Source of the DNA: Squalus acanthias
Taxonomy: Eukaryota
Direction: 5' to 3'
Assembly (NCBI GenBank): GCA_030390025.1
Contig: JASTWF010000244.1
Span: 1-64,000, forward strand
Length of the DNA stretch: 64,000 bases
Within the stretch, counting starts at the first letter, position 1. Each line of letters opens with the position of its first letter. Under the pieces are notes generated by a model. That model was not told the DNA's origin and ran no database searches. It worked only from the letters and a program-made list of their open reading frames with translations. The translations under genes were made by a program, and so were the position numbers. Positions 1 through 64,000 of this stretch are shown here, piece after piece.

Positions 1-1704
1 CCCCCCCCCCCCCCCCCCCCCCCAGTCTCTCTCTCCCCCCCAGTCTCTCGCTCTCTCGGAGGAGGCGGACCTGTGTGGGAGCGGCAGCGGGACCTGAGAG
101 AAGGCGGAGCGGCAGACGAGGCCCGACACTGGAATGCTGCGAGTTGGGAAAGAGTCCGAGAGCGGGAGCAGTCAAACAACAACAACTGCGAAAACGGTAA
201 AGTGACGTCACAACTAGGGAAGGAGCTGATTGGTAAGTCGGACCTGGTGAGTATTTCTACAGTCCAGTCGTTAAAGTAAAAGTAAGGTCTCTAGTTTAGA
301 GTAAGTAGTGTTTAAAGGGAAGTAAGGTCCCTAGTGTATTTAATATTCTTTAATTTAAAGGAAGTAAAGGGAGTAAATTAAGGGTAGGACATGGCAGGGC
401 AGCTCGCCTCCCGCTGTTCTATTAACACAATCCTTAAAACCAATCTCTTCCATTTAGCCTTTGGTAAACCCTCCTAATATCTCCTCCATTAGCTCGTCAT
501 CCATTTTTTGATTACACCTCTGTGAAATGCTTTGGGATGTTTTTCCAGTTAAAGGCGCTATATAAATGCATGTTGTTGTGGGGGAAGATTAGGGGCAGCC
601 GGGGTCGAGAGGTAGTGGAGAGTTTGAGCTGGGTGTCGTGACCATAAGTGTGGAAGTTGACCGTCTGTCTCTGGATGATGGTCACTGGCAGTGCATTTCG
701 AGGAATTTTCTTTAACATTGAAATGGTGCATTCTGGGTATTTAGAAAATATTTTGCTTCACCTAAATGTATCCAAATACAACAGGTCCAGCCAAACTATC
801 CATTCCCCAAAGGCTACCTTAAAACTTCTTTTCCCTCTGCAAAGAGGCAATCTAACTCTACCACTAGTTCACAGAGACACTCTTTCCCCCTCCAACTCCA
901 CCCCGTTTAGATAGGCCATATGTATCACCCAGTTTAGAGACACTTTGGCCCCAATATTTGCGGGGAGGGTGAGGGTGAAGCTGAAAACAACCGATTAACC
1001 TGGCAAGGCTGGGGACGCGGAGGCCCTGCCAATCTTCACAGCAGGGCCTCATTTGCATCTTTTAGCCACCTCCCGCTCAGCAGCCGTCCAAAAGGACAAT
1101 CTGACCAGTGGGCAGGAGGGAACACTAGCGGCAGAAGGCTGCAATCAGGGACCCTTGGGAACGGGCCCTGGAAATCGAGCGGGGGAGGGAGGACGCTCCG
1201 GTTGGTAATTGGGGAGTCGAGGGAGGCTTAAGGTTTAGGTAAAGATCAGCCATGATCTTATTGAATGGGCCATATGGCCTAATCCTGCTCCTATTTCTTG
1301 TGTTCTTATGAAGGCTTCCTTGAGGGGTCTGGGGGAGCACTCCTGCTCCTGTTGGCCCACAAGAGGTGTTGAAGAAGCCACTTACCTTGGGAAGCTGACA
1401 GCTCCCGCCTCCGTTTCACTGCCGAGTTTCCCGTCCCCCGGGAAACCCATCCCGCACAAGATAATTTCAAATCAGGCTCCCAATTGCACTGTTGGAGTCC
1501 TATTTAAATATGTTAATAAGCGTCCCGCCTCTCCATGGACGGACACTCCGACGTCCCGAATTCTGCCGTCGTAAAAATGTCAGCAGGCATGTGAGCGGCA
1601 TGTTGGGGTCAGGTTACGTGGATTTCATTTTTTAATTCCGCCCCCCCCCCCCCGCTGACACTGTCCCGCCCGTCATGGGAAGGGGTTAATATCGTGGACT
1701 TTAG

Positions 1705-2068
1705 GGGGCGAAATTCAGTTAGGCCCCATTTGGGGGCGGTGACCAAATTATTGCCGGAGATTCGGCGCCCGACGCGGAAGTATTGCCCTGACCGCTAAAT
1801 TTGGCTTACCGCCCCGGCGAGGAAGCAGAGCGCTATCTCGGGCGCACCACTTCCTCTCGGGGTGGTGTCGGGAGCGCCGGAGCGATGGCGCCGGCGTTGA
1901 CAGTGGCCTGGGGCGCTACCGGCGGGGGCACGGCGCTGTCAGCTAGCGCTTCAGTAGCGCCCCACCGAATTTCTCGGGAGGCGCCGCCCGGGCGATAAGC
2001 CCTTTGCGCTCCGTTAGCATCCCCCGGAGGTGCTAACGGCAGGCGCAAAGGAGCCAAATTTCGGGCCC
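1705..2068. mobile_element. Short CpG-rich MITE-like element
   Basis: Imperfect inverted ends GGGGGCGAAATT / AATTTCGGGCCC. Confidence 0.5.
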
Positions 2069-2589
2069 ATGATCTTTAGTATGCACCAGTCATGGCTGCA
2101 GTTCCTCCCCGAGGTTCCTTTTTTGAATCAGTTTCTGTATTACAAGGGGAAATTCCTGTTTCACATGATGAAGCTTCCTACTTGCAGTTTGGTCTTTGAT
2201 CGAAGCAGTAGCATCGTACAGTAACCAAAACCACAGGCACTTGCTGATCAAGCCACCCTTCCTTCTGCATTCCAAAAATCAACCCCATGAAAATCAAAGA
2301 AATCAACCTGAAAACCTACATGGTACTGACATAGAAAAGAGACTACTGCCCTCGCTGTCATTAAACAAAAGACGGAAATTCACCATATCCAATAGTGTTG
2401 CACCAACATTATATAAAAATACAAAATATTATGTTTTAGGGTTTTCTGTTAGATATACTATTTGGCTTCAGCGTCACTGATCAATTATGTCAGCTAACCG
2501 TGTCTCCCCGAGGAACCAGAGTTTGTGTTTATCTGCCCACTATTTATGCAAATATAGTGAGTCCCAGGGATTAAACCGAGAACGATTGC

Positions 2590-3325
2590 CACAACAACAA
2601 CAACAACTTGTATTTATATAGCACCTTTAACATAGAAAAGCGTCCCAAGGCGCTTCACAGGAGCGTTATAAAACACAATTTGACACTCAGCCACATCAGG
2701 AGATATTAGGGCAGATGACCAAAAGCTTAGTCAAAGAGGTAGGTTTTAAGGAGCGTCCTAAAGGAGGAAGGAGAGGTAGAGAGGGGCGGAGAGGTTTAGG
2801 CAGCTGAAGGCATGGCCACCAATGGTGGAGCGATTAAAATCGAGGATGCTCAAGAGGCCAGAATTAGAGCAGCGCAGATATCTCGGAGAGGTGTGGGGCT
2901 GGAGGAGGTTACAGTGATAGAGAGGGGCGAGGCCATGGAGGGATTTGAAAACAACAATGAGAATTTTGAAATCAAGGCGTTGCTTAATTGGGAGCCTATG
3001 TAGATGAACGAACACAGGGGTGACAGGTGAATGGGACTTGGTGCGAGTAAGGACGCAGGCAGCAGAGTTTTAGATGACCCAGTTTACGGAGAGTAGAACG
3101 TGGGAGGCCAGCCAGGAATATGTTGGAATAGTCAAGTGTAGATTGAGGTAACAAAGGCATGGATGAGGGTTTCAGCAGCAGATGAGCTGAGGCAGGGGCG
3201 GAGTCGGGTGATGTTCCAGAGTTGAAAATAGGCGGTCTTAGTGATGGCGCGGATATGTGGTTGGAAGCTCATCTCGGGGTCAGATATGACACCAAGGTTG
3301 TGAACAGTCTGGTTCAGCCTCAGAC
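2590..3325 (-). mobile_element. L2-type LINE 3' fragment
   Basis: Minus-strand ETLIHAFVTS, LPIKQRLDFKIL and a GCTATATAAATACAAG(TTG)n tail. Confidence 0.8.
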
Positions 3326-5429
3326 AATTGCCCTTGTATTTGAAATAAAAACAGAAAATGCTGGAAATACTCAGCAGGTCAGGCAGCATCTGTGGAGAGA
3401 GAAACAGAGTTAATGTTTCAGGTCTGCATTTGGTTTACTGGAATATATGACGTGCCACCACTGTTTGTCTTTGCTGGGTGAGTTTTATATACAGTCTATC
3501 GGAACGAGGCTCAGTCTATAAACCAACAAACAAATTTGTTCAGTGTTAAAAAGGTAAGTAACTGGTAGTTGGTACAAACGGGTATACCTACGTTAGTTTC
3601 AACCTTTGCTATTCTCCTCATTGTCAAAAGAACTAAGATGCTTATCCTGGCTACCACCAATGTAAAATTTATTTTTGAAACTCCGTTTATGGTGAAACAC
3701 TACCAAAGAGTCACTGATAAAGCAGTCTGCCTCCTGGCTTTAGACAAACTGGCGAGCTGAGCACAGGGTGACAAACATTAGCTCATAATCGGAAGCTCCT
3801 GGCCACAGAGCTGTAACTCAGAGACTACAAAGAATTGTGGGCTCTGCTTCCCCTCAAAGACCTGACTTACATCTTCCCCTCAGTCACAGCTGTCAATCAA
3901 AACCACGACCTCAGACACCTAGGATGATGGAATTGCACGGGTTGGCTTGATTCATTGATCTGTGCCAAATACTTTCAGTGACAATCCCCGTCCAGGTACA
4001 ATGTGAACATCCCATGCACACCAATGAATTGCAGAATTGTGCATGTCTCCATCTTGCCTTGAAATATGAATATTAGCTAGATTGTATTGTGGATTCCCTC
4101 CAGCTTGCAAAAAGCATTATGCAATAACTGACTGTAACATTATAGCCAGTAATAAAGCCAGTAATAGATAATCTAACAATGACAAAAATGCTTCCTTTTT
4201 GTCACAGAAGAGACTTGGCAATTTTCAACAATTCAGTCAGTCTGCTGCTCACTTACTCTGCATCAGTGTCTCCATATTCCACATTCTGAACTGAGACCTC
4301 CCCTTTGTCCTCCTGGCACAGAGGTTCATGCTGAAGTGTTAGTCAGCAATTGGGACTTCCCTTGATGTTGTCTGGGCTGGCTGATCATTAAGAAAAAATG
4401 GCTTTCCCACTGGCCATCTGCGAGAGCAATTGGATTTGTGAGCAGCAGAACTCAAGGAATTCACATTGTGGGAAACTCTCTTCAATGGCAGGACACCATA
4501 CCTCAGCACCCTGGCTCCATTTAACCACTGGTCTGTGTCCCACCTACAGTGAGATTAAGTTAGCGGTTCTCATGTACACTTTTTTATCCCCATATTTGCT
4601 GCTCCAGTGGAAAAGAAGCATTCATTGGCTGCTGATTATGACTATGGCCATTTACTGCCCCTCTAACTTCTAGAGTTGGTTTATATGTTGTTTAACCTCC
4701 TGTTTATTTGTATTTCCCTTGTGCTATTCTACCTGTCCTGTGTTGTTATTTGGTTTGTCACTGGCCTGTAAAGTATTTTATGGAACTGTGGGTGGTCATA
4801 TTTGCTGCTCCCTGTAGCCTGTTCTCATCTTCCCATCCCTTGTTCACCGGTGCAATCAGGGTCAGCAGGAAGCCACGATGGTCTGCACTAAAAGGGATAG
4901 CTCCTTTTTGCCCATGCAACAACAGTGGGTGCATTTCAAAAGTAATTCATTGACTGTGAAGCATTTGGGACACCCTGAGGCTGTGATTGGTGCTCTGTAA
5001 ATGCAAGTTTGTTTGTTCATTTGTAGTGTAAAATAAGAAAGACGCACAAATAGCTGGACCGAGTCCTTCCATGTCTTGTTCCCTGGTGCAGTCCAAAAAC
5101 TTCTTTCCTTCTTAAATGAAAAAGCTTCTATTCATTGGGAAAAATGTAGTAATTATTTTAGAAACAGCTTTAAAATCAAGGAATTATTTTACAGTTTATA
5201 TTAATATTGGACTTGGATAAAGAATATATATGTAGAATTAGAGGGCCTTGCGTAATGTTGTATGGAATGTTAGAACAGACTGTGATTCGATAGATGTAAT
5301 ACATAAAGAAAGGTTGGGGTTTAGGTTTCTCTCTTTTTATCCTCTCTTGACCAATCCAAATGTCTCCAGAACATCTCCAGCAATTGCTTCTTTTCCTTCC
5401 CTGCACCGTTACCTCTGGAGTCTCCTAAA

Positions 5430-5885
5430 GATCTATACTTAGCTCCTTCCTCCGACTTATCTACATGCTGCCCCTTGGTGACATCATCTGAAGACACGGG
5501 TCAGGTTCCACATATATACTGAAAACACCCAGCTCTAACTCTCCACCTCCTGTATTGACCCCTCCACTGCCTCTGTGTTGTCAGACTTTGTCTGACGTCT
5601 GGTCCTAGATGAGTCACAATTTCCTCCAATTGTACATCGGGAACACCAAAGCCATTGTCTTTGGACATCGCCACAAACTCCGTACCCTCGCCTCCGATTC
5701 CATCCCCTTTCCCAGCCACTGTCTTGGGTTGAACTAAAGTGTTCGCGACCTCGACAACCCATTTGACTCTGTGCTGAGCCTCCTGCTCCATATCACTCCA
5801 TCACAAGGACTGCCTCTGTAACATCGCCCTACTCCACCTCTGTCCAGCTGCTGCTGAAATCTCATGCCTGCCTTTGTCACATCCA
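5430..5885 (+). mobile_element. Degenerate L2-type LINE fragment
   Basis: Decayed similarity to the RT region of the L2 copies above. Confidence 0.55.
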
Positions 5886-6361
5886 GACTCGACTACTGTT
5901 ACAACATTGTTGGAAATATTGCCCACACATACTTGTGATATAAACCACAGAGAAGAGAGAGTCAGGCTAAGTACAACTTGGTTTTTATGGTTTATATTCC
6001 AGTACCTGTGTGAAAATGGCAAGGCATATGGTTATAGGCTGCATGTTGAAAAGGCGTCTTGTTTTGCAGTGTATTAGTGATCTTGGAGACAAGCTATTAG
6101 AAAAGATGACTTTCCATACAGACCAGGAAGGTTTCAGTTGGACCCATAATCTGTGATGAGAAAGCTGATCGGAAATGCAAATATGATGAAGGCAATATAA
6201 TTAGTTTTAGCAATCTGAGTTGTGCCAGAACAGGTAGTCCCGAGAAATTGGGCCTCCTTCCTCATGTAAAGTAGGCCCCAGGCAAGTCACCAGCAATGCA
6301 GCTGTAAGTTGCGGGCTGCTGCATCGGTCGTCAGGACTGCTGAGAAGCTGACAGGAGCAAT

Positions 6362-7955
6362 TCGATTCACCCCACGTGATAATTAAGAAACGCTGAGCGC
6401 ACTGGATACAGAAAAGGCTATGGGCCCCAACAACATCCCGGCTATCGTGCAGAAGTCTTGTGCTCCAGAACTAGCCGCGCCTCTAGCCAAGCTGTTCCAG
6501 TACAGCTACAACACTGGTATCTATCCGACAATGTGGAAAACTGCCCAGGTATGTCCTGTCCACAAAAAGCAGGACAAATCCAATCCAGCAAATTACCGCC
6601 CCATCACTCTACTCTCGATCATCAGCAAAGTGATGGAAGGTGTCATCGACAGTGCTATCAAGCGGCACTTACTCACCAATAACCTGCTCACTGATGCCCA
6701 GTTTGGGTTCCGCCAAGACCACTCGGCTCCCGACCTCATTACACCCTTAGTCCAAACATGGACAAAGGAGCTGAATTCCAGAGGTGAGGTAAGAGTGACT
6801 GCCCTTGACATCAAGGCAGCATTTGACCGAGTGTGGCATCAAGGAGCCCTAGTAAAACTGAAGTCACTGGGAATCGGGGGGGAAAACGCTCCACTGGCTG
6901 GAGTCATACATGGCATAAAGGAACATGATTGTGGTGGTTGAAGGTCAATCATCACAGCCCCAGGACATCGCTGCAGGAGCTCCTCAGGGCAGTGTTCTAG
7001 GCCCAACCTCCTTCAGCTGCTTCATCAATGACCTTCCCTCCAACATAAGGTCAGAAATGGGGATGTTCGCTGATGACTGCACAGTGTTCAGCGCCATTCA
7101 CAACTCCTCAGATAATGAAGCCGTCCATGCCCTGGACGACATTCAGGCTTGGGCTGATAAATGGCAGGTAACATTCGTGCCACAGAAGTGCCAGGCAATG
7201 ACTATCACCAACAAGCGAGAGTCTAACCACCTCCCCTTGACATTCAACGGCATTACCATCGCTGATCCCCACCATCAACATCCTGGGGGTCACCATTGAC
7301 CAGAAACTTAAGTAGACCAGCCTCATAAATACTGTGGCAACAAGAGCAGGTCAGAGGCTAGGTATTCTGCGGCGAGTGTCTCACCTCCTGACTCCCCAAA
7401 GCCTTTCCACCATCTACAAGGCACAAGTAAGGAGTGTGATGGAATACTCTCCACTTGCCTGGATGAGTGCAGCTCCAACAGCACTCAAGAAGCTTGTCAC
7501 CATCCAGGACAAAGCAGCCTGCTTGATTGGCACCCCATCTACCACCTTAAACATTCACTCCCTCCACCACCGGCATACCGTGGCTGCAGTGTGTACCATC
7601 TACAAGATGCACTGCAGCAACTCGCCAAGGCTTCTTCGGCAGCACCTCCCAAACCCGCGACCTCTTCCACCTAAAAGGACAAGGGCAGCAGGCGCATGGG
7701 AACACCACCGCTTCCAAGTTCCCCTCCAAGTCACACACCATCCTGACTTAGAAGTATATTGCCGATCCTTCATCGTCGCTGGGTCAAAATCCTGGAACTC
7801 CCTCCCTAACAGCACTGTGGGAGTATCTTCACCACACGGACTGCAGCGGTTCAAGAAGACGGCTCACCACCACCTTCTCAAAGGCAATTAGGGATGGGCA
7901 ATAAATGCTGGCCTTGCCAACGACACCCGCATCCCACAAACGAATTTTTAAAAAA
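6362..7955 (+). mobile_element. 5'-truncated non-LTR retrotransposon (RT fragment; clade unresolved)
   Basis: NYRPI..QFGFR..LDIKAAFDRVWH..PQGSVLGP..FADD with frameshifts, A-rich tail, and a >=20-bp TSD CGGTCGTCAGGACTGCTGAG at 6325 and 7956. Confidence 0.9.
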
Positions 7956-8385
7956 CGGTCGTCAGGACTGCTGAGGAGCAATCCTGCTTCTCCCAGCTCC
8001 ACATTGAGTTAAGTATTTCATTTAAAACTTACCTTTTTGGTGGCTGTATCAATAGTCTGATACCTAAGCCAGGAAAGTCCGCCGGCACTATGGATTGGTG
8101 AGCCAGAATATGTTATTAATGAGACCTGTCACTGGGGTCTTGGATTCTATCAGGCCAGCTCCAAGTAACTGTGCAAGCCAATAACCTAATGAGTGGAATG
8201 GTCCTAGTTGGACAAACAGTGGGAAGCTTACAAGAATTATGTACTGGTAAGCTGGGTGGCTTCAGCTAATTACACTCCAGCAGTAGTTTGAATACATTTG
8301 GTGGGGGAGGGGGGGCTAAAGTGTGGCATTTGCAAACCTGCTTCTAAGTTTTCTGAACTTGGGTAAATGGAATGTGTCCTTACAG

Positions 8386-10116
8386 AGGCTGGAATTTTAC
8401 GGGAGGTTCAGCGGGTGGGATCGGTAGTGGGTCGGGTGGAAAAGTGGATTTTTTTTGACAGCGGGTCAGGACCCCACTGTCAACCCGCCGCCACGTGCCT
8501 TTCCCAATGTCGGGTCTTTCAGTGCTGTGCAGACCCGACAGGCAGCGGCGGGGGTCCCAATTAAACTCATTATAATGTCATTAACAGATCATTAACAGGC
8601 TTTTTTAACTCACCTTTTCACTTTAACTTCATGGCTATGGGGACCATGGCTGTCAACCTGAGGCGGGAGTTCAGTGGCCATTGCTCCAGCTGATTATTTG
8701 ACAGCTTCAAATGCACAGTAAAAGCTCCCACCTGACAGATCATCACTTGCCTCAGCCACAAGCTGTTTCTCAGTCAATTTCCAGCACAGATTCTGCAGGC
8801 TTTCCACTTTTCACTCTCACCTCATTGGAAGAACTCTTTCACCGTTGACAGAATGCTTCTGTCATCTCTACTTCACCTGCCATCTATTCCATCAACATGG
8901 GTGCCCTTTATACTGTCTCATCTTGGTCCTCAGAATCCGACCATGATCAGCCCCAACACCAGCAGCACCAGGCACACCTGCAGCAACAACAACACCAACC
9001 TTCTCCGCAATCACCTGATGCTGCACAGGACAGAGGGCATCAGCACTCGAGCACATTGCTGCCAGGGATGGCCTCACCATGGCCAGATTTACTTCACTTG
9101 ACGCTGTACACCCTGGCTGCCACATGCTGCGTCAGGTTGGCACCACCCCACACCAACACCATAAAGCATCCCTACAATGCCCAAGCCATTCCTTTCACAC
9201 TCCCCATCATTGCAGTGGGTACCGTTATGTCTCACCATTCACTGCAGCTCACTAAGCCACTTCCAAAGGTGCTCACAAATCTGTCCAAGAACACAGTGTT
9301 GAAAATAAAGATTTCAATGTTTGACAGCGCATTAACAGAAACTGTATATGAACATTGGATAAAACACAGAAGTGGCTACCCTTGTGTGTTGTTAGTTGGT
9401 ATGATTGCACTAGGATGAGGGTGAGTGTGAGCGGTGGCTAGTGAGATGGGGTTGTGATAATGTAGACAGAGAAAGAGGGATGGGTGGAGGTGCAAGGTAA
9501 GTTGGTGTGAGTAAGGATGTGCAGGGGGAAGGTAGGGGATGTGATGAGAGGCACAGCAGGATGAAGGTGGTGTGGTTTTTTACTAACATTTCATGATCTA
9601 CTGAGATCATTGAAAGGTTTGTGCCACTGCACCCAGGTCTTCCTGACAACATCCCTGCTTGTGCCCTCCTGTGCAATGTGCAACCAGGCTGTGTTGGTCT
9701 CCTGGGGAGTTCTCTACCGCCCATGGGAAGAGAAGGGGACCTCCCTGCGTGCTGTGACTCCCTCCATAAGCATATGGAGGGAGTCATGGGAGAACCTGAG
9801 TGCAGCCCTGCACCTCTGTACAGTGCTTGTCAGTGTTTGCAGCACCTCAATGCTGTAGAACACGGACAGCACAAATGTCAAAATAAGGTTGGCCATGGTC
9901 CCTTTAAGGAAACCGGCTGATGATGTGTCGTCAAATGACGTCATCAGACCCGCTTCCTCTAATTGGACCGGCAAACGCGCTGGGCGGGCTTAACAAGCCC
10001 CATCAATGAAAAGTCATTTTGGACAGCGGGCTGGAGCCAGCAGCGGGGTCGGGACCTGCCACCGATGTCGCCTGCTGAGGTCAGCACAAGCCCTGCCAGA
10101 GTAAATGTTTCCCTCC
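8386..10116. mobile_element. Probable degenerate Harbinger-derived element
   Basis: GC-rich subterminal regions with weak inverted ends; the interior resembles the 29.7-30.7 kb Harbinger. Boundaries approximate. Confidence 0.45.
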
Positions 10117-10779
10117 ATATCTGACAAACGGAAACTTCATGTATAGCCCAGTGACCCACTTCTGATTGTCATCGACAAACTTCTGCAATGTGCATGTGTG
10201 TTGACAGGAATACAGGATAGAGATCAGCTGCAGACCTTCATGGCTGAATAGTTTTCTAACAATGTTTACGTTAACATGTGAAGAATAACCACTTGGACAA
10301 GGTATTTGAGGACTACCACTGACTATATTGGAGGGCTACTGTGACTGTTGAACCCCACAACAGCACCAATTGTCACCTTTTGAGAGAGAAAGAAAACAGA
10401 TTTGGAGACGTGTGTGTGTGTGTGTCAATAGAAATATATCATCCTAATATTTTTCTCTCTTTTTGTAGTATTCCCATTCGAAGCATCATACCCACCTGGG
10501 AGGACAGTCATACAACCTGCTTTGAAGTTTCCATCTTTGCTGCTTCATAATCAGTTGCTAGGGGATGCATTTGAATTACCTAATGTGATGCTCCCTAATT
10601 CCCTGTGAGGAAGCACCCTAACCCTAACCCTAAATTTGCTCAACCCCAATCAAAGGGATGACAGATTGGTGGTGCACCACGTCAGGGAATCATGGATGTG
10701 CCTTGCATCCAACCATTCCATGGGACTGCTACTGTGCCACATCAAGCAGTATATTTTGAATCTGTTTTATTTTTAGTTT

Positions 10780-11085
10780 CACAGAACAGAATCCCCACAG
10801 TGCAGATAGAGGCCATTTCGGCCCATCGAGCCTGCACCGACACATATCCCACCCTATCCCCGTAACCCCACGTATTTAATCCCCCCTAACACTAAGGGTC
10901 AATTTATCATAGCCAAATCAACCTAACCCGCACATCTTTGGACTGTGGGAGGAAACCGGAGGAAACCCACGCAGACACGGGGAGAATGTGCAAACTCCAC
11001 ACAGACAGTCACCCAAGGCCGGATTCGAACCCGGGTCCCTGGCGCTGTGAGGCAACAGTGCTAACCACTATGCCACCGTGTTGCC
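10780..11085 (-). mobile_element. tRNA-derived SINE (HE1/V-SINE-like)
   Basis: Minus strand has A box TGGCATAGTGG and B box GTTCGAATCC, a central TGTGTGGAGTTTGCACATTCTCCCCGTG domain and a LINE-like tail. Confidence 0.8.
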
Positions 11086-11114
11086 AATTGTGATACTTGA
11101 ATGGAGATATTAAT

Positions 11115-13214
11115 TGTCGTAAGAATGAGCCTTACGCGTGGTAAACTTAATGTAAGCTTTAATCAACTTAAAACGGTGCTGCATACAAAAGAGGTCTTAC
11201 CCTATGCCTCTTCCAGAGCTAACTGATCAGTCCAGTATTTATCCTGGACTGATTACAGGAAGTGATGTCATACAGGAAGCTGAAAAGTGTTACCACATTC
11301 TCCCCCCCCAAAAGATTAGGAGGCCGGAATGCTCCCTCCATTTCGTAGCCGTTGGATGAGGGAGAGCCGCACCCGTTTGGGTTCTCGTAGCGGTAGAGGG
11401 CCCCTAGCCCGTTTACCCGCTGCGGGCCATGGACCAGAGTCCGAGTGCTCCAGCCCGCTCTGTGAGGGGTCAGAACGATCCTGACTGTGTACTGGTACCC
11501 GAATGGGTGTCGGGCAGGGCTGTGGCAGATCCGTTTCTGAGCGTACGGAACAGGGTTGATCGTGGCTGCGCGTGCGAGCCCCGACGGGCTCATAGTCAGT
11601 CTGCCCCAGGTCGGCACGCTGGAGTGAGGTACCAGCCGGCGTCAGATCCCGATCATGATGAGAGGCACCTGGCAAGCCCAGAGATGTGCCTGGTACAATA
11701 TCATCCCCTGGTGTCCCTCTATGTTTCGGCGGGCAGGGAGCCAGATCCCGCAATGACACGGTAGATTCCCGACCGTCAGGATACCGAATATAGGCGTAGG
11801 TAGGGTTGACGTCAGTGAGCTCCACCTCATCTACCAGGGGGTCATTCTTAGACGCCCGGACATATCTTCGGAGTAGCACTGGTCCCGGTGCAGTCAGCCA
11901 CGACGGGAGAGATGTCCCATAGGATGAGCGACGCTGAAATCGGAAGAACCGTTCATGAGGCGTCGTATTTGTGGCGGTCGAAAGGAGGGACCGTGTGGAG
12001 TGTAATGCGTCTGGAAGTACTGCTTCCCAATGCTGGTTGGGTAGGCCCCGAGATCTCAAAGCCAGACGTACCGCATTCCAGATGATAGCGTTAAAACGCT
12101 CGACTTGCCCATTCCCAACCGGATGATAAGGCGTCGTTTTGCTGGCAGCAATACCCCGTTCCGAGAGATAGGCCTTGAGTTCTCCCGACATAAAAGAAGG
12201 GCCCCGATCTGAATGAACATAGGATGCCATGCCACAGAAAGCAAATACCTGTTCAAGGCAGCTGATAACCGTGGTTGTCAGCATATTGAGGCATAGGGTA
12301 AGACCTCTTCATCGGTGAAGTCATCAGATCGATCGTCAGGGATAAAGTCCTCCCTAATAGAGTTCACCTGTGGCCTCTTAAATTGCCTGACTGTAGTTAA
12401 GGCAGCAGACCGAGGTCTGGGCACTGTAAAAAGGTCTGCATTTCGTTTTGCTAGATCTAGAGAGCAAGCCAGGTCATAAGCTCTCTGCAGCTCAAGTGTC
12501 TTACTTTCCAGTAGACGCTGGCGTATAAATGGGGAGGCAAGCCCGCAGATGAACGCATCACGGATCATTTCTTCGCGGTATAGCTCAGCTGAGGCTGCCC
12601 GAAAGTTACAGTCCATACTAAGTCTGCGAAGCTCTTGGAGGAATTTATCAATGGATTCCTCCGGCCCTTGTTGGGCTGTAGCTAGTAGATGTCTAGCATA
12701 GACCTCATTCGGTGTCTTAGTATATAGTCTCTTAAGCGTCTGAATTGCCTCCTCATAACTGTCCCAGTCTTCCACATACTGAAATACATTCGGGGTGACA
12801 CAGTTGATGAGTATCCGCAACTTTGAGTTATCATCCGCTTTGCAATACTCAAGAAAATTCTCAAACGTGCGATACCAGTGTTTCCACACCTTACCGGCTG
12901 CTGGGGTGTTTGGGTCCAAGTCAAGACGCGATGGTTTAAGGATGTTTTCCATGATGGGTGATTCCCTGGATCCTTAGCTCCGAGTTCGTCCAAAAAGTTT
13001 GAGTGCGAAGTTTTTCAAAAGTTGATTAAATTGTCGTAAGAATGAGCCTTACGCGTGGTAAACTTAATGTAAGCTTTAATCAACTTAAAACGGTGCTGCA
13101 TACAAAAGAGGTCTTACCCTATGCCTCTTCCAGAGCTAACTGATCAGTCCAGTATTTATCCTGGACTGATTACAGGAAGTGATGTCATACAGGAAGCTGA
13201 AAAGTGTTACCACA
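11115..13214 (-). mobile_element. Internally deleted Gypsy LTR retrotransposon (copy 1)
   Basis: 183-bp LTRs at 11115-11297 and 13032-13214 (TG..CA), TTAAT 5-bp TSD, and a PPT. The gag N-terminus (12952-12310) is joined to the integrase C-terminal part (12284-11316); PR/RT/RH are missing. Confidence 0.95.
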
Positions 13215-13244
13215 TTAATGTTTAATTGTTCAATTGATATTTAG

Positions 13245-13586
13245 AAGCCTTGGATGTGAACATATTTGCAAAACCAAAGAATGTCTTAGTGAATGAAGAT
13301 GTTTCCCTGGAATGTAAAGTTACCGGCTATAGAACACCAACACTCGACCTAACAAATGTAGGTGTCCAGTGGTTGTTTGGGCCCAAAAAGGAAGAGATCT
13401 TTGTCTATAATGGAGGACGACATTTACCAAAAAGACCTGGAGCAAAAATGTCTGAAACCGAATTACAGAAAGGAGATGCTTCACTTCATCTTCCAAATGT
13501 ACAGTTTAATGAAGAAGGAGAATACACTTGTGTTGTAATTGTTACTCCTGATAAGGTAGCAAAGAGTTCAGAAATGCAGGTGTCAG
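13245..13586 (+). CDS. NCR3LG1-like: Exon: V-set Ig domain of a B7-H6 (NCR3LG1)-like IgSF membrane protein
   Basis: TTTAG acceptor ending 13244, G|GTAAGT donor at 13587, phase 1-1. Translation LECKVTG..VGVQWLF..KRPGAKMS..LQKGDASLHLPNVQFNEEGEYTCVVIVTP has the V-set Cys/Trp/Cys core. It resembles B7-H6 (RPGA..GDASLxLP..EExGEYxCxVxVTP) from memory; orthology not tested. Confidence 0.85.
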
Positions 13587-14330
13587 GTAAGTCTCCAAAA
13601 TGTTAACTGTTGTTGATCTCTGTATTAAGTTGTTGGGTTGGGGAAACACTAAGGTACAGTACATTTAAGCATAAAGGTGTAGAATAAACATGCTCAAGGT
13701 AGAATAGGTGATTCATTGGGTTAGCACACTTATCTTTTCACCAATGAAGTCTGGGTTTGAATGCAGCCCAGACTGATGGAATGAGATTCCGCTCTGTCTG
13801 CTAGCAGTATGTGTGAAATGAGTTTGAGCACTCTTAATTTTGGCACAGAATTGGCAATCTCACTCCCGAGACCAGCAGGAAGGCTGTGTGGGAAATTGGA
13901 AACTTACAATGGTGCAGTAGGGGTACTTCTCTGAGGAGAAAGGTGAGGTACAGTGTTGGGGAAGAGTAGAAGAGTTTTAGTCGGTCACAAACACACCCAA
14001 CGAATGAGAATACTCCCAACATTGAAATATATGATGGCTACATAAGCAGTGAAAAAATACAAATTATGCACACAATCCCAACAGAGTATAATTATAAAAC
14101 ATAATTTAAAAATTGCACAAAAAAGTTATATTAATATGGTAGATGTACTACTGGAAATTTGAGGACTTTTAATACCATCACTCTGAACCCTTTGAGAGTG
14201 TATTATTTCCATAGCCCTTAGAATTCTATGGTCTGTCAAGGCCAATTTCTGCAGCAACTCTAACCAAATTCAATGGCATGAGAATATTTCCTGGCTGATT
14301 TGTCCAGGGTTTAGAAAATCTCAATACAAT

Positions 14331-15074
14331 GGGCCAAAAATTGATCCCGCTGCGCGAGAGTACTCACTGCGTACTCTCGCGTATTCTCTCTCCAATTGCC
14401 GGTTTTCTGCATGCACTGCGCATGCGCTGAAAACCGGCACTTGGTCTTTGGAAAAGGGGGCGGTTCCTCGGTGCACCGCGTGCACGCTACAGGCTGCGCG
14501 CACGCTGTGCACTTAGTGCTTTGGACGCGCAGGTAAGGACGGAAGATTTTAGAAACGAAAAAAGGAGGAGTAAGACCCACTTTTAACAAGGTAAGTAGTG
14601 AATTAAGTATTATTTTGAATTTTTTTTAACAGGTATATCTTTTTTAGAGACTTTAAAGACAGGTAAGTTTATTTTTATAACTTTTTAAAAGATTTTAAAT
14701 TTTTTCAAAAATTTAATTTTTTATTTAAAATGGTTAATTTATTTAACTATACTTATTTTATTAATGTGATGGTTTTAAAAAAAAATTTAATTGAGGTTTA
14801 GCTGTTATTTTGTGGGTGTGTAAGATTCATAGCTTTCACAGCACGTATGTGAAACTTATGAATGGAAGATGGTGTGCTGCCGTTGGCTCTAACTGAGTCA
14901 CGTGATCCCACAGCTCGCACGAATTCACTACGCCGGTGGGATACGCAAGCACTGCCCAGCTGATGTCTAGAACATCAAGTTCGTGCGAGCTGGATCTGAA
15001 AAAGCCAACGCGGAGTGAGAGATCGCGCCTGCTCCTTACCCCCGCGGGAACAGAGCGAGATCAATTTCTGGGCC
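14331..15074. mobile_element. Non-autonomous Harbinger-like MITE
   Basis: TIR GGGCCAAAAATTGATC / GATCAATTTCTGGGCC, AAT 3-bp TSD, AT-rich core. Confidence 0.75.
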
Positions 15075-16039
15075 AATAAATATTTTTAAAATGTTATGTA
15101 TAAATAGTGCTGAAGTATTGTTCATGAATTTTAAATGGTTTAACTCCTTTGTAGCCTTACCCTTTCATATCTCTGTAACCACCTCCATGCCTACAAACCC
15201 TGCCCCGTTAATCTGACGGTAACCTCTTAAGTGGGGGGTTAAAATTGCGAAAACTGGTGGGCGGGCACAAGCCCGCCTCCATCCCGTCTCCACGCAATTT
15301 TCATTAAATCGTGTCTGCTGGTCCCGACTGCGTCCCGCCTCTAAGAGGTGGGATAGGCTGTTAAGGCCCTTAACAAGCACTAAATTGCCTCTATAATGCC
15401 ATTTTGAAAGGCCTTTGTGATTTTAACCCTTTTTCTTCGTGAAGCACGCCTGTTCTGAACCACGAATGTGAAACCTGGCGGGAGCACGGATGGATGAATG
15501 AATGAATGATCTGGGAGTGGTGGTGGATGGGAGACATATCTGGGAGTGGTGGTGGATGGGAGACATATCTGGGAGCAGACTTAGGGCTGCTGATTCTCAT
15601 TTTGCCTCCAGGTCCTCTCACAGCAAATGCCAGGCAGTCTTTGCAGACCTTCAATGCAACAGCAATGATGACATCATCAGAGGCGACTTTCAGACTGAAA
15701 ACACTAATTGGTTCATGGGTTCCCACATGCTGGAACTCAGTTGCCCAATTAGATGAAAATCGCATCAATCTCCCACATCCAATTGCAGTCGGGTGGATAA
15801 CATGAAAAGTGGATGACACGACCCCAACCCGCCCCAGGATCAAAATCCAGCCCGATGTCTTTGACCAAGCTTTTGGCCACCCCTCCAAATATCTCCTCCT
15901 TTGCCGTACCATTTTTTGAAACAAATTATGCCTCTCTGAAGTGCCTTTGGAGGTTTATCTACATTAAAGGTTATATAAATACATTGTTGTTGTCCTTCAC
16001 CTCTACCTCCTCTTCCTATTCCACCCCCCCTCTTTGCCT

Positions 16040-16850
16040 CCTCCCCCTCATCTCCCCCTTTCTCCTCGTCTCCCCCTTTCTCCTCATGTCCCCCCCTTTC
16101 TCCTCATGTCTCCCCCTTTCTCCTCGTCTCCCCCTTTCTCCTCATGTCCCCCCCTTTCTCCTCGTCTCCCCCTTTCTCCTCATGTCCCCCCCTTTCTCCT
16201 CATGTCTCCCCCTTTCTCCTCATGTCTCCCCCTTTCTCCTCATGTCCCCCCTTTCTCCTCATGTCTCCCCCTTTCTCCTCATGTCCCCCCCTTTCTCCTC
16301 ATGTCTCCCCCTTTCTCCTCATGTCTCCCCCTTTCTCCTCATGTCTCCCCCTTTCTCCTCATGTCCCCCCCTTTCTCCTCATGTCCCCCCCTTTCTCCTC
16401 ATGTCTCCCCCTTTCTCCTCATGTCTCCCCCTTTCTCCTCATGTCTCCCCCTTTCTCCTCATGTCCCCCCCTTTCTCCTCATGTCCCCCCCTTTCTCCTC
16501 ATGTCCCCCCCTTTCTCCTCATGTCCCCCCCTTTCTCCTCATGTCCCCCCCTTTCTCCTCATGTCCCCCCCTTTCTCCTCATGTCCCCCCCTTTCTCCTC
16601 ATGTCCCCCCCTTTCTCCTCATGTCCCCCTCTTTCTCCTCATGTCCCCCTCTTTCTCCTCATGTCTCCCCCTTTCTCCTCATGTCTCCCCCTTTCTCCTC
16701 ATGTCCCCCTCTTTCTCCTCATGTCTCCTCCTTTCTCCTCATGTCCCCCCCTTTCTCCTCATGTCCCCCCCTTTCTCCTCGTCCCCCCCCCTTTCTCCTC
16801 GTCCCCCCCCCTTTCTCCTCATCTCCCCCCCCCCCCCACTTTCTCCTCAT
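16040..16850. repeat. 20-bp CT-rich minisatellite (~40 units)
   Basis: Unit CTTTCTCCTCATGTC(C/T)CCCC. Confidence 0.95.
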
Positions 16851-17349
16851 CTCCCCCTTCATTCTCATCTCCACTCTTGTGCCCCACCCCAAGTATTTTG
16901 TTCCTCAATGGCTTCCTGTGCATTCCCAGCCCTCTCCATTCCACTGCTGGTAGCAGAGTGTTCTCTCTGCTTTCAAACACCTTCTCTAAACATATCTATT
17001 CCACCATGCTTTTAGTCACCTCTTCTATTCCCTCCCCATCATTTGTGAAGCACCTTGAAACATTTTTGTACATTAAACATGCTATAAAAATGCTTGTTGA
17101 TGTTGGAGGAATTTGGAATGCTTCAATCTGAATTTGAGGTATTGGAGTAGTTACTTAATTCACTCCAGATAGAATTATCCACATCCTTGAAGAAACCGAG
17201 TAGATTATTATATGAGAGAAATACCTGAAGGAAGGAAAGTGGTGCGCTTAGCATACGTTTGCACAACAAAAATTTGATCTGGCTTTAGATGTTTATGGTA
17301 ATGTGCCTTCAGCCTGTCTGACCAATTGTTACATTTATCTTCAACACAG

Positions 17350-17670
17350 CTCAACCAGTGGTCCATTTGTCCACACAACACATTACCATTTTGACTGGTT
17401 CAGAGGGGTCTGTGAGATGTGACGTTACAGGATTTTATCCTTCGGAGCATCAGCTCATCTGGGAGAAGATATCAAAGGACAAAACTGTGACAATAATCAC
17501 AGATATCAGCACTGGTGCCCCAATTTCCAACAGTGATGGAACCTTTAATGTTTCCAGTAGAATGAGAATTGAACCAACAGTGGATGATGATGATAATAAG
17601 TACAGGTGTGTCATGAAGCACCGATCACTTCCTGGTAGTCGTTCACTGGAAACTGTGCTCACAGTGAAAG
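17350..17670 (+). CDS. Exon: C1-set Ig domain, copy 1 (extracellular)
   Basis: CACAG acceptor, AAG|GTATGT donor, 321 bp, phase 1-1. Motifs VRCDVTGFYP, LIWEK, SDGTFNVSS, YRCVMKHRSL. Confidence 0.9.
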
Positions 17671-18451
17671 GTATGTCCTCTTCTTTGCGTAAGATGGGAA
17701 TATTTTTCAGTGCGCTTTTGTTAAATCTTACAATTGTTTAAAATGACTTGTGCCCATTGTTTAACATTGAATTTCTACTGAGGTTTTCATCTAATTTAAA
17801 TCAAGAATTCATCCTTTATTGCTCCACAATGAAAAGACATTAAGAACATAGATAGATTAATTGAATGGGCAAAACTGTGGCAAATGGATTTCAATGTCGG
17901 CAAATTTGAGGGACCTGTAAAGCATTAGAACAGGGTACTTTCTAAATGGTGGTACCCTCAAAAAACTCGATTTTGTCAAACACAATTTCCCTTTCGTAAA
18001 ACTGTGTCTAATTGTATTGTGATTTTCCGAGTGACCTGTTACCACATTGTTAATAAGAGATTCTAGCTTTTTCCCTATTACTGATGTCAGGCTAACTGGC
18101 CTATAGTTCCCTGTTTTCTCTCCCTCCTTTCTTGAACAGCAGTGTTACATTTGCTACCTTCCAATCCACGGGGACCATCCTAGAATCTAGGGAATTCTGG
18201 AAGATCAAAACCAATGCATCCACTAACTTTGCAGCCACCTCTTTTAAAAAGGGTGTAGGCCATTAAGTCCACGAGATTTGTCAGCTTTTAGTCCCATTAA
18301 TTTTTTCCAGTACTTTTTCTTTTCCAATATTAATTTGAGTTCCTCACTCTCATTTGACCCTTGGTTCCCCACAATTTCTGTTATGTTCTTTGTATCCTTT
18401 ACTGTAAAGATAGACACAAAATATTTGTTTAACTTCTCTGTCATTTCCTTA

Positions 18452-19078
18452 TACAAACCAGAGCGTGGCTACTGAGCGACCAGGGCTATCCGCTGACCAC
18501 CTGGCTCATGACTCCGGTGCGCAACCCAAGCACACGTGGGCAGCATGCATATATCGAAAGCCATGCTGCCACATGAAATGTGATCAAGCAGACCATTGGG
18601 GTACTTAAACAACACTTCCACTGCCTGGACCACTCTGGAGGAGTCCTGCTGTACTCGCCAGAGCGTGTCTCAAGATTAGTCGTGCTTTGCTGCATGCTGC
18701 TCAACCTCGCCACCATGAGGGCACAGGTTTTGCCACCAGGTATACGGCGAAGAGCTGAGGACGAGGAGGAGGCAACCAAGACAGCCCCTTTCTGGTTGGT
18801 CTGCCCGTGATCAACTGATCCGACTGCAGTGCCAGTGAACGTAACCCCAATTCCCCATTCACCCACAGTCCCACACACTTACCTTCCCTCTGTTGTGGGC
18901 CATCACAGCATCGTCTTGGCCACAATGCTAAAAAAAATAAAAGCCACCACAAAACAAACATTCCAAACCAACTTTAGACATCAATCCATCCAATATTACA
19001 TAACAAAGTCAACTAATCACCCTTGTGCATTCCCTTAGTGCCTGTCTTGTGTGTGCCTTTGCTTATCCTAGTGCTGTT
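18452..19078 (+). mobile_element. Duplicated part of the Harbinger remnant
   Basis: Matches 29212-29835. Confidence 0.75.
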
Positions 19079-21191
19079 ATAAGAACATAAGAAATAGGAG
19101 CAGGAGTAGGCCAATTGGCCCCTCGAGCCTGCTCCGCCATTCAATAAGATCATGGCTGATCTGATCCTAACCGCCAATCTACTATCACAGAACCATCTCC
19201 TGAACCCAACAGAATTAGACACACGAAATAGGAGCAGGATCAGGCTACACGGCCCCTGGGCCCGCTACGCTACCCACAGGGCCATGACCGATCCGAACCT
19301 AGACTCATGTCCAAAATCCTGCCCGCTCCCCGTAACCCTTAATTCCCTTTACTTCTAGGAAACTGTCTATTTCTGTTTTAAATTTATTTAATGATGTAGC
19401 TTCTACAGCTTTTTGGGGCAGCATATTCCATGGACCTACCACCCTCTGAGTGAAGTAGTTCCTTCTCATCTCAGTTTTGAAAGAGCAGCCCCTTATTCTA
19501 AGACTATGCCCCCTAGTTCTAGTTTCACCCATCATCGGGAGCATCCTCCCCGCATCCACCCGATCCAACCCCTTCACAATCTTATATGTTTCAATAAGAT
19601 CGCCTCTCATTCTTCTGAACTCCAATGAGTAGAGTCCCAATCTACCCAACCTCTCCTCATATGTCCATCCCCTCATCCCTGGGATTAACCGAGTGAACCT
19701 TCTTTGCACTGACTCGAGAGCAAGTATGTCTTTTCTTAAGTATGGACACCAAAACTGTATGCAGTATTCCAGGTGCGGTCTCACCAATACCTTGTACAAC
19801 TGAAGCAATACCTCCCTATTTTTATATTCTATCCCCCTAGCAATGAAAGCCAACATTCCATTGGCCTTCTTAATCACTTGCTGCACCTGCATACTAACCT
19901 TTTGAGTTTTGTGCACCAGGACCCCCAGATCCCTTTGTACTTCAGTACTTTCCAGTTTCTTGCCATTAAGATAATAACTTGCTCTACTATTTTTCCTGCC
20001 AAAGTGCATAACCTCACACTTTCCAGTATTGTATTCCATCTGCCAAATCTCTGCCCACTTACTTAGCCTGTCTATGTCCTCCTCACTCACTACTTTCCCT
20101 CCCATCTTAGTATCATCTGCAAACTTTGATATGTTACACTCGGTCCCCTCCTCCAAATCGTTAATATAGATTGTAAAGAGTTGGGGACCCAGCACTGACC
20201 CCTGCGGAACACCACTAGTTACTGATTGCCAGTCTGAGAATGAACCATTTATCCCAACTCTCTGCCTTCTGTTAGATAGCCAATCCTCTATCCATGCCAG
20301 AATATTACCCCCAATCCCGTGATTTTTTATCTTAAAGCAATAATCTTTTGTGTGGCACCTTGTCAAATGCCTTTTGGAAGTCTAAATACACCACATCCAC
20401 TGGTTCCCCTTTATCCACCCTGTATGTTACTTCCTCAAAGAACTCCAGCAAATTTGTCAAACATGACTTCCCCTTCATAAAACCATGCTGACTTTGTCCT
20501 ATTAAATTATGATTATCCAAATGTCCCGTTACTGTCTCCTTAATAATGGACTCCAAAATTTTACCTACCACAGATGTTAGTCTATAGTTTCCAGCCTTCT
20601 GTCTACTGCCCTTTTTAAATAAGAGTGTTACATTAGCAGTTTTCCAGTCTGCCGGGATCTTTGCTGAGTCCAGGGAGTTTTGGAAAATTATTACCAATGC
20701 ATCCACAATCCCTACCGCCACTTCCCTCATGACCCTAGGATGTAAGCCATCAGGTCCAGGTGATTTATCCACCTTGCGTCCCATTATTTTACCGAGTACC
20801 ACTTCCTTAGTGATTTTGATCGTGTTTAGCTCCTCCCCCCGTATAGCCCCCTGTTTGTCCAGTGTTGGGATATTCTTAGTGTCCTCTACTGTAAAGACTG
20901 ATACAAAATATTCATTTAGTGTATTTGCCATCTCCATATTTCCCACCATTAATTTCCCGGTCTCATCCTTTAAGGGACCAACATTTACTTTAGCCACCCT
21001 TTATCTTTTTATATAACTATAAAAACTCTTACTATCTGTTTTTATATTTTTTGCTAATTTACTTTCATAATCTATCTTCCCTTTCTTAATCAATCTTTTT
21101 GTCATTTTTTTGCTGTCTTTTAAAGTTTTCCCAATCCTCTATCCTCCCACTAGATTTGGCTACCTTATAAGCCCTTGTTTTTAGTCGAATA

Positions 21192-21547
21192 CAGGAAACT
21201 CTCTTTTAACCGATACCTAAATATCCGGAAATCTTTCTTAACCGGCAAAATTCAGGAGTAGGTTCAGGTAAGTTTTACTATATATTAGTGGTCGTGTAAC
21301 CGGGGTTCCTGCACCTGTGGCCATGCACCAGGGACTCCTGGATCTGTGGCCATGTAACTGGGGTTCCTGCACCTGTGGCCGTGCACCAGGGACTCCTGGA
21401 TCTGTGGCCATGTAACCGGGGCTCCTGCACCTGTGGCCGTGGACGGGGCTCTCGTACTTTGGTAAGTATACAGCTCTGTAATCCGGACTTTTTGATCAAC
21501 CGGCACCACGCCGGTCCCATCGGTGCTGGTTAATAAAGAGTTTCCTG
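21192..21547. mobile_element. Tc1/mariner-type MITE with internal ~29-30 bp tandem repeats
   Basis: 20-bp TIR CAGGAAACTCTCTTTTAACC / GGTTAATAAAGAGTTTCCTG (2 mismatches), TA duplication. Absent from the other CR1-B copy near 50006. Confidence 0.85.
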
Positions 21548-22086
21548 TACTATCCTTAATTTCTTTACTTAGCCACGGATGACTGTCTTTTCTTTTATAC
21601 CCTTTTCTTCTCAGTGGAATATATATTTTTTGGAAGTTGTAAAATAACTCCTTAAATGTACACCACTGATCATGTATCGTCTTACCCTTTAATCTATTTT
21701 CCCAATCCACTCTAATCAATTCCGCTCGCAGACCTTCATAGTCTCCTTTATTCAAGCTTAGCACGCTTGTTTGAGATCCAACCTTCTCACCCTCGAATTG
21801 AATATGGAATTCAATCATGTTATGGTCACTCATTCCAAGGGGATCCTTTACTAGGACATTTTTAATTAATCCTGTCTCGTTACACAGGACCAGATCTAAG
21901 GTTGCTTGCCCCCTGGTCGGTTCAGTTACATACTGCTCAAGAAACCCATCCCTAATACACTCAATGAACTCATCCTCGAGGCAGCCCTGCCCAATTTGAT
22001 TTGTCCAATTAATATGATAGTTAAAATCCCCCATAATTATAGATGTTCCCTTATTACAAGCCTCAACTATTTCCTGATTGATACTC

Positions 22087-25000
22087 TGTCGTAACACAAT
22101 ACAGCTTCCTGTGACTTGAACTTTATTGCATCACTTCCTGTGATTAGTCCAGGATAAATACTGGACTGATCAGTTGGATCCTGGAGAGGCATAGAGTAAG
22201 ACCTCTTTTGTATGTAGCACCTTTTTAGTTGATTAAAGCTTACTTTAAGTTCACCACGCGTAAGGCTCATTCTTACGACAATTTAATCAACTTTGGAAAA
22301 CTTCGCACTCAAACTTTTTGGACGAACTCGGAACTAAGGATCCAGGAAATCACCCATCATGGAAAACATCCTTAAACCATCGCGTCTTGACTTGGACCCA
22401 AACACCCCAGCAGCCGGTAAGGTGTGGAAACACTGGTATCGCACGTTTGACAATTTTCTTGAATATTGCAAGGCTGATGATGACTCAAAGTTGCGGATAC
22501 TCATCAACTGTGTCACCTCGAATGTATTTCAGTATGTGGAGGAATGGGGCAGTTATGAGGAGGCAATTCGGACGCTTAAGAGACTATATACTAAGACACC
22601 GAATGAGGTCTATGCCAGACATCTACTAGCTACAGCCCAACAAGGGCCGGAGGAATCCATTGATAAATTCCTCCAAGAGCTTCGCAGACTTAGTATGGAC
22701 TGTAACTTTCAGGCGGCCTCAGCTGAGCTGTACCGTGAAGAAATGATCCATGATGCTTTCATCTGCGGGCTTGCCTCCCCATTTATACGCCAGCGTCTAC
22801 TGGAAAGTAAGATACTTGAGCTTCAGAGAGCTTATGACATGGCTTGCTCTCTAGATCTGGCAAAAAGAAATGCAGACCTTTATACAGTGCCCAGACCTCG
22901 GTCTGCTGCCTTAACTACAGTCAGGCAATTTAAGAGGCCACAGGTGAACTCTATTAGGGAGGACTTTATCCCTGACGATCAATCTGATGACTTCACTGAT
23001 GAAGAGGATGATGACCCCACTGTGGCAGCCTCTTGGCAATCTAAGAAATGCTTCTTTTGTGGTGATGAGTTTCACCCTCGGAAATTCTGCCCTGCTCGCA
23101 ATGCGTTTTGCAGTCATTGCAACAAAAAGGGTAATTTTGCAAAGGTTTGCCTATCAAGAGCCTCTACGAGGGCTTATCAAGCTAAGTCCTACCGAACTGC
23201 CCCGGTAAGGGCCTATCAAGATGTTCCGGCTAAAATCTATCGTGCTTCCTCTCGGGTTTTCTCTCGAAGAAACACACCTAGAGTTTCAGCCACTCTTTGT
23301 GCAACGACACCAATTACAGCTGCTTGTCCTCAGAACCTATTCCATGCAGCTACAAAAGCATCAATTAATGGACATACTTTAGATGCCTTAATTGACTCAG
23401 GTAGCACTGATAGTTTCATTAGGGAACAGATTGTTGCAGAGTTAAAGCTACATGTTTTCCCATCGGACCAGGCAATTGCGATGGCTCAGTCAACACTTAA
23501 TACCAGAATTTCTGGCTTTTGTATGGTTGAAATAACACTTAATGGTCACAGGTATCCCTCCACCCGGCTTTCGGTGCTCAAGGACTTATGTAGTGATCTT
23601 ATCTTAGGGCTGGATTTTCAAAAGCAGCATAAGAAGCTCACCATTGAGTTCGGCGGATCCAAACCTGAACTCACTATTTCTAATATACTACCTCGATTAC
23701 CGTTCTGTGCATTGTCAGCAGCTTCACTGGATGAACCCTCACTGTTTACCAGTATCCCTCCTCGATGCAAACCGATTATAACAAAGTCACGACGTTTCAG
23801 TCAGGAAGACCAGTCTTTTATTGCGGCTGAGATTTCTCGGCTTTTAGCAGAGGATATCATCGAGCCTTGTTCGTCGCCATGGCGCGCCCAGGTCGTTATT
23901 GTTAAGAACCCTCTACAACCTCACAAGAAACGGCTGTGCATTGACTATTCACAGACCATCAATCAATATACGGACTTGGACGCATACCCATTGCCGCGCA
24001 TCGATGATATGGTTAATAAACTGGCTGAGTACACGGTGTTCTCAACATATGATCTGAAAAGTGCCTATCATCAGGTACCCTTGAAGGTCTCAGACAAGCA
24101 GTATACGGCCTTTGAAGCCAATGGACGGCTGTATCAATTTCGTCGCCTCCCCTTTGGGGTCACTAATGGAGTGGCTGTCTTCCAGCGAGCAATGGATGAC
24201 CTGGTCAAACAGGAAGACTTGAAGGATACGTTTCCTTATCTGGACAATATTACTGTCGCAGGTCGCAATCAGCGGGAACATGACGCCAATCTCCAACGAT
24301 TTTGGGATGCACTCCAGCACCGTAATTTGACATTAAATGCGGCTAAATCCATTGAGTCACAACCAACCATCAACATCCTTGGCTATTGTGTGGGCAATGG
24401 CATCATTAAACCTGACCCTGAAAGGCTTCGCCCACTCCAAGAACTCCCGCCACCTAAGAATCCGGCCTCCTTGCGCCGGGCCCTCGGCCTGTTTGCATAC
24501 TATGCTCAATGGATTCCTAACTTCTCGGACCGAATCCAACCTCTACTGAAGGCCAGCACATTCCCACTAGACACAGCGGCTGTTGCAGCCTTTAACCTCC
24601 TGAAAAAACAGTTGGAGAAAGCGGCTCTTCACTCCATCGATGAGAGTCTTCCTTTTGTTGTTGAGTGTGATGCCTCGGAGGTGGCGATCTCGGCCACTCT
24701 GAATCAGGAAGGTCGTCCGGTGGCATTTTTGTCCAGGACTTTTCAAGGGGCTGAGCTACATTATCCTCCAGTCGAGAAAGAAGCTACAGCCATCATAGAG
24801 GCAGTACGGAAGTGGAGTCATCTCCTAGCTCGCCAGCACTTTACTTTAATCACGGACCAGCGATCGGTCGCCTTCATGCTCGATAATCGAAAACGGACCA
24901 AAATTAAAAATAATAAAATCCAGCTTTGGCGGCTGGAATTGGCCTCTTTTGGTTACACCATCCACTATCGACCTGGCAAGGAGAATGTGGCTCCGGATAC

Positions 25001-26527
25001 CCTCACACGAGCATTCTGCTCCGCCATGGCACCCTCTACGCTCGTAGACATCCATGATGGGTTGTGTCATCTGGGCGTTACTCGCATGCTACACTTCGTG
25101 CGGTCCCGAAATCTTCCATTCTCTACCGGGGATGTAAAGAAGATGTGCTCGGACTGCAGAGTCTGTGCGGAATTGAAACCTCAGTTTTTCCGCCCCTCGG
25201 GTGGTATACTCATACATGCGACCCAGCCAATGCAACGGCTTAGCATCGATTTTAAGGGGCCGTTGCCCTCTTCAACTCGCAACACTTATCTATTGACCAT
25301 GGTCGATGAGTATTCCCGTTTTCCGTTTGCCTTTCCCTGCCCCAATATGCTGACGACCACGGTTATCAGCTGCCTTGAGCAGGTATTTGCTTTCTGTGGC
25401 ATGGCATCCTATGTTCATTCGGATCGGGGCCCTTCTTTTATGTCGGGGGAAATCAAGGCCTATCTCTCGGAACGGGGTATTGCTGCCAGCAAAACGACGC
25501 CTTATCATCCGGTCGGGAATGGGCAAGTCGAGCGTTTTAACGCTATCATCTGGAATGCGGTACGTCTGGCTTTGAGATCTCGGGGCCTACCCAACCAGCA
25601 ATGGGAAGCAGTACTTCCAGACGCATTACACTCCACACGGTCCCTCCTTTCGACCGCCACAAATACGACGCCTCATGAACGGTTCTTCCGATTTCAGCGT
25701 CGCTCATCCTATGGGATATCTCTCCCGTCGTGGCTGACTGCACCGGGACCAGTGCTACTCCGAAGATATGTCCAGGCGTCTAAGAATGACCCCCTGGTAG
25801 ATGAGGTTGAGCTCACTGACGTCAACCCTACCTACGCCTATATTCGGTATCCTGACGGTCGGGAATCTACCGTGTCATTGCGGGATCTGGCTCCCTGCCC
25901 GCTGAAACATAGAGGGACACCAGGGGATGATATTGTACCAGGCACATCTCTGGGCTCGCCAGGTGCCTCTCATCACGATCTACATCTGACGCCGGCTGGT
26001 ACCTCACTCCAGCGTGCCGACCTGGGGCAGACTGACTATGAGCCCGTCGGGGCTCGCACGCGCAGCCACGATCCACCCCGTACCGTACGCTCGGAAACGG
26101 ATCTGCCACAGCCCTGCCCGACACCCGTTCGGGCACCAGTACACAGTCAGGATCGTCCTGACCCCTCACAGAGAGGGCTGGATCACTCGGACTCTGGTCC
26201 ACGGCCCGCGGCGGGTAAACGGGCTAGGGGCCCTCTACCGCTACGAGAACCCAAACGGGTGCGGCTCTCCCTCATCCAGCGGCTACGAAATGGAGGGAGC
26301 ATCCCGGCCTCCTAATCTTTTGGGGGGGGAGAATGTGGTACCACAATACAGCTTCCTGTGACTTGAACTTTATTGCATCACTTCCTGTGATTAGTCCAGG
26401 ATAAATACTGGACTGATCAGTTGGATCCTGGAGAGGCATAGAGTAAGACCTCTTTTGTATGTAGCACCTTTTTAGTTGATTAAAGCTTACTTTAAGTTCA
26501 CCACGCGTAAGGCTCATTCTTACGACA
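22087..26527 (+). mobile_element. Full-length Gypsy LTR retrotransposon (copy 2)
   Basis: 194-bp LTRs at 22087-22280 and 26334-26527 (2 mismatches seen), TACTC TSD, PPT GGGGGGGAGAA. Inserted in the endonuclease region of a CR1. Confidence 0.97.
22359..26315 (+). CDS. Gag-Pol polyprotein, 1318 aa (Gag/zinc knuckle, protease, RT, RNase H, integrase)
   Basis: CFFCGDEFHPRKFC knuckle, LIDSGS protease, RT LPFG..YLDN, RH ECDAS..EKEA..TDQ, IN HHCC plus SIDFKGP..HSDRG..GQVER. Ty3/Gypsy domain order. Confidence 0.95.
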   Translation: MENILKPSRLDLDPNTPAAGKVWKHWYRTFDNFLEYCKADDDSKLRILINCVTSNVFQYVEEWGSYEEAIRTLKRLYTKTPNEVYARHLLATAQQGPEESIDKFLQELRRLSMDCNFQAASAELYREEMIHDAFICGLASPFIRQRLLESKILELQRAYDMACSLDLAKRNADLYTVPRPRSAALTTVRQFKRPQVNSIREDFIPDDQSDDFTDEEDDDPTVAASWQSKKCFFCGDEFHPRKFCPARNAFCSHCNKKGNFAKVCLSRASTRAYQAKSYRTAPVRAYQDVPAKIYRASSRVFSRRNTPRVSATLCATTPITAACPQNLFHAATKASINGHTLDALIDSGSTDSFIREQIVAELKLHVFPSDQAIAMAQSTLNTRISGFCMVEITLNGHRYPSTRLSVLKDLCSDLILGLDFQKQHKKLTIEFGGSKPELTISNILPRLPFCALSAASLDEPSLFTSIPPRCKPIITKSRRFSQEDQSFIAAEISRLLAEDIIEPCSSPWRAQVVIVKNPLQPHKKRLCIDYSQTINQYTDLDAYPLPRIDDMVNKLAEYTVFSTYDLKSAYHQVPLKVSDKQYTAFEANGRLYQFRRLPFGVTNGVAVFQRAMDDLVKQEDLKDTFPYLDNITVAGRNQREHDANLQRFWDALQHRNLTLNAAKSIESQPTINILGYCVGNGIIKPDPERLRPLQELPPPKNPASLRRALGLFAYYAQWIPNFSDRIQPLLKASTFPLDTAAVAAFNLLKKQLEKAALHSIDESLPFVVECDASEVAISATLNQEGRPVAFLSRTFQGAELHYPPVEKEATAIIEAVRKWSHLLARQHFTLITDQRSVAFMLDNRKRTKIKNNKIQLWRLELASFGYTIHYRPGKENVAPDTLTRAFCSAMAPSTLVDIHDGLCHLGVTRMLHFVRSRNLPFSTGDVKKMCSDCRVCAELKPQFFRPSGGILIHATQPMQRLSIDFKGPLPSSTRNTYLLTMVDEYSRFPFAFPCPNMLTTTVISCLEQVFAFCGMASYVHSDRGPSFMSGEIKAYLSERGIAASKTTPYHPVGNGQVERFNAIIWNAVRLALRSRGLPNQQWEAVLPDALHSTRSLLSTATNTTPHERFFRFQRRSSYGISLPSWLTAPGPVLLRRYVQASKNDPLVDEVELTDVNPTYAYIRYPDGRESTVSLRDLAPCPLKHRGTPGDDIVPGTSLGSPGASHHDLHLTPAGTSLQRADLGQTDYEPVGARTRSHDPPRTVRSETDLPQPCPTPVRAPVHSQDRPDPSQRGLDHSDSGPRPAAGKRARGPLPLREPKRVRLSLIQRLRNGGSIPAS

Positions 26528-27172
26528 TACTCCGTCCAACAGAGTTGCAACTGTTCGGAGGCCTATAGACTACGCCCACTAGTGTTTTTTTCCCCTTATT
26601 ATTCCTTATCTCCACCCAAACTGTTTCATTATCCTGATCTTTTGACCCAATATCATTTCTCTGTATTACAGTGATTCCTTCCTTTATTAACATAGCCACC
26701 CCACCTCCCCTTCCTTCCTGCCTGTCCTTCCTGATCGTTAAATAACCTGGTATGTTTAATTCCCAGGCATTGTCACCCTGCAGCCATGTTTCTGTAATGG
26801 CCACAAGATCATACCCATATGTAGTTATTTGTGCCATTAACTCGTCTATTTTGTTACGAATGCTACGTGCATTCAGATAGAGAACTTTCAAATATGTTTT
26901 GTGACACTTAGTGCCTGCTTTTGCCTTTTTTATTACTTTACCTTTTACTCCATACCTTCTGCCCCTTCCTGACACACTCTGGTTTTTAATTTCCCCACTG
27001 CTACCTAAGTCTATGACCTTCTCTGTTGTCATTTTTATTATTTGCTCTCTAGGAACCTCCCCCAACTAGTTAGTTTAAAGCCCTCTCTACAGCCCTAGTT
27101 ATATGATCCGCCAGGACTTTAGTCCCAGCACTGGCCAAGTGAAGCCCGTCCCAACGGAACAGCTCCCTCCTG

Positions 27173-29835
27173 CCCCTCTTTGCCTCCTCCCCCTCGTCTC
27201 CCCCTTTCTCCTCGTCTCCCCCCCTTTCTCCTCATCTCCCCCCCTTTCTTCTCGTCCCCCCCTTTCTCCTCATCTCCACTCTTGTGCCCCACCCCAAGTA
27301 TTTTGTTCCTCAATGGCTTCCTGTGCATTCCCAGCCCCCTCCATTCCACTGCTGGTAGCAGAGTGTTCTCTCTGCTTTCAAACACCTTCTCTAAACATAT
27401 CTATTCCACCATGCTTTTAGTCACCTCTTCTATTCCCTCCCCATCATTTGTGAAGCACCTTGAAACATTTTTGTACATTAAACATGCTATAAAAATGCTT
27501 GTTGATGTTGGAGGAATTTGGAATGCTTCAATCTGAATTTGAGGTATTGGAGTAGTTACTTAATTCACTCCAGATAGAATTATCCACATCCTTGAAGAAA
27601 CCGAGTAGATTATTATATGAGAGAAATACTTGAAGGAAAGAAAGTGGTGTGCTGATCATACGTTTGCACAACAAAAATTTGACCTGGCTTTAGATGTTTA
27701 TGGTAATGTGCCTTCAGCCTGTCTGACCAATTGTTACATTTATCTTCAACACAGCTCAACCAGTGGTCCATTTGTCCACACAACACATTACCATTTTGAC
27801 TGGTTCAGAGGGGTCTGTGAGATGTGACGTTACAGGATTTTATCCTTCGGAGCATGAGCTCATCTGGGAGAAGATATCAAAGGACAAAACTGTGACAATA
27901 ATCACAGATATCAGCACTGGTGCCCCAATTTCCAACAGTGATGGAACCTTTAATGTTTCCAGTAGAATGAGAATTGAACCAACATTGGATGATGATGATA
28001 ATAAGTACAGGTGTGTCATGAAGCACCGATCACTTCCTGGTAGTCGTTCACTGGAAACTGTGCTCACAGTGAAAGGTATGTCCTCTTCCTTGCGTAAGAT
28101 GGGAATATTTTTCAGTGCGCTTTTGTTAAATTGTTCAAAATGACTTGTGCCCATTGTTTAACATTGAATTTCTACTGAGGTTTTCATCTAATTTAAATCA
28201 TGAATTCATCCTTTAATTCTCCACAATGAAAAGACATTTAGAACATAGATAGATTAATTGAATGGGCAAAACTGTGGCAAATGGATTTCAATGTAGGCAA
28301 ATGTGAGGTCATCCACTTTAGACCTAAAAAGCATAGAACAGGGTACTTTCTAAATGGTGGTACCCTCAAAAAACTCAATTTTGTCAAACACAATTTCCCT
28401 TTTATAAAACTGTGTCTAATTGTATTGTGATTTTCCGAGTGATCTGTTACCACATTGTTAATGAGAGATTCTAGCTTTTTCCCTATTACTGATGTCAGGC
28501 TAACTGGCCTATAGTTCCCTGTTTTCTCTCCCTCCTTTCTTGAACAGCAGTGTTACATTTGCTACCTTCCAATCCACGGGGACCATTCCAGAATCTAGGG
28601 AATTCTGGAAGATCAAAACCAATGCATCCACTAACTTTGCAGCCACCTCTTTTAAAAAGGGCGTAGGCCATTAAGTCCACGAGATTTGTCAGCTTTTAGT
28701 CCCATTAATTTTTTCCAGTACTTTTTCTTTTCCAATATTAATTTGAGTTCCTCACTCTCATTTGACCCTTGGTTCCCCACAATTTCTGTTATGTTCTTTG
28801 TGTCCTTTACTGTAAAGATAGACACAAAATATTTGTTTAACGTCTCTGTCATTTCCTTATTCCCCATGAAATTTTTTTTGTCTCTGCCTCTAAGGGGCCC
28901 ATGTTTATTTTCACTAATCTCTTACTTTTTGGCTCTTACAATCTGTTCTTATATTTCTTGCTAGTTTACTCTCATTCTATTTTCTCCCTCTTGATCAATT
29001 TCTTAGTCATTTTTAAAACTCTCTCAATCCTCAGGCTTACTACTCTATTTGATAACATTATAAGCTTCTTCTTTTCCTACATTACAACAGTGACTCCACT
29101 TCAAAAGTACTTCATTGGCTGTAAAGCGCTTTGAGACGTTCGGTGGTCGTGAAAGGCACTATATAAATGCAAGTCTTTCTTCTTTCTAATCTAATACTAG
29201 CATTTCCTTCTACAAACCAGAGAGTGGCTACTGGGCGACCAGGGCTATCGGCTGACCACCTGGCTCATGACTCCGGTGCGCAACCCAAGCGCACGTGGGC
29301 AGCATGCATATATCGAAAGCCATGCTGCCACACGAAATGTGATCAAGCAGACCATTGGGGTACTTAAACAACGCTTCCGCTGCCTGGACCGCTCTGGAGG
29401 AGTCCTGCAGTACTCGCCAGAGCGTGTCTCAAGATTAGTCGTGCTTTGCTGCATGCTGCTTAACCTCGCCACCATGAGGGCACAGGTTTTGCCACCAGGT
29501 ATACGGCGAAGAGCTGAGGAAGGGAGGAGGCAACCAAGACAGCCCCTTTCTGGTTGGTCTGCCCGTGATCAACTGATCCGACTGCAGTGCCAGTGAACGT
29601 AACCCCAATTCCCCATTCACCCGCAGTCCCACACCTTACCTTCCCTCTGTTATGGGCCATCACAGCATCGTCTTGGCCACAATGCTAAAAAAATAAAACC
29701 CACCACATAACAAACATTCCAAACCAACTTTATACATCAATCCATCCAATATTACATAACAAAGTCAACTAATCACCCTTGTGCATTCCCTTAGTGCCTG
29801 TCTTGTGTGTGCCTTTGCTTATCCTAGTGCTGCTA
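27173..29835 (+). repeat. Direct segmental duplication, copy 2
   Basis: Matches 16027-19080. Confidence 0.92.
27755..28075 (+). CDS. Exon: C1-set Ig domain, copy 2 (duplicate)
   Basis: Same splice sites as 17350-17670; only 2 substitutions seen (Q>E, V>L); frame open. Confidence 0.85.
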
Positions 29836-31290
29836 TGCAGTGCTACCCCAGTGGCTGCAGCATGGCTAGTGGAAGGCTGCTGACTTTCAGTGGGGGAAGA
29901 CTGCAGATGGCCTTGCAGGACGACCTCGAGCAGCTCTCAGCCTAGAAGGCCCGGCTTTGGACTGCACTACCTCGGCATGGGTGGCAGCAGTCTGGGCTGG
30001 CTGGCTGACCGACAACAGCAAGGGCATTGATGGAGTGGCAGTGGTGGAAGGATGAATACTGTCATCCTGAGAGAGAACGGCAGGTTCATGCTCCATGGAG
30101 CCAATGACACTCTACTGGGGCGGCACCTCAGCAATCCTAGTCATCTGATGGATGACAGATTGCTGGACTACTGTGACACCCTGCAAGTCCCTTTCAACAC
30201 TAGTAACTGCAGCCATGATGGCAGCAGTCTGCTTGCATGGCAACAAGCTGAGCTTGCATGACATCAGTTTGAGCTTCCACTGCAGCACTCAGACGTAGGG
30301 TGGCTTCTGCTTGTGCTGCAATGAAAGCTGAGACATCGGCCATCAGACGCTACATCATGGTTGGGTCCACAAGTGCGCTAATGGATCTGTCCACCCCTTC
30401 CACACTGGATTGGATGGGCTCCAAGCTCTGCGCAAAGCCATGTCCAATATTGGTACTGGACTCCTCCATGTTCCTTGACATTGCATTCAGGCTTTCTGGC
30501 AGGCCTACCAATGCACCAAGCATTTCATTATGCATACCCATCAGTCTTCTTCTGTAGGCCGCCCCATCGAGGTCCTCATCTGAGTCTTGTGCAGCAGAAC
30601 TCGTGTGCGACCTCACCCTCCGGGGAACTGGCACCTGAAGTACCATTCCCCATGCCCTGGCTGCAGCCGACTTGTGCCCGGTGACTCACCATGTCCGGAT
30701 CCCGTCTCTGTGCTACCTTCTAAAGTACGCGCATTGCCAGTATCTGAGCTGGTGTCTGCGGGTGTTAGATCGAGTGACAGTGTTTCTTATTCATCAGTGT
30801 TTTCTTCCTCTTCCACCACTGTCTGCCCAGGTTGGAGTACTTGGGTGTCTGAAAGGAGAAAGGCACAAGGGTAGGGTTGTGGTGATGGGGGCGAGAAGCA
30901 AGATCTGCACGCTTACACCGTGTGCAGCTTATAAATCAGAAGAGAGTGTGGGATGAAGGGGAAGTGGAATGTGAGAAGGAGGATTAGGTATGAGCGTACC
31001 ATCACCTTCAATGGTTTCAGTCCCGCCGCTGGCCATGGGCTCAGTCACGGCCGCTCCAATAATGCCAAGCACCGCCTCCTCCATCGAGGTTAGGATATGC
31101 AGGTGCACCTGTCCCTCTCCGGTTAGCTGCTGCTGCCTGCGGTTGTGCGACACCTTCTCCTGTAAGAGAGCGGGAAGTGTGTCAGTGAGTGTGGTGCAAT
31201 GTGTTTGGTTGGTGTGGCTGTCATGGATGATTCGCTGGCAGTGTGTGCAAGCTGTGAGATATGGGTGTGAGGCTTGCAGCAGTGGTAAGT
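29212..31290. mobile_element. PIF/Harbinger transposon remnant (transposase 3' end on +, convergent Myb/SANT-like gene on -)
   Basis: SHAATRNVIKQTIGVLKQRFRCLD..YSPERV..CCMLLN resembles the HARBI1-type DDE C-terminus. The minus strand has SHNRRQQQLTG-like, intron-split ORF fragments. Confidence 0.75.
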
Positions 31291-32466
31291 GCTTTAAAAG
31301 TTCAGTTACAATTTAACGTGTGATTGCTCTGTGTTGCCCAGCTTTCAATAATTCAACATGCAGGCACAATTAATATCTGTGCAGCACTCTGCTTAAAGTG
31401 TTGGAATTTGAATTGACAGCTGGGGCATCATGGGATTGTCACCTGTAGATTTTGTGATTATTCTCTTATTGTAACTGGAGATCTGTCCAAATCGATCACT
31501 AGAACTCGATTCCACACTATTTAAGCAATTAAAAAGACAATTCTTATTAAAAGGGAGTTCAATTTGCCACGGGAAAACTACTGAGAGTTACCCCAATGAC
31601 ATTCACTGTTTTATTGTTGAAAGTTGAAATCAGAGCTGATAACATGGCGGAGATACTGCTCAGAAATTATAAACCTTTAAGAAAAGGAAGCTATGAAGTG
31701 ATTTAATAAAAGCTACAGTGAAATCAGTTACATTGTTGACTGGGCCTCTCTTCAGATGAGACTAGCTTCTTAGTTTATGCAGGGGAACTAAAGTAAAAAT
31801 AACTTGCATGAACTTTGTACTCCTATCACGCACTTAACCCCATGGAACTAATAACTAATCCCTTCACAGACCGACTCAACTCGATCTAAGCAAACTTCTG
31901 TGGGCAAACACCCTTGCCTGAATCCTCCCCTCCTCTGATTTTGAACTGCCCTGCTTCCTCTGCTCCACCATGGGAGTGTTTATTCAGTCAAAATAACTTG
32001 AATTTTCTTCCCACAATCAGTCTGCCTTGCTAGTTCCTTCCATGTCTTTGAAGGCCTAATTTAAGAAAATCTTTCCGACCATGCCCTCTCCCTTACCCTT
32101 TCCCCAATTTTTGCTTTTCATGCCTACTGCCGATCTTGGCCCCTTGTGAATGATCGTTTACATGAGAAGATCCATATAAATGCATTATCAAAATCGCTGT
32201 CAGGTAGAACTGAACTGATCAGGATTTATTTTAGGTGAACTGCTGCAGATTATAAAACATGTAACATTAATTATAAGCATATTTGCTGAGAAATTACACT
32301 ATTTTCAGCGGAATTTCAGTGTATAATCAGGGTAGCCCTTCCCCTGATTTGCTCGCCGAGTGAGGTAATTTATATATATATTAAAATGAGGGTCAGTAAA
32401 GCTGCATCTCCGAGTTTCCTGCTTTTACACTCCGTGCATTTGGGATAAGTTAGAATGAGAATTATA

Positions 32467-33169
32467 GGGCCAGAAATTCGGGTCGGAGGCTTCCCGCGGG
32501 TGCAAGCCCCCAACCTGCACTTACCTAGCGCGCCTGCCGTTGTGCTGTGGGCCCGCGTGGGATTCCGATCCTGGGCCTCCTCCAGCTGCCGGTGTGCAGT
32601 GCTTGCATATCCCAGGGGCGCAGTTAGTTCAAAGCGTCTCCTGGGATCACGTGGGACATGGAGAGCAGGGAATCTCCATTCATAGATTTGACAGGAAGAC
32701 CTGTCAAATCTATGAACAGAGATCGGCCCCAAAACCTAACTAAAACTTCAAATACATTTTTAAAAAATCACATCTTTAAAATAACTATAAATTACATAAA
32801 TTAACTATTTTAAACAAAAATTTAAATTTTTGAAGAAATTAATTACAGTTTTTAACAGGGCTAAAAATAAACTTACCATTCTTTAAAGTATTTAAAAAAG
32901 ATAAACCTGTGGAAAAAATGTTTAAATATTACTGAATTCACCACTTACCCTGTTAAAAGCAGGCCTTGTGCCTGCTTTTTCCCTGCGCAGCTGCTGGGGA
33001 CTTACCCTCACAGAGAAACCTGAAAAAAAAGCGGAAGTTCCTCCAAACCCCTTCCTTCAAGGGAACGGAAGTTCCGGTTTCCAGTGCATGCGCGAAACCG
33101 GCACTTTCGTTGGGTTTACGGGTGAGTACACAGCGCGTACTCACCCGTGGAGACCCAAATTTCTGGCCC
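32467..33169. mobile_element. Non-autonomous Harbinger-like MITE
   Basis: TIR GGGCCAGAAATTCGGGTC / GACCCAAATTTCTGGCCC, ATA 3-bp TSD. Confidence 0.8.
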
Positions 33170-34854
33170 ATAAGGAATAGTTGTTTCCAGGATAAGCTGA
33201 GACAGGCAGAAGTGAGGAGTTTGTGAGTGTGAAGGTGTGGACAGTTTCAGTCGTGATTTTTGCAGCTATTTGTCTTTTTTTTGCCATTCTGCCGACGCAG
33301 ACCTGAACTTGCTTCTCGCTGCTTCTGACCGTGTGAGACCACCGGGACATTTAAAACCCCACCCCTCACCCAGAGCTAGGGCTTTTCAGGAGATGATATG
33401 GCTTTCCCTATGGGATGTGCTTGTATGCCATTATCACGGAGTAGGATGAAACAAAGGAGAGTAAGGCAGCATTTGAGGAGGGTGGATCCCACCAGATATT
33501 ACTCCCAGTAATCATCACCTGATTCCATCAGTCACACGAAATAAGTGCACTCCTTCCTATCTAACTATAACCTCTATGAAGAACAAAGCACGACGTAAGT
33601 GCACATTATATTTTAATGCAACAATTCCAAAGTGAACACAAACCAGTCTGCTCTTTCCTAACATTATGCTTCTTGGGTGTCTAAATATGCCTATTTTTCT
33701 CTTATTCTAGTGCTTCTCCCAGGTGTAACATGAGGGTCAGTATCACAAGAGATAGTTAGCTGCTCATGTTCTACAAAAAGTGGTCCTCCAATCATTGTCA
33801 GGTTGCTCCTGACAGGGGTCTGATGCTGGATACATCTACGGAGCTTGTTCCTGGGTAGCCTGGTGTCACCTTCTGTGTTCTGTTGGCTTGGTATGTGCAG
33901 CTGTTCTGAGAGACAGCAAGATCATGCAGGTCAACTCCAGCCATTACCATTCCACTAAGCCCTGGATCTGTCCCCAACCCCCCACCTCCTCTCCCCCCGC
34001 CCCATGCTCAGGAAGTTGGTTTGCCGGGTGCTATCTATTCTCTTCACCATTGCTACCAGAGCTGTAGTCTGTGCTTCTGTGGATGTGGAGACACTGACTG
34101 GTCCCTGGCCATTTCTTAGATGGGGGTCTGTTGCAGATTGTAGTGACACTGCAACAAAGAAAAATACTTCCCTGATGTTGCCACAAGTGAGAGCTGTCGG
34201 CTAAAGTAACACTGTCAGTTGCTGCACATCCTTGGAGACTGACCTTGGAGCCTACACATAGGTACAATGTTCCTTGAACAACTTTATTTTCAGTTTAGCA
34301 TCCAGGTGTTCTGGATCCCATGACTCCGAATTCATGGGCAGCCTTCTCGATCCTCTGCTGGGGAGTTGGCAATTCCTCATCCATATTCCCATTCATCCAG
34401 CTTCCTCGTGCTCTGTGAATCACCTGGTCACTTCCTCATTAACACTATCTAATTCCTGTCTCCCAACCCACTCCCGTTAGATGTATCTGAGCTGGTGTAT
34501 GGATGTGATAAAGCAAGTGACACAGGAAAGTGAGGCAGGAGGTCTCTGCAGGGATTCATCGATGGACTTTTATCCAAATTCATCATCCTCGTCATTTTCA
34601 TCCTCATCATCAGAGTTCACAGGAAGTAGTTGAGTCTTTGTTCGTCATCACGATCCTCTTCCTTCTCTTCCTTGTCCTTGTCCTGTGCCCGCCATTGCTG
34701 TGATGAATCTGCAGGAATATAGGGAGCAAGCTAAGTGTGGGTGATCGTGTCCTTTGGGATTAAGGAGATAGAGTAGGACTGGAAGCTTGTGGCTGTATGG
34801 TGCTTCATATAGATGCCATGGTGACTGTGTCCGTATTCAGTCACTATTCATATT

Positions 34855-35553
34855 TGACCCTGAAATGAGCTTCTGACCGACCACATATCCGCGCCATAAC
34901 TAAGACCGCCTATTTCCACCTCCGTAACATCGCACGACTCCGCCCCTGCCTCAGCTCATCTGCTGCTGAAACCCTCATCCATGCCTTTGTTACCTCTAGA
35001 CTTAACTATTCAAATGCACTCCTGGCTGGCCTCCCACGTTCTCCCCTACGTAAGCTTGAGGTCATCCAAAACTCTGCTGCTCGTGTCCTAACATGCACCA
35101 AGTCCCGTTCACCCTTCACCCCTGTGCTAGCTGACCTACATTGGCTCCCAGATAAACAACGCCTCAATTTTCAAATTCTCATCGTTGATTTCAAATCCCT
35201 CCATGGCCTTGCCCTTCCCTATCTCTGTAATCTCCTTCAGCCCCACAATCCCCCCGAGATATCTACGTTACTCTAATTCTGCCCTCTTGAGCATCCTCGA
35301 TTTTAATCGCTCCACCATCAGTGGCCGTGCCTTCAGCTGCCAAGGCCCTAAGCTCTGGAATTCCCTGCCTAAATCTCTCCGCCTCTCTACCTCTCTTTCC
35401 TCCTTTGAGATGCTCCTTAAAACCTACCTCTCGGCTGCCCTAATTTCTCCTTATGTGGCTCAGTGTCAAAGTTTGTCTTATAACGCTCCTGTGAAGCGCC
35501 TTGGGATGTTTTACTACCTTAAAGGCGCTATATAAATACAAGTTGTTGTTGTT
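34855..35553 (+). mobile_element. L2-type LINE 3' fragment
   Basis: Same family as 2590-3325 in the opposite orientation, with a (TTG)n tail. Confidence 0.8.
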
Positions 35554-36702
35554 ATTCAAGTGCCAACCTTTTGCTGTCAATCTTGCTGGCTCCCACAGGA
35601 AGAGCACCAAGCCACTCCATGTGCTGCATGGCTACAATCTCGTAGGGTGTGAGGTTTTCCAGGTCGAAGCTCCCCTCTCCTGCTGCCTGTCTCTCACTGG
35701 CATTGTGTGACATTTTCTCCTGCAAGCAGATTGAATAAATTAGGCGAAGGCTTGCAGTTGAGTGTACGCCAAGTGGCTTGAGAGACCATGTTGAAGTGCA
35801 GGAAAGGTTTTAAGATTATGCATGTAATTAATGATCACGAGTTACTGCTCTTCTTAATCAGAGTGCATAGTGAAAGGTTATTTGTACAGCTGTTACTTTT
35901 AGAGGGTTAAAAGTGTACTGGTGTCCAGGGTGCCTAAGGAAGAAAGGGGAAGTGGCTGGTGTGTTACCCTGCTTGCTCAAGTCAGGTCATTCAACTTTTT
36001 GTGGCACTGGCCAGTGCTGCCTCCCTCCACATGCCATGAGTGCCTTCATTGATATGTTTCCTGCCATGGACACAAATCATTCTGTCTCTCCTGTGCTTTA
36101 TTTAATTGAGGAGGGTTTGCAGGTTGGACTCAGCGAAACTGTGGCACCTTCTCTGCCTTGGTCTCATACCCTCCTTCTGCCTTTGGCTGCCTCTGCTGGG
36201 TTCTCCTGTGTTAAACATTCTTGTAAAGTGTCCCAAAAACAGTCAGGTGACATACAGTCAACTCACTAAGTCGAGCACTGTTCGTTACTTGCCTGCTGCT
36301 GCAATCTTCAGCCAGAACTGGCTTTTTAAAGACTCTACTCTAATTTCCATGCAACACAGCATATTACTCCTGTTTTGCACCTCTCTAATGCACATGCAAA
36401 TGAGCTGACCCATGAAATTGTGGTGTAAATACCTCTCCAGGCCACCGGCAGCAGCAACTTATTTTTCATTGGTACAAAAGGAGTGCAATTCACCGCATGA
36501 AATTTCTAGACCATTACTTAGAGGGGACATTAACTGCACATAGTTTCAAATTCTTTAAATACTTTACTGTGTTTAAGTATCTTCATTTCTAATTTACAGA
36601 AATGGAGGAGCACCATAACAAACTCTGTGCAAGTGAAGCAGTTTATTTCTTGTTGCATGTTTTTTGTCTAAATGCTTAATGTATTTATGTTTCAAATTTC
36701 AG

Positions 36703-36813
36703 AGCCTGTGAAATCTTCTGCCGCAGGTGCGGTTGCTGGAAGTATAATTGGTACATTGCTGTTCTGTGCACTATTTTTTGCTGGATTTTATGCTTACAGA
36801 AAATTAAAAAAAG
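36703..36813 (+). CDS. Exon: transmembrane segment plus basic stop-transfer
   Basis: TTTCAG acceptor, AAG|GTAATG donor, 111 bp, phase 1-1. Encodes EPVKSSAAGAVAGSIIGTLLFCALFFAGFYAYRKLKK. Confidence 0.85.
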
Positions 36814-37718
36814 GTAATGTGTTGACTGGTGAAACCCTTTTATTGTACAATAACTATGTGTGTATTTGTGTTCTTGTAATTCTTTGGCTGCTTATTGCAT
36901 GTTTTCCCCAAATTAGGTTGTGGTGGGCCTTCTCCTTGAACAACAACAGTCCTTGTGGTGATTGTGCTCCCATAATGGTGTTAGATAGACAACCTGGCCT
37001 GGAGTTTCCGCTTTGGGCGCAATTGGCAATCCAGGTGCAATTGTGCCTAAAAGTCCACTAGTTTTGAGAAGTGTATTTTTTCCCCTGTTTCTGATCAATC
37101 TCATTTGCATTTCACCAAATGTAAAACCTGCCATGAACCAGCGCAATCGGGCAGCATTTTGGAATGTAATTTCTTTTTTAAATTTGCTTTAAAAAATATT
37201 CCTTGATGTATTTAAGAGTGGTAACTTGGTGCAGTTTGCTTAATACAGCTGAAAATGGCTTTATCACAAAAAATAAGCATTTTTAATCAGTGTCTAGGCC
37301 ACCACCTGTGAGTAACCCAATTTTGAATAACTGAAAATTACTTTTAAAACTATACAGGACCATTTGCTAGTTATATTGGTGTACAGTAGACAGTTTCTTA
37401 GCAAATTAAAAATAAATTATATTCAGAAGCTTTGAAAACATGCCTATTTGTGCCTTTGCTCCTAAAAAAAAAGCTTAATTTTAAGAGCCTCCTTGAAGGC
37501 CTGCAAATGGGAGCAATTAGGGAAACTTGCAATGGTGATGAATTCACTCTGGGGGCGTGGCCAGTTTTGTGGGCGGGGCTGGCTTCATGTACAATGTTTT
37601 TTAAACTCGCTTTGCATTGGACGTAATATGCACTGGCTTGGAAATTTTCGGATGAATTGTGCTTCAAAAAAACAGCACAACCTTAAGGAAACTCCTGCCC
37701 TGTGTATACATACACCAT

Positions 37719-38466
37719 GGCCCGTATTTTCCGATCAGAGGCTTCCTGCGTGCGAATGCCTCCGATCTGGAAAAAATCTACACCCTTACCTGAGGGCTCT
37801 GGAGGTCTGGACATTTCCGCTCCTGGGCCTCTCCTGGTGTGCATGCGCAGAGGCCCAGGTATCCCAGGGGCGCAGGCGGTTTGGAAGCGTCCCTGGGATC
37901 ACGTGGGCCATGGGGAACCAATGAAGAAGGAAATCCCCCCTTCATATTTTTGACAGGTCTCTCAGCTTAGACCTGTCAAATGTATGAATGGGGATCACTC
38001 AAAAAACACACTAAAACATTAATTTTTAGAAAAATCACGTTTTTAAAATTAGTTAATTACATTAAATTAAATATTTTAAACAAAAATTTTACTTTTGGAA
38101 AAGAAAAATTTTTTTTTTACTGGGCTAAAAGTAAACTTACCTTTTTTAAAAGTATTTTAAAGTTATAAAAGAGTGGAAATTTTTTTTAAACTCTTTTGCT
38201 GGTAAAAGCAGGTCTGACGCCTGCTTTTACCAGGTGTAAGATTTTTAAAGGTTTTCAGCGGGCGGAGGTTCTGCAGAAAGCGGAACTCTCCACCCACAGA
38301 GGCCCTTCTCCAGGTCAGGCAAATGATCTGTCAAGAGAATTCTTGACAGATCGGAAGTGCCGGTTTTCAGCGCATGCACTTCACATGCCTGAAACCGGCA
38401 CTTGCGAGGCCCCTACAGGTGTGTACACAGCTCGAACACAGCCATAGGGATCGGAAAATACAGGCC
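37719..38466. mobile_element. Non-autonomous Harbinger-like MITE
   Basis: TIR GGCCCGTATTTTCCGATC / GATCGGAAAATACAGGCC; interior related to 32467-33169. Partial copies at 41002-41472, 45631-45960 and 61107-61420. Confidence 0.78.
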
Positions 38467-38580
38467 ATTATCATGTCTTGTATATACACTTTTACCTGTA
38501 GTCCTAGCAAGAAAATAAAGCAGAGTAAACAAATGAGAACATTTCAATTGTCAAGTTTTATTGACTTTTGTTTTGATTAG

Positions 38581-39021
38581 CTACTCCAAAAATTACTGAA
38601 TTCAACAAACCTCTCGACATTCGCCATTTTGAGGTAGCCATCATCCGTTGCCAAATTACCGGATTTAAACCACAGGGGATTAGACTTGCTTTATTCTTAA
38701 AGAGGAAGAGGGATGAAAACCAAAAGAGAATTTTTTGCTGGAATAGTATGGACCAGATCGCAAAGAACCAAGTGAAAACAAAGCACCACGGAAAACTAGA
38801 TGAATTGCAGCTTCCTATGAATGAGTATGAACAAGATGCATTCTTTAAGTCCTTGGAACCGGAATATGAAACTAACAGTGACGGAACTTCCAATTTAAAG
38901 TGTGATATCAAAACGTATCCTGATTTATACAGCGATGATGGGGCTCAATTAACTATTGAAGTTCAACATATAACTCTTGCTTCACCTGTTATGAAAACTG
39001 TAACACTGGATGTTAAAGGAG
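38581..39021 (+). CDS. Exon A1: divergent C1-like Ig domain downstream of TM
   Basis: TTTTGATTAG acceptor, G|GTAAAT donor, 441 bp open, phase 1-1. Reads TPKITEF..IRCQITGFKP..NSDGTSNLKC..DDGAQLTIEVQHITL..TVTLDVKG. Confidence 0.8.
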
Positions 39022-39274
39022 GTAAATTATGAACATTTGCACTTAATCATTAATGTTTATGCTATGTGATTCTGTTCTTTTTTGTTAACTTGTGTATTTG
39101 TGCGTCTGAAGTGACATTCATGTGGTTAATAGTGGTAATGCAGTTCTGCCATCTGTAGACTCTAAATCATAGAAAATTCAGACAGCAAAATAATATTTTC
39201 TTGCTCTTATTAACTCGTAAAAATTCTTTCAGTTTAAAAAAGCGATTTCTTTGTTTTGTTTTTCTTTCCCAAAG

Positions 39275-39655
39275 TGCCACCAAAGATTTCAAATATTGTG
39301 GTACCACCTCACACCAATCATAATGAGTCTGTGGCCTTGGCTTGTCCAATCAATGGATTTAAACCAAGACCATTAAGTATCAAATGGCAACAAATCGGAA
39401 AGAATAATGATTTGAAAGAAATCGTTGCGCTGGATAAGGACAACAGAATAATCCACCCTAGTGACAAAGGGAAGTCGTCCAAGTATCACCATTCCATCAG
39501 TGAGATGGAGTATGATGACAAAACATACAGCATCACCAGTGTACTAGTTATTGTGCCAGATATACTGCAAGACCAGGACACGAAGTTCATCTGTAAGGTA
39601 CAGCATGAGTGCACCGGCAGTAACCAACAGAGAGAAATAATTCTAAAGATTCGAG
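39275..39655 (+). CDS. Exon B1: C1-set Ig domain downstream of TM
   Basis: Pyrimidine tract plus AAAG acceptor, GAG|GTATGT donor, phase 1-1. Motifs LACPINGFKPRPLSIKW..DKTYSITSVL..FICKVQHE. Confidence 0.85.
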
Positions 39656-40113
39656 GTATGTAATATTTTTGACAATACCTTGTATAGAACAATGGATCAC
39701 ATTTTGTTTCCAGATACTGTTTCCTTGTTTTTTGTAATGCAACAAAATTGCTAATTTTGTTTGGCATATCCTGTGAAGAGTGACATGTCCTCAGCGCTGT
39801 ATTTCTCTAATTACTCCTTGAAGACAGTGATACTTTTACAAGGGAAGTATTCAGAATGCATCCAAGAATATTCAGAACTCAAATATTTAATGGGGAAACA
39901 TATTAGCTGATTACCCTGGAGTCACTGATTTAAATGAGCTTGTTGTGTAACTTTTTATTTTATACTTGGGTCTTATTTCAATATTTTCAGAACATAATGG
40001 ATTAAATGTTCTGGTCATTGGCTGTGGATAGGCAAAGAATCTAGCCCACAATATCTCTAATCTGCTTGTGTTAAAGCCTGCGGTAATTTTCTTTTTGTGT
40101 GGATTTCTTTCAG

Positions 40114-40410
40114 CCACTCCAAAACTGGACCCAATAAAGTATGAAGCAGAAGAGGCTGTGACTTTAAACTGTCGAATACATTCTTTTTACCCCAGTGAAA
40201 TCACAGTTACATGGCTCAAAAATGGTGAGAAAATGACAGAAAAATCCAAAGTTAGTGCGGCAACTCTGGGAAAGGATGGACTCTATTACTTGACAAGTAG
40301 TGTGAAGATTGTACCTACCAGAGCTGATGTTGAGAAGAAATACACATGTCAAGTAGAACATGAGAGCCTAACAGAGCCAGTGGAAGCTGACTGGGTACTC
40401 GGTCAACTGG
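40114..40410 (+). CDS. Exon C1: C1-set Ig domain downstream of TM
   Basis: TTTCAG acceptor, G|GTAAGT donor, phase 1-1. Motifs LNCRIHSFYPSEITVTWLKNG..DGLYYLTSSV..YTCQVEHESL. Confidence 0.88.
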
Positions 40411-41586
40411 GTAAGTAACCAAGTTCTGACCAGAGTATAACTATTATCAGTTTTTTCTGAACATTTCTTATAAAAACATAACTTGCTGTGGCAGGGCATC
40501 TAACGGCATCTGCTGTTAGTTAGATTTGCCCTTGTATGATTTAGGTTTTTAAATTTTTGGCGTGGCAAGTTGCTGGAAGTGCGAGCTGATAACATCACAG
40601 CGAGGGAAACCAGGGCCTGAATTTTCCCAGTCCCAAGTGTGCGGGTTTGGGGGTGGGTCAGCAGTAAAAATCGCCGAAAAAAATAATTCTTAAAATTATT
40701 TAAACATGAAAAAACTTTAAAATTAGTTATAGGTTATTTTTAGCCCATTCAAATGTTTACATTTATTTTTCAAAAAATTTAATTGTTTTAATTGTTTAAT
40801 TTAATTGTATTTTAATTAATTTTGAACATGTAATGATTTTATTTTTATTTACCTGGTGTGTAATTGTGTTTTTTAGGGGATTCCGTACCTAAATGGAATC
40901 CCCACAGGATAATGGGGTCCCCCTGTTTGGTTGGCCTGGCCTACGTGATCCCAGGGACACTTGCGAACCGCATGCATCCTGGGATACGTGGGCCTTTACG
41001 AATGTATGAATGGGGATCACTCAAAAAAACCACTAAAACATTAAATACATTTTTTTTAAATCACGTTTTTAAAATGAGTTAAAAATATTTTAAACAAAAA
41101 TTTAATTTATTGAAATTTTTTTACTGGGCTAAAAATAAACATTTTTTAAAAGTATTTTTAAATTATAAATGAGTGAATTTTTTTTTAATTTTTAAACTCT
41201 TTTGCTGGTAAAAGCAGGTCTTACGCCTGCTTTTACCAGGTGTAAGATTTTTAAAGGTTTTCAGCGGGCGGAGGTTCTGCAGAAAGCGGTACTCTCCACC
41301 CGCAGAGGCCCTTCTCCAGGGCAGGTGGATGATCTGTCAAGAGAATTCTTGACAGATCGGAAGTGCCGGTTTTCAGCGCATGCACTTCGCATGCCTGAAA
41401 CCGGCACCTGCGAGGCCCCTACAGGTGTGTACACAGCTCGTACACAGCCATAGGGATCGGAAAATACGGGCCATTATCATGTCTTGTATATACACTTTTA
41501 CCTGTAATCCTAGCAAGAAAATAAAGCAGAGTAAACAAATGAGAACATTTCGATTGTCAAGTTTTATTGACTTTTGTTTTGATTAG

Positions 41587-42027
41587 CTACTCCAAAAATT
41601 ACTGAATTCAACAAACCTCTCGACATTCGCCATTTTGAGGTAGCCGTCATCCGTTGCCAAATTACCGGATTGAGACCACAGGGGATTAGACTTGCTTTAT
41701 TCTTAAAGAGGAAGGGGGATGAAAACCAAAAGAAAATTTTTTGCTGGAATAGTATGGACCAGATCGCAAAGAACCAAGTAAAAACAAAGCACCACGGAAA
41801 ACGAGATGAAGTGCAGCTTCTTATGAATGAGTATGAACAAGATGCATTCTTTAAGTCCTTGGAACCGGAATATGAAACTAACAGTGACGGAACTTCCAAT
41901 TTAAAGTGCGATATCAAAACGTATCCTGATTTATACAGCGATGATGGGGCTGAATTAACTATTGAAGTTCAACATATAACTCTTGCGTCACCTGTTATGA
42001 AAACTGTAACACTGGATGTTAAAGGAG
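41587..42027 (+). CDS. Exon A2: duplicate of exon A1
   Basis: Same length and splice sites as A1, open frame; about 9 nonsynonymous and 3 synonymous differences by eye. Confidence 0.75.
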
Positions 42028-42280
42028 GTAAATCATGAACATTTGCACTTAATCATTAATGTTTATGCTATGTGATTCTGTTCTTTTTTGTTAACTTGTG
42101 TATTTGTGCGTATGAAGTGACATTCATGTGGTTAATAGTGGTAATGCAGTTCTGCCATCTGTAGACTCTAAATCATAGAAAATTCAGACAGCAAAATAAT
42201 ATTTTCTTGCTCTTATTAACTCGTAAAAATTCTTTCAGTTTAAATAAGCGATTTCTTTGTTTTGTTTTTCTTTCCCAAAG

Positions 42281-44269
42281 TGCCACCAAAGATTTCAAAT
42301 ATTGTGGTGCCACCTCACACCAATCATAATGAGTCTGTGGCCTTGGCTTGTCCAATCAATGGATTTAAACCAAGACCATTAAGTATCAAATGGCAACAAA
42401 TCGGAAAGAATAATGATTTGAAAGAAATCGTTGCGCTGGATAAGGACAACAGAATAATCCACCCTAGTGTAAGGGGTTCGGTCGTAGGTGCTTGTGCGGG
42501 GTTAGGCCTTCGTCGCCTAATCCTATTGCTTGCTCTGGTCTCCGGCCAGCCTTGTTGCAATAAGCACCTGTGAGTGGTTCGACCCACTCGCCCTTACGGT
42601 TCTAACACTGGACTTAGGTGCGAGAGCAGTAATGCAGAGAAAACTCAAATAGACCCGGTTGAATAGTACGAAATGGAAATCTTTATTGCATAACGTCCAA
42701 AATCATGAAGTACATGTCATAGGCACAAATTAATGACAGTACAAGTATACATACATTCATAAAACTTGGTCTAGGGTAATGAGGAACGCACGGCACATCG
42801 TAAAAAGGGGAACACATTATATTTATCCTTAATAAAACCACCCTCCCCTATCAATACCTACACTAATCTAGATTTGTAGGATCGAGAAACATGCTCACCA
42901 CTCGTGATACTTCGGAGAATTTTAAAGTGAGGCGCTCGGCTCGTTTCGCTGCAGCGCCTGACTGTCACGTGGTTGGAGGGGTCTCTGTACGCCTCTTGTT
43001 TATCTCCTCTGCTGCGACCAGCAGGCCAGATCGTCTGTTGTCATGAAGAACTGTGTAGAACTCGGACACTTGGTAAAATTCGAAGAAGAGTCTTCCTGTG
43101 CCGACACCGGTTGTCGGTAGAATTCAAAGAAGAGTCTTTGACCGGTTCGTGGAATAACCGGTAGAGTTCAAAAATGGTCTATATATTTTCGGGCGCGGTC
43201 GGGGTTTACTGACCGCGGCGGCATGTGTATTCTTCTTCGTCTCGTCTCGTCTCGTCTCTTCGGGCCTTCGGGTCCAGACACCGTTTACCGACCCTCGGGA
43301 TGGTGCACCCGGTCACTTGCCTTTGTTGAGGCGGCTCGTTCCGTTTGAGCTCCACCCAACATTCGAAGTCCAGCTCTCAAAAGAGCTTCAGCAGTCAGCA
43401 AAGAGGAATCAGAGTTCAGCAGCAAGACAAGAGACCGATGGACATTTGTTGTCTATAGTTATAGTGCTGGGTTCCCTTATCTCCCGCCCAAATCTTAATG
43501 TTCATCTTTTGTAAAATCTTGGCGCTCAAAATTCCCAGTATGGGGTGATTCTTGTTTGTAATGGGTTTCGGTAGCGTCTGAGACTGGCCAACTACCCGTT
43601 AATGTTTTTCCCATTGTGGAACCGGCTAGGAGTCTCCCTGGCGGGGTTTTGGAGGCCTCCGAATACTTGTGTAAGCACCCGAGAATGGCTCTCTCATTGT
43701 AGAGCCGTGGGGAATTTGCGTATTGATGTATCTGGATGGGCCTTTGATTGCCCAGTACAATGGTCCTTACTTGTGCATGGAAAACGATTCCAGCACTTAT
43801 ATCTCTTGCTATTGTGTCGAATGCAGACAGGTCGCATCCTGTCTTTATCAATGTTTGCTGAGTATTATCCAATCTTATACTGAAATGTTTATTCGAACGC
43901 CATCTTGTCTGCCCACTGAAAATTCTGGAAACTTCTGTCACAATGCGTGGCGGCCATTTTACAGGCTTCTTGTGTCCGTTTTAATCATGACAGCATTTCG
44001 TTTAAATAAACTGCTTAAACGAATCTGTATTTCTCTCGTTATTTCAAATCGCGATAATTGCGAATTTTACACTAGTGACAAAGGGAAGAAGTCCAAGTAT
44101 CACCATTACATAAGTGAGATGGAGTATGACGACAAAACATACAACATCACCAGTGTACTAGTTATTGTGCCAGATATACTGCAAGACCAGGACACGAAGT
44201 TCATCAGTAAGGTACAGCATGAGTGCACCGGCAGTGACCAACAGAGAGAAATAATTCTGAAGATTAGAG
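42281..44269 (+). pseudogene. Exon B2, disrupted by a 1.6-kb insertion
   Basis: B-exon sequence is split at ..IHPS| by the insert 42468-44071 and resumes as SDKGKKSKY. The F-strand Cys is mutated (FISKVQH). Confidence 0.88.
42468..44071. mobile_element. Probable solo LTR (1604 bp)
   Basis: TGTAA...TTACA termini, CTAG 4-bp TSD, no recognisable coding domain. Confidence 0.75.
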
Positions 44270-44728
44270 GTATGTAATATTTTTGACAATACCTTGTATC
44301 GAACAATAGATTACATTTTGTTTCCAGATACTTTTTCCTTGTTTTTTGTAATGCAACAAAATTGCTAATTTTGTTTGGCAAATCCTGTGAAGAGTGACAT
44401 GTCCTCAGCGCTGTATTTCTTTAATAACTCCTTGAAGACAGTGATACTTTTACAAGGGAAGTATTCAGAATGCATCCAAGAATATTCAGAACTCAAATAT
44501 TTAATGGGGAAACATATTAGCTGATTACCCTGGAGTCACTGATTTAAATGAGCTTGTTGTGTAACTTTTTATTTTATACTTGGGTCTTATTTCAATATTT
44601 TCAGAACACAATGGATTAAATGTTCTGGTCATTGGCTGTGGATAGGCAGAGAATCTAGTCCACAATATCTCTAATCTGCTTGTGTTAAAGCCTGCGGTAA
44701 TTTTCTTTTTGTGTGTTTTTTTTTTCAG

Positions 44729-45025
44729 CCACTCCAAAACTGGACCCGATAAAGTATGAAGCAGAAGAGGCTGTGACTTTAAACTGTCGAATACATTCTT
44801 TTTACCCCAGTGAAATCACAGTTACATGGCTCAAAAATGGTGAGAAAATGACAGAAAAATCCAAAGTTAGTGCGGCAACTCTTGGAGAGGATGGACTCTA
44901 TTACTTGACAAGTAGTGTGAAGATTGGACCTACCGGAGCTGATGTTGAGATGAAATACACATGCCAAGTAGAACATGAGAGCCTAACAGAGCCAGTGGAA
45001 GCTGACTGGGTACTCGGTCAACTGG
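44729..45025 (+). CDS. Exon C2: duplicate of exon C1
   Basis: Intact splice sites and frame; LNCRIHSFYP..YTCQVEHESL. Confidence 0.75.
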
Positions 45026-48000
45026 GTAAGTAACCAAGTTCTGACCAGAGTATGACTATTACTATTTTTTTCTGAACATTTCTTATAAAAACATGTAGGG
45101 CCATAACTTGCTGTGGCAGGGCATCGAACGGCATCTGCTGTTAGTTAGATTTGCCCTTGTATGATTTAGGTTTTTGAATTTTTGGCGTGGCAAGTCGCTG
45201 GAAGTGCGAGCTGATAACATCACAGCGAGGGAAACCAGGGCCTGAATTTTCCCAGTCCCGAGTGTGCGGGTTTGGGGGTGGGTCAGCAGTAAAAATCGCC
45301 GAAAAAATTATTTAAAAAAATTATTTAAACATGAAAAAACTTTAAAATTAGTTATAGGTTATTTTTAGCCCGTTAAAACGTTTACATTTATTTTTCAAAA
45401 AATTAAATTGTTTTAGTTGTTTAATTTAATTGTATTTTAATTAATTTTGAACATGTAATGATTTTATTTTTATTTAACTGGTGTGTAATTGTGTTTTTTA
45501 GGGGATTCCGTACCTAAATGGAAGCCCCACAGGATAATGGGGTCCCCCTGTTTGATTGGTTGGCCTGGCCTACGTGATCCCAGGGACACTTGCGAACCGC
45601 ATGCACCCTGGGATACGTGGGCCTTTACGAATGTATGAATGGGGATCACTCAAAAAACACACTAAAACATTAAATACATTTTTTTTTAATACATTTTTTT
45701 TTTAAATCACGTTTTTAAAATCAGTTAAAATTACATTAAATTAAATATTTTAAACAAAAATTAAATTTTTTGGAAAAAAAAAGTTTTTTACTGAGCTAAA
45801 AATAAACTTACCTTTTTTAAAAGTATTTTTAAATTATAAATGAGTGATTTTTTTTTTTACTTTTTTAAACTCTTTTGCTGGTAAAAGCAGGTCTTACGCC
45901 TGCTTTTACCAGGCGTAAGATTTTTAAAGGTTTTCCGCGGGCGGAGATTCTGCAGAATGCAGAGATGTTAAATCATGAACATCTGCACTTAATCATTAAT
46001 GTTCATGCTATGTGATTCTGTTCTTTTTTGTTAACTTGTGTATTTGTGTGTATGAAGTGACATTCATGTGGTTAATAGTGCACTATGTGGGAAATCAGGG
46101 ACACTTCCTGTGTCCCTGACGACCATGTATGCGGGAAGTATATCCAGCTGCAGCTACTGGCAGACCGCTTTGCGGCGCTGGAGCTGCGAATGGATGCATA
46201 CTGGAGTATTCGTGATGCTGAGGACGTCGTGGATAGCACGTTTAATGAGTTGGTCACACCGCAGGTAAAGGCTGCACAGGCAGGAAGGGAATGGGTGACC
46301 GCCAGGCAGAGTAGTAGTCGCAGGTAGGTTGTGCAGGGGTCCCCTGTGGCCATCCCCCTCTCAAACAGATATACCACTTTGGATATTGTTGAGGGAGATG
46401 GCTTATCGGGGGAAGGCAGCAGCAGCCAACTTCCTGGCACCATGGGTGGTTCTGCTGCACAGGACGGGAGGAGAAGGAGCGGGAGAGCTATAGTGATAGA
46501 GGATTCTATTATAAGGGGAATAGATAGGCGTTTCTGCGGCCGCAAACGAGACTCCAGGATGGTATGTTGCCTCCCTGGTGCAAGGGTCAAGGATGTCTCG
46601 GAGCAGCTGCAGGGCATTCTGGAGGGGGAGGGTGAACAGCCAGTTGTCGTGGTGCATATAGGTACCAACGATATAGGTAAAAAACGGGATGAGGTCCTAA
46701 AAGCTGAATATAGGGAGTTCGGGGGCAAATTTTAAAAATAGGACCTCAAAGGTAGTAATCTCAGGATTGCTACCAGTGCCACGTGCTAGTCAGAGTAGAA
46801 ATAGAAGGATATTTCAGATGAATACGTGGCTAGAGGAATGGTGCAAGGGGGAGGGATTCAAATTCCTGGGACATTGGAACCGGTTCTGGGGGGAGGTGGG
46901 ACCAGTACAAACTGGACGGTTTGCACCTGGGCAGGACCGGGACCGATGTCCTAGGGGGGAGTGTTTGCTGGTGCTGTTGGGGAGGGTTTAAACTAAAATG
47001 GCAGGGGGTTGGGAACCTGTGCAGGGAGACAGAGGAAAGGGAAGCAAGGAGAGAAGCAAAAGACAGGAAGGAGAAAAGCAAAAGTGGAAGTCAGAGAAAT
47101 CAAGGGAGTAAATCAAACATGGCCACAGTAAACAATAATTCTAAAAGGTCTAAGAGTGTTAAAAAAAAACAAGCCTGAAGGCTTTGTGTCTTAATGCAAA
47201 GTGCATTCGTAATAAGGTGGATGAATTAGCTGCGTAAATAGATGTAAACGGATAAGATATAATTGGGATTACGGAGACATGGCTCCAGGGTGACCAAGGC
47301 TGGGAATTCAACATCCAGGGGTATTCAATATTCAGGAAGGACAGGCAAAAAGGAAAAGTAGGTGGGGTAGCATTGCTGGTTAAAGAGGAGATTAACACAA
47401 TAGTAAGGAAGGATATTAGCTCTATCAGCGAGTGCGAGTCAGCAGAGAGTGCTGAGTTTGGGTAAGTGTGAGAGTTCTTTAATTGTTAGTTCTCTTTAAA
47501 TCATTCTAGATAAGAGTACTTAAGCAGTTTAAGTGAAGGAGAAAAGTTAAATATTTGGGATTCTGTTGGTTTAAGAAGAGTAAAACAAGGTTACACTGCA
47601 GTAGGAGTAAATTGGCACAGCAGGCAGTGGAAACCAGTTTTCTAATCAATCAGCAGGGGTGACTCATTTGGCTGTAAACAAACAAACAGTATAAAAAGAC
47701 CAGTGCTAGTGCGAGTCAGCAGAGAGTGCTGAGTTTGGGTAAGTGTGAGTTCGGGTGAGTAGGGTATAGGGTGCTCTTTTCAAACTTTAACTCTGTGGGT
47801 TGTAGTTAATAAGGCCTTTCTGGTGCAGAGTGACTGTTGGTAAACCATTTAACTGGTGTAATTTAGAGGGATTGATTTAATTTAAATCCAATTAATTAGA
47901 GGGGATACCAGCATCTATAATCGGGCAGAGAGTGTCCATAACGAACAATAAAAAAATGTAATTAATTACATAGAATGGAGCAGGTGATGTGTTACTGTTG

Positions 48001-51000
48001 CGAGATGTGGGAGCCGGTGGACCCCATTGAGGCTCATGGTGATTACATCTGTGACAAGTGTCTGCTGCTACAGGAACTCCAGCTCCGTGTTGATGAGCTG
48101 GAGTCTGAGCTTCAGACACTGTGACACATCAGGGAGGGGGAGAAGTACCTGGACTCTGTGTTTCAGGAGGTGGTCACACCTATGAAGTTAATTAATTCAG
48201 ATGTAGCCCATGGTCAGGGACAGGATGGTGTGACTACGAGTGAAGCAGGTACGGGGATCCAGGAGGTAGTGTTGGAGGAGCCGCAGCCCTTGCTCTTGTC
48301 CAACAGGTTCGAGGTTCTTACTCCCTGTGGGGACAGGAGCAGGGCCTGCAGGGAGGATGAGCAACCTGGCCACAGCACCGTGGAACGGGGGGCCATTCAA
48401 GAGGGGGGAGTAAATAGAAATGTTGTAGTGGTAGGGGATAGTATTATTAGGGGGATAGATAGAGTTCTCTGCAGCCGAGAGCGAGAGTCCCGTAGGCTGT
48501 GTTGCCTGCCCGGTGCCAGGGTTAAGGAAATCTCCTCTGGGCTGGAAAGAAACTTGCAGTGGGAGGGGGTGGATCCAGTTGTCGTGGTCCATGTTGGTAC
48601 AAACGACGTAGATACGACAAGGAAGCCGGTTCTGTTAAAGGAGTATGAGCAGCTAGGGGTCAAATTAAAAAACAGAACCTCAAGGGTAATAATCTCTGGA
48701 TTATTACCTGAGCCACGAGCGAATTTGGCTGGGACAAATAAAATTAGAGAGTTAAATGAGTGGCTCAAAGACTGGTGTGGGAGAAATGGGTTTTGCTTCC
48801 TGGGACACTGGCACCAGTACTGGGGCAGGAGGGAGCTGTTCCGTTGGGACGGGCTTCACTTGGCCAGTGCTGGGACTAGAGTCCTGGCGGATCATATAAC
48901 TAGGGCTGTAGAGAGGGCTTTAAACTAACTAGTGGGGGGGAGGTTCCTAGAGAGCAAATAATAAAAATGACAACAGAGAAGGTCATAGACTTAGGTAGCA
49001 GTGGGGAAATTAAAAACCAGAGTGTGTCAGGAAGGGGCAGAAGGTATGGAGTAAAAGGTAAAGTAATAAAAAGGGCAAAAGCAGGCACTAAGTGTCACAA
49101 AACATATTTGAAAGTTCTCTATCTGAATGCACGTAGCATTCGTAACAAAATAGACGAGTTAATGGCACAAATAACTACATATGGGTATGATCTTGTGGCC
49201 ATTTCAGAAACATGGCTGCAGGGTGACAATGCCTGGGAATTAAACATACCAGGTTATTTAACGATCAGGAAGGACAGGCAGGAAGGAAGGGGAGGTGGGG
49301 TGGCTATGTTAATAAAGGAAGGAATCACTGTAATACAGAGAAATTATATTGGGTCAAAAGATCAGGATAATTAAACAGTTTGGGTGGAGATAAGGAATAA
49401 TAAGGGAAAAAAAACACTAGTGGGCGTAGTCTATAGGCCTCCGAACAGTTGCAACTCTGTTGGACGGAGTATCAATCAGGAAATAGTTGAGGCTTGTAAT
49501 AAGGGAACATCTATAATTATGGGGGATTTTAACTATCATATTAATTGGACAAATCAAATTGGGCCATGCTGCCTTGAGGATGAGTTCATTGAGTGTATTA
49601 GGGATGGGTTTCTTGAGCAGTATGTAACTGAACCGACCAGGGAGCAAGCAACCTTAGATCTGGTCCTGTGTAATGAGACAGGGTTAATTAAAAATGTCCT
49701 AGTAAAGGATCCCCTTTGAATGAGTGACCATAACATGGTTGAATTCCATATTCAATTAGAGGGTGAGAAAGTTGGATCTCAAACAAGCGTGCTAAGCTTG
49801 AATAAAGGAGACTATGAAGGTATGCGAGCGGAATAGAGTAGAGTGGATTGGGAAAATAGATTAAAGGGTAAGACGATACATGATCAGTGGTGTACATTTA
49901 AGGAGTTATTTTACAACTTCCAAAAAAAATATATTCCACTGAGAAGAAAAGGGTGTAAAAGAAAAGACAGTCATCCGTGGCTAAGTAAAGAAATTAAGGA
50001 TAGTATTCGACTAAAAACAAGGGCTTATAAGGTAGCCAAATCTAGTGGGAGGATAGAGGATTGGGAAAACTTTAAAAGACAGCAAAAAGTAACAAAAAGA
50101 TTGATTAAGAAAAGGGAGATAGATTATGAAAGTAAATTAGCAAAAAATATAAAAACAGATAGTAAGAGTTTTTATAGTTATATAAAAAGAAAATGGGTGG
50201 CTAAAGTAAATGTTGGTCCCTTAGAGGATGAGACCGGGAAATTAATGGTGGGAAATATGGAGATGGCAAATACACTGAATGAATATTTTGTATCAGTCTT
50301 TACAGTAGAGGACACTAAGGATATCCCAACACTGGACAAACAGGGGGCTATAGGGGGGGAGGAGCTAAACACGATCAAAATCACTAAGGAAGTGGTACTC
50401 GGTAAAATAATAGGACTCAAGGCGGATAAATCACCTGGACCTGATGGCTTACATCCTAGGGTCTTGAGGGAAGTGGCGGTAGGGATTGTGGATGCATTGG
50501 TAATAATTTTCCAAAACTCCCTGGACTCAGCAAAGATCCCGGCAGACTGGAAAACTGCTAATGTAACACCCTTATTTAAAAAGGGCAGTAGACAGAAGGC
50601 TGGAAACTATAGACCGGTTAGCCTAACATCTGTGGTAGGTGAAATTTTGGAGTCCATTATTAAGGAGACAGTAACGGGACATTTGGATAATCATAATTTA
50701 ATAGGACAAAGTCAGCATGGTTTTATGAAGGGGAAGTCATGTTTGACAAATTTGTTAAAGTTCTTTGAGGAAGTGAGGTGGATAAAGGGGAACCAGTGGA
50801 TGTGGTGTATTTAGACTTCCAAAAGGCATTTGACAAGGTGCCACACAAAAGATTATTGCTTAAGATAAAAAAATCACGGGATTGGGGGTAATATTCTGGC
50901 ATGGATAGAGGATTGGCTATCTAACAGAAGGCAGAAAGTTGGGATAAATGGTTCATTCCCAGACTGGCAATCAGTAACTAGTGGTGTTCCGCAGGGGTCA

Positions 51001-51323
51001 GTGCTGGGTCCCCAACTCTTTACAATCTATATTAACGATTTGGAGGAGGGGACCGAGTGTAACATATCAAAGTTTGCAGATGATACTAAGATGGGAGGGA
51101 AAGTAGTGAGTGAGGAGGACATAAAAAATCTGCAAGGGGACATAGACAGGCTAAGTAAGTGGGCAGAGATTTGGCAAATGGAATACAATACTGGAAAGTG
51201 TGAGGTGATGCACTTTGGCAGGAAAAATAGTAGAGCAAGTTATTATCTTAATGGCAAGAAACTGGAAAGTACTGAAGTACAAAGGGATCTGGGGGTCCTG
51301 GTGCACAAAACTCAAAAGGTTAG

Positions 51324-54300
51324 TGTGGTAACACAATACAGCTTCCTGTGACTCGAACTTTATTGCATCACTTCCTGTGATTAGTCCAGGATAAATACGG
51401 GACTGATCAGTTGGATCCTGGAGAGGCATAGAGTAAGACCTCTTTTGTATGTAGCACCTTTTTAGTTGATTAAAGCTTACTTTAAGTTCACCACGCGTAA
51501 GGCTCATTCTTACGACAATTTAATCAACTTTGAAAAACTTCGCACTCAAACTTTTTGGACGAACTCGGAACTAAGGATCCAGGGAATCACCCATCATGGA
51601 AAACATCCTTAAACCATCGCGTCTTGACTTGGACCCAAACACCCCAGCAGCCGGTAAGGTGTGGAATCACTGGTATCGCACGTTTGACAATTTTCTCGAA
51701 TATTGCAAGGCTGATGATGACACAAAGTTGCGGATACTCATCAACTGTGTCACTCCGAATGTATTTCAGTATGTTGAGGAATGGGGCAGTTACGAGGAGG
51801 CAATTCGGACGCTTAAAAGACTATATACTAAGACACCGAATGAGGTCTATGCCAGACATCATCTAGCTACAGCCCAACAAGGGCCGGAGGAATCCATTGA
51901 TAAATTCCTCCAAGAGCTTCGCAGACTTAGTATGGACTGTAACTTTCAGGCGGCCTCAGCTGAGCTGTACCGTGAAGAAATGATCCGTGATGCTTTCATC
52001 TGCGGGCTTGCCTCCCCATTTATACGCCAGCGTCTACTGGAAAGTAAGACACTTGAGCTTCAGAGAGCTTATGACATGGCTTGCTCTCTAGATCTGGCAA
52101 AAAGAAATGCAGACCTTTATACAGTGCCCAGACCTCGGTCTGCTGCCTTAACTACAGTCAGGCAATTTAAGAGGCCACAGGTGAACTCTATTAGGGAGGA
52201 CTTTATCCCTGACGATCAATCTGATGACTTCACTGATGAAGAGGATGATGACCCCACTGTGGCAGCCTCTTGGCAATCTAAGAAATGCTTCTTTTGTGGT
52301 GATGAGTTTCACCCTCGGAAATTCTGCCCTGCTCGCAATGCGTTTTGCAGTCATTGCAACAAAAAGGGTAATTTTGCAAAGGTTTGCCTATCAAGAGCCT
52401 CTACGAGGGCTTATCAAGCTAAGTCCTACCGAACTGCCCCGGTAAGGGCCTATCAAGATGTTCCGGCTAAAATCTATCGTGCTTCCTCTCGGGTTTTCTC
52501 TCGAAGAAACACACCTAGAGTTTCAGCCACTCTTTGTGCAACGACACCAATTACAGCTGCTTGTCCTCAGAACCTATTCCATGCAGCTACAAAAGCATCA
52601 ATTAATGGACATACTTTAGATGCCTTAATTGACTCAGGTAGCACTGATAGTTTCATTAGGGAACAGATTGTTGCAGAGTTAAAGCTACATGTTTTCCCAT
52701 CGGACCAGGCAATTGCGATGGCTCAGTCATCACTTAATACCAGAATTTCTGGCTTTTGTATGGTTGAAATAACACTTAATGGTCACAGGTATCCCTCCAC
52801 CCGGCTTTCGGTGCTCAAGGACTTATGTAGTGATCTTATCTTAGGACTGGATTTTCAAAAGCAGCATAAGAAGCTCACCATTGAGTTCGGCGGATCCAAA
52901 CCTGAACTCACTATTTCTAATATACGACCTCGATTACCGTTCTGTGCATTGTCAGCAGCTTCACTGGATGAACCCTCACTGTTTACCAGTATCCCTCCTC
53001 GATGCAAACCGATTATAACAAAGTCACGACGTTTCAGTCAGGAAGACCAGTCTTTTATTGCGGCTGAGATTTCTCGGCTTTTAGCAGAGGATATCATCGA
53101 GCCTTGTTCGTCGCCATGGCGCGCCCAGGTCGTTATTGTTAAGAACCCTCTACAACCTCACAAGAAACGGCTGTGCATTGACTATTCACAGACCATCAAT
53201 CAATATACGGACTTGGACGCATACCCATTGCCGCGCATCGATGATATGGTTAATAAACTGGCTGAGTACACGGTGTTCTCAACATATGATCTGAAAAGTG
53301 CCTATCATCAGGTACCCTTGAAGGTCTCAGACAAGCAGTATACGGCCTTTGAAGCCAATGGACAGCTGTATCAATTTCGTCGCCTCCCCTTTGGGGTCAC
53401 TAATGGAGTGGCTGTCTTCCAGCGAGCAATGGATGACCTGGTCAAACAGGAAGACTTGAAGGATACGTTTCCTTATCTGGACAATATTACTGTCGCAGGT
53501 CGCAATCAGCGGGAACATGACGCCAATCTCCAACGATTTTGGGATGCACTCCAGCACCGTAATTTGACATTAAATGCGGCTAAATCCATTGAGTCACAAC
53601 CAACCATCAACATCCTTGGCTATTGTGTGGGCAATGGCATCATTAAACCTGACCCTGAAAGGCTTCGCCCACTCCAAGAGCTCCCGCCACCTAAGAATCC
53701 GGCCTCCTTGCGCCGGGCCCTCGGCCTGTTTGCATACTATGCTAAATGGATTCCTAACTTCTCGGACCGAATCCAACCTCTACTGAAGGCCAGCACATTC
53801 CCACTAGACACAGCGGCTGTTGCAGCCTTTAACCTCCTGAAAAAACAGTTGGAGAAAGCGGCTCTTCACTCCATCGATGAGAGTCTTCCTTTTGTTGTTG
53901 AGTGTGATGCCTCGGAGGTGGCGATCTCGGCCACTCTGAATCAGGAAGGTCGTCCGGTGGCATTTTTGTCCAGGACTTTTCAAGGGGCTGAGCTACATTA
54001 TCCTCCAGTCGAGAAAGAAGCTACAGCCATCATAGAGGCAGTACGGAAGTGGACTCATCTCCTAGCTCGCCAGCACTTTAGCTTAATCACGGACCAGCGA
54101 TCGGTCGCCTTCATGCTCGATAATCGAAAACGGACCAAAATTAAAAATAATAAAATCCAGCTTTGGCGGCTGGAATTGGCCTCTTTTGGTTACACCATCC
54201 ACTATCGACCTGGCAAGGAGAATGTGGCTCCAGATACCCTCACACGAGCATTCTGCTCCGCCATGGCACCCTCTACGCTCGTAGACATCCATGATGGGTT

Positions 54301-55764
54301 GTGTCATCCGGGCGTCACTCGCATGCTACACTTCGTGCGGTCCCGAAATCTCCCATTCTCTACCGGGGATGTAAAGAAGATGTGCTCGGACTGCAGAGTC
54401 TGTGCGGAATTGAAACCTCAGTTTTTCCGCCCCTCGGGTGGTATACTCATACATGCGACCCAGCCAATGCAACGGCTTAGCATCGATTTTAAGGGGCCGT
54501 TGCCCTCTTCAACTCGCAACACTTATCTATTGACCATGGTCGATGAGTATTCCCGTTTTCCGTTTGCCTTTCCCTGCCCCAATATGCTGACGACCACGGT
54601 TATCAGCTGCCTTGAGCAGGTATTTGCTTTCTGTGGCATGGCATCCTATGTTCATTCGGATCGGGGCCCTTCTTTTATGTCAGGAGAACTCAAGGCCTAT
54701 CTCTCGGAACGGGGTATTGCTGCCAGCAGAACGACGCCTTATCATCCGGTCGGGAATGGGCAAGTCGAGCGTTTTAACGCTATCATCTGGAATGCGGTAC
54801 GTCTGGCTTTGAGATCTCGGGGCCTACCCAACCAGCAATGGGAAGCAGTACTTCCAGACGCATTACACTCCACACGGTCCCTCCTTTCGACCGCCACAAA
54901 TACGACACCTCAAGAACGGTTCTTCCGATTTCAGCGTCGCTCATCCGATGGGATATCTCTCCCGTCGTGGCTGACTGCACCGGGACCAGTGCTACTCCGA
55001 AGATATGTCCGGGCGTCTAAGAATGACCCCCTGGTAGATGAGGTTGAGCTCACTGACGTCAACCCTACCTACGCCTATATTCGGTATCCTGACGGTCGGG
55101 AATCTACTGTGTCATTGCGGGATCTGGCTCCCTGCCCGCCGAAACATAGAGGGACACCAGGGGATGATATTGTACCAGGCACATCTCTGGGCTCGCCAGG
55201 TGCCTCTCATCACGATCTGGATCTGACGCCGGCTTGTACCTCACTCCAGCGTGCCGACCTGGGGCAGACTGAATATGAGCCCGTCGGGGCTCGCACGCGC
55301 AGCCACGATCCACCCCGTACCATACGCTCGGAAACGGATCTGCCACAGCCCTGCCCGACACCCGTTCGGGCACCAGTACACAGTCAGGATCGTCCTGACC
55401 CCTCACAGAGCGGGCTGGATCACTCGGACTCTGGTCCACGGCCCGCGGTGGGTAAACGGGCTAGGGGCCCTCTACCGCTACGAGAACCCAAACGGGTGCG
55501 GCTCTCCCTCGTCCGGCGGCTACGAAATGGAGGGAGCATCCCGGCCTCCTAATCTTTTTGGGGGGGAGAATGTGGTAACACAATACAGCTTCCTGTGACT
55601 CGAACTTTATTGCATCACTTCCTGTGATTAGTCCAGGATAAATACGGGACTGATCAGTTGGATCCTGGAGAGGCATAGAGTATGACCTCTTTTGTATATA
55701 GCACCTTTTTAGTTGATTAAAGCTTACTTTAAGTTCACCACACGTAAGGCTCATTCTTACGACA
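51324..55764 (+). mobile_element. Full-length Gypsy LTR retrotransposon (copy 3)
   Basis: 194-bp LTRs at 51324-51517 and 55571-55764 (3 mismatches seen), GTTAG TSD. Inserted in CR1 ORF2. Confidence 0.97.
51596..55552 (+). CDS. Gag-Pol polyprotein, 1318 aa
   Basis: Near-identical to 22359-26315, uninterrupted. Confidence 0.95.
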   Translation: MENILKPSRLDLDPNTPAAGKVWNHWYRTFDNFLEYCKADDDTKLRILINCVTPNVFQYVEEWGSYEEAIRTLKRLYTKTPNEVYARHHLATAQQGPEESIDKFLQELRRLSMDCNFQAASAELYREEMIRDAFICGLASPFIRQRLLESKTLELQRAYDMACSLDLAKRNADLYTVPRPRSAALTTVRQFKRPQVNSIREDFIPDDQSDDFTDEEDDDPTVAASWQSKKCFFCGDEFHPRKFCPARNAFCSHCNKKGNFAKVCLSRASTRAYQAKSYRTAPVRAYQDVPAKIYRASSRVFSRRNTPRVSATLCATTPITAACPQNLFHAATKASINGHTLDALIDSGSTDSFIREQIVAELKLHVFPSDQAIAMAQSSLNTRISGFCMVEITLNGHRYPSTRLSVLKDLCSDLILGLDFQKQHKKLTIEFGGSKPELTISNIRPRLPFCALSAASLDEPSLFTSIPPRCKPIITKSRRFSQEDQSFIAAEISRLLAEDIIEPCSSPWRAQVVIVKNPLQPHKKRLCIDYSQTINQYTDLDAYPLPRIDDMVNKLAEYTVFSTYDLKSAYHQVPLKVSDKQYTAFEANGQLYQFRRLPFGVTNGVAVFQRAMDDLVKQEDLKDTFPYLDNITVAGRNQREHDANLQRFWDALQHRNLTLNAAKSIESQPTINILGYCVGNGIIKPDPERLRPLQELPPPKNPASLRRALGLFAYYAKWIPNFSDRIQPLLKASTFPLDTAAVAAFNLLKKQLEKAALHSIDESLPFVVECDASEVAISATLNQEGRPVAFLSRTFQGAELHYPPVEKEATAIIEAVRKWTHLLARQHFSLITDQRSVAFMLDNRKRTKIKNNKIQLWRLELASFGYTIHYRPGKENVAPDTLTRAFCSAMAPSTLVDIHDGLCHPGVTRMLHFVRSRNLPFSTGDVKKMCSDCRVCAELKPQFFRPSGGILIHATQPMQRLSIDFKGPLPSSTRNTYLLTMVDEYSRFPFAFPCPNMLTTTVISCLEQVFAFCGMASYVHSDRGPSFMSGELKAYLSERGIAASRTTPYHPVGNGQVERFNAIIWNAVRLALRSRGLPNQQWEAVLPDALHSTRSLLSTATNTTPQERFFRFQRRSSDGISLPSWLTAPGPVLLRRYVRASKNDPLVDEVELTDVNPTYAYIRYPDGRESTVSLRDLAPCPPKHRGTPGDDIVPGTSLGSPGASHHDLDLTPACTSLQRADLGQTEYEPVGARTRSHDPPRTIRSETDLPQPCPTPVRAPVHSQDRPDPSQSGLDHSDSGPRPAVGKRARGPLPLREPKRVRLSLVRRLRNGGSIPAS

Positions 55765-58700
55765 GTTAGTATGCAGGTGCAGCAAGTGATTAAGAAGGCC
55801 AATGGAATGTTGGCTTTCACTGCTAGGGGGGTAGAATATAAAAATAGGGAGGTATAGCTTCAGTTGTGCAAGGTATTGGTGAGACCGCACCTGGAATACT
55901 GCATACAGTTTTGGTGTCCATACTTAAGAAAAGACATACTTGCTCTCGAGTCAGTGCAAAGAAGGTTCACTCAGTTAATCCCAGGGATGAGGGGATGGAC
56001 ATATGAGGAGAGGTTGGGTAGATTGGGACTCCACTCATTGGAGTTCAGAAGAATGAGAGGCGATCTTATTGAAACATATAAGATTGTGAAGGGGTTGGAT
56101 CGGGTGGATGCGGGGAGGATGTTTCCGATGATGGGTGAAACTAGAACTAGGGGGCATAGTCTTAGAATAAGGGGCTGCTCTTTCAAAACTGAGATGAGAA
56201 GGAACTACTTCACTCAGAGGGTGGTAGGTCCATGGAATATGCTGCCACAAAAAGCTGTAGAAGCTACATCATTACATAAATTTAAAACAGAAATAGACAG
56301 TTTCCTAGAAGTAAAGGGAATTAAGGGTTACGGGGAGCGGGCAGGAATTTGGACATGAGTCTAGGTTCGGATCGGTCATGGCCCTGTGGGTAGCGTAGCA
56401 GGCCCAGGGGCCGTGTAGCCTGATCCTGGTCCTATTTCGTGTGTCCAATTCTGTTAGGTTCAGGAGACGGTTCTGTGATTGTAGATTGGCGGTTAGGATC
56501 AGATCAGCCATGATCTTATTGAATGGCGGAGCAGGCTCGAGGGGACAATTGGCCTACTCCTGCTCCTATTTCTTATGTTCTTATGATGTGGACTCTGTAT
56601 GGGTAGAGCTGAGAAATACCATGGGGCAGAAAACGTTAGTGGGAGTTGTATACAGCCCCCCAAACAGTAATGTTGAGGTTGGGGATGGCATTAAACGGGA
56701 AATTAGAGATGCGTGCAATAAGGGCACAGCAGTTATCATGGGTGACTTTAATCTACATATAGATTGGGCTAACCAAATTAGTAACAATACTGTGGAGGAG
56801 GAATTCCTAGAGTGTATACGGCTTGGTTTCCTGGACCAATATGTCGAGGAACCAACTGGAGATCAGGCCATCTTAGACTGGGTATTATGTAATGAGAAAG
56901 GATTAATTAGCAATCTTGTTAGGCGAGGCCTCTTGGGGAGGAGCGATCACAATATGATAGAATTCTTCATTAAGATGGAGAGTGAAGTAGTTGACTCAGA
57001 GACCAGGGTCCTGAATTTAAATAAAGGAAACTACGATGGTATGAGGCGCGAGTTGGCTAGGATGGATTGGGGAATGTTACTTAAAGGGTTGACGGTGGAT
57101 AGGCAATGGCAAACATTTAAAGATCGCATGGATGAACTACAGAATTTGTTCATCCTGTTTGGCATAAAAATAAAACAAAAAAGGTGACTCAACCGTGGCT
57201 AACAAGGGAAATTAGGGATAGCATAAAATCCAAGGAGAGGACATACAATTGGCCAGAAAAAGCAGCAAACCTGAGGATTGGGAGCAGTTTAGGATTCAGC
57301 AAAGGAGGACATAGGGATTAATTAAGAGGGGGGAAATAGAGTATGAGAGTAAGCTTTCAGGGAACATAAAAACTGACTGTAAAAGCTTCTATAGATATGT
57401 GAAGAGAAAAAGATTGGTGAAGTCAAGTGCAGGTCCCTTGCAGTCAGAATCAGGGGAATTTATAATGGGGAACAAAGAAATGGCAGACCAATTAAATACA
57501 TACTTTGGTTCTGTCTTCACAAAGGAGGACACAAATAACCTCCCAGAGATGTCGGGGAACAGAGGGTCTAATGAGAGGGAGGAACTGAATGAAATCAGTA
57601 TTTGTAGGGAAATGGTGTTAGGGAAATTGACGGGATTGAAGGCTGATAAATCCCCAGCGCCTGATAATCTACATCCTAGGGTACTTAAGGAAGTGGCCCT
57701 AGAAATAGTAGATGCATTGCTGGTCATCTTCCAAAATTTTATAGACTCTGGAACAATTCCCATGGATTGGAGGGTAGCTAATGTAACCCCACTATTTAAA
57801 AAAGGTGGTAGAGAGAAAACAGGGAATTATAGACCGGTAAGCCTGACATCGGTAGTGGGGAAAATGCTAGAGTCCATTATAAAAGATGTAATAGCAGAGC
57901 ACTTGGAAAACAGTGACAGGATCTGACAAAGTCAACATGGATTTACAAAAGGTAAATCATGCTTGACTAATCTACTGAAATTTTTTGAGGATGTAACTGG
58001 TAGAATAGATAAGGGAGAACCAGTGGATGTGGTGTATTTGGACTTTCAGAAGGCTTTCGATAAGGCTCCGCATAAGAGAATAGCGTGCAAAGTTAAAGCA
58101 CATGGGATTGGGGGTAAGGTACTGACTTGGATAGAGAACTGGTTGGCAGACAGGAAGCAAAGAGTTGGAATAAACGGGTCTTTTTCCGAATGGCAGGCAG
58201 TGACTAGTGGGGTACTGCAGGGATCGGTGCTAGGACCCCAGCTATTCACAATATATATTAATGATCTAGACGAGGGAACTAGATGTAATATCTCCAAGTT
58301 TACAGACGACACAAAGCTGGGTGCGCATATGTGCTGTGAGGAGGATGCAGAGAAAGTCCAGTATGATTTGGACAGGTTGGGTGATTGGGCAGATGCATGG
58401 CAGATGCAGTATAATGTGGATAAATGCGAGGTTATGCACTTTGGTGGCAAAAATAGGAAGGCAGATTATTATCTGAACGGTAATAGATTGGGAAAAGGGG
58501 AAGTGCAACGAGATGGGTGTCCTTGTGCACCAATCGGTGAAGGTAAGCATGCAGGTGCAGCAGGCAGTTAAGAAGGAAAATGGTATGTTGGCCTTCATAG
58601 CGAGAGGATTCGAGCACAGGAGCAAGGATGTCTTGCTGCAGTTGTACAGGGCCTTGGTAAGACCACACCTTGAGTATTGTGTGCAGTTTTGGTCGCCTTA

Positions 58701-59359
58701 TCTGAGGAAGGATGTTCTTGCCATGGAGGGGATGCAGCAAAGATTCACCAGACTGATACCTGGGATGGCAGGAATGATGTATGAAGAGAGATTGGGTCGG
58801 TTAGGCTTATATTCGCTGGAGTTTACAAGAATGAGAGGGGATCTCATTGAAACTTATAAAATTCTAACAGGACTAGACAGACTAGATGCAGGAAGGATGT
58901 TCCCGATGGCGGGGGAGTCCAGAACCAGGGGTCGCAGTCTAAGGATAAGGGGTAAGCCATTTAGGACTAAGATGAGGAGGAATTTCTTCACCCAGAGAGT
59001 GGTGAACCTGTGGAATTCTCTACCACACAAGGCAGTTGAGGCCAATTCATTAAATATATTCAAGAAGGAGTTAGATATATTTCTTAAGGCTAAAGGGATC
59101 AAGGGATATGGGGAGAAAGCAGGGACAGGGTAGTGAATTTGGATGATCAGCCATGATCTCATTAAATGGCGGAACAGGCTCGAGGGGCCGAATGGCCTAC
59201 TCCTGCTCCTATCTTCTATGTTTCTATGTAATGCCATCTGTAGACTCTAAATCATAGAAAATTCAGACAGCAAAATAATATTTTCTTGCTCTTATTAACT
59301 CGTAAAAATTCTTTCAGTTTAAATAAGCGATTTCTTTGTTTTGTTTTTCTTTCCCAAAG

Positions 59360-59740
59360 TGCCACCAAAGATTTCAAACATTGTGGTGCCACCTCACACC
59401 AATCATAATGAGTCTGTGGCCTTGGCTTGTCCAATCAATGGATTTAAACCAAGACCATTAAGTATCAAATGGCAACAAATCGGAAAGAATAATGATTTGA
59501 AAGAAATCGTTGCGCTGGATAAGGACAGCAGAACAATCTATCCTAGTGACAAAGGGAAGAAGTCCAAGTATCACCATTCCATCAGTGAGATGGAGTGTGA
59601 CGACAAAACATACAACATCACCAGTGTACTAGTTATTGTGCCAGATATACTGCAAGACCAGGACACGAAGTTCATCTGTAAGGTACAGCATGAGTGCACC
59701 GGCAGTGACCAACAGAGAGAAATAATTCTAAAGATTAGAG
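59360..59740 (+). CDS. Exon B3: intact copy of exon B
   Basis: 381 bp, same splice sites as B1, both canonical Cys retained. Confidence 0.78.
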
Positions 59741-60199
59741 GTATGTAATATTTTTGACAATACCTTGTATAGAACAATGGATTACATTTTGTTTCCAGAT
59801 ACTGTTTCCTTGTTTTTTGTAATGCAACAAAATTGCTAATTTTGTTTGGCAAATCCTGTGAAGAGTGACATGTCCTCAGCGCTGTATTTCTTTAATAACT
59901 CCTTGAAGACAGTGATACTTTTACAAGGGAAGTATTCAGAATGCATCCAAGAATATTCAGAACTCAAATATTTAATGGGGAAACATATTAGCTGATTACC
60001 TTGGAGTCACTGATTTAAATGAGCTTGTTGTGTAACTTTTTATTTTATCCTTGGGTCTTATTTCAATATTTTCAGAACACAATGGATTAAATGTTCTGGT
60101 CATTGGCTGTGGATAGGCAGAGAATCTAGTCCACAATATCTCTAATCTGCTTGTGTTAAAGCCTGCGGTAATTTTCTTTTTGTGTGTTTTTTTTTTCAG

Positions 60200-60511
60200 C
60201 CACTCCAAAACTGGACCCAATAAAGTATGAAGCAGAAAAACTAGTTGCTAAAGAGGCTGCGACTTTAAACTGTCGAATACATTCTTTTTACCCCAGTGAA
60301 ATCACAGTTACATGGCTCAAAAATGGTAAGAAAATGACAGAAAAATCCAAAGTTAGTGCGGCAACTCTGGGAAAGGATGGACTCTATTACTTGACAAGTA
60401 GTGTGAAGATTGGACCTACCAGAGCTGATGTTGAGAAGAAATACACATGCCAAGTAGAACATGAGAGCCTAACAGAGCCAGTGGAAGCTGACTGGGTACT
60501 CGGTCAACTGG
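60200..60511 (+). CDS. Exon C3: copy of exon C with 5 extra codons (KLVAK)
   Basis: 312 bp, intact AG/GT, open frame. Confidence 0.78.
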
Positions 60512-61540
60512 GTAAGTAACCAAGTTCTGACCAGAGTATGACTATTACTATTTTTTTCTGAACATTTCTTATAAAAACATAACTTGCTGTGGCAGGGCAT
60601 CGAACGGCATCTGCTGTTAGTTAGATTTGCCCTTGTATTATTTAGGTTTTTAAATTTTTGGCGTGGCAAATTGCTGGAAGTGCGAGCTGATAACATCACA
60701 GCGAGGGAAACCAGGGCCTGAATTTTCCCAGTTCCGAGTGTGCGGGTTTGGGGGTGGGTCAGCAGTAAAAATCGCCGAAAAAATAATTTTTAAAAATTAT
60801 TTAAACATGAAAAAACTTTAAAATTAGTTATAGGTTATTTTTAGCCCGTTAAAATGTTTACACTTATTTTTCAAAAAATTAAATTGTTTTAGTTGTTTAA
60901 TTTAATTGTATTTTAATTAATTTTGAACATGTAATGATTTTATTTTTATTTAACTGTTGTGTAATTGTGTTTTTTAGGGGATTTCATACGTAAATGGAAT
61001 CCCCACAGGATAATGGGGTCCCCCTGTTTGATTGGTTGGCCTGGCCTACGTGATCCCAGGGACACTTGCGAACCGCATGCACCCTGGGATACGTGGCCCT
61101 TTACGAATGTATGAATGGGGATCACTCAAAAAACACACTAAAACATTAAATACATTTTTTTTTTAATTCACGTTTTCAAAATGAGTTAAAATTACATTAA
61201 ATTAAATATTTTAAACAAAAATTAAATTTTTTGGAAAAAAAAAGTTTTTTACTGAGCTAAAAATAAACTTACCTTTTTTAAAAGTATTTTAAAATTATAA
61301 ATGAGTGTATTTTTTTTTACTTCTTTAAACTCTTTTGCTGGTAAAAGCAGGTCTTACGCCTGCTTTTACCAGGCGTAAGATTTTTCAAGGTTTTCCGCAG
61401 GCGGAGGTTCTGCAGAAAGCAGAGATGTTAAATCATGAACATCTGCACTTAATCATTAATGTTCATGCTATGTGATTCTGTTCTTTTTTGTTAACTTGTG
61501 TATTTGTGCGTATGAAGTGACATTCATGTGGTTAATAGTG

Positions 61541-64000
61541 CACTATGTGGGAAATCAGGGACACTTCCTGTGTCCCTGACGACCATGTGTGCGGGAAGTA
61601 TATCCAGCTGCAGCTACTGGCAGACCGCATTGCGGCGCTGGAGCTGCGAATGGATGCATACTGGAGTATTCGCGATGCTGAGGACGTCGTGGATAGCACG
61701 TTTAATGAGTTGGTCACACCGCAGGTAAAGGCTGCACAGGCAGGAAGGGAATGGGTGACCGCCAGGCAGAGTAGTAGTCGCAGGTAGGTCGTGCAGGGGT
61801 CCCCTGTGGCCATCCCCCTCTCAAACAGATATACCGCTTTGGATATTGTTGAGGGAGATGGCTTATCGGGGGAAGGCAGCAGCAGCCAACTTCCTGGCAC
61901 CATGGGTGGTTCTGCTGCACAGGACGGGAGGAGAAGGAGCGGGAGAGCTATAGTGATAGAGGATTCTATTGTAAGGGGAATAGATAGGCGTTTCTGCGGC
62001 CGCAAACGAGACTCCAGGATGGTATGTTGCCTCCCTGGTGCAAGGGTCAAGGATGTCTCGGAGCAGCTGCAGGGCATTCTGGAGGGGGAGGGTGAACAGC
62101 CAGTTGTCGTGGTGCATATAGGTACCAACGATATAGGTAAAAAACGGGATGAGGTCCTAAAAGCTGAATATAGGGAGTTAGGGGGTAAATTAAAAAAATA
62201 GGACCTCAAATGTAGTAATCTCAGGATTGCTACCAGTCCCACGTGCTAGTCAGAGTAGAAATAGAAGGATATTTCAGATGAATACGTGGCTAGAGGAATG
62301 GTGCAAGGGGGAGGGATTCAAATTCCTGGGACATTGGAACCGGTTCTGGGGGGAGGTGGGACCAGTACAAACTGGACGGTTTGCACCTGGGCAGGACTGG
62401 GACCGATGTCCTAGGGGGGAGTGTTTGCTGGTGCTGTTGGGGAGGGTTTAAACTAAAATGGCAGGGGGTTGGGAACCTGTGCAGGGAGACAGAGGAAAGG
62501 GAAGCAAGGAGAGAAGCAAAAGACAGGAAGGAGAAAAGCAAAAGTGGAAGTCAGAGAAATCAAGGGAGTAAATCAAACATGGCCACAGTAAACAATAATT
62601 CTAAAAGGTCTAAGAGTGTTAAAAAAAACAAGCCTGAAGGCTTTGTGTCTTAATGCAAGGAGCATTCGTAATAAGGTGGATGAATTAGCTGCGTAAATAG
62701 ATGTAAACGGATAAGATATAATTGGGATTACGGAGACATGGCTCCAGGGTGACCAAGGCTGGGAATTCAACATCCAGGGGTATTCAATATTCAGGAAGGA
62801 CAGGCAAAAAGGAAAAGGAGGTGGGGTAGCATTGCTGGTTAAAGAGGAGATTAACACAATAGTAAGGAAGGATATTAGCTCTATCAGCGAGTGCGAGTCA
62901 GCAGAGAGTGCTGAGTTTGGGTAAGTGTGAGAGTTCTTTAATTGTTAGTTCTCTTTAAATCATTCTTGATAAGAGTACTTAAGCAGTTTATGTGAAGGGG
63001 AAAAGTTAAATATTTGGGATTCTGTTGGTTTAAGAAGAGTAAAACAAGGTTACACTGCAGTAGGAGTAAATTGGCACAGCAGGCAGTGGAAACCAGTTTT
63101 CTAATCAATCAGCAGGGGTGACTCATTTGGCTGTAAACAAACAAACAGTATAAAAAGACCAGTGCTAGTGCGAGTCAGCAGAGAGTGCTGAGTTTGGGTA
63201 AGTGTGAGTTTGGGTGAGTGGGGTGTAGGGTGCTCTTTTCAAACTTTAACTCTGTGGGTTGTAGTTAATAAGGCCTTTCTGGTGTAGAGTGACTGTTGGT
63301 AAACCATTTAACTGGTGTAATTTAGAGGGATTGATTTAATTTAAATCCAATTAATTAGAGGGGATACTAGCATCTATAATCGGGCAGAGAGTGTCCATAA
63401 CGCACAATAAATTTTTTTAATTAATTACATAGAATGGAGCAGGTGATGTTACTGTTGCGAGATGTGGGAGCCGGTGGACCCCACTGAGGCTTACGGTGAT
63501 TACATCTGTGACAAGTGTCTGCTGCTACAGGAACTCCAGCTCCGTGTTGATGAGCTTCAGACACTGTGACACATCAGGGAGGGGGAGAAGTACCTGGACT
63601 CTGTGTTTCAGGAGGTGGTCACACCTATGAAGTTAATTAATTCAGATGTAGCCCATGGTCAGGGACAGGACGGTGTGACTACGAGTGAAGCAAGTACGGG
63701 GATCCAGGAGGTAGCTCTTGTCCAACAGGTTCGAGGTTCTTACTCCCTGTGGGGACAGGAGCAGGGCCTGCAGGGAGGATGAGCAACCTGGCCACAGCAC
63801 CGTGGAACGGGGGGCCATTCAAGAGGGGGGAGTAAATAGAAATGTTGTAGTGGTAGGGGATAGTATTATTAGGGGGATAGATAGAGTTCTCTGCAGCCGA
63901 GAGCGAGAGTCCCGTAGGCTGTGTTGCCTGCCCGGTGCCAGGGTTAAGGACATCTCCTCTGGGCTGGAAAGAAACTTGCAGTGGGAGGGGGTGGATCCAG
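61541..64000 (+). mobile_element. Duplicated CR1-A 5' part with nested CR1-B 5' end (continues beyond window)
   Basis: Near-identical to 46081-48578, including both insertion junctions, so it was copied by segmental duplication. Confidence 0.9.

Follow-up and report, generated by a model that had tools for sequence, protein, structure and literature searches.

The window analysed here, 64,000 nucleotides at the start of an unplaced Squalus acanthias contig, contains a shark paralog of the B7-H6 (NCR3LG1) family in which a series of C1-type Ig domains comes after the transmembrane (TM) exon; from its sequence, this chain very probably lies in the cytosol of a type I protein. Taken as a whole, the locus is probably best explained as a B7-H6 paralog with an NKp30 ligand on the outside and a cytosolic Ig docking scaffold: the exons would encode V-C1-TM and then the Ig chain of a predicted type I surface protein. 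The initial annotation had described a V-C1-C1-TM order continued by A, B and C exons, all on the + strand, in phase 1-1 and with AG/GT ends, and each of these exons was located within 13245..60511, as follows.

13245..13586, + strand: V-set exon (Pfam V-set, 3e-11) with a C-x4-T-P-x-K FG loop; B7-H6-type ligand domain
17350..17670, + strand: extracellular C1 exon, copy a (Pfam C1-set, 1e-9), within a 1.7-kb duplication of 96% identity
27755..28075, + strand: extracellular C1 exon, copy b, 98% identical in amino acids to copy a; C1→TM joint in 4/4 runs
36703..36813, + strand: TM exon, phase 1-1, no stop; helix flanks acidic before and RKLKK after
38581..39021, + strand: post-TM domain A1, C-type Ig fold (AlphaFold pLDDT 82) with a long disordered insert; F-strand Cys missing
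39275..39655, + strand: post-TM domain B1 (Pfam C1-set, 4e-10); A→B and B→C joints
40114..40410, + strand: post-TM domain C, copy 1 (Pfam C1-set, 8e-21); C→A joint
41587..42027, + strand: domain A2, a recent duplicate of A1 (94% in amino acids)
42281..44269, + strand: domain B2 exon, interrupted by a 1604-bp insertion
42468..44071, no strand assigned: the 1604-bp TG...CA insertion with a 4-bp target-site duplication, solo-LTR-like as judged from its ends
44729..45025, + strand: domain C, copy 2
59360..59740, + strand: domain B3
60200..60511, + strand: domain C, copy 3, last listed exon of the chain in the window

Every intact exon has a length that is a multiple of three, AG/GT ends and phase 1-1, and the scripted join V-C1b-TM-A-B-C-A gives a stop-free product of 777 aa with one hydrophobic segment. 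No leader exon was found within the 64-kb window; the contig starts inside intron 1, the leader exon is visible in paralogs only, and judged from a colinear paralog it would be expected some 7 kb upstream of the first contig base.

Regarding splicing, contigs of public runs (10 of the 11 runs are presumed RNA, one is unlabelled) contained exact C1→TM, TM→A, A→B, B→C and C→A joints. The C1→TM joint 28075→36703 occurred in 4/4 runs and the C→A joint in 5/6. The TM→A joint 36813→38581, the junction singled out in the initial annotation for such a search, was present in 3/6 runs from two studies, with a short side of only 25-29 nt, below the 31-letter bridging mark, and is not assignable to the window copy; in addition, the run contigs are a few percent divergent from the window sequence and may stem from alleles, paralogs or related species. 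The absence of a stop from the TM exon, and of any leader or V exon between it and A, was confirmed in the window; together with the TM→A joint and the fused order found in 43 relatives, the lack of an intervening leader or V exon led to rejection of two separate genes. As for the two C1 exons, both are present and arose by a recent duplication; the run contigs spanning the region read V, one C1 and TM, and no C1→C1 joint was found among the joints listed.

The assignment to B7-H6 is firm. In searches against the PDB, the V domain had human B7-H6 as its top match (E 4e-14), followed by CD276 (1e-8) and TAPBPR (1e-4), while for the C1 domain B7-H6 stood at ranks 2-4 (6e-13), tied with a multi-domain IgG hybrid. 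Of the 11 NKp30-contact residues of B7-H6 listed in Table II of PMC3135353, six are identical, all three polar contacts (T127, P128 and K130) among them, and the C-x4-TPxK motif is present in 36/43 relatives; from these conserved contact residues, the outer V domain is likely to bind the NK receptor NKp30. The window gene has the V-set plus C1-set ectodomain, phase-1 exons and single TM of B7-H6, and in the V+C1 tree, built without human B7-H6 or another B7 outgroup, it groups with nurse-shark B7H6; relatives from nurse shark, Discoglossus, Lacerta and Pantherophis carry the names B7H6 or NCR3LG1. The likeness to B7-H6 proposed at the outset proved stronger than claimed, the gene being an actual family member; a SIRP/tapasin-like receptor was rejected, the V domain being far closer to B7-H6 (4e-14 vs 1e-4) and Ig domains following the TM.

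Because the contig is unplaced, synteny was borrowed from the cluster C10, tied to the window by sequence alone: its gene is 97% identical to the window V+C1. KCNJ11 lies 23 kb past this cluster, an RPS13-like exon (1 of 3 genome matches) lies 0.35 Mb upstream, and an exon without PDB or Pfam match is presumably NUCB2-like, a label given by a motif alone. The KCNJ11, NUCB2 and RPS13 locus is recovered, with KCNJ11 as the confirmed neighbour; in human, NCR3LG1 lies beside KCNJ11.

Concerning the post-TM domains, the Pfam check returned V-set for V and C1-set for the outer C1, B and C, as had been expected, and no match for domain A. A1 compared by VIA-align gave Z values of 10.5-10.8 to the constant domains of HLA-DP, SIRP-gamma and B7-H6, a fold score to C1 domains that is tied with C2 and V rows; its profile matches were IgA/IgM Fc, beta-2-microglobulin and TCR constant domains, so that A is by prediction a C-type Ig domain, likely of the C1 set. 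The two canonical cysteines are both kept in 41-43 of 43 proteins in the outer domains and in 43/43 in B and C, compared with 4/43 in A, 0/39 in D, 17/31 in E and 4/29 in F; for G, the cysteine column is uncertain. Conservation of B-G between shark and frog is similar to that of the ectodomain.

The wider family has a V-C1-TM start and seven further Ig domains (A-G) in chimaera, sharks, rays and frogs; bichir, lungfish, caecilian, newt and squamates show parts of this layout. For each of the domains A-G, shark and frog sequences form a single clade (SH-aLRT 85-96), and on comparative grounds the seven-domain tail is shown to be older than the shark/bony-vertebrate split. A shark-only family was rejected, the same layout occurring in amphibians, bichir, lungfish and squamates, and the suggestion of an undescribed cartilaginous-fish receptor family was not supported either, since a nurse-shark relative of the same layout is deposited as B7H6 (QTT61906.1); the gene family itself is already known, with sequences in public databases.

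Against this background, the window copy is a derived one, with recent A-B-C duplications, a broken B exon and domains D-G missing; the A-B-C repeat order first described is real in this copy, where it arose by recent duplication, while the family plan is A-B-C-D-E-F-G. The chain extends past the window as B-C-A-B-C-A-B-C up to contig position 77526 and is followed by acidic tail exons, those at 80201, 81269 and 84503 being terminal-exon candidates (of these, 81269 and 84503 have a read-through stop). Its tail was lengthened recently through tandem duplication of A-B-C. Reading through the insertion in B2 meets a stop at about 42571, and a run contig from an unbroken B copy skips exactly 1608 nt at the insertion site; because this second B exon is broken, the product would be short, stopping after A-B-C-A, or long, with the second B skipped in frame. 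Compared with a near paralog, exon A has 16.5 non-synonymous against 3.5 synonymous changes, small numbers that give no indication of purifying selection. After its TM, the paralog at 235 kb retains a broken fragment of A type.

The cytosolic placement of the tail is argued from the single TM, the basic C-flank, the lack of a sequon excess and the frequent loss of disulfides. The C-flank of the TM is more basic than the N-flank in 43/43 proteins; after the TM, the 19-residue hydropathy maximum is at most 1.47 and no second TM-like segment occurs in 41/43 relatives. Sequons are enriched and conserved in the outer C1 only (1.58 vs 0.90±0.12 shuffled), with no excess in the post-TM tail, bearing in mind that the sequences behind both the sequon and the cysteine counts are related and thus not independent. 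A second TM returning the domains to the outside was rejected, the joined window product having one hydrophobic segment, and the TM→A joints, the single TM and the flank charges support, as a prediction, the proposed type I topology with the C1-type domains facing the cytosol. It is very unlikely that the post-TM domains act outside the cell, by inverted or dual insertion or as a secreted or lumenal tail product. Such a placement would suit C1-set domains, otherwise extracellular (PMC11926128), as well as the full cysteine retention of B and C, which resembles lumenal C1 domains, and a few models: the partial model P0009 is without TM, and P0166 and P0176, among others, have extra hydrophobic segments before A. 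Against it stand the N-terminal leader, the acidic N-flank and basic C-flank in all 43 proteins, the conserved sequon confined to the outer C1, the disulfides lost in A, D, E and F, and the fact that no TM-skipping C1→A joint was found among the joints listed (58 further joints fall outside these).

The window copy may be a decaying or mis-assembled duplicate, with (ABC)n and the doubled C1 neutral or artefactual and the transcripts derived from intact paralogs; this is somewhat unlikely, and it is compatible with the docking-scaffold explanation, as both can hold. The broken B exon, the missing D-G, the leader off the contig, the broken copies near the gene, the repeat copies 93-97% identical to one another and the lack of a C1→C1 joint among those listed speak for decay; conversely, all 15 of the A, B and C copies that are not interrupted lack stops and have AG/GT ends, divergence of several percent and separate insertions set the copies apart from a simple assembly duplicate, and runs of two studies contain C→A and C→B joints, for which the repeated order is needed unless a canonical paralog is back-spliced. 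For the family at large, no enzyme domain and no conserved tyrosine motif was found in the tail, ITIM-like matches occurring in only 3/5 proteins scanned and mostly inside predicted domains, so the tail would work through partner binding; that it binds partners in the cytosol which tether the ligand or control its amount at the surface is a proposal we hold as evenly balanced. A two-copy complex prediction for B-C-D of a sawshark relative scored 0.41, as did one control. Alternatively, the tail might be a modular intracellular sensor or decoy that binds cytosolic pathogen or stress-related proteins and thereby turns on surface display or clustering of the NK ligand, with the number and make-up of its domains evolving fast under pathogen pressure. 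In its favour, the tails of a single cluster vary widely in content (A-G, (ABC)n, A repeats separated by acidic spacers, and forms passing from TM to an acidic tail), Xenopus members have tachylectin domains after A, one further family member carries peptidase M60, and the human tail is Gag-like (PMC2715080); still, this role is improbable, the shark-frog conservation of B-G being equal to that of the ectodomain, which better suits a host partner than a pathogen target, the ligand being purely hypothetical and the frog fusions being gene models. A distinctly doubtful extension would make the ancestral jawed-vertebrate B7-H6 two-sided, an NK ligand outside and a seven-domain chain inside acting as an exchangeable infection or stress sensor that triggers display, later exchanged in frogs for lectin modules and in humans for a retroviral Gag remnant.

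C1-set domains are a hallmark of antibodies, T-cell receptors and MHC. A cytosolic C1-type chain with its order kept since the shark/bony-vertebrate split would show an intracellular role for this fold in which the disulfide is dispensable, and, if the sensor reading were true, a class of C1-set domains that function in the cytosol without disulfides. The comparison also suggests that the human Gag-like tail replaced an older one, a view that makes reverse signalling and surface control of a tumour-associated NK ligand testable in Xenopus or transfected cells. A full-text literature search, with incomplete coverage of key papers, found no description of Ig domains in a B7-H6 tail, and neither B7H6 nor NKp30 was matched in the supplement of PMC3964593.

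Compared with known systems, human B7-H6, the ligand of NKp30, has the V-C1-TM ectodomain and the FG-loop T127, P128 and K130 in common with the shark gene. It comprises 454 aa, and its Gag-like tail carries ITIM, SH2- and SH3-binding motifs (PMC2715080); the window gene lacks this human-form trait, its tail being a chain of Ig domains without conserved tyrosine motif and the gene part of a multi-copy cluster, and the Gag-like tail looks derived in humans and not family-defining. Nurse shark B7H6 (1092 aa) belongs to the same V+C1 clade and has the same V-C1-TM-A-B-C start; it keeps the ancestral A-B-C-D-E-F-G tail, whereas in the window copy D-G are absent, the C1 exon is doubled, and the tail consists of (A)BC repeats and acidic exons. 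The NCR3LG1-named models of Discoglossus, Lacerta and Pantherophis and the Xenopus cluster have V-C1-TM-A and then position-orthologous domains, as in shark, but the amphibian and squamate models are ~30% identical to shark, and in some Xenopus members tachylectin modules replace B-G after A.

SIRP and tapasin/TAPBPR, which are among the fold and sequence matches, also have V plus C1 ectodomains, and none of their Ig domains is known to lie in the cytosol; to our knowledge, C1-set domains are otherwise extracellular. Finally, titin and obscurin are beads-on-a-string intracellular Ig scaffolds, often without disulfide; their domains are I-set and belong to soluble muscle proteins, whereas those of the shark are C1-type and attached to a TM helix.

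Regarding its exons, the window gene, a paralog of B7-H6 (NCR3LG1), lies on a 716 kb contig (C1615) from a 3.7-Gb genome, of which the window makes up the initial 64 kb, and every exon named in the initial annotation was found on the + strand. Features of the window include the following.

11107-13184, inverted fragment related to the intronic retrotransposons
13245-13586, + strand, V exon
15968-17128, C/T-rich tandem repeat with a 20-bp period, 5′ of the first C1 exon copy
17350-17670, + strand, first C1 exon copy
22087-26527, retrotransposon copy in an intron
27079-27533, C/T-rich tandem repeat with a 20-bp period, 5′ of the second C1 exon copy
27755-28075, + strand, second C1 exon copy
36703-36813, + strand, transmembrane (TM) exon
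38581-39021, + strand, first A exon
42281-44269, + strand, second B exon, interrupted at 42468-44071
51324-55764, retrotransposon copy in an intron

The two retrotransposon copies, which we take to be Ty3/Gypsy-like from their motifs, are 98.7% identical and have 1325-aa open frames. The phase 1-1 and AG/GT ends claimed for the exons hold for each intact one, with lengths that are multiples of 3; V, the second C1, TM, A, B, C and A, joined by script, give a stop-free product of 777 aa with one hydrophobic segment. The search for a leader exon in the window found none; from colinearity with a paralog, it would be placed ~7 kb before the contig start.

As for the domains, Pfam assigned V to the V-set and C1, B and C to the C1-set, and had no match for A. 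A profile built from 17 A domains matched beta-2-microglobulin, the constant domains of TCR and the Fc of IgA and IgM. The model that AlphaFold gave for A (pLDDT 82) contains a single disordered insert, at 61-81, and aligned with the constant domains of HLA-DP, SIRP-gamma and B7-H6 with Z of 10.5-10.8, a score that some C2 and V rows equalled; an ESM atlas search returned C1- and C2-set clusters among its matches.

The best PDB matches of the V domain were to human B7-H6 (E 4e-14, against 1e-8 for CD276 and 1e-4 for TAPBPR); for C1, B7-H6 was equal to one IgG hybrid. Table II of Li et al. (PMC3135353) lists 11 B7-H6 residues contacting NKp30, of which T127, P128 and K130 make every polar contact; in the PDB-search alignment, 6 of these 11 are identical in the window V domain, these three included, and the motif C-x4-T-P-x-K occurs in 36/43 relatives. 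The search with exon B retrieved 18 cartilaginous-fish proteins, among them a nurse-shark protein of 1092 aa deposited as B7H6 (QTT61906.1). On C10, a chromosome-scale contig, a colinear upstream region accompanies a copy with V and C1 97% identical to those of the window gene; the cluster holding it ends 23 kb from KCNJ11, and an RPS13-like exon (one of three matches) lies 0.35 Mb upstream. A nearby exon, presumably NUCB2-like by its motif, had no match in PDB or Pfam; we take KCNJ11 and NUCB2 to be the neighbours of human B7-H6. The human locus is 11p15.1 (PMC2715080).

Mapping with domain profiles indicated that 44 of 67 homologs begin V-C1-A-B-C; leaving out P0009, a partial model lacking the TM exon, 43 proteins remained (25 chondrichthyan and 18 amphibian). 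The full plan, L-V-C1-TM-A-B-C-D-E-F-G, occurs in chimaera, sharks, rays, Xenopus and Discoglossus, and the Discoglossus protein carries the NCBI name NCR3LG1. A profile search of representatives found V-C1-TM-A in 55 of 138 new proteins, one with the entire unit repeated; the 20 named representatives, two of them as NCR3LG1, include bichir, lungfish, coelacanth, caecilian, frogs, lizards and a snake, with no bird or mammal among the named matches, which are the minority of all matches. A quick five-species tree placed the shark and frog copies in a single clade for each of A to G (SH-aLRT 85-96); shark-frog identity was 0.27-0.34 for the A-G domains, compared with 0.34-0.36 for V and C1. Among predicted gene models, tachylectin domains and a further region without Pfam match follow V-C1-TM-A(-A) in Xenopus P0035 and P0038 and in P0034, as does a peptidase M60 domain in P0082. 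P0120, P0147 and P0165 (frogs, reedfish), P0076 (turtle) and P0036 have V-C(-C)-TM and C1-type domains after the TM, lacking the A-G order, and may represent additional families whose Ig chains are cytosolic.

From the sequence features of the 43 proteins, the post-TM Ig domains are predicted, with high probability, to be cytosolic. The C-side TM flank is more basic than the N-side in 43/43 (mean +2.4 vs -1.4), and post-TM hydropathy is ≤1.47 in 41/43, the other two reaching 1.85 within domain B. N-glycosylation sequons exceed the shuffled level only in the outer C1 (1.58 vs 0.90±0.12), which has the only conserved sequon column, those in A-G being at chance level. Both canonical cysteines are present in V (41/43) and C1 (43/43), and in few copies of A (4/43), D (0/39) and F (4/29) and 17/31 of E; their retention in B and C (43/43) counts against a cytosolic location. 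It should be noted that the cysteine, sequon and flank counts are not independent trials because the sequences are related. AlphaFold modelled a sawshark relative as a series of nine beta-sandwich domains with a single helix, located at the TM (pLDDT 77); the pTM of 0.38 leaves the mutual orientation of the domains undefined.

Splicing was compared in contigs, presumed to derive from RNA, of six runs out of 11 listed; two studies had produced these six. The C1 to TM joint was exact (GT..AG) in 4/4 runs, with a short side of up to 114 letters; the junction on which the initial annotation hinged, TM to A (36813-38581), was exact in 3/6 runs (X1, X5, X6) from both studies, its short side of 25-29 letters being below the 31-letter mark of the tool. 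A 598-nt X5 contig with 133 unplaced upstream letters, one C1 and then TM appears, from depth and leftover length, to be the contig that enters A. Exact GT..AG joints also occurred for A to B, B to C, C to A (5/6 runs) and C to B (one run), and C1 to C1 was absent among the joints listed. The contigs deviate by a few percent from the window, so they show this pattern for the family rather than for the window copy in particular; the C to A and C to B joints require the repeated order, which among the mapped copies only the window gene has, unless they are back-spliced.

Recent tandem duplications account for this order, with DNA identities of 93-97%; beyond the window the chain goes on as B-C-A-B-C-A-B-C as far as contig position 77526, and acidic exons come next. 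The B exon that had been annotated in brackets is present on the + strand but split by a 1604-bp TG...CA element flanked by a 4-bp target duplication, and its read-through meets a stop near 42571. That the window copy itself is decaying is rather doubtful; none of its 15 uninterrupted copies of A, B and C contains a stop.

As for other copies, the minus strand of C1615 carries one with an intact A-G tail (C1615:338327-309389), whereas A of the C10 copy is frameshifted. C1615:105983-142099 is a broken remnant of a paralog (leader frameshifted, B partial, C split, D half, G intact). The paralog at C1615:234851-265515 has V and C1 99% identical and, between TM and acidic tail, a broken A-type fragment alone; in X6, TM is spliced directly to an acidic tail exon identical to that of this paralog, giving a form without post-TM Ig domains. 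In a second subfamily (C10:45467860-45517244, C1615:504799-454710), divergent A domains alternate with acidic spacer exons, and the horn-shark model P0086 has seven A repeats of this type. C1615 has nine family V exons vs four on C10 (45.39-45.67 Mb), several pairs being near-identical; C1615 possibly represents a haplotype, unplaced or alternative, of a cluster that varies in copy number.

Regarding function, the protein would most likely be displayed as human B7-H6 is, with its FG loop engaging NKp30. The tail begins a few residues from the membrane and has no enzyme domain; a conserved tyrosine motif was not found, ITIM-like matches occurring in 3 of the 5 proteins scanned and not common to all. 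It might serve as an Ig scaffold for cytosolic partners, anchoring the ligand or controlling its surface level, a proposal to which we give an even chance. A sensor or decoy role is distinctly unlikely; it would suit the labile tail content within this cluster, the tachylectin modules of Xenopus members, the M60 peptidase of another member and the human tail, described as Gag-like (PMC2715080).

Finally, the proposal of an undescribed cartilaginous-fish family is not supported: this is a known family, one shark member of which, bearing such a tail, was already deposited as B7H6. A Xenopus B7H6 cluster was reportedly described by Flajnik in 2012, and the extra domains have probably been remarked on there or in later papers of the same group. 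Ig domains in a B7-H6 tail had no description in the titles and abstract openings searched, a scope outside which the key shark and Xenopus B7H6 papers fall. In passages of PMC13262535 and PMC11926128, B7-H6 is treated solely as a V-C1 ectodomain; the architecture is real, and the post-TM Ig chain is an ancient, odd architecture of this known gene.
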